Source: Ginglymostoma cirratum
Lineage: Eukaryota
DNA: 64,000 nucleotides
Assembly (NCBI GenBank): GCA_024137785.1
Contig: JAHRHZ010000075.1
Location: 23,119,041-23,183,040, forward strand
Direction of reading: 5' to 3'
In this document: positions 1 to 64,000 of the stretch, one piece after another
How the letters are laid out: each line of letters opens with the position of its first letter
How positions within the stretch are numbered: position 1 is the stretch's first letter
The notes under the pieces: generated by a model
Database searches by the model: none
The model's input: the letters and a program-made list of their open reading frames with translations, nothing else
Told to the model about the DNA's origin: nothing
Program-made: the position numbers and the translations under genes

Positions 1-700
1 CCACAACCCCAGTATACCCAATATCTCTTCAAAACTGAAACCCTCCAGCCCAGGCAACATCCCCATAAATCTCCTCAGTCCCCTCTCCAGTGTTATTACA
101 TCCTTCCTATAATGCGGATTCCAGAAATACAAAACAACGCTCCAGCTGTTGCTAACCAACTTTTTAATACAGTTTCAGCACAACTCCCTGCTCTTAAACT
201 CGAACTTTGCTCATAAATTCAAGTACCCCATTTGCCCACCACTTAATCTACTACCTGTTTCCATTACCTTAAAGGGAATCATCATAGAATCCCTACAGTG
301 TGGAAACAGGCCCTTCGGCCCAACAAGTCCACACCAACCCTCAGAACATCCCATCCAGACCCTGTCCCCTATAACCCTGTTAATCTACACACCCCTGAAC
401 ACTATGGTCAATTTAGCATGGCCAATCCACCTAATCTGCACATTTTTGGACTGTGGGAGAAAACCAAAGCACCCAGAGGAAACCCAAATAGACACAGGGA
501 GGAAGTGCAAACTCCAAACAGACAGTTGCCCGAGGGTGGAATCGAACCCGGGTTCCTGGTGCTGTGAAGCAGCAGCACTAACCACTGAGCCACCGTGCTG
601 CCCTTGGTAGACATGTGCACCTAGGTCCCTCTGAACTGCAGCACTTCCCATAGTCTGTTTGTTCAAAATGCATTCACTTGCTTGTCTGGCCTGCCCAAGT
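1..700 (-). mobile_element. Degraded CR1/HER1-type LINE ORF2 3' fragment, interrupted by an HE1 SINE
   Basis: Resembles the other CR1 copies in the window (ccaggcaacatcc...aatctcctc...ccctctcca; cctaggtccctctg) and continues on both sides of the SINE. Confidence 0.6.
278..603 (-). mobile_element. HE1-type V-SINE (tRNA-derived), full length
   Basis: Reverse complement has A-box tggctcagtggtt, B-box gggttcgattcc, V-domain aggtggattggccatgctaaattg, and LINE-like tail gggccgaagggcctgtttccacactgtagggattctatga. Confidence 0.9.
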
Positions 701-1819
701 TTAACAAATGGACAGAATAAAGATAAAAACAGCCATTAAGCATGGCTTCAGTTGCCTGAATGTCTATCCTTTCACAAATAAGGCAGTGCCCAAACAAAAT
801 GGGCACCACCTTAGTAGGCACAGAAATTACTGGTTAAAGATCTAATTTCCAAGGGAAGTGTTTCCTCAGCCTCTCAAGGGACCCTACATTATCCTTATGT
901 CAGTTATAGCCTCTCTCTCTCTGCACACCCCTAAAAAAAATTCTTCCCTGCCTAGGGTGGCTTTTTCTACCCTATTATCTTTATTCCCTACCCATCACAA
1001 TGATTTCAAATCTTCCCCACTTTTGATTACATTTTACTTTCTAATTATTGCATGTTTTGACCTGACTTTCCCTTCCAAAATGTCTCTCAATTATCAAAGA
1101 TCATCACAACGATCCACAGCTCAGTGTCAGTTGGGACAGCCGGCTGGCAGGCAGTCATCTGGTTAAGGCTTTTTTTTTTAAATGAATCAAAACTTATAGT
1201 AAGCACTTAATGACTAAATAATAGTTCCAGGCAGAAGATCGTATACCCTTTCAGCACACCAGAAATCTCTTCTCCCACTCGTTTCCAAGAATTGGGCCAT
1301 GGAGTTCCAATTGAGTGGTCTACACTTATGGACGTATGAATTTGACAAGATTCTGAGTAGTCCCTCCTTGAAATCCAAATGAAGTTTTTGTGCCACCACC
1401 CACGTAATCCTTATGCTTAGCACCTTTTCCTGATCTAAATCTTTCCTGCATTGCACAAATACATTTTTATAGCCCTTAATTTGCAAATTAGATCTTTCTG
1501 CTTAAATTTTATACATAAACAGAAAAGCTTAAGTCTGTCCATACTTCTATTACATCTTCTGTCTTATGGACTCAGTCCTTATACATTTGTCTATAGTGTT
1601 GACCCCCCAGTACCAAGTGCCTTCCTAAATTCCAGCTGGACAACCACCAGAGGTAAATTTTATAGAAAATTTCACTTTGCACCCTACCCGATTCACACAC
1701 AACATTCTACACACCACTGAATTTTCTAACTACAAGATTGGAATGTATGTAAATGGATGGTTCATTCATTTTTTTTCTTAGCAATAAGCAAGATGGAGCA
1801 TTTCAGCTATTTTTTCTTT

Positions 1820-2210
1820 TTGGGAGCAGAAAAGTTGAGTGGGGGTCAGCTGTTGGAGGTGTTTTAAGATTATGAGAGGCACCAACAGGGTGAACAGAAA
1901 TCAGCTGTTCCCCTTAGCTGAAAGGTCAATAACAAGGGAGCATAATTTGAAAGTGAAAGGCAGGTTTAGAGATGATTTGTGTGAAACATCTTTCATCAAG
2001 AAAATGGTGAAATGCACTGCCTGGGAAGGTCGTTGAGGTGGGAAACATCATACCTTTTAAGAAGTACTTGAAAAAGCACTTGAAGTGTCCTATCATTTCA
2101 GGCTATAGGCCTAATTCTAAGAAGTGGGACTATTGAAGGTAGTAAGGCATTTCCGCTGGTACAGACTCAATGGGCCACAGGGTCTTTTCTGTACCATATG
2201 ACTATGATTC
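1820..2210 (+). mobile_element. CR1/HER1 LINE 3' end fragment
   Basis: Translation FKIMRGTNRVNRNQLFPL..TREHNLKVKG is typical of the CR1 ORF2 C-terminus; ends in an (ctatga)-type tail. Confidence 0.75.
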
Positions 2211-2834
2211 AATGAACAGATTTGGTCTATCAACTATTCTACTTCCATATACATTGAAGGAAAGTCTAGAAAATGTTGAGCCTTCCCATAAACTAGCAGC
2301 CACATCTCTCAAAAGGCCACCAACGAGATCCAATACCAGCTCAGCCTTCTATGAACAACAGTGCAACTGTTACAAGAAAAACCACCATGAAACAACATTC
2401 TAGTGTCCAGAGGAGTTGCGGGCTACCTTCTCTCTAATTTCTCAAGCCAATGTTCAGATCTCCAAAGTCTGTTTGCAGCAGCAACTACAGACACGAAGTG
2501 AATGCACCTAGCTATCAAACAGCACGGGATTATTGGAGGAGCAGTGCAGTTGCACAGCTTAGAGGGAACACTGTGTGCTGACAGTACATACATAAGAGAA
2601 CTAAATAAACTTCACCAGTAATGTCATCACTGTATTCTTCAGATTCAATGACAGAGCCATTGGACAAATGCTGTGTCCTCTTCAAGCTTTCAAGTAAACT
2701 ACCTACAAGATCAGCTATGGAATGCATGCTGCATTTGGATGGCTGAAAAAGCATCTCCCCACCTCAGACCTGTTTCTTGAACTCCAAAGTCACCAGCATT
2801 CTAGAAGGACAAAGAAAATACACTCAAGCATGCT

Positions 2835-3420
2835 GTTTTTTTCATTCGTTAGATAAGGTCTTTGTTGGATTGCCCATCTCCAACTGCCCTTGATTGGGCC
2901 GAATTGCTACACAGGGCAGTTAAGAGTCAACCATGTTGCTGTGGGTCTGGAGTCACCTACACGTCAGCCCAGTGAACGATGGCAGATTTCATTCCCTAAA
3001 AAGGACATCAGAAAACCAGACAGGTTTTTACGGTTTCTTCCGCGTGCTCCGGTTTCGTCCCACAGTCCAAAGATGTGCAAATTAGGTGAATTGGCCATGC
3101 TAAATTGCCCATAGTGTTCAGGAATGTGTAGGTTAGGTGAGTTATAGGGGTATGGGTCTGGGTGGGATGCTCTGAGGGTCGGTGTGGACTTGTCGGGGCC
3201 AAAGGGCCTGTTTCCACACCGTAGGGATTCTATGATTTCTATGATTACAACAGGTGGTTACATGTTCACCATTAGGGCAGCCATTTCATTCCAGATCTTA
3301 AAAAAAAAAATCAAATTTCACCATTTACCAATGATGGGATTCAAACCCATGTCTTTCGAAGATTAGCCTGTTGTGCTCTGGGTAACTAATCCAGTGAAAT
3401 TACCAGTACACCACCTCCTC
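2835..3420 (-). mobile_element. Second tRNA-headed SINE family, interrupted by a truncated HE1
   Basis: Colinear with the copy at 61500-61880 (shared tgtgggtctggagtcac...ggcagatttc...aggacatcag...aaccaga); B-box-like gggtttgaatccc on the minus strand. Confidence 0.65.
3030..3245 (+). mobile_element. HE1-type V-SINE, 5' truncated
   Basis: V-domain and tail gggcctgtttccacaccgtagggattctatgatt present; no tRNA head. Confidence 0.85.
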
Positions 3421-5718
3421 TCCTGAAATGTGGCAGCACAGGCATCAATGAAGGGGAGAAGCTTATGGCCGATCATTCAAAACGATGATAACTTGTCCAC
3501 TAAGCTGCAACATGCTCAGACCAAATGGTTTAATCATGAAGCAGAGTAGGAATGAAAGTACAAAAATCCAGCACTCCAGATCCCACTGGCTCATGCATCT
3601 TAAAGTTTATTGATTGTGAACTGGCCTGTTCAATTACATGAAGACCTCAGGAGAAACTCACAATCTTCATAAATGAAAAGGTATTTCAATTTATGTAAAG
3701 GCTATTGCAATATTTTTTGCTATGACAATGGCAAACATGGACTTGATATTCAACGTCCATCACCTGATTTCCATTACCTGAGAACTTCATGGACTAAAGT
3801 CTGCAGTTTAAAGGATTAGATTAATTATTGGTAAGACATGGATTCAAGTCACGCGACAGGAATTGGGGAACTTAAATTCAGTTAAATAAATATTGACATT
3901 AGTAATGATCGCAAGCTTCTGGGTTGTTGTAAAACCTCACCTTGTTCACGGATGTACTCTAAGAAAATATGGACTAAAACCAAATTTTTTTTTAAAGTAA
4001 GGTCAAATACTATCTAAAACAATGCCATGATCACATGACCAGAAATTGAAGCAAGCTTTACGAAGGGTCTACTAAAATCATCAGCACTGAAACAATGAAA
4101 CCAGACACTAAACACAGTGTCAAGAAATTTGCATCTTGCTAAATTCACGTATAATAATTTCCCGTATTGGGAGATGAATGGCTCATTTGCCAGATTGGTT
4201 AGAAAGCAATATACTGAGCAGACATGGGAATATACAAATGAGCCTTTATCATTGGCTGGCTGGGGTAGCAATGGAGAAGGAAAAATGGATTTGTAAGCAA
4301 GAACCCTAAAGACTCACTCACTTTCCCACCCTCCCTGCCTGTTTTAGATCGAACCCAATCAAAATCAAAACTCAGTGCTCAGTGCAAAGCAACTTGGAAT
4401 ATCGGCCATTCATTGCAAACACAAGACCTACCATATTCACTATTGCCTGAAGAAGCAAGGTCAGAGCTAAACAGTCAGGACTCAATTAAAAAATCTAAAC
4501 GTCAAGGACTCTTGTAATCTTTAAACACAATTACCTTTCCATCTATCGAGAACTTTCCTTCCACCCCATCAACCAGCTTTTAAAGTTCACCCAACAGTTT
4601 AGAGTCACTTAGCAATGTTTCTCAGGATTAGGAGATTTTTTTAAAAATCCTCTTTCTTTCATTAAAGACAACCTTGTAGTTAGGTCACTTCATTATTATC
4701 TAGTTAATTATGTTTTAACACAAGTATGGTAACTATGTACTAAAAAACTGATTTGGCCAACCATGAGGGTCTCAATAAGACAGCATTGTCATTATCGGCT
4801 TTGTTTTAAAAAAATAAATTCAACTACCTGTAACGCCAAAATCAAATATATAATTTCCACGGATATCCTCGATCAAATAAATTTAGCTACTCCATAATAC
4901 ATTTGCTCCATGAATGCTTTAAAGTTAATTGCTCCTAATTTCAATCAGGACAGTGACGTAATTATTGGTCAAATCACAGCAGTGAGACAGACAGCATGGC
5001 AGGAGTGAGAAAATCAGCTAGTATACAGAAACAGTCCATTTCTACACAGAAAAATAAAGCAATTGAAAAGATAATTCCTGCTTCTCCACGGTAACAGGGC
5101 ATGTGACTCCTGCTGCTTGAGTGTCTACCGCTGGGCCGAGAAAAGATAGGCTACAAAATGTCTATCCATCTGAATAGTTTCAGAATGGAGTCTTGAAAGG
5201 TTTTTTCTGGCTAAATAAAATCAAAATTTTCTGCAGGACTCTCCCACAAAATTCCAAAATGACTATTCAACGGTGTGCTCGGTTTCCCCCTTTCCCAACA
5301 TCTAATGGTTGCCTACACTACACCTATGTTAGCACATAATCACTGTTGTTAAGATTATTCAATTCCATTTGGACTCTGCATAGTGTAATGAAATCAGGTG
5401 TAGCTGCAGATACATTGACATTCTTGATTTACCACCGTTAATCGAGCAGAACATGATTGAAAATGACATCTTCAATTTGATGCTGGTCCCTTCGAAGGTG
5501 GGATCCTTCACCTCATTTCAAAACTGAACAACAACAAAATGGGCAGGAGTTTATGGAACATACCATTAGACAGTGCTGCAGGGAAAATCTGAATCGTTGA
5601 TCTGTAAATATTTCAGTGAATGACTATTTACAACTTTAGAAAATGCAATAGCTCATTAAAAGGCAGACCAAACTCATTTTCTGGTGTCTTTCTGAACATT
5701 TTTAAAAAAGTACACTTT

Positions 5719-8476
5719 AGGTTGTAGACTTGCTCAGCGAACTGGTGTTTGATTTCAGACGTTTCGTCACCCTGCTAGGTAACATCGTCGATGCGCCTTC
5801 AGTGAAGTGGTGGTGTTCTGTCCCGCTTGTTATTTATATGTCTCAGTTTGCTGGGGTGGTTGGCATCACTTCCGGTTCTGTTTTTCAGTGGTTTGTATAC
5901 TGGGTGCAGTTCAATGTGCTTGTTAATGGTGTTCCAGTTGGAATGCCAGGCCTCCAAGAATTCCTTGGCATGTCCCTGTTTGGCTTGTGCTATTATGGAT
6001 GCGTTGTCCCAGTCGAATTAATGTCCTTCTTTGTCTGTGTGTATTGAGACCAGTGAGAATTGGTCACGTGTCTTGGTGGCTAGTTGGTGTTAGTGTATCC
6101 TTATTGTCAGTTTTCTTCCAGTTTGGCCTATTTAATGTTTCTCAGTCCTTGCATGGTATCCTGTATATTGCGTTAGTTTTATTTGTTGTGGGTATGAGAT
6201 CCTTTCCATTCCTCAGTAGCTGTCGCAAGGTGGTTATTGGTTTGTAGACCACCCTGATACCTAGGGTCAGAATAGTCTTGTGGTCATCTCGGATATGTCT
6301 CTGATGTACAGTAGGGTGACTAGTGTGTCTGGCCGTGGTGTGTCTTCTTCTTGTGGTCTGTCGCGGAGGCAACGGCAGATTGTGCTTTCTGGGTATCCAT
6401 TCCTTTTAAAAACTCCGTATAAGTGCTCCTGTTCTGCTTTGCGTAATTCTGTTGTTGCTGCAGTGCGCGTTGACTCGTTTGAATAATGTCCTATGCAGCT
6501 CCGTTTGTGTATGTTGGGGTCGTTGGCAGTGTAATTAAGTATCTGGTCTATATGTGTGGTCTTTCTGTATACGCTAGTCTGGAGTTCCCCACTGTTCTGG
6601 TGTTCAACCATTATGTCTAGGAAGGGTAGTCAGTTATTGTTCTTCTCTTCTTTTGTGAATTTTATTCCGGTGAGAATGTTGTTCATGCGTCGGTGAGTTT
6701 CTTCTGGTCTTGTGCGTTTGATAATCAAAAAAGGTGTCATCTACATAGCAGACCCAGAGTTTGGGTTGTATAGTGGGGAAGCACTGTTTATTCTAACCTT
6801 TGCATTATTGCTTCTGCAATCAGTTCTGATAATGGGGATCCCATTGGTGTTCCGTTGATGTGTTTGAATATATAGTTGTTGAAGGTGAAGTGGGTTGTGA
6901 GGCACAGATCCAGCAGTTTCAGGGTACTGTCCTTGATGCTGTTGCTGTCGTGAGATGCCAGCCTTCCTGATTTGTCCAGTGTGGCAATTGTCTCTTTGGC
7001 TAGGTCAAATGTTTATGGATGTAAACAGTGCTGTTATGTCAAAGGATATCATAATCTTGTCCTCTTCTATTCTGGTGTCCTTAATGATGCTGAGGAATTC
7101 TTGGGAGGAGTGGATGGAACGGGTAGCGTTGTCAACTAAGTATTTCGGTTTCCGTTGTAGTTCTTTGGCTAGTCTATATGTTGGTGTGCCTGGTAGTGAG
7201 ACATTGGGTCTGAAAGGGAGCCCTGGCCTGTGTACCTTAGGGAGTCCATAGGAGCGGTGTGTGTTGAATCCCTCTGGCCTCATTTTTTGGTAGTCTGTTT
7301 TGCTGATATCTCCCAAGTTGTGCAATTTCTTCAGGGTTGTTGCAATCTGGTTCTCGAACTGTACTGTTGGGTCTATTGCTATGTGTTGGTAGGTGTCAAT
7401 ATCTACTAGTAGTGTGTTAGAGTCCAATACATTGAGAAAGCTATTAAGGATTAGTATCATGCGTCCTTTGTCCACCGGTAAGATTGTGATGTTTCTGTCT
7501 TTGAGTCTTTTCAAGGCTTTCTTCTCGTGTCGAGACTGTGTTCCACCTACCTTTTCCGCTCAGTGTTGGGACTATCGTCTGTCTGATAGCCTGTTTTATT
7601 TCCTTAAGAGTCTATTCCAGCGCAGCCAGGAAATCAGTTTTTTTGGTGTCTCTGTAGTTATAACTCAGTCCACGTACCAGGACGGTCTTCTCAGTGTCTG
7701 TAAGTGGTCAGTCGGAGATGTTCTTGATTCATGTTTCCGTGCTGTCCGTGCCATTGTTGTGGGGGAGTTTGGATAGTTTTTCTTGTAGGGCTGTTCCTTT
7801 TTTGTTCTGGTATGGTGATGGCTTGTTCCAGTGTGGTTGTCCATTCTTGGTCGGTTGCATTGGAGTTCAAAGTTTTTTGGCAAGCAATTTCCTGCTCGTA
7901 TTTGTGGAGGCGACTGTGACCATCATTAATCATAACCCTTATCATTCTGTGCCCGTTCTGCGCAACTGTTCTCCGTGCCTGTGGATTTTTGATAGGTAGT
8001 TTATATTTTAAGCTTTGTGGTAATACCTGCTTTGGAGGCATTCATGCAGCAAGTACAGTTGCTCGCAGGTCGCACTCCGGCAGATGGTATTTATCTCCCA
8101 CCTGCGGCCAGTTTGAGGGTATTGCGCACGAACAAAGGACACAAATTCAACTGGGGCAACACATCCATAACAGCACGAGCCAAACAGACATGCCAGGGAA
8201 TTCTTGGAGGCCTGGCATTCCAACCAGAACTCCAACAAACACATTGAACTGGACCCTACATACGAACCACTGAAAAACAGAACCAGAAGTAATGCCAACC
8301 ACCCCAGCAAACCGAGGCATATGAACAACAAGCAGGACAGAACAACAATGCTTCACCAGAGACACACTGACAATGTTACCTAGCAGGAATACAAAACATG
8401 TACAATCAAATGAACCGGCTTGGCGAGCAAGTCTACAACCTCATCCACAATCTGAATGACAAATCTTCCCAAAAAC
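5719..8476 (-). mobile_element. Near full-length degraded Penelope-like element (Penelope/Poseidon-like; RT + GIY-YIG) with an inverted terminal arm at ~8125-8476
   Basis: Motifs LPVDKG, YGLPKVH, MISFDITALFTSI, YVDDT, VYRKTTHIDQILNY, IYRIPCKD..IGQTG. 8125-8440 is an inverted copy of 5720-6045. Hammerhead-like cores at 5758-5792 (-) and 8367-8400 (+). Confidence 0.9.
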
Positions 8477-8566
8477 TTTAAAAGGAACATTTTGATTTCA
8501 ATTTTCGGGATCAAAAATCGGACATTACAAACTTGTCAGCACACAAAAATGACAAAGAATATCAGT

Positions 8567-8572
8567 TTTATT
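8567..8572 (-). promoter_or_regulatory. Probable PCMTD1 polyadenylation signal AATAAA
   Basis: Minus strand AATAAA followed by ...gtca and U/GU-rich tttttgtgtg, at the end of a ~1.5 kb repeat-free AT-rich tract after the stop codon. Confidence 0.55.
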
Positions 8573-10031
8573 GCAAAATATTTCCCCAAATAAATGTATA
8601 CAGAAGCAAACATTTAGATTTAGATTTCATAGAACTGCTGGTCTTTAAATAGTAATTCTATGAAATGAAACAAACCATATTTGACACCAAAAGCAACACT
8701 TCTAAACATGAATTTATATTTCTTGATCAAAGTTGCAGAAAATTACATTACCTATGAAAATACACCTATTAATTTTTAACTACTGTATAATAGATCAAAT
8801 GACAAACAGTGCAGAAAAAAAGGTTTTTCAATGTCTGTACAAAAAGCCTAGTATTTACCTGAATGTCACTCCAAGTATCATTACCAAGTTCACAATCCAC
8901 CATGGATTAATCATCTTGGTACACAAGTACAACCTACTGTACGTGTTATCAAGAAAATATCCCTCAGTGACCTCTCCTTGAGCTGTACCCAAACTAAGGA
9001 TTCAGGAGAGGTGCAAATGAGCAAAGTACTACAGTAAGCAAATCAGTGGCGATGGTATATTGCCTTACTTTTTTGCAAGTTTGCTACATAATTCCTAAGG
9101 TCCCAGAGTATTATTTAAGGGTATTTACTATCCCAAAGTAATTTCAAAGTGAAAAAGGTAACAGCATTTTCAATTTCTAACACTTGAAAAACATAGCTCA
9201 AAAATAATAAAACACAGAGCAAGTTTTGTCAAAAATGGTCTTGGCAAACTTAAATTTTCCTAAATTCTAAAGTGCATTGCAGTATAAGGAGATTGTACAA
9301 TATTTTGAGTCTTAATATTATTCATCCTCATACATGTAATTAGAATATGGAACAATTACTTTTATCAAAGCCCAATTAAAAGGACCTGCCATATATTATT
9401 TGCGGGCAGTAAACACATCATTAAGTAGCTGCACAATTATCGATGGTATAGCTAAATCCACACTTTTGAACTAAACTGCTCAGAGGATTTTTTGCATCGT
9501 CAGAAGAAATATTCCTTTAGATTAACACAGTTCAATGTTAAACAAATACATTGCTTTATGTCTTATTTATCATTTGGTTGCACATGCATGACTTACGAAG
9601 AGAAGTGATAATAAAAGTAAAAATTGCTAATTGCTGTAGCAAATCTGATTAATCGAGTTATATTAAATGGCACTCGCCACTTAAATGTTTAAAACCTTTA
9701 TGCAACTTTAAAAATAACCTACTTTTCATCTTCTCATAGAAAATGTGATATCATTTGCATCAAAAAGTTATTATGCCATCAGAAATCTCAAGATTAATGT
9801 GTATATCTGAAGGAGTATTCTGCTTTAATCTTCAAACGTGAACTGATAGGATTAATTAAAAGTAGTCAAGTTAAACCAATTTAATCATACATTTACTATT
9901 TGAAACCTGCTTTCTTTATATTCAAAGAAATATCATTTTTGGAGTGATTATTTGAGAAAAATGCTACATTACATTTGAGATTTTGAAAAGCCAGTGAATA
10001 TAGATACCTTTAGGATTATTTTTGTTCAGTG

Positions 10032-10396
10032 CTATTTTTGTCTATAGAAGGTTAGGTACGCTTTCAAAGATTCTGGTAGTGGCAGACTCAGAATTCTCTC
10101 TCGAAGTAAATTTGGGGAAGCTTCTTCCTGTTTGAGGTCTTCATTCATTTCTTTTTCTTCTTCTTTATTTTCTTCCATTTTGTCATCCTCATCACTGTCA
10201 AATGGCTGAGGTATCAACTGATTGCCTACAAATACATAGGTATCAATTTTACGCCTACGAAGCTTCTTGCGTTTTCGTTTTGGTGCAGCCTTCTGAGGAA
10301 TGCCTTTGGCCTGAATCTCTTGATTTATCAAGTTCCTAAGAGTGCGGCGAATGTAAATCCTTGCCAAGTCCTGGAGGCATCGTACAGTCACTGGTG
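10032..10396 (-). CDS. PCMTD1: PCMTD1 last coding exon (BC-box, basic and acidic tracts, Cul-box)
   Basis: Acceptor ttctgcag, phase 1; (P)PVTVRCLQDLARIYIRRTL...KRKRKK...LPLPESLKAYLTFYRQK*; TAG at 10034-10032. Confidence 0.96.
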
Positions 10397-11194
10397 CTGC
10401 AGAAATGGAAGAAAAAGCTTTCTCGTTTCATTACCATATTTTATTATTCGTTCATGGTGTTGCAAATAGCAAGGGAAGGCTATGTATAATCTTCAGAAGT
10501 GGGGCTATTCTGTTCAATCTTCTGACCTGCCAACCGTCTTTGCACAAACCTGATTTCTCTTTTAGTCTGATACTATTGTTAGCCTTTCTAGTTAACAATA
10601 GAAGATGGATCCAATCCTCGTAATTTTTCTTATTCGCCGAAATTTGCCTATTCTGCAAATTGTAAAACATTAACTTATCAACCAATGCATTTCTACTGAC
10701 CTGTTCTTTAAACTAATTTACTAATGCACTTCAGCAAGCTCTGCTTTCGTTCCTTCATATTTGCCCAGAGTGTCTCAGGCCCATTCCTTTCTCTCCCTCA
10801 AACTACAAGTAAAATTCAACTGTGGTACTGGCCACCTAAAAGATGTTTTCACTAGGAGATCATTAATTAATCCATCTCATTACACAATACCACATTTAGT
10901 ATAGGCTTCTCCCTGGTTATTTCTAGAATATGCTATTCAAAGAAACTATCCTGAAAGCATTCAATTAACTCCTCATCTAGGCTACTTCTGTCCACCTGAC
11001 ATTTCTAGGTGCTATGTAGATTAGAATCTCCATTCATTACCACTGTGCCTTTCTGATAAGCTCTCGTTATTTTGTCCTTTATACTCCGCTTACTGTTAAG
11101 CACTTGTACACAACTGTCACAAGAGACTTCTTGCCTTTACCCTTTCTCACTGCCACCCAAACTGTAACCACATCTTGATTTCCTGAACTTAGAT

Positions 11195-12200
11195 CATAGA
11201 GTCATAGAGTAATGCAGCATGGAAACAGGCGCTTCAGCTCAAACTGGTCCATGCTGACCATGGTTCCCACTCAGCTCGTTCCAACTGCCCACATTTGGTC
11301 CATATCGATCTAAACTCTTCTCATCCATGTACCTATCCAAAAGCTTTTTAAATTTTGTTGTTGTACCTGCCTTAACCACTTTCTCTGGCAGCCCATTCCA
11401 TATTCGCACCATTCTCTGCATGAAGAAGTTGCCCCTCAGGTCCTCCTTAAATCTGTCCCCTCTCACCTTAAACCTATGCCCTCTCATTTTCAATTTCCTA
11501 TCCCTGGTAAAAAGACTATACGCATTCATCCTATCCATGGCCCTCTTGATTTTGTACACCTCAACAAGGTCACCGCTCATTCTCCTACCTTTCAAGGAAT
11601 ACAGTCCTATCCTGGCCAACCTTTCCCTATAACTGAGGCCTACTAGTCCTGGCAACATCCTCATAAACTAGAAAGTGTGCAAAAAAGATTTAACTATGTC
11701 TTTCCTAAAACAGGGTGACCAAAACTGTACACAATACTCCACGTGCAGCCTCACCACCAACTTGTACAACTGTAACATAACATCCCAACTCCTGTATACA
11801 ATGCCTCGACCGATGAAGGCCAGCATGCTAATTGACTCCTGCACCACTCTGCCCATTTGTAATACCGCTTTCAACGAACTTTGTACTTGTACTCCTAGGT
11901 CCCCCTATTCCATAACACTCTTCAGGACCTTACCATTTACTGTATAACTCCGACTTTGGTTTGGCGTTCCAAAGTGCAACACCTCACACTTATCTGTATT
12001 GAACTGCATTTGCCAATCCTCAGCCCCCTTTCCTATCTGATCAAGATCCTGCTGTAATTCTTGATAACATCCCTCACCATCAACATTACCTCCAAATTTT
12101 GTATCATCCGCAAACTTACTAACCATGCATTGTACATTCACATCCAGATTATTTATGTAAATAACAAATAACAACGCTGTGGCACACCACTAGTCACAGG
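11195..12200 (-). mobile_element. CR1/HER1 LINE, RT C-terminus and 3' tail
   Basis: LFVIYINNLD..SKFADDTK, VRLHVEYCVQFWSP, LVEVYKI, RGHRFK; (ctatgact) tail at ~11195. Confidence 0.9.
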
Positions 12201-12203
12201 CCT

Positions 12204-13246
12204 TCGTTCCAAGGGCCAACTCCCCCTCCCACTCCTTGGACGACATGTCCATCCTGGGCCTCCTGCAGTGCCACAACAATGTTACCCGAGAGTTGCAGGA
12301 ACAGCACCTCATATTCCGCTTGGGAACCCTGCAGCCCAATGGTATCAATGTGGACTTCACAAGCTTCAAAATCTCCCCTCCCCCGAGCGCATCCCAAAAC
12401 GAACCCAGCTCATCCCCACCTCCCTAACCATTCCTCCCATCTCAAGCCCCACCCCCATCTCTTTCCCACTAACATCATCCCGCCCCCTTGACCTGTCCGT
12501 CCTCCCTGGACTGACCTATCCCCTCCCTAACTCCCCACCCACACTCACCTTTACTGACTCCACCCCCATCTCTTTGACCTGAGAGTCTCCTCTCCACCTA
12601 GCTTCTCCTTTATCCATCTTCTATCCGCCTTCCCTTCTCTCCCTATTTATTTCAGAATCCCCCTCCCCTCCCCCAATTCTGANNNNNNNNNNNNNNNNNN
12701 NNNNNNNNNNNNNNNNNNNNNNNNNNNNNNNNNNNNNNNNNNNNNNNNNNNNNNNNNNNNNNNNNNNNNNNNNNNNNNNNNNTGCAGGAACAGCACCTCA
12801 TATTCCGCTTGGGAACCCTGCAGCCCAAAGGTATCAATGTGGACTTCACAAGCTTCAAAATCTCCCCTCCCCCGAGCGCATCCCAAAACAAACCCAGCTC
12901 ATCCCCACCTCCCTAACCATTCCTCCCATCTCAAGCCCCACCCCCATCTCTTTCCCACTAACATCATCCCGCCCCCTTGACCTGTCCGTCCTCCCTGGAC
13001 TGACCTATCCCCTCCCTAACTCCCCACCCACACTCACCTTTACTGACTCCACCCCCATCTCTTTGACCTGAGAGTCTCCTCTCCACCTAGCTTCTCCTTT
13101 ATCCATCTTCTATCCGCCTTCCCTTCTCTCCCTATTTATTTCAGAATCCCCCTCCCCTCCCCCAATTCTGAAGAAGGGTCTCGACCCAAAACGTCAGCTT
13201 TCCTGCTCGGCCTGCTGTGTTCATCCAGCTCTACACCTTGTTATCT
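12204..13246 (+). mobile_element. Neptune-like PLE 3' fragment (GIY-YIG end, pyrimidine-rich UTR, hammerhead-bearing pLTR), duplicated across a 100-N gap
   Basis: EQHLIFRLGTLQPNGIN; core ctgaagaagggtctcgacccaaaacgtc at 13168-13195; ~12294-12682 is repeated after the gap from 12783. Confidence 0.85.
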
Positions 13247-13254
13247 TGGCCTCA

Positions 13255-15100
13255 TTTGATGATCCCTTAAGAATATCTTCTCTTAGTACTGTTATGTCCT
13301 CCCTTATCAAAAGGGCAACTCCCCTTCCTCACTTACTTGTACTTCTGTCATGCCTGTAGCTTCTCTATCCTGCAACATTGAGCTGCCAGTCCTACCTTTC
13401 TTGCAGCCATTTTTCTGCTATGGCTATAAATATCCCAGTCCCCAGAGCCAATCCATATTCTGACCTCATTTGCCTTACCAGTCAGGCCTTATGCATTGAA
13501 ATAAATGCACTTTAAACCAAAAAAAGTCTTTTCCCTCCCTCTACTGTGCCCCTGGCTATCCTGAATAGTAAACTTGCTCTCAATGGCTAATGCATTTTCC
13601 CCTGACTTCTCAATGGCCCCTCCCTTACTCAGACTCTCATCCACCTGCCAAACTAGTTTAAACTCTCCTGGGTAACACTAGCAAATCTTATCACAAGGAT
13701 ACTGGACCCCCTCTGGTTCAAGCGCAACCTGCCTCTCTTGTACAGGTCACCTCTACCCCAGAAGAGATCCCAATGATCCAAGAACTGAATACCCTGCCTC
13801 CTACACCAGCTCCTCAGCTACGCAGTCATCTGGCCTATCTTTCTATTTCTATCCTCACTGGCACGTGGCACTGGGAGTAATCGAGAAATCACTATCCCTG
13901 CTTTTTAACTTCTTACCTAACTCCGGGACCCCAATCCCTTTGTTTATGAATGTCATTTGTACCAATGTGCACAATGACCTCTGGCTGTTCACTCTTCCCC
14001 CTTCAGAACATTCTCAACCGCTCCGACAACCTTGACCCCAGCACCCAGGAGGCAACACATCATCCTGGGGCCTCTTCTGTGGCCACAAGATCTCCTGTAC
14101 CCCTCACAATTTAGTCTCCTTTCAATATTGCTCTGTCTGACTGCATCATCCCTCTCTACTTTGCTCACAGCATCATTAAATAACAAAGCCACACATTCAC
14201 CTGTGATAACAAGCATGGGGCTGGATGAACACAGCAGGTCAAGCAGCATCATAGGAGCAGGAAAACTTGACGTTTCGGGCCTAAACCCTTATCAGAAAAC
14301 CACACATTTACCTGTTCCTGTTTTCCTGTCATTCCTAAATGTCTTCCACACCTCAAGAATTTAGGTCCTGTCAACTTTAGCCCAGAGATGTCCTGAACTC
14401 TGGCACCACTCAGACAACACAGACATCTGGACTTTTTGCTATAGACAATGGTGTCAATCCTTCTCACTGCCTTGTTCCTTACTTGACCTACATTTTTCTT
14501 ACTCTGTTCTCAAGTGGTTTCCTGCATTATGGTGCCATGCTTAGGTAGCTCACCCTTCCTGCATCTCTCACCCTCATCCAAACAAGATGAAAGACCCTCA
14601 AACCTGTTGGGTAATTGCAATAATTGGAGGGTCTTGTGCTCCTGCCCTCTGTAAATGAGGCAGATAAGGAGACCCAGTCACATTCACCTAGCCCTGAATA
14701 CTTGCCCAATCAGATAGTTGAACCCGAAGTGATGTGACTCCCTCTTGGTACAAAAGAATCCTTGATGCATCCTGATGTCTGTAGCTCAGCTTAAAGTCTG
14801 AGCTGAAGCTGCTTGTACTTTAGACATATATTGCAGATACATACTGGACAAAATGGGTATCAATATTGCAACTGTGACTCATTACCTGTCCACCCAAGTT
14901 TAACATGTTCTAAGGAACTATTTAATTATTGTACTTAGCTTTATATTTATTTATGTTCTTATGTATTTTATTAATATGATTTACAGCTGCTATACCAATT
15001 TGAAGCTCAGGAGTTGAATAAACCTTAATCACTTACCAGATGCTCACCAATTAACCAGCTTATTCTCCTGTAGCAGAGCAAGAATCAATTCCTGGAAGCT
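13255..15100 (-). mobile_element. CR1 5' part: ORF1 SGNH-esterase remnants and start of the ORF2 endonuclease
   Basis: Minus-strand remnants CCLLGAGVK and CCLSGARVQD, GTNDI, WGRGDLYKR..LNQRG. The CR1 ORF1 esterase is established knowledge. Confidence 0.65.
14205..14299 (-). mobile_element. ~95-bp solo hammerhead-bearing PLE terminal unit with TSD
   Basis: Core ctgataagggtttaggcccgaaacgtc (14295-14269); flanks ccacacattcacctgt (14189-14204) and ccacacatttacctgt (14300-14315). Confidence 0.8.
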
Positions 15101-15684
15101 GAAAATGTTTAGGCAAAAACAACCAAAAAAAAAAAAAAACAGCCTTCATTTGACTCCAGCACTATTGTAAGTCACACTCAGCACTACGTTGCACGAAGTT
15201 GACTGGCTTTATAAGATCGTAAGTGAGTCCGATGAGCTGAAGTGTTAAGGGGAATCCAGTTTCAGTTAATTCTTAATTAAGTTGCTTTTTCACTGGAACT
15301 CTTGGAAAAAACCCTTAAGGTTGGTAATTATTGAATTTAAGTGTAGATTTCAGTTTAATGTCAACGACATAAATTCCTTCAAAATAAAAAAACTTAGGCT
15401 TTCTTAGCCAGCAACTACATGCACTTAGTCCTCAACAAAGATAAGACTAACTGCTTAGGTGTTAAAATTATGAGGTTCAAATGATCTTTTTGTACAATTT
15501 TAGTATTTATAATAGCTCACATTTGAACTACAGCATCTCAAATGATTTCATATGTTAATGCTAACTGCATGCCAGTAACATTATAGATGTGCTTATTTTA
15601 TTGGAATAAAACTTGTTCTGCATGATCCCATTGCTTGAACAGCAAAATAATAGTTAATTTTTTGTTGAAGAAAAGTTTTGATTA

Positions 15685-15879
<195 letters not shown>

Positions 15880-16135
15880 TTAGGATATAGAAAACACAGT
15901 GCTTTGTGATCCACTGTTACTATAAACGTGCAAGTAGTCTCCACTGCTAATCGCTAGTTTTGTTTTTGCTCTACATGCTTACGAATGCAAAGCAGATTTT
16001 TAGCAACACAGACTCACTTAAGCAACAGATATTCTGAACTCTGCAACATACTATTGAGGCAAGCTTGGATATGCTATTGTTATTGATGATGGTGTCTACA
16101 TTTCTAACTGAACAGACTCGCTATTGAGCTAACAA

Positions 16136-16430
16136 GGGTGGCACGGTGGCTCAGTGGTTAGCACTGCTGCCTCACAGCACCAGGGACCTGGGTTCGATTC
16201 CACCCTCGGGCGACTGTCTGTGTGGAGTTTGCGCATTCTCCGTGTCTGTGTGGGTTTCCTCCCACAGTCCAAAGAAGTGCAGGCTAGGTGGATTGACCAT
16301 GCTAAATTGCCCGTAATGTTCAGGGATATGTAGATTAGGTAGGTTATAGATCTGGGTGGGATGCACTGAGGTTTGGTGTGGACTTATTGGGCCGAAGGGC
16401 CTGTTTCCACACTGTAGGGATTCCATGAAT
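16136..16430 (+). mobile_element. HE1-type V-SINE
   Basis: A-box, B-box, V-domain and tail all present. Confidence 0.9.
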
Positions 16431-17094
16431 AACAGTTGCATTAAAACTAACAAATGAGGAAGAAATGCCTTCAGGCAAAAGATGAGACAAGAGTAGTCAT
16501 ATCGTAGATAAGTAAAAACATTTTATAATGCTTATCTCCACATTTTTTGGCATAGACCAAATGTTTAGGTAAACAGTGATTTTTCACTTTGGCACAGTAG
16601 TTGATTCGGAACTCCAAAGTACAGTGTGAATATGATCTGATGACAACTATTCCATCAATATAGTTCTTCTTCCCACACAATTCCCAAATTAATTGCCAGG
16701 CAAGTTTACTGGAAATTAACGATAAATTACAGTCTGACTTATTCTGTCAATGTACATCAATAAGAACTGAATGCAGACAGCCTCTCTCTTTTTTAGACAG
16801 AAACTTCAGATTATGGCAATCTGGATTCCAATTTGTCTCCATGGATGGGGACAATGGGTTCAAATCTCAAACGTAATCGTGAAGAAGTTCTGATAATCTA
16901 CTTTTCAAGATCATTCTTTCTTAATTTTCATCCTTTTCCAATGTATTACAAGTAGTCAACAGTGTTTGCCTAATGTGTTCCCCTAAGAGGGAGTCTCCGC
17001 ACTCAAGGCCACTCATTCAGAAAAATTAGCTGATAATTCATTAAGTTAAGGTTTTAAATAGCAGAAATCAGATTTTTTCTTTTAAAAAGAACAT

Positions 17095-17122
17095 AAACAA
17101 ACAAACAAACAAACAAACAAAC
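17095..17122. repeat. (AAAC)7 microsatellite
   Basis: Read directly. Confidence 0.9.
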
Positions 17123-17368
17123 AGTCTAGTCGTTTGAATAACAAGGTAGGATGTTCATTTTGTCCTCAGTTTGTCCAGCACTTCCTGTTATATTTGCGAT
17201 TTACAGCATCTGCAGTATTTGGTTTGTAAATCTATTAGTTTGTGTTAGATTTGGACTCTGATCTCGTAGGCAAGAAGCTTTGACTGAACTGTATGCATTC
17301 TAATGTGTTAAAGACTGAATTAATGACAGACAATGAAATGGGTTAATAAATTGCTAAATATCACTCTA

Positions 17369-17596
<228 letters not shown>

Positions 17597-17807
17597 TTAC
17601 TACATATTTTGTAAATGGATACAAGCTTGGCACTAGACCATATGTACAACCACTCCCATTTTACAAGTGGCTCTAGCCAAAATGTGGCAGAACAACATCA
17701 ATACTTTTGACATGCAGAACGGCAATTTTTTTTTTAAAGCAAGTAAAAATGTAGTTAATGACCTTCAATCTATTTTTTACAAATAACTAAAACAATGAGA
17801 ACAGGTA

Positions 17808-18750
17808 GGAGACAGAAGGAAGTGGTAGAGGATTGCTTTTCAGACTAGAGGCCTGTGACCAGTGGTGTTCCACAAAGATCAGTGCTGATTCCACTGCTAT
17901 TCATCATTCATAGAAACGATTTGGATATGAATATGGGACGTGTGATTAGTAAGTTTGCAGATCACACCAAAATAGGTGTAGTGGACAATGAAGATTATCT
18001 CTCAGCACAATGGGACCTTGATCAAATGGGCCAATGGGAGTGGCAGACAGATAAATGTGACATGTTGCATTTTGGTAAAATCAGATCAGGGCAGGACTTA
18101 GACAGTTAATGGTGGGGCACTGGAGAGTGTTGCCGAACAAAAACACCTAGGGGTGCAGGCGCATTGCAAGTGGAGTTGCAGGCAGACAGGGTGAAGGCGG
18201 CGGCATTTGTCATGCTTACCTCCATTTGTCAGAACACTGGGTATAGGAGTTGGGATATCACGTTGCAGCTACACAAGACATTGTTGCGGCCACTTTTAGA
18301 ATTATAGCATATAATTCTGGTTGCCCTTGTATAGGCTGTTAAACTTGAGAAGGTGCAGAAAAGATTTACAAGGATGTTGCTGGGACAGGAGGGTTTGAGA
18401 TAAAGAGAGAGGCTGAATAGGGTGGGGCTTTTCTCCCCTGGAACATTGGAGGCTGAGGGGTGGCCTTATAGAGATTTAGAAAATCATGAGGGGCATGGAT
18501 AGGGTGAATAGCCAAGGTCCTTTTCCTAGGGTGGGGTAGTCCAAGACATCAGGGCATAGGTTCAAGGTGAGAGGGCAAAGCTTTAGCAAGGACCTAACAG
18601 GCCACTTTTTCATGCAGAGTGTGGTGCGTGCATGGAACGAGCTGCCAGAGGAAGTGGTAGAGGTGGGTACAATTACAACATTTAAATGGCATCTGGATGA
18701 GTACGTGAATAAAAAGGGTTTAAAAGGGATTGCTGGCAAATGGGACTGGG
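17808..18750 (+). mobile_element. CR1/HER1 LINE RT fragment
   Basis: VTSGVPQRSVL, ISKFADHTK, FFMQSVVRAWNELP. Confidence 0.9.
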
Positions 18751-18759
18751 TCTGTTCAT

Positions 18760-19060
18760 TCTGTACTGAATTTTGTTTCAAGAAGGTATCTGACAACATA
18801 GAGGCAGTAGACAGTTTGACAGAGGTGGTAAGGTAGTACTGATTGTCATCAGCCATTGCAGAAATTGCACAGTATTTTCGGATGCTACTGCCAAGGGACA
18901 GCCCGAGAGTGAGAAATGGAAGTGCAAGGATAGATTCTTGGGAGACAGCAGAGATTCCAACACAGAAATGGAAAGAGGAGGCCTGGATGATTTCTTTGGC
19001 TATGATTAGCTTGATTAGAATGGAACCGGATGGATGTAACAATGGTAGCAATTCCTAAGG
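18760..19060 (-). mobile_element. Old L2-like LINE RT fragment
   Basis: SAVSQESILAL resembles GVPQGSILGP; ADDNQ resembles YADDTQ. Confidence 0.45.
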
Positions 19061-19234
19061 GAGACTGCTGCCTGTAGATTGAAATTTAATGGAAAGAAAC
19101 ACGGAACTCTAGATTATCAGTAGCAGGGAAAATAATATAATCCATTATAAAGGATGTGATAACTGGGCACTTCAGAAATAATGATCTGATTGAGCAGGGT
19201 AAACAAAATTACAAGAGGAAATGTTTGACAAGCA

Positions 19235-20170
19235 AGGTGTAATAGATGAAGGGGAAACCAGATGCAACATGTTTGGATTTTCAGAAGGCTTTTGTTAAAG
19301 TTCCACACAGGACATTAATAAATAAAATTACAGCACATGGGGTAGGGGTGAATATACATGGATTGAGAATCAGTTAATGGAAATAAAACAAAGAATGATA
19401 TTTTTTTTAAAAACAGGTCATTCTTCGGTTGGCAGGCATTGTAAAATGCAAGGATTAATGCTTGTGTCCAGGTTGTGCATGATCTACAATGATTTGGCTG
19501 TCAAGGCCAAGTGTAATATTCCAAGTTTATGGATGACAAAATTATGTGGAAACGTATTTTCAGGATGATGCAAAGAGGCTTCAAGGAGATTTCAGCAGGA
19601 TAATGGAGGTGGCACGAACATGGTAAATGCAACATAATGCAGATGTTAATTTTGCTAAGAGGAACGAGAAGTGCAGAGTATTTCTTAAATGGTGAGAGAT
19701 TCATAAATAATGACATCTGAAGGGACCTGGATATGTTTGCAGATGAAGCAAGTAATTAGGAAGGCAAGCATACATATGCAATTATCACAAGATGACTTTA
19801 AAAGCGGAGTAAATATGTCTTGTTCTACTGAATAGAATCCTGATGAAAATACATCCAGAACCGGGCACACAGTTTCGGTCTTCTTACTAAAAGGAAGGAT
19901 AAAATTGCCATTGAGAGAGTGTGCAGCAGAGGTTCATGAACCTAACTTGTGGGATGGAGGGATTGTCCAATGAGGAGGGATGGAGGAGAGAGTGTGCCTA
20001 TATTCTTAACAGTTCAGGAGAATGAGAAATGTTCATATTGTAATTTACAAAATTCTTAAATGGATAAGACAAGGTGGATGAAGACAGGATGTTTCCCCTG
20101 GCTGTGCAGGTTTAGAACCACGGGTTGGAGTCTCAGGAGAAGTGTTTTTAAAACGAGAATGAGGAGAAAT
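19235..20170 (+). mobile_element. Degraded CR1 LINE RT fragment
   Basis: ttggattttcagaaggctttt (LDFQKAF), aagtttatggatgac, and CR1-like C-terminal sequence. Confidence 0.65.
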
Positions 20171-20384
20171 TGCTCCACACCTGAAGCTCGGGCTACTGCT
20201 TTAAAGATGTCAGTATAAGTCCCACACGGTGAAATTGGAATTAAATTTTAAAAATGCTCGTCTCATGGTAACCACTAATTTTGACTGTTGTAAAAGCCTG
20301 TCTGACTCATGAATGTCCTTTAGGGAAGGAAATTTTACCGATATGACCTCCATTTTTTATTATTAATTTCTGAGAAATGCAAGA

Positions 20385-23170
20385 TAGAACATAGAACAAT
20401 ACAGCACAGTACAGGCCCTTCAGCCCACGATGTTGTGCCGACCTATTATCCTACTAAGATCAAACTACCCTGCGTACCCTACATAACACTATCATCCATG
20501 TGCCTATCCAAGATTCACTTAAAAGTCTCTGACTCCACTACCACAGCCGGCAGCGCATTCCACACGCTCATCACTCTGCGTGAAGAACCTACCTCTGACA
20601 TCTCCCCTGTACCTTGCTCCAATCACCTTAAAACTATGTTCCCTCGCAATAGTCATTTCCACCCTGGGAAAAAGTCTCTGACTATCCACTCTATCTATGC
20701 CTCTCGTCATCTTGTACACCTCTATCAAGTCACCTCTTATCCTTCTTCACTCCAATGAAAAAAGCCCTAGCTCCCTCATTCTTTTCTCATGAGGCGTGCA
20801 TTCCAGTCCAGGCCAGGCAGCATGGTAAATCTCCTCTGCACCCCCTCTAAAGCTTCCAGATCTTTCCTGTAATAAAGTAACTAGAACTGAGCACAATATT
20901 CCAAGTGATGTCTAACCAGGGTTTTACAGAGCAGTAACATAACCTCGCAGCTCTTAAACTCAATTCCCCTGCCAAATGAATGCCAACACACCATACGCCT
21001 TCTTTACAACCATATCAACTTGGGTAGCAACTTTGAGGGATCTATGGACATGGACCCCCAAGATCTCTCTGTTCCTCCACACTGCCGAGAATCCTGCCAC
21101 TAATCCTGCATTCTGCATTCAAATTCAACCTTCCAAAAATGAATCACTTCACACTCTTCCGGGTTGAATTCCATCTGCCACTTCTTTGCCCAGCTCTGCA
21201 TCCTGTCAATGTCCCATTGCAACCTCCAACAGCCTTCCATGCTATCCACAACTCCACTAACCTTCGTGTCATCAGCAAACTTACTAATCCACCCTTCCAC
21301 TTCCTCATCCAAGTCATTCTAAAAATCACAAAGAGCGGAGGTCCCAGAACAGATCCCTGCGGAACACCACTGGTCACCAAGCTTCAGGCTGAATACTTTC
21401 CATCTACTATCACCCTCTGACTTCTATCGGACAGCCAAATTCTCCTGAATCCCATGCCTCCTTACTTTCTGAATGAGCCTACCATGGGGAACCTTATCAA
21501 GTGCCTTGTTAAAATCCATATACACCATATCCACTGCTCTGCCTTCATCGATGTGTTTTGTCACGTCCACAAAAGAATTCAATAAGGTTTGTGAGGCAAG
21601 ACCGGTACCTCTCAAAGCCATGCTGACAATTTCTAATCAAACTGTGCTTTTCCAAATAATCATAAATACTACTCCTAGAATCCTCTCCAATAATTTGCCA
21701 ACCACAGAAGTAAGACTGACCAGTCTATAGTTCCCAGGATTATCTCTATTCCTTTTCTTGAACAAGGAAATGACATTTACCACCCTCCAATCATCTGGTA
21801 CTATTCAAGTGAACAGTGAGGACACAAAGATCAGCAGCAAAGGGGCAGTAATCTCTTCCCCTGCTTCTCATAGTAGCCTTGGGTATACCCTGTCTAGCCC
21901 AGGGGACTTATCTATCGTCATGTTTTTCAAAATTTCTAGCACATCCTCCTTCCCAACATCAACCTGTTCAAGCATATCTGCCTGTTTCATGTTGTCTTCA
22001 CAAATGTCAGAGTCCCTCTCACTAGTGAATACCAAAGCAAAGTATTCAATAAGGACCTCCCCTACCTCCTCTGACTCCACGCACAAGTTCCCTCCACTAT
22101 CCCTGATTGGCTCTACCCTCACTCTGGCCATCTTCTTGTTCCTCACATAAGCATAGAACACCTTGGGCTTTTCCTTGATCCTAGCCACCAAGACTTTTTC
22201 ATACCCGCTTCTAGCTCTCTTAAGTCCATTCTTCAGTGCTTTCCTGGCTACCTTGTAGATCTCTTATAGCCCTGTCCAATCCTTCCTTCTGCAACCTTAA
22301 GTAAGTTTCCTTCTTCCTCTTGACTAGATGTTCCACATGTCTTGTCATCCAAGATTCCTTCATCTTACCATCCCTCCTTTGCCTCAGTGGGACAAACCTA
22401 TCCACCACACGTAGCAAGTGCTCCCTAAACAACCTCCACATTTCTGTTGTGCATTTCCCTGAGAACATCTGTTCCCAATTTATCTCCGCAGTTCTTGCCT
22501 AATAGCATTGTAATTCCCCCTCCCCCAATTAAATACTTTCCAATACCATCTGCTTCTCTCCCTCTCCATGATTATAGTATAGGTCAGGGAGTTGTGATCA
22601 CTATCACCAAAATGCACTCCCACCAAGAGATCTGACACCTGACCTGGTTCATTGCCAAGCACCAAATCCAATATGGCCTCCCCTCTAGTCGGCCTATCTA
22701 CATATTGAGTCAGAAATCCTTCCTGGACACACCTGACAAAATCTGCTCCATCAAAACTATTTGCACTTAGGAGGTTCCAGTCTATATTAGGTAAGTTGAA
22801 GTCACCCATGACAACAACCCTATTACTTCTGCACCTTTCCACAAACTGTCTCCCAACGTGTTCCTCAGTGTATCTGTTGCACAGGAGGTGGGGTCTATAG
22901 AAAACTCCCAATAAAGTGACTGCTCCTTTCCTGTTTCTGACTTCCTGACCTCCCTTTCTGCAGCTGTGATACCATCCCTGATTAGCAATGCCACTCCCCA
23001 ACTTCTTTTACCTCGCTCCCTCCTGCTTTTGAAAAATGTATACCCCAAAACATCCAATAACTATTCCTGCCAGTGTTATCCAAGTCTCCGTAATGGCCAC
23101 AACATCGTAGTTCCAAGTACTGATCCATGCTTTAAGTTTGTCACCCTTATTCCTAACACTTCTTGCATTA
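20385..23170 (-). mobile_element. CR1/HER1 LINE ORF2 (APE endonuclease + RT), internally deleted
   Basis: VVVMGDFNLPNIDW, ILDLVL, GDSDH, KSPGLD, MDFNKALDKVPH, GVPQGSVLGP, SKFADDTK; (ttctatg) tail at ~20385. Confidence 0.93.
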
Positions 23171-23199
23171 AAGATCTAGAATGGTGGTACACAGTCTTG

Positions 23200-23650
23200 A
23201 GGAGTTCAGGGTCGGCTCCTGCTCTAACTTGAATGCACACCTGGTCAACGTCCACATCAATCTTCCCTAAATTTGAGATCATCAAAAGCTCTCCTTCCCA
23301 TGTTCCAACTTGTACTAAATGCTGTCCAACAATCCTCTGGTCACTCACCTATAATGGCTCCCAGTTTGGCTTTTTTTTTTAAAATGCTTATCTTGGCTTC
23401 AAATCTTTCAACAATCTGGCATCTTGCTAATAATTATAACATCTCATCAGGTCTTAAATCACTCAGATTGTTGCACTCCCTGTTCCGATGCAACCCATAT
23501 TTAGGCAATGTTTTAAAACCCACTTCTATGACTCAGCTTCCAGTCTTTTTAAATAATTTGTTCTTATATTGCTTGGTCTAGTTTTATAACACCCAAGTGC
23601 AGCACTTTGTGATGTTGAAACATTCTAAAGATACGTTACAAATACAAGTT
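23200..23650 (+). mobile_element. Old L2-like LINE 3' fragment
   Basis: Degenerate tttaaaatgcttatcttggctt (FK.LIL) and L2-like tail gcactttgtgatgtt...aaatacaagttgctgtt. Confidence 0.4.
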
Positions 23651-23958
23651 GCTGTTTTTGCTAAATCCTCAAGTTCTTCCTCAGAAAACAACAAAATAAA
23701 ATGTTGTACTTCTATTTCTGGGTCAAGACTATATCTCAGGATATTGTCGTAAGAACATTGTGTAATGTCCTTTCACACAAAGGCTACTGTCAAAGACCAA
23801 AGAATTTGTGTGAAACCAAACACAAAAATTATTCCACAAAAAAAACCCACCACGTAATGGGTGTGTATACAGAGCTGGGGGAAAAAAAAAACACATATCT
23901 TAGTAGAACTTGGGAGAACAAAATCTGAAGAAAATAAGTTCAAATAACTCCATACTTA

Positions 23959-24640
<682 letters not shown>

Positions 24641-25325
24641 ATTCGGCCCTGTCTGACTCTACTGCCCTGTCCCAAGATCTAATCCTCACATTTGTAACTT
24701 CCCCAGGAATACTGACATCATTCACAACAGGTTAGAAAACAAAGTGAATTGGAGGAGTGCATATGACTAAATAAAAGCTAGTTAATAGCGTACAGGATTT
24801 TTGAACGAAGATATATGATCAAATCAAAATATATAACATCAGTCATGAAAATTCTGTGTCTCTTACTGTGATTTGACACCACTATCACTGCATATGTCCT
24901 GTCCCTCTGGTGGAGTAGATCATTCAGAGTCAATGCCACAGTCGATAAAGCTGGGAGGGAGTTGCCTGGAAGTCCTCAACATTGACGCCGCACCCCATGA
25001 AATCTCATGACATCAGGTCAAACTTGAACAATGAAACTTCTGCTGATGCCCATGAACCACCCTGTTCAGCTCAGAATTCAGTGTTCCTCTACGTTGTGCA
25101 CCAACTGGTGGAAGTACTGAAGGTAACAAATGCACACATATATTCTGCGTGAGGGAATTCAACACCCACTACCAAGAAAGCTTGACGGCACCACTACTGA
25201 TGAGATTGGTCAAGTCTTTTTTGACTAAACCTGTAGTAGTTGCGAGTGAAGTATTAGAGAAGTCTTATTCACCTCATTCTTACCACCCTGCTTGCTGCAG
25301 TTGTCTGTCATGAAAGTATCAGTAG

Positions 25326-25650
25326 GAGCAGCACGGTGGCTCAGTGGTTAGCACTGCTGTCTCACAGCGCCAGGGACCTGGGTTCGATTCCATCCTCAGG
25401 CGACTGTCAGTGTGGAGTTTGCACATTCTCCCTGTGTCTGCTTGGGTTTCTTCCAGGTGCTTCGGTTTCCTCCCACAGTCCAAATATGTGCAGGCTAGGT
25501 GGATTGGCCATGCTAAATTTCTCGTAGTGTTCAGGGAGGTGTAAAATAGGTAGGTTATAGGGGGATAGGTCTGAGTGGGATGCTCTGAGGGTCAGTGTGG
25601 ACTTGTTGGGCCGAAAGGCCTGTTTCCACACTGTAGGGATTCTGTGATTC
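25326..25650 (+). mobile_element. HE1-type V-SINE
   Basis: Complete head, V-domain and tail. Confidence 0.9.
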
Positions 25651-25849
25651 TGAGAGCGATCACCACACCACAGTTCCTGTAGAGACAAAATCCCATCTTC
25701 ACATTGAGAAAACCCGCTAGCATATTGTATGTCACTACCACTAGATGGGTCAGACTGCAAATAGAGAGTTAGCAAATCCAAGATTGGACAGCCATACGGC
25801 ATTCTAAGCTTTCAGGACCAGCAGAATTATATACACACCACAGCTAGAG

Positions 25850-27425
25850 AACAGGATAACCCAGATAGTCAAGAAATTTAAATATACGTCAGCACAAAAC
25901 CAAGATGGGTCAAACAGCCCCAGCTTCTATGGACTCCCTAAGCTTCTCAGACCAATAGTCTCCTTACCAGGCACACCTACACACAAGCAAGCGAGGGAAT
26001 TACAACAGAGACTTTAACACCTAATTAGCAGATCCCCATAGCCCAAGAATTTCTCACATAGCTCAGGGACACAAAAATTGACAAGTACGAAATCACGATC
26101 TCCTTCGATGTCACAGCACTACTTACATCCATTGACATACCGTTAGCCAGACAGACACTAGTCACACTACTGGAAGGACCAGGAGCACTGACCCTGAACA
26201 CCAGCAACAACATCAGCAAGGACAAATTACTGAAACTACTAGATTTATGCCTCACAATGCACTTCGCGTTCAATGGCCAAATATACAAACAGATCAACAG
26301 CGCACCGATGGGATTATCCATCTCAGGTCACATCGCAAAAGCAGTGATGCAGAGACTGGACATACAGCCCTTCCTATAATCCAACCAAAATTGTGGATAA
26401 GTTACATGGATGACACATTCGTAATAATCAAACACACAAAAGCAAAAGAAACCCACCAACTTGATAACAGCATCTTTGCAAGCATAAAATTCACTAGAGA
26501 GAGGATGAAACAACACAGCTCCCATTCTTAGATATAATGGTAGAGAGATTAACAGTGATTCCTGACCAGAGTGTACAGGAAGGCCACACACATGGACCAA
26601 ATTCTTCAAAAAGCAACCACACCACCATACACAAATGCTGCATTAAGACACTATTTAAATGAGTCATATCACACTACAACACTCCAGAACTCCAGAGAAT
26701 CGAAGAGGAACACCTGCACAAAGTATTTACTGACAATGGATACCCAAGATGTTTTGTCTGCTGATGCCTACAAAAACAAAACAACAGTTAGAGGACAAGG
26801 TAGAACAGAAGACACTAGCAACTCTACCCTATATCAAAAATATATCGGAAATGAAAACCAGACTCTTTAGACCGTGTAGGATCACGATTGTACATAAACC
26901 TACATCAACACCACGTCAAATGCCAAAGACCCCATGCCAACAGTAAACAGGATATACAGAATCCCATGTAGCGGGTGTAACACACATTACATTGGTCAAA
27001 CAGGGAAGAAACTAACGACCAGGATACATGAACACCAGCTGGCAGTAAAAAGACATGAGCAATACACACAGACAATGAAGGCCATGAGTTCGACTGGGAC
27101 AAAGTAACTATACTGGGACAAGTGAACAACATACATGCAAGGGAATTTCTGGAGGTCTGTTTCTCAACACGGGACTCCATTAACAAACACATTGAAATAG
27201 ACCCCGTATACAAACCACTGCTTAAAAAAAAAAAGACAGAATCAGAAGTGATGAGACCCACCACACCAGAGGATCATATAAATTCGGAATTGAGCAGGAC
27301 ACCAATGCCACAATTAGAAGTTGCACTGATGATGTTGCCTAGAATAGTAATGAAACGTCTGCACACCATGGAACAGCTGGATCGGCGAGCAAACAACCAC
27401 TGAATTATACACAACCTAAACCTGT
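25850..27425 (+). mobile_element. 5'-truncated Penelope/Poseidon-like PLE
   Basis: FYGLPK, ISFDVTALLTSI, WISYMDDTF, YRKATHMDQ, HYIGQTGRKL; hammerhead core at 27326-27359. Confidence 0.88.
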
Positions 27426-27632
27426 AATCTGATGGATATATATCCCACTTCAGCACTGATGTCATGCTGGAAGATTGATCTGAGTTCAGTGAAGAGAGGA
27501 GGTGGGCATATCATAAACAACATCTGACATACCTATGACTAAGGTGTCAACCTGGTGAAGCTACATCCCATGACCAAATGGATTAGATATAAGCTCTGCA
27601 GTTTTGCCAGTCATGAACAGAGACAGAGAGAC

Positions 27633-27654
27633 GGGGGGGGGGGGGGGGGGGGGG
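27633..27654. repeat. G22 homopolymer
   Basis: Read directly. Confidence 0.9.
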
Positions 27655-28493
27655 AAACCACCCAAAACACCTTGAAATTCAATAGCATTACCATCACTGA
27701 ATTTCCCATTAATCCTGGGATTACCATTGACCAGAAACTAAGTTGGCTGCGCCAAGTAAACATTGTGGCTCCAAAAGTAGCTTCGAGGCTTGGAATTCTC
27801 TTACATTTATCTCATCTCATCTCCCCTCCCCTCCAGTTGCTTGCCATCTACAAGGCACAGCAGTGTGATAGAATAATCCCCACTGCCTGGGGGAGTGCAG
27901 TTCCAACAGCACTCAAAAACTTTACACTATCCAAAACAAAACAACCCACCTGACTGGCACCCAATTCACCTACAACATTCAATTCCACCTGGTGCACAGC
28001 AACATGTATCTGTACCTAATATAAAATGCACTGCAGGAACTCACCCAGGCTCCTCATTCAGTACCTTACAAATCCAGTGACCTCTACCATCGAGAAGGAT
28101 GAGGATAGCAGATGCATGGGAATACCAAGTTCTGAGGCATACCTTCCTGACTTGGATGAAGATTACCTTTTTGTTACTGTCGCTCAGTCAATATCCCTAC
28201 ACCTTGAAAATTGTAGCAGTTCAAGAAGGCAACTCACCAGAACCTCTTCCAGGAGGATTAGGGACAGGCAATAAATGCTGGCCCAGCCAGCAACACCAAC
28301 ACCAACATCTCATGAAGGAATAAAAATGTTGGACAGTGTACATATAATTCCGCTTGCCATCACATATCGTGCCAGTTCCATGTTATAAAGAAAAGGAGAT
28401 TAAAACACTGGACAGACAGGCCCAGTTTCTTCTCTTGAAAAACAGAAGGCCAAGTTGTGATCTAATGCATATCTTTTAAAATTAAGGTCTAAT

Positions 28494-28615
28494 GGGCTCG
28501 TGTAATGCAATAATAGTGTCCCCACTTCTGATCCAGGAGGGCTGAGTTCAAGTCTCATCTGCTCCAGAGGTGTGCAATTACATCCCTGAACAAGCAGATT
28601 AGAAAATATCTATAA
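28494..28615 (+). mobile_element. Short tRNA-like SINE inside a decayed CR1 3' fragment (~28400-28770)
   Basis: B-box-like gagttcaagtctc; CR1-like sequence on both sides. Confidence 0.4.
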
Positions 28616-29084
28616 AAGGCTTGACAGAGTCAGAGTTCCACATATGAGTAACAGGATAATTAGATGTCACTAACAAATCAAATATCGGAAATTCAGAAGA
28701 AACATCTTGAACGCAGAGAATTGCGAGAACATGGAATTTGATACATTGTGGAGTGGTTAAAGCAAATAGTACACAGAACGTCATCCCATTTAATGATGTT
28801 TCTCTTTAATGTTATTTTACCTTTAGGACTTGTTTTAATCTAGTCATCATTTTGAGCTTAACACTATGCAAGTTATCGGATACAAGAACATGGTCAATGC
28901 CATATATATTTGGAGAATTCTGAGCAACTGCAAGTCAAGGTTGACTTGCAAAGACAGTGACCTCTTCTCCCCTGGCTGTGCCTACCAACATAGCCATGTC
29001 TCCTGTCACCTTTTCTTACTTTAGGTCCAACAGGCTGTTTTCAACTGTACCCTTTCCTTGGCTTCCATTTGAACTCGTACCAAT

Positions 29085-29150
29085 AGCGCCTTCTAGTGGT
29101 GAGACTCAGCAGCTCCCTGCACTAATTAACATCTGCCACTAGATGGAGCT
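29085..29150. promoter_or_regulatory. Divergent pair of CTCF-like motifs
   Basis: ccactagaaggcgct on minus (29099-29085) and gccactagatggagct on plus (29135-29150). Confidence 0.55.
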
Positions 29151-29924
29151 TGATCAATCTAAAAATGCAGGAGCATTTGTATCAGACAAAAGAATGTGCT
29201 GAACTGTCTTATTTTAGGAGGAGTCCAAGTACAGTGCAGTATCTCAACTCCTGTGTTCTTTATGTCCAGATCAAAACAATGTCTAACAGAGCTCAACTGT
29301 AGATTGCATATCAATACCCGTGGGAAGTTGTATCAACTAAAGCCTTGACTTTAAGGAACTCAACCACAACTTCAGGTGACATCTTAGTGTAGATACATTT
29401 AAAACAAGGCTAGATAAGAATAGGAGGATAAAAAGGGTGTAGATACTGAAAGAGCTGAATAAACAGACAGAAGTAGGCTGGAGTACAGCACAAATACCAG
29501 TGTGGACAAATTGAGCACAGTGACTCATTACAATAACACAGAGCAATCAGCAAAATATATACTCACTTTATTGGTTCATTGCTGCTGCTATGCTATAATT
29601 GGAGATAGCTATTCTGTCAACATTATGTAACTGCAACAGGAAAAGGAAGGTGACCATTCTGCCAGCTTACAAACAAACAGTTCTTTTCATTTCTAGTGGA
29701 TTCCTTAGCTTCCCATAGCTCCAAATGTGAAAAACAGCACCCTTCCAATGTACATTTTCCAAAAAATCTGTACTCTGTGTTGCTTTCTTTCCTCATTACC
29801 TAACATTTCTACTACTTTCCAGTTCCCACAACAGCCTGAAGTTCATATTACAAAGTCTTTAACATGCCATATATTATTTGTCTCTGCTTTCAATAGCTGC
29901 ATGCTGCTGATGGCTGTTTCTACT

Positions 29925-30500
29925 TTTTTAATTCATTTATGGGATATGGATATCAATAGATGGGTCAACATCTATTGTTTATCCCCAACCATCCTGGAGC
30001 AGGTGCTGCTGTGCCACCTTCTTGAACTGCTGTAGTCCTTAGGGTATAGGGCACTCACAATGCTGTTAGGCACATTCAGGATTTTAACTTAGCAACAGGG
30101 AAGGAATAGTGACATAGTTTCGAGTCAGGATGTTATACAGTTTGGAGATGAACCTGCAGATGGTACTGGTGTTCCCATACATCTGATGGTCCTGTCCTTC
30201 CAGCTGGTAGAAGTGACAGGTTTGGAAGGCGCTGTCTAAGGAGCCTCAGTGAGGTACTGCAGTGTATGGCAAAGATAGTGACAGCAGTGTGTACTATGAG
30301 TCAATGGTGAATGGAATGAATGTTGAGTGGTGTTCAAGTGGGCTATCTAAACCTGGGTGGATGTCAATTTTCCAAGAGCTGTAGGAGCTGCTCTCAGCTA
30401 GCCAAGTGGAGTGTATTTCATCACACTCCTGACCAGTGCCCTATAGATGGTGGGCAAGCTTTGGGGAGACTTACTTGCTGCTGAATACCAGGCTCTGAGC
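29925..30500 (-). mobile_element. 3' fragment of the same L2/CR1-group LINE family as 24880-28325
   Basis: Reverse complement matches 27800-28325 (cagcagttcaagaaggtggca, gggataaacaatagatgttgacc). Confidence 0.7.
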
Positions 30501-30796
30501 TGTCTTTAAATTCACATGGGCACATGGTCATCCCCGACACCTTTGCAGCTATAGTGAATGGAGAATGCACAAGACTGAAGGTCTAAAAACATAGATAATT
30601 ACCACAATCCAGCAGATACAGAAATAAAGATTGACAGATGTCCCTATAGAAAATCCAAAATATTCACTGCAAAACACAAATGCCTATGATCTTATTATGC
30701 ACATCAAAATCAACCTTCAGCACTAATGTGCAAATTATTCTAAGGAGCTGCCTTAGAAACATCAATTGGACCCGCTAAAATGTGGCAACTCCAATT

Positions 30797-31125
30797 CATA
30801 GAATCATATAATCCCTACAGTGTGGAAACAGGTCATTTCGGCCCAACAAGTCCACAGTGCCCCTCCAAAGAGCATCCTACCCAGACCCATTCCCCTACAT
30901 TTCCCTTGTCTAACCCACCTAACCTAAACATCCCTGGGCACTATGGGCAACTGAGAATGGCCAATCCACCTAACCTGCACATCTCTGGACTGCAGGAGGA
31001 AACTGGAGCAACCCAGAGGAAACCCACGCAGACACGGGAATGTGCAAACAGTCGCCCGAGGGTGGAATCGAACCCGGGTCCCTGGCGCTATGAGACAGCA
31101 GTGTTAGCCACTTAGTCACCGTGCC
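30797..31125 (-). mobile_element. HE1-type V-SINE
   Basis: A-box, B-box, V-domain and tail on the minus strand. Confidence 0.9.
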
Positions 31126-31449
31126 ATCACAAAGCTTTATGAATTGGGTGGCAGGACTGGGAACTGGGACTACTGTGCTCTTTTGTGGAATGTGATATGC
31201 CTGCAAATGGTCTTCCACCCACTACTTATCTACTGCCAAATTATTAGCTTATCTCAAATCTCTTAGCTTGAAGAAACAAATAAGTTCTACTTCTGAAGAT
31301 AGTGAATCCGTGTCAGAGCAATTTAAGACTGTGGTAAAATTTTCAGGTAAAACCTACAGATGCAGTTGCCGATACAATGCAGGACAAGTACCCTTAATCA
31401 ACAATGTGGGTACTACAATCATCAACTCAGATCTAAACAGTGCTCACAT

Positions 31450-33845
31450 GTCTTTTGGGCCTTTACCTTATTCTACATACTCAAATGTCTTTATTTTTCA
31501 CCAACTCCATAAAGCAAGTTTCCCACCACAACGTGGAACTCTTCTTCCGCCACCTTCACCTCCATGTCATCTTCTTCGATAAAAGACTCCCAACCACCCT
31601 CCGGAGACCCCTTTTCCCACCTCCAACCTTCCTCCTCCTCTTGGAGGCCCCCTGCCGGCCTCTTACCAGCCCTGGGCCACTTCATTGCCAACACAACATC
31701 AACTGCCTTGATTTCTCCACACGCACCACCCCTCGACCCCACCTCCCCCTCAGCGCTTTACTCTTTCCACACCAATCCCCATTTCACTATCAAACCCGCT
31801 GCAAAAGATGAGGCAGTGGTAGTCTGGAGGATGGACTTCTATACCAAAGAGGCCAAATGTCAATTCTCCAACACCACATCCTCTATCCCCCTTGACCATG
31901 ACTGCACCATGGCCCAGCAGCTCCCACACTGTCCATGATCTCATCGCTTTCAATGACTTCCTCTCTACCACCTCCAGGCTTATAGTCCCCCAGCCCAGCA
32001 CTGTCGGATTCTACCTGGTCCCCAAGATCCAGAACCCTAACCACCCCGGGTGACCCATCATTTCTGCATGCTCCTGCCCAACCCAACTCATCTCTTCCTA
32101 CCTTGACTCCATTCTCTACCCCTTGGTCCAGGCATTCCCCACCTACATCTGGGACACAAACCATGCCCTCCACCTCTTTGGTAACTTCAGGTTCCCTGGT
32201 CACCAGTGCTTCATCTTCACTATGGATGTTTAATTCCTAAATGCTTCCATACCCAACAAGGATGGCCTACAGGCCCCCACTTTTTTCCTCTCCAACAGAC
32301 CCATCCATGTGCCTCACCTCAACAAATTTTTCTCCAATTCTTCCCACTTTCTCCAAATTGACAGGGTTTGCCAGGGACAGTCACATGGGTCCCAGCTACA
32401 CCCACCTGTAGGTCAGTTATGTCAAACAGTCCCTCTTCAGTACGTACACCCTTCTTCCAACTTTTCCACCGTTACATCGATGACTGCATTGGTGCTGCTT
32501 CCTGCACCCAGGCAGAACTGCTCCAGTTCATCGACTTCGCTAACAACTTCCACCCTCAAATTCACTTGGTCTATCTCAGAAACCTCCATCCCCTTTCTGG
32601 ACCTCTCAGTTTCCATTTCTGGGGACAGCTTACCTACTGACATTTACGATAAACCCACATACTCCCATCACTACCTAGACTACACGTCCTCCCACCCTGC
32701 ATCCTGCAAAAACTCTATCCCATTTTCCCAATTCCTCCATCACATCTGCTGTAATGAGCAGACGTTCCACTCCCAAGCATCCCAGATTTCCACTTTTTCA
32801 AACAAACAACGCTCTTCACACCTCCATCGCCCGCCTCCCCACCCTCCCCCACCCAGCCAACTGGCATCCAGGCAGCCCTCCACCACACTTCAGCTCTTAA
32901 CTACCAACACCTCCCCCACAAACATAATAAAAAATGTCTCCCCCGTCCTCACTTTCCACCTCACCAGCCTCTACATCCAATGTATCATCCTCAAATACTT
33001 CTGCCAACTCCAATTAGACCACACCACCTGGAACATCTTCCACTCGCTACCCCTCTCTGCATTCTGCAAGGACCATTCGCTTTGCCGCTCCTCAGTTTGC
33101 GCCTCACTCCTCACCAACCACTCCAACCCACCCGGTACCTTCTCTTGTAACCGTAGAAGATGCAACACCTGCACGCACAGCAACTTCGTCGCCTCCATTC
33201 AAGACCCTAAACAGGCCTTCCAAGTGAGACAGAGCTTCACCTGCATCTCCTCCAACCTAGTTTATTTCATCCAGTGCTCCCAATGCTGTCTTTACATCAG
33301 TAAGACCAAATGTAGACTAGGTGACTGTTTTGCTGAGCATCTCCATCTGGCCAGTAACAGCCAACCTAACCTTCCGGTCACCACCCATTTCAACAGCTCG
33401 TCCCACTCCCCCTCCGACACACCAGTCCTCTGCCTCCAGTGTCGTAGTGACTTGCAACACAAATTTGAAGAACACCACCTTATCTTCCACCTGGGCACCC
33501 TACAGCCCGGAGGACTCAACAGAGTTCTCCAATTTCAAATAACCTTGGCAGTCATCCCTCGCCTCCCTTCCAGCCCTGTCTCCTCCCTTCCATTCCACCT
33601 TCTGACCCTCCCTTCCAGCCACCAACTGGATTCATCCCTCCTGTGAACCAACCAAGTCGTACCTACCACCAGTGTCCACCTAACACCACCATTCCATCTC
33701 CACCCCTTCCCCCATTCCTTTATCTGCAGCTCTCTCTAGCCCCACAACCAGTCCTGAGGAAGGGTAATACCCAAAACATTGACTGAGCTTTTTCTCCAGA
33801 TGCTGCTTGGCCTGCTGTGTTTTTCCAGTCTCCTGTTTGTCTACA
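31450..33845 (+). mobile_element. Degraded Neptune-like Penelope element (RT, Cys linker, GIY-YIG, pLTR)
   Basis: IKPAAKDEAVVVW, FYLVPKI, FTMDV, FHRYIDDCIG, IYDKPTYSHHYLDYTSSHP, CNRRRCNTC linker, VYFIQC..YISKT; hammerhead-like motif at 33749-33785. Confidence 0.9.
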
Positions 33846-36800
33846 TCAAATTCCCTACAGAAAGCGTTCCCTTACAATCACCCAACAGTGACAAACAATG
33901 AATGGTAAACACAACTGTTAATTACTTTAGCTCCTGTATCCCTTCCTGCTATTAAAATCTTATTCATTCTTCAAAAGGGATCATCATATTATACCTTGGT
34001 TTCAATTTACTATTAATTTAATGAATACTTGAATAAGTGAATATGTATTATTTAGAACACATTTACATCTTATAGAAATTAACTTCTCAATGGAAAAAGA
34101 ATCTATATAACGAGTAATTAATTTGTCTAACTATCTGTAATTCTTTTCTGCTTATCTTTTCTAGCTCCAGAATTTAGTACCACCAACCTTCCTCTAAAAA
34201 GATTCAAAATGACATGAGTCAACTCAACACTTTGAATAGCTTCAGCTTATTAAGTGTGCCTGAAAACAGTTGGCAAGGCTTTATGGATTTCAATTAACTG
34301 CGAGATACATTTTAGAGTGGTAGTCGTTCATGCACATTATTGGACAAATCACACGGTGTGCATTTGCTGAACTTGGCTTCTTTCCTTTCAGTTAGAAAGC
34401 CAGACTAACCTCTCCTCAACAGCTGCACCAAATTAGGCTGAGACATGGAATTTAACCACAGTGGGTTCTTAAAACACTTTGGCCTAGGTTTTCTGATCTG
34501 GTTGAATTACTGCCAGCTTAGCTGTAGGCAGATCTGCTACAATTGAGTTTATTTAAATATTTCAGGAGTGCATAGCAGTACTTCTGCAGTCACCAGATCA
34601 TGCATCTCATGACCAAAAAGGAAGTTGCTGCACTATTAGTGTAGAATGACTTGCATCCCTAGAACAAAAGGAGAAAAGGCTTATTCTTTAATTAGGACCT
34701 AAATAGCTGTTCACCCCAAAAGCACCAGATTTGGTATTGTCACCTGTTGTGCAGGAGACTGCTGCAAGGGAATTCTTGCAAAATATTATTCTTCTAAACT
34801 GCAGCCAAAGATCTGGAGGCCAAGTCTAAAATATCATTTACCAACTAAGATATTGGAAAATTCCAGAAAAAAAAATTAAGCAAATCCATTTACACTTCCT
34901 CAAACAAACAGAAGCCAAAGATTGGTACGGTGATTACTTGCCTGACTAGTACTCTTGAGACCTGGCATTCTCCAGTTGAGGTCAAAACCCAATTGATGGA
35001 TGGAAGTGACCTCCTGGTTGCTGACCAGGAACCAGCACACCATCAGATCACCCATCTCTTGAACTCAAGACTGCCAGTTCTCCTTAACAAGAGCTAACGT
35101 ATGGGGCAATAATTGCCCACCCCCTCAAAAATTGCTCTGGGCATGCATCAGCCCCTGATGCAACATGGAGTAGTTTCCAGAAATACTCCTAACATTGGGA
35201 TCCCGATCCCTAAAAAATGAAGACAGAGTGTTGTACCACTTTGGAATTCTCTACCTTAGGCGATGAAGGAGGCTAGGTCAATAAGTAAATTTTAAGGCAG
35301 AGATAGGCAGAATCTCATTAAGGAAAGGAAACAAAACATTAATCAGGCATACGTAAGAATGCACAATTCGAAACACAAGTAGAGTAGCCCTAATCTTACT
35401 AAATGATGGAACAAGATCAAGGAGCTTGAAGGAGGACCACTTCTGCCCCTAATTCATGCATTTTAACACACATGCTGGTTTGACGACAAGCAAATCCAGT
35501 CTTGTACAAACATGGACTACATTGTGGGATCCCATTCACCACATGGATTGAGTAAATTCAAGACTATTAATCATCTTCTTCCTTCAATTAGAGATCAAAC
35601 AAAATGTTGACCTTGCCAGCAACACTACAAATGTTTTAGGAAATAATCCACATATAACATCAGGGCCTAAGTAAACTTCAGCAAAGAGGATATCAAATAG
35701 AGATATGGCAATAGATCTGGAGACAGAAAATTCTATTGAATCGGCTGCAATAATGCCTTAAATCTATTGTGCCTTGCTTGAGTGAAAATTCTTATAATAA
35801 AAGTTGAAAAGTAATGTTTCCTGGATTGCACTAAATATGTGCTGCACAACTGTGGCAATAGTGACCTACAGAAGATTATTAAAGTGGATATAGACTGAAA
35901 TGAAAATTGTAATAGAACCTGAGACATGGAAACTGCTTCTGCTTGCAGTTGGGACTTCATTAAAGCCAAGTAAGTACTTTGTTTTATTAGGTGTGAGCTT
36001 GAAACCAATTCCAAGATATTATAGCATTATTGCTTAGAACCACATTTCTAACCCCTGGATTGTTAACTCAACAGATACAGGTCACCTGAAGATAATATTT
36101 AAAAATTCATGAACAAACATCATTTCTTCAATCAAAAGATATAAACATCAAACTTCCTTCTTATGATAGCTAAATACAGACTATATAAATACTTGCTGTA
36201 AAAAGGTAGATAACACCACAAAGTGCTTAACAGAAACATAAGTCGGAAACAGAAATATCAACAGTCTGGCTAACAGCTTGGTGAAAGCAGCTTCACAGAA
36301 GATTTATTAGCTAAGGGAAAGCAGGTTAAAATGCAGAGGAGTTTACCAGGAACATTGGAGGGAATTCTTGAGCAGGAGTTATCGCACTTTAAAGCGCACC
36401 CATCAATTATTGGCATAGGGGAGGAAGATGATAATGACCAAAAGGTCAGAATTAGTGAAGCAGAATTCAAGGAAAGGTTGTTGCAGGAAAGTCAGGATTG
36501 ATGATTACAACTTAAGTATTGTACTACAGGGAACCACTATAGGTCAACAAAGACAGCAGAAATGGGCAAGAACAACTTAGTGTGTGACAAGAGACTACCC
36601 GTTGCATTTTGGATGAACTGAAGTTTACAGAGTTTGGGAAGCAGCTGAGACAGCATTACAATAGCATCTGAAATAATCCAAGATCCAATATCAAGTAAAG
36701 ATCTTACATATTGCTGGGAGCTACAATGGACTGGGAGAAAAGATTAGATTTTTTGTTTAGAATGAGCTCTTCAAACTGTTACCATCAGAAACAATGAGCC

Positions 36801-38557
36801 AATTTTGCTAGCCAACATCGATATGAAGAGAAAGTTTATGCAAGATTACATTTAATAAAACACTAAATAAAAGAGCTCAAAGCTCCCTGGTAAATGTCCA
36901 AGATAACATAATCAGAGGATATTGTGTTGAGAAGAATAAAAATTGCTGTTAAAAATAAAAAACAGCCACACTGTGCATCCTACTCCCTGCCGAGATAACT
37001 GATTGGGTTTACTCAAAAGGTGAGCAAATGTGTGTGCTTGGAATTAATATCTTTGGGATATTAGACATTAAAATTAATTTCAAATTACTTGTTCAACTGA
37101 CAAATGTCAAAAGGTTTATGATGGACAATCCACTTTGAGTGCAGTCAATTTTCATACATCAAATCAGAGTTTTGTCAAGATAGATATTGGTTTGGGCGTA
37201 GAAGGGCAAACTTGCTAGTTGATATTGGTGTTAGAATCCCTTCAGAAAATCCTCCAAGAGCAATCATGTTGCAGGTTTGGGTGACATGAGCAGAATAAAC
37301 TTAAATGTTACAGTTCAGTCAGTGCAAACTTAAAACTCAAGCCAAATGGATCAAACAACCAAGTTTAGATGATAGGCATTCAAGACATTAAACTTCCCTT
37401 TACATCTGAATGTGGTATTGGATGTTAAAAGCTTTAGGCAGAAGTTGGTGCAAACATTTTATCCCAACATAGAGAATACTAACTTACTCCAGTATCAGCA
37501 TGGTATGGTATGGAATGACAGCAAAAGGTGCTGTTACTTTTCAACAATAAATAGTCTGTTATGGGGTGAGGTGTTAAAGGGCAGGAATTATGAGCGAGAA
37601 GGAGGAAGAAAAGGAATGGGAAAGTCAATATTACAGTGTTTACCCAGTTTAATGTCTTTTTTGTTTAGAAAGTCTTTGATTTATTTATTGCATAAATTAG
37701 GAGGAGTTGTCCCTTTGGCCACCTTGGGCCTGCTCTGTCATTCAATAAGATAGTGGCTGGTCTGATTATGGCTTCAACGGCACAATCATGCCCATCCTCA
37801 AAACCTGAGACTCTGGTTAGCTTGTGAAATTTAATTGGAGTAAATGGAAATACTGAGTGGCAATTATCATATAGTACTGATTCTTCTGTGGCTACAATGT
37901 TTTTTTGAAAAGTATTCTAAAATGGGAAACAATTGCCTGTTGTTATTTTTGAACCCATGAGTTGATATTTTTCAGTGCCAATGTCTTCAGTCCCAATTGA
38001 AAAGCATGAGATTTGATAAATGTAGTTTGCTGTAAATGCAAAGAAAACATTGTAAAGCGAGGAATTCAAATTGCATAAAGCAAGGTTCCACAAATAACAG
38101 TGAGATAAATGTCAAGAAATTTCCTTTTCAACAGTACCCAGATGTTTTTATATTCACCTGACAGGCAGGCAGGTACTCAGTTTAACGACATGTTGGGAAA
38201 TGGCAAGAGAACAGACATTTCAGCTGAACATGAATAAATGCTCCAGTGGCCTAAAAAGGACATAGGTGCTCAACAATGGGGTACTTAATCAATAGGAAAA
38301 ATACTTCTTACAATGAGCTCATGCTGACTGTTTTTTCCACTGAATGCTTGAGAATACGTCAAACATAAACACCACATTACATGCAAACAGGCAATTCAGT
38401 TTAAAAGGTTTGGTGTTTCATGCGTCTTCTCATTCTTTTGATTCCTCAGTGTAACCCTTTAAGCCCTTCGCCCTCATTCTTGCTTCACTTTCCCTTAAAT
38501 GCATTTAGGGTATTTGTTGCAACTACTTTCAGTAGTAACAAGTTCCATACTCTTGTA

Positions 38558-39440
38558 GAAATAATAAGAACTGCCGACACTTCCGCCACCTGCAATCTGA
38601 TCCCACTAGGAAGGTTACATTTCCCTCCCCACCTTTATCTGCGTTCTGGAGGGACCACTCTCTCCACTACTCCCTCGTCCGCTCCAAACTCCCCACTAGT
38701 CCCACAACCCCTGGCACCTTTCCCTGCAACCGCAGGAGGTGCTACACCTGCCTCTACACCTCCCCCCTCACCTCCATCCCAGGCCCCAAAAAAAAAACCT
38801 TCCACATTAAACAGATGTTCACCTGTAATCCGCTAATGTGGTCTGTTGTATCCGCTGTTCCCGATATGGCCTCCTCTACATTGGTGAGACCAAGTGGAGG
38901 CTCATAGACCGCTTTGTAGAGTATCTACGCTTGGCTCGCAACAAATGACAACACCTCCCAGTCGTGAACCACTTCAACTTTCCCTCCCACTCCCTGGACG
39001 ACATGTCCATCCTGGGCCTCCTCCAGAATCGCAACGACACCACCCGGAAACTGCAGGAACAGCCCCTCATATTCTGCCTTGGGAGCCTACAACCCAATGG
39101 TCTCAACGTGGACTTAACTAGCTTCAAAATCTCCACACCTACAGCCTCATCCCAAGCCCAACCCACCCTCTCATCCCCGCCTCCCTGACATGTCCATCTT
39201 CTCTCCCACCTAGCCGCTCCTCCCACCTCACTGACCAATCCCCACCACTACCTACCTGCTATCACCATCCCACCTACCTTCCCCAGCCCAAACCCACCCC
39301 CCCCATTTATTTCAGAGCCCCCTTCCCCTCCCCCATTTCTGAAGAAGGGTCTCGACCCAAAACGTCAGCTTTCCTGCTCCGTTCCTCCAGATCCACACTG
39401 TGTTACCTCTGACTCCAGCATCAGCAGTTCTTACTATCTC
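38558..39440 (+). mobile_element. 5'-truncated Neptune-like PLE with a short inverted 5' arm
   Basis: GTFPCNRRRCYTC, LYIGETK, EQPLIFCLGSLQPNGLN; core at 39339-39366; ends agaaataataagaactgc and gcagttcttactatctct are inverted. Confidence 0.88.
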
Positions 39441-40295
39441 TGAAGAACCAATGGGCCAGACTGACCTTCTTTTGCCCTGTAAGACTGCTGTGCTTCTACA
39501 ACAGAAGGCCTCACACCTTACAGTACATATACTATACTTGGAGATATTGCAGCATAAACATACCAGAAAGGTACTTGGACACCAAAGAGTTTAAATTAAA
39601 AAGGAAGGATTATATTCTTTGGAATTTTTAAAGGTTAAGTTGGTGACCTGTAAGATCAAGATGCTTATCTACAAAGTCTTTATCCCCAGCATAATTCTAT
39701 ATGTCAACTAAGACAGGCCAATTTACATCTAGCAAGAAAGAAGGCTCAATAATAAACTTCTATCTCTGGTATGCAAGATGCATTCTTAACATCATATGGA
39801 AGGATAACTTTATCAATGGAGTCATCCATTTTGGGCAAACATGCTCAAGCTGATCGTGCAAAGTTGCTCCATTGGCTTGGGCACACTCCTAAGAATGTGC
39901 AGCATGAGAAGTTAGGTAATGCCAAATAACTAGCAGTGCATTCAAAGATGCTGCCAAAAGAGACAAATTTCAGAATATGAAAATCACAATAAGTGGGAAA
40001 CTCTAGCTGAAGATCAAATTAAAGTAGCAGCATGAACTTTGTGCAGGAATTTGCCACCATGATAACACATGTTTTCAGACCACCCAAACAAACATACTTC
40101 AGCCTTTCAGTCAAAAAGGTTATTGTGCAAGATAAAGATTTTTGACACGGGGCAACATCTTGGCATGCACGGAAGATTAACTGCCTAACAAGACCCAGCC
40201 ATAAATGGGCCAATTTCTGTTGGCAATGCACAAGTACTATGTGACAGAGATCAGTGCTGCAGCCTTGACTTTTTACAATTTACATAAAATGAATT

Positions 40296-40880
40296 ACAAC
40301 ATTCAGAAGACATTTGGATAAGTACATGAATAGGAAAAGTTTGTACGGATATGGGCCAGGAGCAGGCAGGTGGGACTAGTTTAGTTTGTGATTATGTTTA
40401 GCACAGACTGGTTGGACAGAAGGATCTGTTTCTGTGCTGTGACTCTATGGCTTTGAATGAAGGAACGGAAGACTCGTTTTTTTAAAATTTGCTACCAACA
40501 CAAAGATAGGTAGTAAAACAAATTGTGAAGAAGATGGCAGAAGCCATAATGCATATAGATAGGGTAAGGTCTGTTGGCAAGACCTCCCAATGAAGTATAA
40601 TGTGGGAAAATGTGAAACGGTTACAGTGAAAAGTCTAAATTGTGAGAAATTGCCAATCTCTGGGCTGCAAAGGGATTTGGGTGCAAGAATCGCCAAAGCC
40701 TACATGCAGGTAAAGTATTTAGGAAAGCTAATAGAATGTTCTTGTTTATTGCACACTGAGTTGAAAGATTACGCTTCTGTTATGCAGCATATGCCCAAGA
40801 TATCTGGAGTGCTATATACTGGAGTGGCTTTCTTATACTTGGAAGGATATACATATGTTGGAAGTATTTCAAAGAAGGTT
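40296..40880 (+). mobile_element. CR1 3' tail (40296-40448) inside an older CR1 RT fragment
   Basis: catttggataagtacatgaataggaa...tctgtgctgtgactctatg; flanks aaatttgctaccaacacaaag and MKYNVGKCE. Confidence 0.65.
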
Positions 40881-41611
40881 GTCTTACGAAGAAAGTTTAA
40901 GCAGCACATTACATCCATCAGTGGAACAGCTCAAATGATTTTCCCATCAAGTGCACAAGGATGTGAATGCCTGCTTGGGCATGAACAAAGATACATTACC
41001 TTCCCAATTTTATTTTACCATATTTCTCCAATGACATGGTAGTGGCCTTTCGACTAAAGAAATTCTGTCCCCTACCTTGCAAATTCAATCAGATCCAGCA
41101 CCTCTCTCTTCTGATTACTGCTTAATATCCTGACCAATAGTCACTTAAGAGAATCACAAGGCATTATGTTCCACAGTCCTTTACAAGAACATATTCATAT
41201 AGGAACAACACAGCAGTAATGCAGATTAATAAGATATTTGGCACCGCTTTAAGCCGGTATTTTTTGGCCTTGGACGTGATGTGTCACGTTCTTGAACAAC
41301 TACAGTCATTTCGTGCAGGTACACCACAGTGCTGTTTGCAATGATGAAATAGCGATATATGAAGGCAAGCTTTCCTCTATTAACATTCCTCTCACTTGCC
41401 TCCCACACAGAAAACCATGTTTACAGAAGGAGCACTTAAATATCATGTTCTAACTGATACGGGATACATACCATAAGGCATAAGAACTATTCAGCATGCC
41501 AAATAGTACACAAAAATAGAATTTAATCAATTTTCACAATGGCAGAAGTAAACACATTGAATTTGGCACGAACCGTATAACGAGTCTAGAATAAATTTTG
41601 ATAGTTAATGG

Positions 41612-42273
41612 AGATAGTAAGAACTGCCGATGCGGGAGTCAGAGATAACAGTGTGGAGCTGGAGGAACACAGCAGGCCAGGGAGCATCAGAGGAGCAGGA
41701 AAGCTGATGTTTCCGGTCGGGACCTTTTTTCAGAAATAGGCTGAAATGGACCTCATTTCTGAAGAAGGGTCCCGACCCGAAACGTCAGCTTTCCTGCNNN
41801 NNNNNNNNNNNNNNNNNNNNNNNNNNNNNNNNNNNNNNNNNNNNNNNNNNNNNNNNNNNNNNNNNNNNNNNNNNNNNNNNNNNNNNNNNNNNNNNNNNNN
41901 NNNNNNNNNNNNNNNNNNNNNNNNNNNNNNNNNNNNNNNNNNNNNNNNNNNNNNNNNNNNNNNNNNNNNNNNNNNNNNNNNNNNNNNNNNNNNNNNNNNN
42001 NNNNNNNNNNNNNNNNNNNNNNNNNNNNNNNNNNNNNNNNNNNNNNNNNNNNNNNNNNNNNNNNNNNNNNNNNNNNNNNNNNNNNNNNNNNNNNNNNNNN
42101 NNNNNNNNNNNNNNNNNNNNNNNNNNNNNNNNNNNNNNNNNNNNNNNNNNNNNNNNNNNNNNNNNNNNNNNNNNNNNNNNNNNNNNNNNNNNNNNNNAGG
42201 GTCCCGACCCGAAACGTCAGCTTTCCTGCTTCTCTGATGCTGCCTGGCCTGCTGTGTTCCTCCAGCTCCACAC
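41612..42273. mobile_element. Palindromic PLE-terminus element with two hammerhead cores (contains a 400-N gap)
   Basis: Cores 41706-41733 (-) and 41759-41786 (+, intact); TSD ttgatagttaatgg (41598-41611) and ttgatagttagtgg (42274-42287). Confidence 0.85.
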
Positions 42274-42414
42274 TTGATAGTTAGTGGTGTTTGTTTGCAA
42301 GTTTTCACTCATCTAACTTTATTGACAGCCTTTAACTACATGTGAAAATACTGAAATGTTATACCTAACTAACTATTTGACAGAACTGCATGCTAACAAG
42401 CATCAGGAAAGATT

Positions 42415-42656
42415 AAAACCGAAAGAACTGCGGATGCTGTAAATCAGGAACAAAACCAGAAGTTGCTGGAAAAGCTCAGCAGGCCTGGCAGCATCTGTGA
42501 AGAAAAATCAGTGTTAATGTTTCAGGTCCAGTGACCCTTCCTCCGAACTCAATTCCTCAGTTTTGAGGAAGGGTCACTGGACCCGAAACAGTAACACTGA
42601 TTTTTCTTCACAGATGCTGCTAGCCCTGCTGAGCTTTTCCAGCAACTTGTTTTTGC
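42415..42656. mobile_element. Palindromic PLE-terminus element, second subfamily
   Basis: Inverted arms around ~42555; cores 42516-42545 (-) and 42563-42592 (+); perfect TSD caggaaagatt (42404-42414, 42657-42667). Confidence 0.85.
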
Positions 42657-42769
42657 CAGGAAAGATTTTTTTTTTAAACTCTCCAACAAAAGATAAATGA
42701 TAAGCTACTTTTCACTTTAAGAAGAATATACATAAATGCACAAGGACAAAATAAACAGTTAGTGATGTG

Positions 42770-43160
42770 GATAGAGTCAGTCATACAGCATGGAAACAGA
42801 TCTTTTGGAACAATCATAATCCCAAACTGCCTGCTCCTGGCCAATATCCCTCCATACCTTTCCTATTCATGTACTTATCCAAAATGTCTTTTGAATATTG
42901 TTATTGTACCCACATCCGCAGGAAGTTCATTTCACATGCAAACCACCCTTATGTCTTTTCTAAATCTCTCTCCTCTCACTTTAAAAAAGTTCCACCTTCT
43001 CCTGAAATCGCCTATCTTAGGGAAAAGACAGTTATCATTAACTCTATCTAAACACCTCATTATTTTATAAACTTCGACAAACTCACCTCTCAACTTCCTA
43101 TGTTCCTGTGGGGAAAATAAAAAAAAAAGTGAGCCTATCAAGCTTTTCTACACAACTCAA
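42770..43160 (-). mobile_element. CR1/HER1 3' fragment
   Basis: LRGEFVEVYKIMRCLDRVN...FKVRGERF. Confidence 0.8.
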
Positions 43161-46100
43161 ATCCACAGGTGGTAAGACGTTTGTTAGAGCATCACTGGTG
43201 TGATCCAGCTCGGCCAACTAAATATAGTCTTTTTTTCTGTGTTGTACTTTCTACGTAATTCTATGCAACGCTAGTACCTTGGAGCAATCTTGTAATGAGC
43301 CGATTTAGATGTCATACCTACTTACATTGGCACTTATACATCACCAGCATTGAGGATTTGATTATATAAGCCAAGGTCCGGGAATAAAGAAGACTGCTGA
43401 AAAGACAAGCGCACGGTACTGAAATACTACTGAATTAAAATTAATTTCCACCTGGAGTACTTCATAATCTGAGTAATGGCTGAGAGATTACTCAGAAGGA
43501 GGACATTTGATAGTTGAGTTTGTGCTGGCTCACCAAAAGGAAATAATTAATGAGTGCCAAACCACAGACTTCTCCCTGTAGCTATTAGCATGATCATGGG
43601 TCTAAGTGCCATGGATATTTTAAAATTCTAAATCCAAAGTTTGCTTTGTGAAAAGGGGCTGATAAAGCTAAAAATGGCAATTAAGTGGCTTCATGAAGAG
43701 ATAGATCCATGAATGTCACACCTAAAGATGCAAAGAGAACTTAAAACATCACTTCTTCAAATAGGAAATGACAAAAATCAAAAAACAGACTGGACAAAGA
43801 GAACTTGTGAATATAAAAATAATAGGGAACTGACAACACTCAACAGCAAGCCATCCCTTGCAGATTCCGATCCAATCTTCACACATTTCATGTTTTTCCC
43901 CTTGAACAGTATACAAGGGACGAGGGTTAAAAAGCCGGTTTCAACTTTACTGGAGTGCGCTTATTGAATAGTGGGCTAATGTACCTCTGGCAGCCTGGGT
44001 TCAACTGTTAGCGTGCCAAGGTAGTAACTGACAAATATTCCTCCAGTCACCCCTATGTTGCAGGTAAAGGGACTCTCTTATTCATAGCATTAGAAGTCAG
44101 AAGCTAGCAAGCCAGACAAAAGGAAGAGGACAACAAAAGGGCTCTCTCTTTCTCCAAATACTGGAATTTAGTTGTGGTCAAAAGGAATAAGAATATCAGG
44201 TTCACAATCAACCTGCAAAACTAAGAATCTTGAAATCAACTGTTCAACTAGTAATGTCAACAGTAACTAACTGCCCCAGCAACAGTCTGTGGATTATTTT
44301 TAGTGGCAGNNNNNNNNNNNNNNNNNNNNNNNNNNNNNNNNNNNNNNNNNNNNNNNNNNNNNNNNNNNNNNNNNNNNNNNNNNNNNNNNNNNNNNNNNNN
44401 NNNNNNNNNNNNNNNNNNNNNNNNNNNNNNNNNNNNNNNNNNNNNNNNNNNNNNNNNNTATGCTTGTCAGCAAGCAAGATTACTCTCTCTCTCTCTTTCT
44501 GCCTTAGTGGAAAAATAACAAAGACTTGTAAAAAGAATAAAAACCCTGTAACTCAAGCCAAGCTCCAACTGACCAGCTACTAATTGGAGGCTCCCTGCGG
44601 TTGTTAAAAACATTATATCATTGCCAAAATCCAAAATAAAACTGTGAAAGTCACTTATTTTCACCCATTTTTGGACTGGACTCTGATCGACAGACATTGT
44701 GACATTTTACTTATATTTTCCACTCATAGTATTCCTAAAATAACACTTCATTTTTCTTGCCTAACCTATTCGTGAATAAATGTGTGCATGTTTGGATTTA
44801 AATGGAGTATGGTTAAGTTTACATATTAGTAACTAATAATGTGTTTTTCTTCCACATTTATTCCAACAAACCTATCCTCTAACATAAAATTTTTGTTTCT
44901 TGTTCATAGATTATAACCTGGTTTGAGTGAGTGTCTTTTATCTTAGGTAGTGCTCACTGTTAGACATAAACCATCCTAGAGATTGAATGAGTCATTTTTT
45001 ACACTTGCAACAATTTATGGATTAGTGGGGCTTGATTTCCAACACCTTATCCCCACCAGTCATGACAAAGCCCAAGTTGCGGTCATGGATTGGGCCGGAA
45101 CTAACAGTGCAGCAAACAACAGGACTCAGGTCCAACAAAGAGTTCTAGAAGATAGATTACTATAATCACACATTCTGGCCAATTCAAGAATGTCAGGCAA
45201 GGCAGGAAAATCACAGCTAGTGCAGTAGGAAAAAGTTTAAATATCTTGGGAAACTGTATGCAATTCTGAAACAGAAGTACAGTTGATGCTGTACTAACAA
45301 AGACCAGGAGAATTGCAAAACTCTTCCTCCAAAAGGCTTTGGGTCAATTCAAAATTTCAAGACTGAGATCAGAGAGACTTTTATTCAGTCACAGTATTGG
45401 AGAATGTGTCAGTTAGATGGAGTAGAGGTACAGGTCGATCATGATACTGATAACTAAACATGCTCGAGAAAATGAATGGCTTACCTGTGCTCCTATGTAA
45501 GCCTGAAAATAGCCAAGATCAATATCCTCAGCCTTAGTGGAATGGCAGGTATAAGGACGATGCCAGTGTACTCCCATGCTAGCCCTTCTGCAGCAAACAG
45601 AATTCATTAAGCAATAGGTTGGCAATGAGAGCTGCATTTGACAGCTGGTACTTTTCGGTTTAAAAGATGAGACGTGCCGCAGTCCCCAGAAGACTCTATT
45701 GTAATACTTTAAGCAGAAACACTGCCACGCACAAGAATAGATTCGGTATTGGAGGAAGCGCCAAAAAATTGAGTGTTAAAGGCAACAAGGTAGGCAAGGG
45801 TATGCACAGGTGGAACGTGTATATAACAATTTAAATAATTATCTCTATAAGTATAAACAGAAATATTTAACTATACTTGTTGTACTAAAGTAACATCTTC
45901 GTCAGGTCACATTTGTTCTGATTGATTAACGGAATAACCATGCATATGCATTTAATATGATGCACATGCTAAATTGCTCAAGAACACAAAGTTGTGTTAA
46001 AACTTTCATCACTGAGATCTTTAATTACACTTAGACAATGCCGCATCAGTGAGCTACTAACTGCTTCCTTAGAGCATTAGAAAACTGTAAGAGCAACAGG

Positions 46101-47655
46101 TCCACGTCGTCACCAATGCAAAATCTAACAGAATAAGTTTTTTAGAAGTGCTACCGACATTGTGTGCTGCACACAGCACAATTATGATGCGAAGGTTAAT
46201 TACGTCCTAGAGAGTTCCTAGTGATTTAAACAAGCCTTCCAAAAGTCTTCCTTGTAAACTGTAATCACAATCTGGTTGACAGCACGAACCACACTGTACG
46301 TTAGTCACCCAAACATCCTTGGGCTTTAGCATCATCAGAAGTCACTGGTGTTGAGGGTAGGAGTGTAACAGTAACTAGCCTTTTGTTTTTTTTTTAAATT
46401 CACCCATGAGTTGTGAGCAATGTAGACAGGACAAGCATTTTTATTGAATTTTTTCACATAACATGCATTCATATGAACTGATGCTCCTGGTACCAAACAC
46501 TAGCTGCTCTGGCATCATGGACACAGGGAAACTAGCAGTATGAAAAACCATAATATTCATTTCATGAGTCTGGTTCAAATGACTTGAATAGAACATTAGA
46601 GTTGTATTAACTTTAACTACAACTATAGGAGATAAGTGGAAATGGGTTGCAAGTCAGAGATAACTCTGCTGTATGTTCCACATGACATATTTGGTATCTT
46701 TACAATTCTTAGTTAGTCCTGCTCATTTTCTTCCTCCTAACGCCAAGAAAGATGAAACACCAAAAAGAATAATTACAGTAAACTAGAAGGTCAATAGCTG
46801 TTATGCTAAAAAATAAATCACAGAATCATCGCTGTAGGTATTGAGCAACTTGGGTGCTGCTGGAACATCACCTAAAGCTACCAGGTCATTATTAAAGAAA
46901 AGTAAGAACTTCTGAGAATTCGAACAAGCAGTGGTTTAGGACAGTGGAAAAGGGAAAAGGGACAAGGGGCAAGTAAATCACAACAAAAACTAGTAGAGGT
47001 AAACACCCAGCAGCAGATCTAAATGCCTGGTTTCTTTCTTCATAGGACCAGGAATATGCCACAAGGTAGTTAAAAATGTCTTTCTTCTGAAAACAGCATC
47101 CAGTCTTTAATGTAATTTAAAGCACTTAATATACTCTGAAACCTTCCAATCAATAGAAGCCTTGGTTAACCTTACAATCAACCATTGGTAATCAAACACA
47201 AGTGAGAAACTCAAAAACATTCATAGTGTAACTCAAATCAAATCTTAAAGCTATCAGCAATAACAGTAGGGATGTTACGTTCACACCATAGTTATGCACA
47301 AATAATTTCATTCAATAAAAAGATTTACTTTAGTTCTCACAAGAACATCTTAGAGAGAAAATTGGGTAAAGAATGAGTAACTGTTTCAGACAAATTTATT
47401 TTAAAATATTGCACGGCTTTCATTACATAAGACGATTCTGAAGAAAGCTATGCCACCCTCATGTAACCAGACAATAAATATTTTCAACTACACAGACTAC
47501 AATGTTGAAGAAATATATTTTCCACAGAATTGTTTTGTACTGTTAACTAGCTTTTAAGTGGCAAAACAGTTTACCCAATCAACAACAGAGTGATTGAAGA
47601 CTGAATGGATCCCAAATACTAAATACTTCACTCAAACCAAATAGGTCCAACTTTA

Positions 47656-48213
47656 GAGATAGTAGGAACTTCAGATGCTGGAGAATCTGAGATAACAAGG
47701 AGTAGAGCTGGATGATCACAGCAGGCCAAGCAGCAGAGGAGCAGGAACCCTGCAGCCCAATGGTATCAATGTGGACTTCACAAGCTTCAAAACCTCCCCT
47801 CCCCCTACCGCATCCCAAAACCAGCCCAGCTTGTCCCCGCCTCCCTAACCTGTCCTTCCTCCCATCTATCCCCTCCTCCCACCTCAAGCCCCACCCCCAT
47901 CTCCTACCTACTAGCCTCATCCTGCCCCCGTGACCTGTCCATCCTCCCTATACTGACCTATCCCCTCCCTAACTCCCCACCTACACTCACCTTTACTGGC
48001 TCCACCCCCACCTCTTTGACCCGCCTGTCTCCTCTCCACCTATCTTCTCCTTTATCCATCTTCTATCCGCCTCCCCCTCTCTCCCTATTTATTTCAGAAT
48101 CCCCTTCCCCTCCCCCATTTCTGGAGGGGGGTCTAGGCCCAAAATGTCAGCTTTCCTGCTCCTCGGATGCTGGTTGGCCTGCTGTGTTCATCCAGCTCTA
48201 CACCCGGTTATCT
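47656..48213 (+). mobile_element. Truncated Neptune-like PLE end with an inverted 5' arm
   Basis: Inverted arm 47656-47746 joined to ccctgcagcccaatggtatc; degenerate core 48121-48148; perfect TSD taggtccaacttta (47642-47655, 48214-48227). Confidence 0.87.
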
Positions 48214-50237
48214 TAGGTCCAACTTTATCCTGTTAAAGAAATTCACTTGGAATGGTGTGCTTTTTTGCAAATGTTTTATCTACACTCAGTTTATTATAAA
48301 ATTTTAAATGCTTTGACACACTAATCAAATTGATTCCATCTACCCTTGGACAAAATTTGGATTTATATAGGCTTTTTAATACCAGTAAACATCCTAAGGT
48401 ACTCCATAATTGCATTATAAATCAGAGCCTGGTATAAAGTTACACAAAGGAGGTATTAAGTCAAAGAATTCAACACAGGCCTCTCTGGCTAAGCGCAAGG
48501 GTCAAAGTAGAAAAGCAAGGAGCAAAGCAGAAAGGAGCAAGCAGAAGCAACCATAAATTAGGGACAAGACAGTTCAAATCATGGCATCTATTATGGCACA
48601 ATTATAATTTGGAATACACACATGATAGAATTAAAGACATTTCAGAGGGTTGAGAGGTTGGAGATGATTGCATAGATAAGGCCCAGGCCATAAAAGAATT
48701 TAAGTACAAGGATTCTAAAATCAAAATGCTATTTGAGCGGGAACCTCGCAGGACGAAGCATGGAGTTATGACGCAGGCAGAGTTTTGGATGGCCTCAAAC
48801 TAAAAATAGGGCATAAATGGGGGAGATCAACCAGGAGTCTGTTTTGAAAACAGTCAAGTCTAGACATAATGAAGGTATGGATGAAGGCTTCAGAAATAGA
48901 TGATACTGCAATGTCAATGTGCTGAGGCAGGGAGAGGTTGACCAATGTCAGAGAGGCAGAGATAATGGTCTTTCATTTTGACAGCCTCATCAAACCAGAA
49001 TTAAACTTCAAAAGCAGTGCCAAGCATTTTAAGCATGGCGTAAAAGCATTTTAGATTTCCAGTTGCACCATTTGTTGGCACTTGTAAGTATCAGGAGGAA
49101 AAAAAAATCTTAGACATTGCAGCATTATTAGTCCTGTTAATGACCACTTATTACCGCAATGCTATCATCTTCACACATTTCACAATTACTCATTGCAAAA
49201 TGCAATTAATTCTACATTGAAAAATGTACTTTCGCACCGTTTAGTGGAATAAAAATGTCAACAAGTAGCCCATCTAAAGTACTAATTACATTTTCGCTGT
49301 TTATGCCCATTAAAGTATATTTAATGGTCAGAGTCTGTAGAATAGTATCAAACTTTACAAAAAAAAAATCAGGACAATATTATTCTCAAATAAAAAGGCA
49401 GATGCTTGCCTGACATGCTGACTAGTTCCAGTAGTTCCTGTATATATTTCAATATTATTTTTACATAGTTGCCAATATTCTTTCCCCTGCCATAATTAAT
49501 TAGAAGAGACTTGCGTGGTTACTATGAGAAATAATTATATCCAAAGAGTTTGAGAGAGAGACTGGTAAAAGCAAAACTCTAATTGTAGAAGGACACAGCA
49601 AATTCTGCTTAGATTTAAATAGGAGGTATATTAGCTGATTAGCATTATGAACTAATACTGAGCAAGCATACCAGCATCTTGATCTTAACAAAACTCAAAA
49701 TCTACAGAGGACCAACAATATGTGGTTCAGTGACTACTATTAAGCCTACAAAGTACAATGACTGAGTTTTGTATACACCAAATAACTAAACCGCTGCACA
49801 ATTGTTAATACAGAAACTGCTGGGTAAAAAATAATGGCGGCCCATCCTCATACCAGCTCAGTATTAGCATGATGTAGTGAAATAGTTGCTGTTCAATCAA
49901 AACAATTAATCTTGATTAAATATTCTAGAAAATCCAGAGGTGGGAAGGAAACACCATCTAGTTAGAAACCATGGGTCCAAAGTTACCCTTCTCTCCCAAG
50001 CATGTATGCCTACCACATAAACTGTCTCAAAATTGCTCATACACTGCAGCCAAAATATTTTCTGTCAATTTATTATGTCCATTTTCTCAAATATGCAACA
50101 AAAAGCTTCTGTATATTTGCTTCAAAATTCCCCAGTTCCCACCCATCCCTTTTTAAGCAAAGGCCCAGAATCCTGATGGGGGATTTTGGAGGGGAGAGCA
50201 GAGATGGAGTAGCAGCAGTGGAAATTCCATTTAATGC

Positions 50238-50253
50238 GCCAGTAGGTGGTGCA
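50238..50253 (+). promoter_or_regulatory. CTCF-like motif
   Basis: gccagtaggtggtgca resembles the CCASYAGRKGGCRS core. Confidence 0.45.
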
Positions 50254-50618
50254 AGTTTCCAACTTTAGCACCCAAAGCTCTAGAACTGCAAAGTAAAATG
50301 AAAAGCTATTTTTCATTGATGCTTTAAGTTTACGGGTTTTATATATATCTCCACTGGATGCCATTCTGACAACCACCATCACCTCTATAGTTGGGCAAAT
50401 GTGGGCTGAGATTCAAAACCTGTGATTATTGGCAGACAAAAGTCCTATTTGCTGACAATGCAGAATAAAGCATAGACATTTGGCCTACCATCATTTTCTA
50501 AAAGTAACAAAAGACTAAATGATTTGGTTAATCAGTGACTTCTTTGGCACTAGATTTTATAACAAATCATTGCTTACCACCTTAATATTTCTGGACAACT
50601 CTCCACAATGGCAATTCA

Positions 50619-51263
<645 letters not shown>

Positions 51264-51822
51264 TTAAATAATTCCCTCTTCCGTTCCACAAGACCTTTCG
51301 TTGAAATCTCTTACAGCCTGTTCTGGCTATTATACACTGAACACATATGAAAGAAACAGCTAAGCCTAGACTGAAGGAATGAAGAAATGAAGTTTGAAGA
51401 TTTTGTAGCAGGTAAGAATACAAGTGTAGATCAGCAAAAATGACACTTCAAAAAGGCAAAAAAGAACAGATCTTGGTGCAGCATGAATGGCAGGCAGAAG
51501 TTTGACACAGTCAAATTTTGAGATTTTGTTGGGGTCCTGTGGGTGATCCAGATGTTATTGTTAAAATAATGTAATGGTGGTTGAATAGGATAGCGTCTAT
51601 CCTACATTCAGCTGCGAGAACTCATGGCTCATCTAAAATGATGCTAAACATCTAAACTGACAGCACATAAGCAGCTGGGCATTTAAGAAAACTGGTGGCA
51701 AGGGAAACATCACTGTCATTAGTATTCATGTGGGGGCAAATTCAATATCTCCTTATAATAGCAAATATACTACCCACCCTTAAATTTTAATTTCCAAATT
51801 CCACAAACTAGCTGAAGAAAAA

Positions 51823-52113
51823 GAGCGGCACAGTGGTTAGCACTCCTGCCTCACAGCACCAGGGGCCTGGGTTCAATTCCACCCTCAGGCGATTGTGCAA
51901 ACTCTACACATTCTCCCAGTGTCTGCATGGGTTTCCTCCCACAGTCCAAGGATGTGCATGCTCGGCGGATTGGGCATGCTAAATTGCCCGTCGTGTTCCG
52001 GGATGTGTAGATTTGGTGGGTTATACGGGAATGGGTCTGGGTGGAATGCTCGGAGGGTCGGTGTGGACTTTTTGGGCCGAAGGGCCCGTTTCCATACTGC
52101 AGGGATTCTATGA
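51823..52113 (+). mobile_element. HE1-type V-SINE
   Basis: B-box gggttcaattcc, V-domain and tail. Confidence 0.88.
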
Positions 52114-52819
52114 AATTTAAGGCACAGATTTACATTTTAAGAACAATGCTTATCCATAAATCATGAATGCTAAGTTGCTTAGTCAGTTTCCTTCAAGTCT
52201 AATATAGAAAGAAAAACATTTTCTAACTGCTTTCACTTGCTTCCTAGGCTTGGTAATATCAATCTTTTAAAAATCGATAGATTATTTGAACCTCACCCTG
52301 AAAAATATGTAATGTATTGATTTCTATAGAAAACATAACAAGGAACATCTTGCAAATAAAAACTCAGCAGCCACAACGTAAGTAAAAAGTTTTATAACTT
52401 AAAAATCGTAACAAAAAATCAATAAAACCATTTTTTTAAATAACGTATAATATTACAGTTTATGTGGATGGTCGATCAGCTGAGAATACTATATAAAAAA
52501 GGTGGTCAGAAGAAAAATCTCTCGCTGGATACATTCAAGAAATTCACCGCCATTCTGAAATATTACCTTGCTCATATATTTGGATAAGCAAACTAAAGTT
52601 CCTCATTAAACCAGTCTGCCTTTGCTGTATGCTTCTCTAATGTCAGCAAATCCACGTGCTACAACTTTAAAGCTACTTTCAGAGAGCCTATACGCAACTC
52701 TCATTAGTTTTCTATCCTTTTACCCTTCTTTCAAATCTAAGGAATGCAGACTTCAATGAATATGCGGGCTAACCAGATCTGGAGACACATAGCTAAAATT
52801 GAAGGAGTGCCGCTCCTCA

Positions 52820-53610
52820 AATCATACCAGACAGAAGAGGTCCTTTCGCCCATCTTGTCTGCACCAACAAAAAAGTCAAAATCTGCATTCGTTCTACATT
52901 GCAGCACTTAGCCCATAGCTCTGATATACTACGACGTCTTAACGTGCCTGTTAAATCTGTCCTACTGCCTTCAGGGGTCCGTGAATAAGCATCCCGAGAT
53001 CTCTTTTCCTCTGAGCTTCCTAGTGTCCTGCCATTCACCGAGTACTGTCTTGTCTTGTTACTTCTGCCAAAGCGTATCACCTAAAATTTATCAAGGTTAA
53101 ATTCCAACTGCCACTGATCTGCCCATTTGGTCAATTTGTCTATATTCTTCTGTAACCCAAGACCTCCTTTCTGCACTGTCAACCACCTAGCCAATCTCTA
53201 TCATGCGTAAATATCTTTTTAACCCAAACCGTCCTGCCCAGATTTTTTCTATTACATAAACAATGAGGGACCCAGCACCGATCCCTGTAGTACACCAATC
53301 AACATCAGCCTCCAGTTGTACAAACAGCCTTCTACCACCACCAAGGCAATTTCGGATCCAAGTTATCCCGGATCCCAAGTGCTTTTATCTTCTTTGCAGT
53401 CTCCCACGATATCTTACAGAAGGCTTTGTTATGATTATAATAACCGCACTAACCCTCATTTACACACTTCATCACCTCCTGAAAAAATTCTATCAAATTT
53501 GTTAGACATGACCTAGTTCTGATAACGCTGTGCTGACTATTCCTGATCAAACCTTCTTTCTCTAAATGGAGATTGATTCAGCCCTTCAGAATTTTCTCCA
53601 ATAGTTTCCT
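52820..53610 (-). mobile_element. Deleted and degraded CR1 fragment
   Basis: VIRFGRSNK..YSVNGRTLGS; ggtgtactacagggatcggtgctgggtccc (GVLQGSVLGP). Confidence 0.7.
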
Positions 53611-54477
53611 ACCTATTCCTGTCTGATAAAATCCCCCACTATTGCAGTTTCAGCTGAAATGCAAAGAAACATGCTAATTTAATTTTCTCTAATGCAAACA
53701 AACAAACGAACAAACAAACACAGTCTTTCCAAACTTAACATACAGAATTCCCCAGCTTCATTTTCAATAATGAGAAGCTAATGGATTTTGTCAGCAAGAC
53801 TGCAGACCATTTGATCAGCTGCCTCTATCACCTCTCTCCCTTCTGCTAGCCCACTGGAGCAAAGATGCTTATTAAAATCTTTGTGCAACTCCTTCAACTC
53901 CACTCCTGCTATATTAATGAACATCCAATTTCTAAATTTCCGTATTTGCTAATATCGAGAGTTTTCGGCATTCAAAACTGCTACAATCCCACTCATAGAG
54001 AACATTAATTCTACCACTCTTGCCAGCTAAACCATCACTTACAACTTTACTTCAACATCCTTGAAAGTAATAACGCCTCCCAAATTTATGTCGTTCCTCA
54101 GGTTTGAATCTCTAGTCATATTTCTGTCCCAAAATTCCTCATCAATATCATAATGAGCATAAGAAATCTTACACAACGGTGGTCTCAACCTTCTCAAACA
54201 ATTTACTGTCTAAAACAGCTGAGTGCATTAGCCCCCTTCAACTGCCCTAGCCTGAGTGTTTCTCAATTATCTCCTCTGCTGCCCATATCAAGTCCCACAG
54301 ATCCTTCACTACTGTGTTTTCTGATAAATTCCATTTGCGTAACAACTGGAGTTAAAAATTCTCGACCACTATTTCTCAACCAAGAAATTTATTTGTTCTT
54401 GTGTCCCATTACTTACCAAGGGGACAGGGGGTAAAACCATTGTTTACAGGATCGTTACAAACTGCATCTTCTGCAGA

Positions 54478-55430
54478 GAACAAAGAACAAAACAGCACAG
54501 GAACAGGCCCTTCGGCACTTCAAGCCTTCCAACACATTTTGCCCTTCCATACTAAAACTGTCTTCACTTATAGGATCTGTATCCCTCTATTCCGTTCCCA
54601 CTCATGTATTCATCCAAGTGCTTCTTGAATGCTGCTGTGTCTACTTCTAACACCTCTTGTGGCAGCACATTCCAGGCACTCCCCACCCTTTGTGTGAAAA
54701 GCTTGCCTCACACATCTCTTAAATTGATCCACACTGCACCCTGAACCTGTGTCCCCTAGTAACTGACCCATCCACCCTAGGATAAAGCCTCATACTTTAC
54801 ATTCTATCCATGCCTTCCACAATCTTATAAACTTTTATCAGGTTGCCCCTCAACCTCCTGCATTCCAGTGAAAACCAACCCAGCTTATCCAACTTTTCTT
54901 CATAGCTAAAATTCCCCATAACAGGCAACATCATGAGAAACCTCTGCTGTACCCTCTCCAAAGCATCCACATCCTTCTGGTAGTGTGGCGAGCAGAACTA
55001 TATGTAGCATTCCAAGTGTAGCCTTACTAAAGTTCGAAAAGGCTGCAGCATAACTTGCCTATCCTTATACTCAATGCCCCTTCCAATAAAGGCAAGCATG
55101 CCATGGGCCTTTTTTACTACCTTATCTACTTGCGATACCACCTTTAGTGATCTGCAGACCTACATACCCAGATCCATCCACATATCAATATTCACGAGGG
55201 TTCTGCCATTCACTGTATAATTTCCACCTGTACTTGGCCTTCCAAAATGCATCACCTCACATTTGTCCAGGTTAAGCTCCATGTCATTTTTCTGCACATG
55301 CCTCAAACCAATCTATATCCTGCTATGTACTCTGACAGTCTTCCTAACTATTCGCAACTCTACCAATCTTTGTATCGTCCACAAACTTACTAATTAAACC
55401 AACAACATTTTCCTCCAAATCATTTATACA
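54478..55430 (-). mobile_element. CR1/HER1 3' fragment
   Basis: Reverse complement gives attagtaagtttgtggacgatacaaag (SKFVDDTK) and the CR1 3' UTR ending in an (aagaac) tail. Confidence 0.85.
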
Positions 55431-55439
55431 GACCTTGAA

Positions 55440-55870
55440 GTTTCTGGAAAAAAAAACTGGCTGCAGAGATAATGGATATGGTCGTTATGACTTTTCAGCA
55501 TTCTGTCAATTCTAGAATGGTCTCATCAGGAGTAGGAAGTTAGTAAATGTAACTCTCTTCATTTCTCAAGTAACAAATGGATAAAATGAGGAAGTACAGG
55601 TTAGTTAACCTGCCATCAGTGACTGAGAGAATGCCAGAAACTCCTTTAAAGAAATCTTATCAAAGAAAATCTTATGATTAGACAAAGTGCAAAGTCACCA
55701 TGGTTTACAAAAGGGAAACCAGGCTCTAATAAGTGTAGAGTGCTTTTATGGATAAACTAATAGCATAAATAAAAAGGGCAAACCATTTGAAGTTGTATAC
55801 TTAATAAAAGGCATTTGATAGGATGATACATGAAAGGGTAATATACAAGACATGGGGCTCATGAAGTTGA
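55440..55870 (+). mobile_element. Old CR1 RT fragment
   Basis: aagtacaggttagttaacctg (NYRPVSL-like), catggtttacaaaagggaa, aaggcatttgatagg. Confidence 0.5.
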
Positions 55871-56345
55871 GGTAAAATAATAGTATGAGATAAAAATTAC
55901 AAATTTTAGAAGTACTTAGTATTTTTAGGCCAACTTCCTGCAACGAACAAAAAGAATTATCTGTTCCAAGTTGAATCTGCAAAGCCTGCACTACTCAGAA
56001 CCCAAAAGCCGTGGTTCAGGTCTTAGTCAGACATTATTTTTACGTTAAATGCACTGCTGAACTCTAACTAGTTCTCCTCCCAGATATCTTATGCACAATT
56101 ATCAGCAGTGGACACACTGGGTTAGGGAGAACGCAACACAAGTTCACCACAATGACAAAGATTAAACAGCTAAACAGATCAGGGAGGCCAGCAAACTTCA
56201 AATATCACTATATATGAGATCTCAGAGTAGAATAGCACTGACTTGATTGTTCTTCTGTTTGCTTCTCCCAAAACAGATTCCATCCATGGGTTTGAATCTA
56301 ACAGGCTATTTTGCTCATCCATGGGCAAAACATACTTATGCCCAA

Positions 56346-56999
56346 GAGACAGTAAGAACTGCCAATGCTGGAGTCAGAGATAACACAGTGTGGAGCTGGA
56401 GGAACACAGCAGGCCAGGCAGCATCAGAGGAGTAGGAAAGTTGACGTTTCGGGTCAGGACCCTTTATCAGAAATTTCAGAAATAAGAAATTTCTGAAGAA
56501 GGGTCCTGACCCAAAACTTCGACTTTCCTACTNNNNNNNNNNNNNNNNNNNNNNNNNNNNNNNNNNNNNNNNNNNNNNNNNNNNNNNNNNNNNNNNNNNN
56601 NNNNNNNNNNNNNNNNNNNNNNNNNNNNNNNNNNNNNNNNNNNNNNNNNNNNNNNNNNNNNNNNNNNNNNNNNNNNNNNNNNNNNNNNNNNNNNNNNNNN
56701 NNNNNNNNNNNNNNNNNNNNNNNNNNNNNNNNNNNNNNNNNNNNNNNNNNNNNNNNNNNNNNNNNNNNNNNNNNNNNNNNNNNNNNNNNNNNNNNNNNNN
56801 NNNNNNNNNNNNNNNNNNNNNNNNNNNNNNNNNNNNNNNNNNNNNNNNNNNNNNNNNNNNNNNNNNNNNNNNNNNNNNNNNNNNNNNNNNNNNNNNNNNN
56901 NNNNNNNNNNNNNNNNNNNNNNNNNNNNNNNNTCGACTTTCCTACTCCTCTGATGCTGCCTGACCTGCTGTGTTCCTCCAGCTCCACACTGTTATCTCT
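56346..56999. mobile_element. Palindromic PLE-terminus element with two hammerhead cores (contains a 400-N gap)
   Basis: Cores 56443-56470 (-) and 56493-56520 (+); same arms as 41612-42273. Confidence 0.85.
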
Positions 57000-57589
57000 G
57001 GTGGCCAACATATCTGCACTTTCCATTAAGGAATTAATAAATAATTCTTAGAAGTTATCTAGTTAGTCAAGCACATGCACAATAACAGAAAATGTAATTT
57101 TGCAAAATCATAAATTATAAATGTCATGTTAGACAAGATCACCGCAGCCCATTTCAAAATCCTGTTGATATTTATACACTTTAAATGTCTATCTTTGATG
57201 CCATGAATCAAACGAAACTGGACTGCCCTCTAGAGTTTTACATACTGTAAATCTGCCCAGAAATTTAATTGCTAGACACTTTGAAAGTTCAGAGAACTGC
57301 CCGATGCTTGCAGAGATTCTAGTGAAAAAAATAAGGTTAATTAATCCTTATGCGGCCATACGTGATTCCTGGCCAAAATGGAGATGGATTAATGATCTCT
57401 GCCAATCATATCCAAGCACCATATTATAATAAAAGTGACAAATTAATTGTATACACAACTGGCATTATAACTAGCCTTCATTCAGTGTAGTTTGGTGGGG
57501 AAAATCACCAGGACTTTCGAGAAGGTGTTGCAACTTCAGTCAAAAGTTGTTTGCTCAAACTTTTTTTAAATAAACTGTAAATCAGCATT

Positions 57590-57684
57590 TTCTGAAGAAG
57601 GGTCTCGACCCGAAACGTCAACTTTCCTGCTCCTCTGATGCTGTTTGGCCTGCTGTGTTCATCCAGCTCCACAACATTTTATCT
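57590..57684 (+). mobile_element. 95-bp solo hammerhead-bearing unit with a perfect 15-bp TSD
   Basis: ctgaagaagggtctcgacccgaaacgtc (57592-57619); ctgtaaatcagcatt at 57575-57589 and 57685-57699. Confidence 0.88.
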
Positions 57685-58684
57685 CTGTAAATCAGCATTA
57701 TTTGTTGTGTAATATATTGTTTGCAGGGAGTCCGGCCACATGTCATGCACCACCTCCAACTCAGTAGCCAGTCAATAATCAGTTTACACTGATCTTTTTG
57801 TGGGGAATAATAATAAACACTTTATCTTTCCATGTTGCCTGTGAAACTCTAACTGGACAAAGCTACTTTAGTGATTGCAATGAACTGTTCAAACCCTTTA
57901 TTCGAAAGTCTAGTTGAAATTGTTGATTTTCATCAAGCACCATTCTCATCCTAAACACTCCTGGGATAAAGATCAAATGAATTCACTAGAGTAGGCATAT
58001 TCTCTAACTTTATTTTGTAGGTGGTTATCAACAGGAAGCCAATACTCTGATGTAGAATAGAATTATATAAATGTCAGGAATACAGACTATAGAAATCCAA
58101 GTACAAAACATTGCTGATCTAATCTTAGTATCTGGCTACACGTATGAAGAAAGGCTGCTTAAATGAAGAGTGCTGTTGGTACCAATGGAATCTCTCAATA
58201 AATAAGCAGAAATATACTAAAAAAAAGAAAAATCAAAACATGATTGATGACGGACTAAAATTTCTGATAGCAAAAATCATTGCACATCAACCTGCTAGGT
58301 TGCATAAGCAATTTACAAGAAAACGTGTCATGAGAATTTGAGTACGTCAAAGAAAGAGATGTTGTCAAAAAGCCAAGTACAGTCTAAGTAGCAGTAGTTA
58401 ATTTGAATCATTAAGAAAGCCACATCATGACCAACTTATAAATGTGTCATAACATGCATAGTTAAAGAAACCAGAATCAGCAATCTAAAGCAGAATTCAA
58501 GTCTTTCATCTTGGTTAATATCGCTTTTCCTAAATATCATAGATATTTCTTCATTGTTTAAAACAATTGCCACTTTCTAAGAGGATTAGTATCAGCCTTG
58601 TATGAGGAAGTAAAGGCACCACAGCCCCATCGTAGGGCTCCTCCACGTTTAACCTGAGGGTCACCATACCTTAGGCAAGGTTTA

Positions 58685-59845
58685 ATCAGTCCACACCAAA
58701 AGCCATTCCCAAACTTAACTCGTCCCACCTACCTGCACTTGGCCCATATCCCTCCAAGGCTTTCGTATTCATTAACTTATCCAAATCTTGTTTAAATGTT
58801 GTAATTGTACCTGCATCCACTACTTCCTCTGACAGTTCATTCCACACACAAACCATTGTGTAAAAAACATTTGCCCCTCGAGTCCTTTCTAAATCTTTCT
58901 CCTCTCATCTTAAAAATATACCCCCTAGTCTGGAACTCCTCCACTCTGTGGAAAATGCCCTTTTTATTCACCTTTTCTTTGTCCCTCATGATTTCATAAA
59001 TCTTAAAGACCACCCATCAACTTCCTACGCTCCAGTGAAAAAAGTCCCAACTTATCCAGTCAATTTTTATATCTCAAACCTCCATTCCTGGCAACATCCT
59101 GGTAAATCTTTTCTGAACCCTCTCCAGTTTAATAATACCCTTCCCATAAAAGGGTTACCAGAACTGCAAAGTACTCTAGAAGAGGCCCTCAAAAATATCC
59201 TGTACAACCTCATCATAATGTCCCAGCTTCTATACTCAACGGTCCAAGCAATGAAGGCAAGCCTGCTAAATTCACCTAGTCTGCCTGTGATGCAAATTTC
59301 AAAGAATCATATACCTGAACTACTAGATCTCTGTTCTACAACACTACCCAGGGCCCTACCTTTAATTGTATAAGTCCTGTCCTTGTTTGTATCACCAAAA
59401 TGCAATACCTCATACTTGTCCAAATATAACTCCATCTGTTGTTCCTCAGCCTATTGATGCAATTGATCAAGATCTCTTTGTAGTTTTAGATAACCTTCTC
59501 ATCAATTCACAATAACACCAAAAAAAAAATCAGCATTTTCTGAAGAAGGGTCTCGACCCAAAACGTCAACTTTCCTGCTCCTCTGATGCTGTTTGGCCTG
59601 CTGTGTTCATCCAGCTCCACAACATTTTATCTCTGTAAATCAGCATTATTTGTTGTGTAATATATTGTTTGCGGGGAGTCCGGCCACATGTCATGCACCA
59701 CCTCCAACTCACTGTCATCTGCAAACTTACTAACCATGCCTCCTATATTCTCATACAAATCATTCATATAAAGTGACAAACAAAAAAGTGGATCACCGCT
59801 AATCACAGGCCTCCAGACCAAAAACCAAAACTCCAGCACCACTCC
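58685..59845 (-). mobile_element. CR1/HER1 3' fragment interrupted by a 185-bp insertion
   Basis: YMNDLYENIGGMVSKFADD breaks at 59711; CR1 sequence resumes at ~59520. Confidence 0.85.
59527..59711 (+). repeat. 185-bp near-identical copy of 57579-57763
   Basis: Two differences seen by eye. Confidence 0.9.
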
Positions 59846-60865
59846 CTATCACTACCCTCAATAAGTGCTGGCCAGCCTGTGATGCCCATGTTCCACGAGT
59901 GAATTAAAGAAAAGGAAATATTCTAGTATTGCAGCTGCACAGGAACAGTCTGGCTAGGGACGCAGCATGCCCCGTAACACAAGTCTTCAGCCCTAACAGC
60001 ATTCTGGTAATAGTACTATAGCCTTTGCAGTACCTAATGCCTCCAAACATTTTGTGACATCACATGAAGTGAACCAATTGTCATCTGTGATTTGGAGATG
60101 TGTGGAGGAGGCAGAGATGAATCCTTGACACTGAAGACTGTTGCAAATTCTTCAGCCTTAACTTTTGAACTGACGCTGCTGGGCTCCCCCATCGTTTAAA
60201 GGATGTTTGTTTGTAGGCCAAAGTGATATTAAATATTAAACATTTAAATTTTTACTGTAGAAAAAAGGGATTTATATACAGCTGAAAACACTGACTATCA
60301 GAATAAGCACCTCATGTTGCAAACTGTACTTGTCTTTCACCCTGATCGAATTCCTGCTCCATCACACATATCGGTACTCAGATTTAATTTAAAGTCATTT
60401 AAAGCATTGCACGATATTGATCTAGGCTAAAACAATTTAGTTTAGGGAAACAACTAAAAATTACAAAAAAAATTCATTATTTATTGCAGCTTCAGTAATG
60501 ACTGACAAGTTTGCACCCTGAACACACATGCTTTGAAAAACAACACTTCTACTTGTTTCAATGTATTTACTTTGCAAGTTCCAACATGCAGGAGAATATA
60601 CAATCAGATACTACAAAAGTTAACCAAATCAGCAGCTTTACAATGCCAACTTCCTTGTTTAATACCTAATTTGTCAGTAATGCATAAAATTTTGTGGACT
60701 GTAACTTTGGCAAACACTCCTGCCCCATTTTCTAGGTCACTTAGAAGCAAATCAGCAATTTGCAGGCTGACATTGCAAGGGGCTTGCCATCCCAACAATT
60801 TATCCCAACAACCTATTTATTAGACTCAACTCTCAAGCTTTCAAACCATTTCAAAATATTTAAAG

Positions 60866-60946
60866 AGATAACAAGCATGGGGCTGGATGAACACAGCAGG
60901 TCAAGCAGCATCATAGGAGCAGGAAAACTTGACATTTCGGGCCTAA
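60866..60946 (-). mobile_element. Truncated solo PLE terminal unit, almost identical to 14205-14284
   Basis: gataacaagcatggggctggatgaacacagcaggtcaagcagcatcataggagcaggaaaacttgac; ends in the stem II loop. Confidence 0.8.
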
Positions 60947-61499
60947 TTTTAAATGTAGCTTTTCTCAGTTTCATCAAGGAAGATCATCTGCACGCTGGTC
61001 ACACTGTGACATCACAACAGTTATGAACAAAATTTTTGAAGGAGTGGAAATTACTGTTGGATTGCCACTCCTAATATTGTTTCTGGCAAAATTCTGACTC
61101 AAGCCTCAAGAAACATGGAGTGCACCTTTAATGGGACAGTCTTTCAACACAGCATAGGATCACTACTGGAGGTAAAAGCATACAATCTTTCTTCACAGCA
61201 GTAACTGGTGTATTCAGAGGTTTAAAGCCCCAACGCTTCTTTTCACGAGGAGGTAAAGCGTAGCATGTAGTGGGCAAGATAACAGGATAGGCAGTTGAGA
61301 GTAGTCAGGTCGTTGGAATGGAGGGGTTTTGACAGTTATTCAGGAGTCAGAGCAGGTTTTAATCCTTTAAAACTTTTCCTGGCTGACTATACAGGAAAGC
61401 AAACTGGAACCGTCCCGAGTCCCTAGGTTACTCAGAAATGAGCATATTATCGATGCACAATGTAGCAATAGGCACTAAATGTAATTTTTGTGCAAAGTT

Positions 61500-61880
61500 T
61501 TTTTTTTATTCACTCATGGAACATGGGTGTTGCTGGCTGGCCAGTATTTATGGCCTACACCAAGTTGCCTTTGAACTGGAGGGGCTTGCTCGGCCATTTC
61601 AGAGGGTAATTAAGAATCAACCACATTGCTGTGGATCTGGAGTCACATGTAGACCAGACCACATAAGGCTTGGAAGATTTCCTTCCTTGAAGGACATCAG
61701 TGAACCAGATGGGTTTTTCTGACAGTCAGAAACTATTTCATGGTCATCATTAGATTCTTAATTCTAATTATTATTAAATTCAAATTCGACTATCTGCTGT
61801 GGCAGGATGCAGGTCCCTAGAACATTACCTGAGGATTAATAATCTAATGATAATACCAATAGCCAATCACCTCCCCTTGC
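61500..61880 (-). mobile_element. Second SINE family copy with a 3' tail shared with the L2/CR1-group LINE
   Basis: Reverse complement ends ataaatactggccagccagcaacacccatgttccatgagtgaataaaaa, like the LINE tail at 28268-28325. Confidence 0.7.
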
Positions 61881-63049
61881 CCTTCACACGTAAGACTAGA
61901 TGTACTTACAAGCTAACTATCAAACTAATTTTGTCTTCCCACCCAGCAGTATAGCCAGACAGCATTAAAAAAAACTACACAATCAGTTTTACACCTCTCC
62001 TGTTACAAGGACTGACTCCAATTTGTATTATTCTTAAAACCCACATTTCTGCTTTCATTGGCTTTTTCCGACCTGTTCTCTTCACTTCCTTCATTCTCTT
62101 TGACATTTTGGTTTAACTTGTTAATTCTAGGCAGCTTTAGTTTTAAAATCTCTAATTCTCAGTTGTTAGAGGCAACAAACATTTAAGCATGCAGACTCCG
62201 AAGTCTCAGGTTTGGTCATAGCAAAAGCAGAATGTACTTTAAAATGACTTTTAGTAATATGAAATCTAATCCATATTGTAATGAATGATAAGTAGATAAA
62301 TACCCAATTCACTGATGCTTAGTAAAAAGGAGAAATATATCACAAACAAAGCAACACTTGAACACTGAAAACAAGATACAGTTGAACTGTGAAAATATCA
62401 AGATCAGTATACAATGGATTGAATATGCTGTAGGACTTACCCAAAAGTAAGTTAAACTTATTCTCAGAACTGATGATGTGAAGCACAGACAGTTAGGTTA
62501 GTATGTACTGAAAATAAGTCTATTTAGGCAGACATTGGATCCACTTCCACTTCCAAAAGCCAAGGCAAGCAATTCCCAAACCTGAATTTGAGATAAATGT
62601 GGGAGCATTTCTACAGCACCACTGCTTGTTTCACTGCAACAGAAAAAAAGTAAATTATAATGTTAGCAATTAAAATATTTATGATGTCAGCATATTTTTG
62701 TAAATTACAGTTGTATTAAAATTGTAGTGGGGCAATGAATTACATATACATTATACATAAAGCAAAAAGGGACTGTAATGCAGATGTCAAACTTTCACAG
62801 ACAGTGCGAGGAGAGGAACAGTTCAACAAGTGAAACTAATGAACTTCCAAAATGCATTTGGAATAGTGTTTCAAAAAGTGGTTTTTGAACCGACATTAGG
62901 TTCCATTTCCGAGTAACACATCAACCTAAGCTTAGCTTTACTGAAGTGACTTGCATAGCTATGTTGATTAGGATTTCCTTCCATCTCAATACCTAGGGGA
63001 AAAAAATTAGTTTCTTTGCCACCTCCTGCACCAGTGCATTCAATATGCC

Positions 63050-63385
63050 TTCTTTTATCACCAATTGAGGATTTCCCTCTATCATGGTAGACAGGGCCCT
63101 CGACCACACTATGCATCTTTTCCACATTTATGTTAACATCTATTCCCCTTCCTCCTAGTACAACGAGAGTCACCCATGGTCTCATCTTCCACCCCATCAG
63201 CTTCTACATTCAGCAGATTGTTCTATACCATTTCCAGCATCTCCTGTGTGATCCACAAAATATCTTTCCCTTTTGTCTTTGCATTCTAAAAGAAATTTTT
63301 CCTTCCCTGATACCTTTATCTGTTCTTTGATCACCCACATTTCCTCCCACAGCAACTTCCTGGGCAACTGCAGCTGATACAGGAT
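63050..63385 (+). mobile_element. Very degraded Neptune-like PLE fragment
   Basis: LIFHPISFYIQQIVLYHFQHL resembles LTFHLTSLYIQCIILKYFCQL at ~32950. Confidence 0.6.
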
Positions 63386-63764
63386 GAAAAAGGGCAGATA
63401 TTTTGTTTCCAATTATTACAGCTTAAATCACTTCAGTGCAGACTCCTGGCCCCATCATGGACTCAGGCTTCCGGCACGGCTGGCCTTGAGGTGAAGTTCA
63501 GCGCGGTCTGAGTTGAAAGGACTGTTATTCTGAACTCGTTTCTCTCTATTTTTCTAATTTATTTCTGGACTTTTTATTTCTTTATTTATCTACCTTTCCC
63601 TAAGAATTTGTATTTAAGAATCTGTACGTAGGTACCTTGGTACCCAAGATGTCACTAAGTGGCAACTTGTAAACCTTTCACCATACTCATGTGAGTACAC
63701 GTGACAACAAATCTAATTCTAATTCTAAGCTTTTTCATACAAAGCATGATAAACCAAACCTGAT

Positions 63765-64000
63765 TAATTAGCATTCCAACAGTCCGTGATCAATAGTGCT
63801 ACCAAGCAGCACTTGCAAAGGAATACTAGGTTAACATGAAATAATTTTGGATCCACAAGGGTCACTCAGATACTGACCTCATTACAGCCTTGGTGCAAAT
63901 AAAAAGACCATGCTTGACAACAGGGCAACATCTGATAGATAATGGCATCAAGCATCGAAAGTAAAAACTGGAGTCAATAGGAATCAGGAGGAAATACTTC
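63765..64000 (+). mobile_element. L2/CR1-group RT fragment running off the window end
   Basis: FGSTRVT/DLITALVQ region, cttgacaacagggcaacatctgatag (LD.KA.FDR-like), KLESIGIR. Confidence 0.55.

Follow-up and report, generated by a model that had tools for sequence, protein, structure and literature searches.

The window analysed here, a 64-kb stretch of DNA, contains minimal type I hammerheads that lie in the pseudo-LTRs (pLTRs) of Penelope-like elements (PLEs). The initial annotation had counted about 15 hammerhead-ribozyme motifs, and all 16 of the positions that it listed do carry CTGANGA-helix II-GAAAC-GTH or a decayed homologue of it. Plus-strand motifs are named by the coordinate of C3 and minus-strand motifs by that of H17 (the C3 positions of the latter are 5791, 14295, 41733, 42545 and 56470). 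The core is intact in three of the 16 (27326, 41759 and 57592), while the other 13 have at least one core change. The same three were recovered by a strict descriptor, which required an unchanged core, a helix II of 3 bp or more and pairing of 15.2/16.2, against a single match in total in 30 dinucleotide shuffles, a control that covers the window only; a search of Rfam matched no hammerhead family at E ≤ 10. Family profiles raised the inventory to 20 arms; besides the 16 motifs these comprise two pieces that border N runs, an arm consisting of a tail alone (47655-47747) and a partial arm (60865-60945). Nor do the motifs represent 16 independent events: they trace to about 12 insertions, including four head-to-head pairs that hold eight of them, and the copy at 59540 duplicates 57592 locally. 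Ten motifs lie in introns of a PCMTD1-like host gene (10032..50972, minus strand, ends approximate), which has a PCMT domain exon, a SOCS-box last exon and splice joints at 15813-17384 and 17553-23958. When 12 decayed frames from the window were searched against Pfam, the host gene alone was matched. Open frames of 2,085 and 2,101 aa were considered as long PLEs and rejected, the frames being runs of N.

Elements and insertions in the window

Family B is represented by the long, decayed arm of a Poseidon-type PLE (5702..8127, minus strand) with RT and GIY-YIG-region fragments, whose hammerhead (C3 at 5791, H17 at 5758, minus strand) has the core changes C3>T and U4>C. Head-to-head with it is a short arm (8131..8483, plus strand; hammerhead 8367-8400 with G8>A, G12>A and 16.2>A). 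A further decayed element of this family (25898..27430, plus strand) holds the intact core at 27326-27359, with TGCA/TGCA as helix I. The Neptune-type family D element (31585..33854, plus strand) has RT, zinc linker and GIY-YIG, is frameshifted and carries a plus-strand hammerhead at 33754-33780 (helix I CAGTC/GACTG; G12>A, 16.2>A).

Two plus-strand 3' ends of family A, which is also Neptune-type, retain GIY-YIG sequence. The first (12217..13249) consists of the GIY-YIG end, a pLTR with TATTTAT at 13133, a hammerhead at 13168-13195 (G12>A) and a short tail, and within it 12294-12682 and 12783-13171 are mutual repeats on either side of an N run. The second (38575..39443) has a long tail and a hammerhead at 39339-39366, again with G12>A. 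Short family A inserts that begin at helix I and end in a short tail are found at 14205..14298 (minus strand, 94 bp, G8 lost, 16-bp target duplication with one mismatch) and at 57589..57685 (plus strand, 97 bp, intact core at 57592-57619, 14-bp target duplication). The segment 59527..59711 (plus strand; hammerhead 59540-59567, G12>A) is a 99% duplicate of 57579-57763, 3' flank included, and a minus-strand fragment with a short tail (60865..60945) is truncated within helix II and lacks CTGANGA.

The remaining copies are arms on opposite strands. A family A long-tail arm (41611..41740, minus strand; C3 at 41733; G8>A, 16.2>A) faces a short-tail arm (41751..42279, plus strand) with an intact core at 41759-41786. 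The letters at the edges of the N run in the latter have 32 nt in common, and 41611-42279 is flanked by a 14-bp target duplication (one mismatch), so that this is likely a single insertion. Family C contributes a long-tail arm that begins at helix I (42408..42549, minus strand; C3 at 42545; U4>G, 16.2>A) and a short-tail arm (42557..42655, plus strand; hammerhead 42563-42592; C3>T, 16.2>A, U16.1>G), with a 12-bp target duplication. An inverted family A long-tail arm without a hammerhead (47655..47747, minus strand) adjoins a short-tail arm with pLTR (47744..48213, plus strand; hammerhead 48121-48148, four changes), and a 14-bp target duplication flanks 47655-48213. Finally, a family A long-tail arm (56345..56474, minus strand; C3 at 56470; G8>A) and a second arm (56489..57018, plus strand; hammerhead 56493-56520; G12>A, 16.2>T) both begin at helix I, and the N-run edges in the latter overlap by 14 nt.

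Families, ribozyme core and copy number

The proposed origin of the motifs in two PLE clades is supported by the open reading frames. Upstream of families A, C and D lie Neptune-type ORFs with RT, a C-x4-C-x2-C linker and GIY-YIG, whereas the Poseidon-type ORF of family B has no zinc linker; judged by linker and ORF features, the first three would belong to the Neptune clade and B to the Penelope/Poseidon clade. A 790-aa frame with RT (E 1e-6) and GIY-YIG (E 6e-5) ends about 260 nt before a family A motif, and RVT_1 scores 28.9 bits in L066, just below the 29.6 cut-off, and 31.9 in L069. Motif and ORF are linked in families C, D and B as in A; no ORF was linked to family E, and none of the elements recovered was intact over its full length with both pLTRs. 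The elements have the organization of EN+ PLEs, namely a single ORF with RT and C-terminal GIY-YIG, a pLTR with a hammerhead, an optional 30-40-bp tail and an inverted truncated arm.

The core C3UGANGA9 ... G12AAA15.1, U16.1 H17 is present in type I order in all five family consensuses. Positions 15.2/16.2 are palindromic, loop 3 is lacking and an additional base precedes the pair G10.1-C11.1. The description of stem III as the palindrome ACGT without a loop is correct for families A to D, and family E has AGCT. Stem II of family A, initially given as the 5-bp GGGTC/GACCC, would leave a loop of only 2 nt and has therefore been corrected to 4 bp with a 4-nt loop (GGGT-CTCG-ACCC). Compensatory changes in helices I and II bear out the claim that the stems vary between families while keeping their pairing: in 14 hand-picked copies, cross-family pairing was 87% (64% when shuffled), both sides had changed in seven of nine pairs, and slid controls gave 22-44%. 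Families keep core and stems, while inserted copies decay; all core bases are kept in 56 of 88 hammerhead-spanning copies of family A, 17 of 49 of C and two of nine of B. Helix I of family A is weak (ATTT/AAGT or worse), and in the predicted ensemble of its consensus in context neither helix I nor helix II forms (P about 0). Folding did not support a general switch formed by an anti-core hairpin upstream.

PLE hammerheads have been known as a class since 2014, so that the find itself is ordinary. Like the published minimal hammerheads, those described here are of type I with no loop 3, a palindromic 15.2/16.2, one base between 9 and 10.1 and a G10.1-C11.1 pair, and they occur in Poseidon and Neptune elements, mostly as single dispersed motifs or close opposite-strand pairs. 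Helix II differs, with 4-5 bp in the Neptune families here and 7-8 bp in Schistosoma. The very large ribozyme-bearing population that had been proposed is supported by 251 copies in a 717.5-kb random sample (120 regions of 10 kb, from which 48 wholly or almost wholly N were dropped), in which the strict descriptor had 46 hits, and by at least 90,758 genome-wide matches, a lower bound as these are exact matches to one core pattern. The genome is likely to carry about a million copies. Relative to the 9,000 given for Xenopus, the copy number is 10-fold higher by the exact count and about 30-fold higher when the strict count is extrapolated. The emphasis placed on the density of motifs in the window was overstated, since it equals the genome average and is no local feature.

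Ends of the copies and mode of insertion

The 5' ends of copies pile up at -7 to -2, at the first base of helix I, where 36 of 139 family A copies and 33 of 88 family C copies begin, against background expectations of about 4.5 and 2.7. There is no such pile-up at the family A cut site (five starts, 4.5 expected), and near that of family C the seven starts (2.7 expected; P 0.02, uncorrected) include several that resemble decayed upstream matches. In the Neptune pLTR a TATA-like box lies at -29 to -31, and the A+1 of a predicted initiator is placed 4 nt before C3, a spacing that fits families A and C and, weakly, D. The base preceding A(-4) is, genome-wide, G in 3,403, A in 2,523 and T in 1,048 cases in family A, and G in 551 and T in 274 in family C (fold-back junctions excluded), whereas a G:T ratio of 0.70 is expected. 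An extra G is reported to mark capped full-length L1 inserts (PMC11702581), and the pile-up at the TATA/initiator position, together with the excess of G, thus points to a capped transcription start. The family A starts at -4/-3 in the random sample have no G excess (4 of 23, 6.4 expected). In 13 of the 23 the base is a T that belongs to a longer run of T, and a mild G skew is present at control junctions (19 of 56, 15.7 expected). Of 13 G junctions inspected, two are explained by the opposite arm, one has a clean untemplated G next to a target duplication, and nine are ambiguous in origin, such junctions often carrying additional pieces. A splice acceptor was rejected as the cause of the pile-up: the family A candidate lies at -24, and the short copies have no upstream exon in common.

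A pause of the reverse transcriptase, or a microhomology hot spot, on a longer RNA could also place ends at helix I. The family A site is a U run with many junctions carrying an extra T, 57592 is joined through an ATT common to insert and target, and the site coincides with the outer edge of the ribozyme fold. However, family C, where the sequence is AGTT without a U run, uses this position too, and neither the TATA/initiator spacing nor the genome-wide G excess in two families favours this explanation, which we regard as rather unlikely.

The 3' ends fall into two groups, with a long or a short tail, and head-to-head pairs combine one arm of each in 48 of 49 callable pairs (P 9e-14). Target duplications of 10-18 bp were found at 26 of 40 adjacent pairs and at none of 40 controls, and each arm is truncated independently. 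For EN+ PLEs, the available accounts describe an inverted 5'-truncated copy and a 30-40-bp tail, explaining the inversion by antisense self-priming and the tail by endonuclease resolution (PMC8557442, PMC3846280). Our insertions resemble those units in their inverted arm, optional tail at one end and target duplication, as well as in the TATA and initiator-like motifs of the pLTR (Craig et al., 2021; Arkhipova et al., 2013), although the initiator would be tied to the ribozyme here and is not in those accounts, as far as they go. For the Penelope elements of rotifers, self-priming on an antisense template was argued from palindromes at inverted junctions (PMC3846280), and such palindromes do occur at the inverted junctions here. 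Nevertheless, it predicts neither different fixed tail sites for the two arms nor their independent truncation, and we consider it improbable as the source of the pairs.

A closer parallel is PAc, a Poseidon element of Anolis, for which an uncleaved RNA template, two RT start sites and extension on both strands are described (Frangieh et al., 2024; PMC11167929). The present families would be like PAc in these respects, the two start sites defining the tails, and family B shares with it an ATG at A9 that opens a frame running through helix II; unlike PAc, Neptune family A has its main ATG about 140 nt past the cut site. The long-plus-short pairing in genomic pairs and the start at helix I do not appear in the portion of the PAc description available to us.

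It is also improbable that the dispersed copies form a population of active ribozymes which, as dimers or aided by protein, cleave transcripts of the host. In favour of activity are the retained cores counted above, the three intact copies in the window, all antisense to the host gene, and a family A core less divergent than the tail (2.5% vs 5.6%). Yet the strand skew is not significant (0/5 vs 3/11, P 0.51), and the lower divergence of the core is not seen in C and B and is confounded by base content as well as by changes between subfamilies. Two raw-read runs were searched for RNA; one gave 29 reads, and in the other, an unstranded poly(A) run, 41,281 of 12.9 million records aligned to one family A stretch, but 74% of aligned reads continue into unrelated sequence, from both strands, and at no position do large numbers of molecules start or stop; neither run thus reveals starts or cuts. 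The dimer reading in the initial annotation is weak: a neighbour on the same strand within 1 kb was found for only 14 of 161 hammerhead-spanning copies, a cis dimer is impossible for most copies because they stand alone or face an opposite-strand arm head-to-head, and the arms of such pairs would form a long hairpin.

That the short inserts are an independent non-autonomous family (a SINE or retrozyme) spreading through ribozyme-cut circles is highly improbable: inserts of about 95-135 bp with their own target duplications are indeed the commonest form, but they have no common upstream sequence, have subfamily letters in common with ORF-bearing copies and retain the core, which cut RNA would lose, and 5' truncations are also found over the whole length of the pLTR. 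Non-LTR retrozymes, reported in one cartilaginous fish, likewise have a PLE-derived type I hammerhead (Li et al., 2026; 10.64898/2026.07.22.740005), but are described there as tandem arrays, and none of the 44 tandem arrays in the random sample and the window holds the core.

A model for PLE hammerheads

We think it probable that these are PLE hammerheads of Neptune and Poseidon terminal repeats, now decayed and likely passenger inserts, and that they were copied from uncut, capped RNA predicted to begin at helix I. Every motif is located at the 3' end of a PLE frame with RT/GIY-YIG, or is itself such an end in truncated form. The Neptune transcript would start at the initiator A+1, 4 nt before C3, and thus with the ribozyme. 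By analogy with PAc (Frangieh et al., 2024), the protein would nick both target strands 10-18 bp apart, and cDNA synthesis would be initiated on each target end at one of two fixed positions, which the ends of the copies place about 65 and 101 nt beyond the cut site. Each cDNA may then extend toward the 5' end, often off the cap with an extra G, and the ends would be joined to give a head-to-head insert. The putative cleavage, which probably needs a PLE protein or partner RNA, would have no part in insertion.

One account calls the role of PLE hammerheads unclear (PMC8557442). The present work adds the pile-up of 5' ends at helix I, with no clear pile-up at the cut site, and the long-plus-short pairing of head-to-head arms. 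More speculatively, the Neptune hammerhead may be the first 32-34 bases of a capped mRNA, with protein-assisted cleavage removing the cap and acting as a built-in switch on the element, which would limit its own translation, and each insertion may use two reverse transcriptases primed at the tail sites; a million copies would record both, a proposal that we put forward tentatively. The value of the find lies in its scale, as the many copies record how PLEs insert and where their RNA begins. If the ribozyme does start at the cap, its role would be directly testable as decapping, and not as the release of monomers from tandem RNA.

Hammerhead motifs in the window and across the genome

The hammerhead motifs of the window are real, correctly identified and of a known kind: each of the 16 positions listed in the initial annotation carries the motif as described there, or a homologue that has decayed. 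A search with family profiles found all 16, together with four further arms (copies of the pLTR tail of Penelope-like elements, PLEs), and a looser scan, in which a match could differ by at most two core changes, detected 13 of them plus four unrelated matches. A strict descriptor gave three matches in the window versus one in 30 shuffles, and the Rfam search of the window returned no hammerhead model matching the motifs. After merging head-to-head pairs, the 16 motifs represent about 12 insertion sites, and 10 motifs are intronic in a minus-strand PCMTD1-like gene. The core is changed in 13 of the 16, many of the changes being CpG-site substitutions (G12>A or 16.2>A), and from their sequence most of the motifs appear to be dead.

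Several local features were also recorded. The edge letters of three N runs are repeated, as at scaffolding gaps (41759-42279, 32 nt; 56493-57018, 14 nt; 12294-13171, about 390 nt); apparent tandem copies at these runs, where masks and gaps are indistinguishable, may be single copies. A whole insert with its 3' flank is duplicated over 185 bp at 57579-57763 and 59527-59711 (99% identical), the second copy adjoining LINE-like sequence. Poly(A) read depth over 8584-10575 suggests that the last exon of the PCMTD1-like gene extends down to about 8.5 kb, near a family B arm at 8131-8483. Finally, a dispersed repeat of about 300 bp, presumably SINE-like, has at least six window copies (281-601, 3045-3234, 16141-16436, 25331-25647, 30911-31126 and 51820-52113).

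In the 4.36-Gb genome, a single exact 29-mer occurs at least 1,174 times and one Neptune core pattern at least 90,758 times (reversed control, 0), both lower bounds because 48 of 120 sampled regions read as N. The remaining 72 regions (717.5 kb on 14 large contigs) contained 251 arms, of which 161 span the hammerhead, and 46 strict motifs. If this sample is representative, the genome holds about 1.5 million arms, 1.0 million hammerhead-spanning copies and 0.28 million strict motifs. The core-pattern matches and the sampled hammerhead-spanning copies thus bear out the very large ribozyme-bearing population proposed initially; Cervera and De la Pena (PMC4209133) put coelacanth at about 4,000 and Xenopus at 9,000. 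With 20 arms in 63 kb, the genome average, the window is typical in motif density.

Carrier elements and stem covariation

Upstream of one family A motif, ending about 260 nt from it, lies a frame of 790 aa in which a C-x4-C-x2-C linker separates RT from GIY-YIG. Homologous frames precede the family C and D motifs and, in the window, lie upstream of the motifs at 13168, 33754, 39339 and 48121. In family B (5791 on the minus strand, 8367 and 27326) the RT is distant and the zinc linker absent; furthermore, an ATG at A9 opens a frame running through helix II, as in the Poseidon element PAc (PMC11167929). By these ORF motifs, A, C and D would be Neptune-type and B Poseidon-type, and the two PLE clades initially claimed hold, assigned by motif rather than by tree. 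A fifth family, E, absent from the window, supplied 9 of the 251 sampled arms; its 15.2/16.2 palindrome is AGCT and its helix I is AACAC/GTGTT or TCAC/GTGA (sampled piece L036, 3153 and neighbours), and no ORF was linked to it. Separately, by-eye reading of four family A pieces outside the window (L245 from 1554 onward; L224, L226 and L242) gave a roughly 40-codon upstream frame that crosses the tail and terminates 2 nt short of the main ATG.

The stems differ between families yet stay paired, as originally noted for stem II. Among 14 hand-picked copies from five families, 87% of cells were paired versus 64% when shuffled and 22-44% when slid, and seven of nine stem pairs were altered on both sides, scores that are inflated by the relatedness of the copies. 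Helix I, for example, is ATTT/AAGT in A, AGTT/AACT in C, CAGTC/GACTG in D, AACAC/GTGTT in E and TGCA/TGCA in B. A constant core within varying stems, in both clades, points to selection in transposing lineages. In predicted in-context folds, the D and B consensuses form both helices, C, if started at -4, forms helix II only, and neither helix forms in A or E.

Head-to-head insertions

Relative to the cut site (after H17), arm 3' ends cluster near +65 and near +101, two positions that correspond to the optional tail already known for PLEs. Head-to-head pairing involves 133 of 230 A, C and D arms, and a long arm was joined to a short one in 48 of the 49 pairs with both ends callable (in 19 further pairs one arm was uncallable). 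Of 40 adjacent pairs, 26 are bounded by target duplications of 10-18 bp, versus none of 40 controls. Because of the long-plus-short rule and the shared target duplications, we regard a head-to-head pair as one event. PAc uses two RT start sites in vitro (PMC11167929); the simplest account of a pair would be two cDNAs, one primed on each target end, beginning at two such sites.

The suggestion that these ribozymes act as dimers in cis fared poorly. Same-strand neighbours within 1 kb accompany 14 of the 161 hammerhead-spanning copies and the tandem arrays in the sample and the window all lacked the core, so cis dimers are rare and retrozyme identity is very unlikely.

Matches to Rfam microRNA precursors, below gathering score, at 56438-56523 and 41715-41775 are head-to-head fold-back junctions. 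Through their fold-back hairpins, such inserts might supply double-stranded RNA in large amounts.

Probable transcription start and the role of the ribozyme

The 5' ends concentrate at -7 to -2 from C3, the first core base, in 36 of 139 family A and 33 of 88 family C copies (about 4.5 and 2.7 expected), which is where helix I begins. In long copies, families A and C have TATTTAT and TATAAA, at -31 and -29 respectively, and family D has a weaker TTTAT at -31, in each case upstream of an A that matches the initiator pattern YYANWYY at a spacing typical of TATA boxes. Capped full-length L1 inserts are distinguished by an added G (PMC11702581). Genome-wide, with templated C excluded, the base before the initiator A is G in 3,403, A in 2,523 and T in 1,048 family A matches, and G in 551 and T in 274 of family C; base content predicts a G:T ratio of 0.70. 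In the small sample, the G excess was absent from family A (4/23 versus 6.4 expected) and present in family C (9/17 versus 4.5), with control junctions at 19/56 versus 15.7 and 8/31 versus 8.7; the origin of 9 of 13 inspected G junctions was ambiguous. The first base of helix I is probably the transcription start. Drosophila Penelope differs: its start is reported 46 nt upstream of an intron, and it is the end of this intron that adjoins helix I. Starts at the cut site are few (A, 5 versus 4.5 expected; C, 7 versus 2.7, P 0.02, uncorrected), and therefore cut RNA is the template in at most a minor share.

Transcripts carry the family A motif as a passenger. Of the 12.9 million records in a poly(A) run, 41,281 fell on one family A stretch, on both strands, and 74% of these continue into other sequence; discrete starts or ends were absent from this stretch, and the run is silent on cleavage.

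The motif, its dispersal and its opposite-strand pairs (PMC4209133), PLE tails and inversions (PMC8557442, PMC3846280) and the in vitro insertion mechanism of PAc (PMC11167929) have already been described. Among the titles and abstract openings searched (shark PLE hammerheads, PLE starts, twin priming, cap G), none states the copy counts, a start at helix I or the long-plus-short rule; this group may be covered by Lunse 2017 or by the supplementary material of the 2014 paper or of the 2026 preprint on retrozymes. This work adds a census and two mechanistic signals, with which the role of the ribozyme becomes testable.

Follow-up and report, generated by a model that had tools for sequence, protein, structure and literature searches.

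The window analysed here, a 64,000-nucleotide stretch of Ginglymostoma cirratum DNA, contains the coding exons of PCMTD1 on its minus strand and, within one intron of this gene, a short palindrome made of two retroelement ends (Table 1). The two arms diverge from a 17-nt spacer. Their complementarity is 91% over the central 43 nt and 95% over 75 nt further out, with 6 of about 88 compared positions differing, and the target-site duplication (TSD) around them matches at 13 of 14 positions. An earlier note, made from the sequence, had described two diverging pLTR ends within one TSD, and this description is confirmed, as is its spacer of about 25 bp, which is the distance in nt from core to core. 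The same note had each arm start at its CTGA core; the divergence is real, but each arm begins 4 nt before the CUGA. The segment 41598–41797 folds at −97.1 kcal/mol (z = −10.25), and none of 200 shuffled sequences was as stable. As had been supposed, the element lacks coding sequence: the open reading frames listed over it either run through N or are short and due to chance.

Table 1. Coordinates of the palindrome, its neighbours and its host gene within the window
Feature	Position	Strand	Remarks
Left TSD, 14 bp	41598–41611	+	last base common to element end
Left arm	41612–41737	− (inverted)	sequence, self-alignment
PLE tail, ~31 nt, left arm only	41612–41642	−	alignment of window arms
Inverted pLTR end of left arm	41643–41737	−	ribozyme sense on minus strand, the PCMTD1 pre-mRNA strand
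Decayed minimal type I hammerhead, left arm	41695–41737	−	G8A, G10.1A, C11.1G, G16.2A
Junction filler, 17 nt	41738–41754		single occurrence within window
Right arm, first part	41755–41797	+	pLTR end in forward orientation, its minimal hammerhead core intact
Intact minimal hammerhead, right arm	41755–41797	+	CUGA at 41759; helix III palindromic, of 2 bp; cleavage predicted after 41786
Assembly gap, 400 N	41798–42197		probably a 32-nt overlap
Right arm, remainder	42198–42274	+	no tail; stops ~7 nt before usual short end
Right TSD, 13/14 match	42274–42287	+	boundary-anchored repeat test
Palindromic stub, second family, ungapped	42404–42667		90-nt arms, 9-nt spacer, tail left only, 11-bp TSD
Intermediate form	47642–48227		inverted tail-bearing arm and ~470 nt of PLE 3' end, 14-bp TSD
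Third palindromic stub, same family as the palindrome	56345–57000		spacer unlike that of the palindrome; 14-nt overlap at its 400-N gap; TSD not clear
5'-truncated PLE	38566–39440	+	CX4CxxC linker; GIY-YIG remnant with frameshifts and a single stop; UTR rich in C; tail-bearing copy of the same hammerhead arm
PCMTD1 intron containing the palindrome, 26.6 kb	24067–50663	−	tblastn exon placement
PCMTD1 coding exons (five)	50972–50664, 24066–23959, 17557–17378, 15816–15691, 10409–10035	−	tblastn

A single TSD bounds the whole insert. An equally long repeat occurs in 7 of 10,000 random pairs of flanks from the window. At the mismatched position, 42284, an orthologous contig of the related organism B (run X3) has an A, with one extra A adjacent, which supports 14 bp as the original length of the TSD; on this sequence comparison 14 bp is probably correct. 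In run X7 the largest listed pile-up of loose ends on the left side falls at 41611 (354 contigs).

The right arm is interrupted by a gap of 400 N. The sequences on its two sides, 41766–41797 and 42198–42229, are identical at all 32 positions, and closing the gap as an overlap gives an element of 186 + 44 = 230 bp, the size that the earlier note had proposed for that case. It is conceivable that additional PLE sequence lies in a genuine gap, in which case the locus would be an ordinary partial tandem (inverted pLTR + pLTR ... pLTR) and no 230-bp palindrome would exist. Two direct pLTRs from one insertion would likewise match over 32 nt, such a layout is known for Pen2a_Av (PMC3846280; here and below, statements about cited PMC papers refer to the available parts of their texts), and among the contigs listed from two related organisms none bridges the gap. 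Several observations speak against a hidden tandem. The other 400-N gap of the window has a 14-nt overlap with a private variant present on each side, and a 389-nt duplication, 99.5% identical, stands on the two sides of the 100-N gap at 12683; since these two element-flanked gaps overlap too, overlap is the likelier reading of 41798–42197. Moreover, the ungapped neighbour at 42404–42667 displays the compact form. A hidden tandem thus seems quite improbable, and the 230-bp form is likely for this copy. Two of the four gaps in the window fall inside such palindromes. The repeated segment around the 100-N gap (12294–13171) may itself be either an assembly overlap or a partial tandem of a PLE.

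Two features had escaped the earlier note: the arms are unequal, and the left core is mutated. At the left end 38 terminal nt (41612–41649) are unpaired, about 31 nt of them PLE tail, so that the inverted repeat stops short of the true end of the element. The cores of the two arms, identified by descriptor and folding so that cleavage is predicted only, differ at 4 of 43 nt, and every difference falls at a conserved position. The position numbers G8, G10.1, C11.1 and G16.2 were assigned according to what we take to be the standard hammerhead numbering. The same numbering is employed in PMC4209133. These four changes in the left core, listed in Table 1, contradict the proposal that the element yields a ribozyme from either strand. 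A scan with Rfam gave no match at the gathering score across the window.

The intact right hammerhead is predicted to be buried within the long hairpin, as the earlier note had anticipated: in folding calculations the pairing probability of its helix II is 0.84–0.99 for the arm alone and 0.0 in the hairpin context. Minimal PLE hammerheads require a same-strand dimer and cleave poorly in vitro (PMC4209133), and helix I is here only about 2 bp. The ribozyme of the palindrome is not expected to cut, and the hairpin is probably a by-product of insertion. G8 is lost in three of the four minus-strand cores (41705–41733, 56442–56470 and 14267–14295) versus none of ten plus-strand cores, seven of which carry damage at other positions; the sample is small and the pattern was spotted post hoc. 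The copies at 56–60 kb, moreover, sit upstream of the first coding exon of PCMTD1, and on all these grounds the pattern is a lead only.

Because PCMTD1 is on the minus strand, the dead core has sense orientation in its pre-mRNA, which would also contain the long hairpin. Long intronic hairpins resemble ADAR substrates, and by analogy use of this one by ADAR or Dicer, which the earlier note had raised, is plausible. That the host uses the hairpin within PCMTD1 pre-mRNA, for editing or as a source of small RNAs, and that selection has kept it, is a more demanding proposition and a very improbable one: its intronic position, its strong fold and the presence of its ends in two related organisms would suit such a role, but the 6 differences among about 88 arm positions accord with neutral decay, the orthologous flank in X7 having 13 changes in 390 nt. 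In two RNA runs the depth was zero on the unique flanks 41250–41573 and 42330–42383; the RNA reads therefore come from other copies. With that origin of the reads, neither run lists any site at which molecule starts or ends are numerous, and the counts of A>G/T>C places in RNA (15/24 and 5/9) resemble those in DNA contigs (16/19 and 13/18). Most PLE bodies and solo stubs of the window are antisense to PCMTD1.

In organism B (X3), contigs run from either flank into the element ends, and one X7 contig does so from the left flank; the insertion thus predates the splits from these organisms. No empty site with a single TSD copy was seen, both related organisms carrying element ends here.

The arm sequence recurs many times in the window, and at 13166, 39335 and 48117 it is preceded by a C-rich tract (47–55% C) and the end of a coding remnant. 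The body of the 5'-truncated PLE (38575–39134) aligns in three pieces, at 70–81% identity, with a whale-shark protein (P0002) that has a Pfam GIY-YIG match above the cut-off and a weaker RT match. A direct Pfam scan of four decayed PLE frames of the window gave no match, so the GIY-YIG assignment rests on homologues; those named for another PLE frame of the window come from sharks and rays, which points to a cartilaginous fish as host. A CX4CxxC linker is found in the frame at 38575–38826, and partner bodies also carry CxxC inside GIY-YIG. A CX2-5CxxC linker before GIY-YIG marks the Neptune/Nematis type and is missing from Penelope/Poseidon (PMC8557442). That the same arm ends GIY-YIG-coding remnants with CX4CxxC argues that it is the 3' pLTR end of an endonuclease-bearing (EN+) PLE of Neptune type, and the PLE origin suggested by the earlier note is borne out. 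An RT core of this family was not found in the window. At the 5' junction of the truncated PLE (38564–38582) about 15 nt of inverted tail can be made out by eye, and the same copy also bears the tail at its 3' end.

The window holds a continuum of related forms: solo stubs, palindromes, a copy in which an inverted arm is attached to about 470 nt of body, and copies with body only. Four insertions have two substantial arms, namely the palindrome, its ungapped neighbour, the intermediate form and the third palindromic stub, and in all four the tail is on the left, inverted arm only. The 3' ends of the window arms fall into two groups about 31 nt apart, a long end in 4 and a short end in 7; the forward arm of the palindrome stops 7 nt before the short end. 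The four two-armed insertions also share one orientation. The ungapped neighbour lies 117 bp from the palindrome, has damage in both hammerhead cores, and its left end is present in organism B. A clear TSD of 11–17 bp was found in 6 of 10 insertions tested, two of the six representing one local duplication, and no clear TSD in the other 4. Across insertions the TSDs measure 14, 11, 14, 15–17 and 16 bp, and their sequences are unrelated. The solo stubs at 57575–57760 and 59523–59710 have common flanks, indicating local duplication and not separate insertions.

Is such a palindrome built anew at each insertion, or is it copied as a unit? The earlier note had proposed a non-autonomous PLE derivative and had pointed to the spacers as the place to look for a replicating unit. 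All three window palindromes have different spacers. The filler of the present one matches only itself at up to two mismatches when both strands of the window are searched. Templating of the filler from the arms is supported for one spacer of the three, that of the 56-kb copy (28 of 5000); for 41738–41754 it is not significant, 984 of 5000 random stretches being equally good, and the remaining spacer gives 309 of 5000. At three of three diagnostic sites the arms match within an element and differ between two elements of the same family, a pattern that arm-to-arm conversion could also yield. The joints of related genomes are varied as well. Among those listed (15 of 1381 joints and 12 of 487 fillers), left arms break at 41669, 41670, 41675, 41698, 41707 and 41713, while the partner right arms start at 41753–41756 with differing fillers, though paralogues will have produced many of these joints through effects of alignment. 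One joint, 41707 to 41754–41756, recurs among those listed, in 17 contigs of X3 and 13 of X7; a hot spot, a re-copied subfamily or the effect on alignment of a change at 41708, private to the present palindrome, may account for it. Because junctions differ between copies, both in the window and in related genomes, the sequences argue that the palindrome is most likely built at each insertion, being neither a self-copying unit nor a MITE; a minor subfamily with a shared junction may nevertheless exist.

A self-copying unit would be either a palindromic master or a solo stub of about 100 nt that spans helix I to the short end; like a SINE, it would be transcribed and then re-inserted in trans with the help of PLE proteins. 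Some features of the data would fit it. Seven of ten body-free arms of the family begin within about 1 nt of helix I, a boundary sharper than random truncation predicts and one that the mechanism proposed below leaves unexplained. In run X3, 265 contigs have mixed AT-rich flanks at 41756; two solo stubs (14205–14298 and 57589–57687) have TSDs of their own; and one joint recurs. The number of contigs aligned to the 1.6-kb stretch is very high (116,116 for organism B and 117,659 for organism C, the two families together), and pLTRs alone suffice in cis (PMC3846280). The differing spacers and many different joints, the diagnostic sites that agree within and not between elements, and the continuum from solo stubs to body-linked copies inside one window all stand against a replicating unit, which we regard as improbable.

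A DNA transposon is a still poorer explanation. Class II MITEs have terminal inverted repeats at their true ends and a fixed short TSD characteristic of the superfamily. The palindrome resembles them in its size, hairpin shape, lack of coding capacity, high copy number and flanking direct repeats, the features that would speak for a MITE moved by a transposase. It differs in lacking a terminal inverted repeat at its true ends, given the 38 unpaired nt on the left, in the variability of TSDs in the window (11–17 bp, of unrelated sequence), and in its ancestry, the arm being the terminus of GIY-YIG-coding retroelements. A MITE reading is effectively refuted and has a negligible claim on the data; the earlier note was right not to take the element for one.

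The arms are the hammerhead-bearing 3' end of the element, present once inverted with the tail and once forward without it, inside one TSD and with a copy-specific junction. We favour, with a probability of roughly three in four, a dead-on-arrival insertion of an EN+ Neptune-type PLE that was cut down to its two ends. In the mechanism that we envisage, the GIY-YIG endonuclease would cut both strands about 12–14 nt apart at an AT-rich site, and both 3' ends would prime reverse transcription on the element RNA. One cDNA would begin at an outer start and include the tail, the other at an inner start without it. Both would halt at the 5' edge of the hammerhead, where an ATT motif adjoins the long C-rich tract; this junction may cause the stop as a stall, a cut or a point of microhomology. 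The cDNA ends would then be joined through a short filler, and fill-in would yield the TSD.

Given an insertion of this kind, two-ended priming is the probable route and fold-back copying an unlikely one. The arms of the intermediate form at 47642–48227 each hold sequence that the other lacks, tail on the left and body on the right, which argues against simple fold-back; for the palindrome alone, the fold-back or self-priming proposed in PMC3846280 is possible. Ribozyme-cut RNA was also considered as a template and was rejected because most arms begin about 30 nt upstream of the cut site. The biochemistry on which the mechanism draws is that of a Poseidon element, PAc of Anolis carolinensis, whereas the partner here is of Neptune type. 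With PAc, reverse transcription starts at two sites a tail apart, both strands are cut and extended, ATT is preferred, and insertion proceeds without ribozyme cleavage (Frangieh et al. 2024, PMC11167929). The two 3' ends a tail apart and the ATT beside the element end are common to both systems; PAc belongs to a different PLE clade, and inverted products were not reconstituted in the part of that study available to us. A bolder scheme, which we offer tentatively and think unlikely, would make the hammerhead 5' edge a programmed stop or cut, with stubs of ~100 nt and palindromes of ~230 nt as the main product of two-ended priming, some stubs being re-copied like SINEs and introns purging sense cores.

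The anatomy is already known for PLEs, and this locus is an unusually short example, its shortest form. Among PLEs it is standard to find a 5'-truncated copy in inverted orientation, with a tail on one side (PMC8557442, PMC3846280), and a tail of 30–40 bp is reported in PMC8557442 and PMC11167929. The EN+ PLEs of Neptune/Nematis type in PMC8557442 and PMC3846280 share with the palindrome the head-to-head inverted pLTR end, the hammerhead in the pLTR, a one-sided tail of 30–40 nt and a single, length-variable TSD enclosing the entire insert, and are likewise troublesome in short-read assembly. They differ in that here nothing remains between the ends, both arms stop at the hammerhead 5' edge, the junction is a 17-nt filler and not a clean palindrome, and the copies are very many. 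Opposite-strand pairs of minimal hammerheads 100–700 bp apart occur in Schistosoma mansoni (Cervera and de la Pena 2014, PMC4209133). The metazoan PLE hammerheads of that paper have the same CUGANGA, bulged base, G-C-closed helix II and loop-less palindromic helix III, whereas the present cores are 25 nt apart, with a helix I of about 2 bp and one core dead; the available part of that paper makes no mention of sharks. The suggestion that the element might be undescribed thus gives way before these precedents.

Non-LTR retrozymes are likewise non-coding, PLE-derived and equipped with a type I hammerhead, and they occur in one chondrichthyan genome (Li, Clavereau and Pollet 2026, 10.64898/2026.07.22.740005, in the part available). 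They are head-to-tail tandems with two same-strand ribozymes; the palindrome is head-to-head with one intact core and, provided that the gap hides no tandem, lacks the at least two same-strand hammerheads in tandem by which retrozymes are recognized. The string "Palindrom" has no occurrence in that paper. The available parts of PMC5753468 and PMC9004415 contain nothing on palindromes, and no paper on palindromic PLE stubs in sharks was found in the open literature, most subscription papers and the notes of Repbase and Dfam lying outside the search. Pattern scans returned no match in viral contigs and none in metagenomes.

As a single locus the palindrome is an ordinary decayed insertion. The stubs as a class may be of greater use: these genomes contain great numbers of them, and from each one two 3' ends, two stops, a filler and a TSD can be read. 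The origin of the inverted ends of PLEs is called unresolved in the available parts of the PLE papers cited, and a genome-wide tally of stubs could decide between two-ended priming and self-priming. Programs that search for MITEs may also be misled by such stubs, and short-read assemblies may break at them.

In body-linked copies a pyrimidine tract followed by CAG lies about 25 nt upstream of the hammerhead (13136–13147, 39305–39315 and 48087–48098) and resembles a 3' splice site. In Penelope from Drosophila virilis the end of an intron lies at helix I (PMC4209133). Eighty RNA reads, from other copies, pass the splice-like site unspliced. The window also holds the 3' end of another PLE at 26900–27405 (+), with a GIY-YIG-like frame discerned by eye and a distinct intact minimal hammerhead at 27326, and a PLE remnant at 31500–33845 (+), whose open frame of 470 codons covers RT thumb through GIY-YIG and which has a hammerhead of its own at 33754. 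A remnant of a LINE-type endonuclease (Pfam Exo_endo_phos_2) lies at 22483–23007 on the minus strand.

Follow-up and report, generated by a model that had tools for sequence, protein, structure and literature searches.

A truncated Penelope-like element end and its recurrent 5′ boundary beside a minimal hammerhead motif in Ginglymostoma cirratum

A 95-nt insert at 57590–57684, enclosed by perfect 15-bp direct repeats (TSDs) as judged by sequence comparison, was analyzed in a stretch of 64,000 nt of Ginglymostoma cirratum DNA (hereafter the window). The insert is very probably the terminal module of an EN+ Penelope-like element (PLE) of the Neptune/Nematis type, reaching from a minimal hammerhead to the nearer RT start and placed by TPRT at a 15-nt staggered break within an AT-rich target. 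By itself it is ordinary PLE debris. The useful part is its sharp 5′ boundary, and the 57590 copy belongs to the modal class of that boundary. As the likeliest cause of the boundary we propose, with a probability of about 0.5, an RNA that starts at about −4, is primed internally and is copied by run-off. Positions are counted from C3 of the hammerhead CUGA, which is position 0 and corresponds to 57592 in this copy.

The insert and its hammerhead motif

The window is repeat-rich animal DNA. A PCMT-family coding exon (Pfam PCMT), which we take to be PCMTD1-like, is located at 50616–51263 on the minus strand. The insert lies about 6.5 kb on the 5′ side of this gene, in antisense orientation. The names HE1-like SINE and CR1-like LINE are assumed here for repeats of the window. 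Coordinates of the insert and its relatives are given in Table 1.

Table 1. Features of the insert and of related copies in the window.
Feature	Position	Strand	Remarks
Left TSD	57575–57589	+	15 bp; terminal Ts overlap the TTT ahead of the core in the parent
Insert 5′ edge	57590–57591	+	−2/−1, or −3 counting the overlap; what is left of the 5′ strand of helix I
Minimal type I hammerhead core	57592–57619	+	CUGANGA, extra nucleotide, helix II, GAAA, palindromic 15/16 positions; cut predicted after 57619
65-nt segment to the short 3′ end	57620–57684	+	Ends at +92, a putative RT start and the nearer one of the family's two 3′ ends; conserved ATG at 57638
Right TSD	57685–57699	+	15 bp, same letters as left
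Local duplicate of 57579–57763	59527–59711	+	185 bp, 98.9%, 2 mismatches; insert, partial left TSD, right TSD, 64 nt of flank
Second short unit, other subfamily	14204–14297	−	5′ end −3 to 0; TSD 16–20 bp, 1–2 mismatches
Fold-back pair of short arms	41611–42273	.	5′ ends −4, −5; one long-tailed; TSD ~13 bp, 1 mismatch; holds a 400-N gap
Fold-back pair of short arms	56346–56997	.	Both 5′ ends −4; 400-N gap; no clear TSD
Fold-back pair, second PLE family	42425–42656	.	5′ ends −4, −5; 11-bp TSD
Long copy with the same terminal module	12783–13246	+	TATTTAT at −35; initiator-like motif, A at −4
Long copy, long tail, 24-nt internal deletion	38617–39440	+	Reference for contig alignment
Decayed PLE fragment, related family	32234–33850	+	RT C-terminal part, C-x4-C-x2-C linker, GIY-YIG region, core, tail
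Long arm joined to an inverted arm	47656–48213	.	Long arm 5′ end −377; inverted arm starts at +32, long tail; perfect 14-bp TSD

The initial annotation had described a 95-nt unit with a perfect 15-bp TSD, consisting of tt, an intact hammerhead core and a tail of about 65 nt. This description held in every part: identical repeats enclose the unit, TT is followed by the core and 65 nt, and by motif all the core letters are kept. The 5′ edge is uncertain by 1 nt (−3 or −2), since the last letter of the repeat is T and CUGA follows TTT in the parent. The first three letters of the TSD equal the continuation of the parent at the 3′ junction of the insert. The insert contains no ORF and no poly(A), and consensus patterns gave no Pol III A box or B box in it, as had been claimed. 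An ATG at +46 is present in the insert, and an ATG at +46 to +51 was found in seven of the eight arms checked, with an in-frame stop in one subfamily. No tRNA gene was found within the 64-kb window. A tRNA-type SINE was ruled out, as A and B boxes are missing and the window has no tRNA gene.

The core reads CUGAAGA (57592–57598), an extra A, helix II (57600–57611), GAAA (57612–57615) and CGUC (57616–57619). Helix II has 4 bp, starting with G–C, and a 4-nt loop; a fifth pair would force an impossible 2-nt loop. The palindrome ACGU precedes the predicted cut, which lies 30 nt inside the 5′ edge, in agreement with the distance of about 30 nt noted initially. Since the insert retains the core, it is not simply a 3′ cleavage product, and this candidate was ruled out, as the initial annotation had concluded. 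Compared with the descriptor of metazoan PLE minimal type I hammerheads (PMC4209133), the 57590 copy has the extra nucleotide between 9 and 10.1 (after A9), G10.1–C11.1 and palindromic 15.2–16.2, and it likewise has no loop III. The hammerheads described there are mostly single dispersed motifs ascribed to truncated PLEs, with some close opposite-strand pairs, as in the window. They differ from the 57590 copy in that the latter has a 4-bp helix II and a 2-bp helix I; the accessible text of that paper gives no end positions for single copies.

Every core letter was kept in two of the 12 arms examined, and the 57590 copy was one of the two. The weak stem I noted initially was confirmed: there are two contiguous pairs, short of the usual 4–5 bp. 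In the long copies of the family, three of four helix I pairs are formed with one mismatch, and the related 33754 copy has five pairs. The fourth pair, which involves A at −4, is formed in 8/12 arms. A scan with Rfam gave no hammerhead match, and the Rfam matches in the window were chance matches to fold-back repeats. The minimum-energy fold of the insert is not the hammerhead (z = 0.73), and two-strand folding of two copies preferred a different duplex over it. Across 11 sequences, 88.6% of the 44 helix II cells were paired, which was above all slid controls and was equaled or exceeded by 168 of 500 shuffles; two-sided changes were found in none of the four pairs. The label "ribozyme" for the 57590 core is thus to be read as a motif match. 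Core position 8 is A instead of G in three of 12 arms, namely 14295(−), 56470(−) and 41733(−). These arms possibly represent a ribozyme-dead subfamily that still moved, or decay.

The 15-mer of the TSD occurs a third time at 59633, because 57579–57763 is duplicated at 59527–59711. The duplicate lies 1.9 kb away inside another repeat, has no TSD of its own and shows short target likeness at both ends. It was rejected as an independent PLE insertion, being a local duplicate without its own TSD, and it appears to be either a product of local templated repair or an assembly artefact. The right TSD (57685–57699) resembles the long-tail continuation of the parent, with an empirical P of 0.003 against the tail of one subfamily and 0.11 against that of another. 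Primer–template pairing with the long tail of the parent at this site is possible. It was not adopted as an explanation, as other junctions have no such likeness.

Relationship to Penelope-like elements

The same module terminates four longer PLE fragments in the window, and for this reason the insert is regarded as a 5′-truncated PLE end, a known product and not a separate element. The four arms (13166, 48119, 39337 and 33754) run far upstream into decayed coding sequence. The frame at 32234–33646 had 4884 protein matches, and six of the seven top matches scanned contained RVT_1 and/or GIY-YIG; the frame itself had no Pfam match. A C-x2-5-C-x2-C linker was found in this frame and in all nine top relatives inspected. 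This linker between RT and EN marks the Neptune and Nematis clades (PMC8557442). The 32234–33646 copy represents a related family, 62% identical to the insert, and the nearer long copies are 84–92% identical.

The window arms have two family 3′ ends, a short one at +92 and a long one at about +125, approximately 33 nt apart. In public contigs aligned to 38950–39550, the 3′ junction peaks at the long-tail end among the 24 of 1653 rows listed. An optional 30–40-bp tail is known in EN+ PLEs (PMC3846280, PMC8557442). In Poseidon of Anolis carolinensis (PAc; PMC11167929), two adjacent internal RT start sites account for two such 3′ ends and define the tail. PAc is also like the present case in its uncut RNA template and its AT-rich target with ATT, and the extension of both strands fits the fold-back pairs found here. 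It differs in belonging to another clade and in having an ORF that starts at helix II. The main text of that paper reports neither an in vivo RNA 5′ end nor a 5′-end peak.

Published 5′-truncated insertions of EN+ PLEs (PMC3846280, PMC8557442, PMC8969392) share several features with the window copies: a module after an RT and GIY-YIG ORF, two 3′ ends, head-to-head inverted arms, TSDs of 11–20 bp, microhomology at 5′ junctions and the C-x2-5-C-x2-C linker, present here in the related long copy. A difference is that truncation is variable in the insertions these sources describe, whereas a sharp peak 3–5 nt before the core was observed here.

The window contains no full-length parent. A search for close relatives with a full-length ORF, which the ATG at +46 might open, gave 54 matches, all distant, the best having 35–49% identity among the top matches listed. 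None of 150 proteins matched the tail peptide, searching proteins with the endonuclease part yielded no relative of greater length, and exact-pattern scans of viral contigs and metagenome contigs found nothing. A further PLE family occurs at 5719–8441 and 25947–27361, with its own hammerhead-like core at 27326 and a decayed one near 8367. One of its copies is an inverted-flanked RT fragment, and all three of its arms are long.

The initial annotation had proposed a minimal PLE-mobilised ribozyme retroelement. Mobilisation by a PLE stood; the status of an element in its own right was not supported, since long RT/GIY-YIG copies end in the same module and the short copies are scattered over several subfamilies and over two families, each beside long relatives. 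This spread also argues against a single short master; only two of seven inner branches were well supported in the tree of the arms.

A related proposal is a ribozyme element that is non-autonomous and makes a short RNA of its own, a retrozyme-like monomer, circle or dimer copied by PLE proteins. It is the least probable of the explanations that we weighed for the insert. The clean units of constant length bounded by TSDs (57590 and 14297) agree with it, as do tail-to-core joints in two single contigs among the rows listed. Retrozymes related to pLTRs, including monomers, have been described (10.64898/2026.07.22.740005), and metazoan non-LTR retrozymes (PMC7229834, 10.64898/2026.07.22.740005) are similarly short and non-coding, with a type I hammerhead and kinship to PLE ends. 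Those sources describe tandem repeats, typically of 150–450 bp, with canonical ribozymes and circular RNAs. Unlike them, the 57590 insert occurs as a dispersed monomer between TSDs; its core is minimal, and it is collinear with autonomous-type ends. A tandem array of the unit was found neither at the insert nor elsewhere in the window, and head-to-tail ribozyme units of the retrozyme kind were likewise not found there. The proposal is further opposed by the short arms, which are 86–92% identical to long copies in several subfamilies and two families, and by the lack of Pol III boxes and of a favoured hammerhead fold. A circle ligated at +27/+28 predicts a tail upstream of the core, which was seen in none of eight short arms.

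The recurrent 5′ boundary

The 95 nt matched 16 other window sites at an E value of 0.001 or better, giving 14 arms from 10 insertion events. The duplicate at 59538 and the gap-repeated pieces at 12294–12682, 42198 (read as continuing 41757) and 56933 (read as continuing 56491) were dropped, and three long arms of the third, unrelated PLE family were left uncounted. Eight of the 14 arms, from two families whose upstream letters differ, started at −5 to −3. They comprise the two TSD-flanked singles (57590 and 14297) and six fold-back arms. The remaining arms start at +13, +32, −377 and farther upstream. Counted by event, 5/10 fall within 3 nt of sequence; if ends were spread uniformly over 100 nt, this would have a P of at most 5e-4.

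Head-to-head inverted pairs account for four events, three of them with TSDs of 11–14 bp. The base at −4 was kept in all six fold-back arms, and none of the six matched the parent past −5. The pairs that hold four of the six arms have extra letters at the junction, indicating that target microhomology does not set the 5′ end of fold-back arms. The spacers between the arms (41736–41756 and 56473–56490) contain the cDNA-end motif AAAT several times over, as if by slippage or templated end-joining. At the N gaps 41798–42197, 56533–56932 and 12683–12782 the flanking sides overlap or repeat; these gaps are probably false and derived from fold-back or repeated PLE ends.

Contigs from four public runs (X1, X3, X12 and X20; three organisms) were aligned to the long copy at 38950–39550. 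The runs held shares of 0.33 (X1), 0.19 (X3), 0.17 (X12) and 0.07 (X20) of the sampled words of the locus, and their sources may be relatives and not this species. Loose 5′ ends with unrelated flanks were found at −3 in 345 of 6245 (X12), 460 of 7530 (X3) and 157 of 2052 (X1) partly aligned contigs. This was 66–92 times the uniform share, with a flank agreement of 0.35–0.37 and a median of 209–255 nt. Position −3 was the only 5′ junction of this kind in X12, X3 and X1 among the 24 of 1653 rows listed. In X20, a run with a divergent family and 418 contigs aligned, the −3 junction with unrelated flanks was absent among the rows listed. Because of the 24-nt deletion in the reference, neither 5′ ends that fall on the cut site (+28) nor 3′ ends of the short kind can show in these counts. 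The initial annotation had made its reading depend on recurrence of the boundary, which was found in 8/14 arms and in three of the four contig sets.

Single contigs of X1 and X12 return from the long-tail end to the start of the core after 12–27 intervening letters (reference 39332–39441). These joints are possibly rare tandem stubs.

Published work already covers single minimal hammerheads left by truncated PLEs, as well as tails and inverted pairs. What this analysis adds is the count of 5′ ends in public contigs and the geometry of promoter motifs. An earlier report of sharp clustering of PLE 5′ ends at helix I was not found in the openly available literature searched.

Possible causes of the boundary

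Two causes named in the initial annotation fit poorly. A circular or dimeric template gives no reason for a stop at −3/−4, and the window has no tandem array. An RT stop at the core would be expected elsewhere: RT copies RNA from 3′ to 5′ and would meet the 3′ edge of the core first, so a stall by the ribozyme is expected near +31 and not at −4.

All four long copies carry an initiator-like YYANWYY at −6 to 0 with A at −4, against a background of 0.8–1.5% per position. Two of the four have TATTTAT at −35, which is 31 nt upstream of this A, and the other two have weaker variants; TATTTAT is the majority form in the public contigs. The subfamilies differ farther upstream and converge in sequence from −38 onward. 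These elements were read against the usual initiator and TATA consensus sequences and the distance that normally separates them. They were looked for once the boundary was known, and three of the four long copies belong to one family. A TATA-plus-initiator arrangement has been proposed for a rotifer pLTR (PMC3846280). For PAc, shortening the template at its 5′ end gave a shorter insert in vitro, and ribozyme cleavage was unnecessary (PMC11167929).

The run-off chain would begin with a GIY-YIG/RT protein cutting the target, as the TSD and PMC11167929 suggest. RT would then start inside the RNA at about +92 or about +125 from C3, consistent with the two 3′ ends seen here and with the internal start of the anole element in vitro. 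Retention of the core in the insert shows that uncut RNA was copied through the ribozyme. An RNA beginning at about −4 would make the cDNA end at that point; the boundary is observed, and the promoter is its presumed cause. At this step a pLTR promoter, with the TATA-like motif at −35 and the initiator-like A at −4, would start the RNA at the first base of helix I, and priming at the 5′-proximal start site would give a run-off cDNA of 96–130 nt. The cDNA end would finally join the target via one to four Ts, as at the observed junction. The 57590 stub, which has no TATA-like motif, would be a dead-end product and not a master element.

Several observations count against run-off at −4. The contig mode among the rows listed sits at −3, X20 shows no such junction among its rows listed, and the TATA-like motif is imperfect in two of the four long copies. 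Two of the 14 arms start downstream (+13 and +32), and a cleaved template would account for the +32 arm. Pairing in helix I, and not initiation, may be what keeps the A at −4. Penelope of D. virilis has a TATA-less internal promoter; its start precedes by 46 nt an intron of 75 nt, which reaches to helix I (PMC2377424, PMC4209133). This layout puts its start well upstream of the ribozyme and so speaks against the chain.

The main rival, a real possibility but clearly the weaker one, is a joining bias. A longer template would be copied, and the cDNA would be trimmed or resolved at the TTT/ATT before CUGA, the last AT-rich patch before the C-tract, which would pair with AT-rich overhangs or be nicked by an ATT-preferring endonuclease. 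The contig mode of −3 is the exact start of the TTT, both TSD-flanked single copies share Ts with the target, and the flanks are 67–76% AT. The anole element prefers ATT (PMC11167929), and rotifer PLEs have microhomology at 5′ junctions (PMC3846280). By eye, two fold-back spacers resemble bits of −38 to −27, which may mean longer templates. However, the fold-back arms end at −4/−5 without target overlap, even in the family with AGTT and not ATTT, and no unrelated-flank junction was found at the longer AT-rich stretch (−35 to −27) among the 24 of 1653 rows listed. If joining bias were the cause, the boundary would be a detail of repeat annotation, and the stubs should be labeled as PLE ends and not as SINEs or retrozymes.

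We consider it unlikely, though slightly less so than a retrozyme-like RNA, that the template end is processed at about −4 by a nuclease or a splice-type cut, or that RT is blocked there by a bound protein or the C-tract. The 5′ edge of helix I is where the D. virilis intron ends (PMC4209133) and where the boundary falls, and the C-tract lies just upstream. However, an AG acceptor is absent at −4 in the family of the 57590 copy, a stall caused by the structure of the ribozyme is expected 3′ of the core, and a second family with other upstream sequence has the same boundary.

If the boundary is the template's 5′ end, as in the run-off chain, genomic copies alone would map the transcription start of a vertebrate PLE. 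The thousands of solitary minimal hammerheads in genomes would be explained, and a direct test of what the PLE ribozyme is for would become available. A wider reading is tentative and, in our judgment, rather doubtful. PLE transcription would start exactly at the first base of the hammerhead, about 95–130 nt upstream of the element's own RT start sites, so that uncut linear RNA primed at the 5′ site would yield only a run-off stub. Full-length copying would need a start site behind the ORF. Transcription running on into the next pLTR could supply it, as could paired cleavage by ribozymes with circularisation, and the ribozyme would serve to switch between abortive and productive copying. The abundant stubs would then record in the genome where the RNA begins and that templates were uncut.

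Behind the same C-tract, X20 has a different core, and the A at −4 is initiator-like there too (5 contigs).
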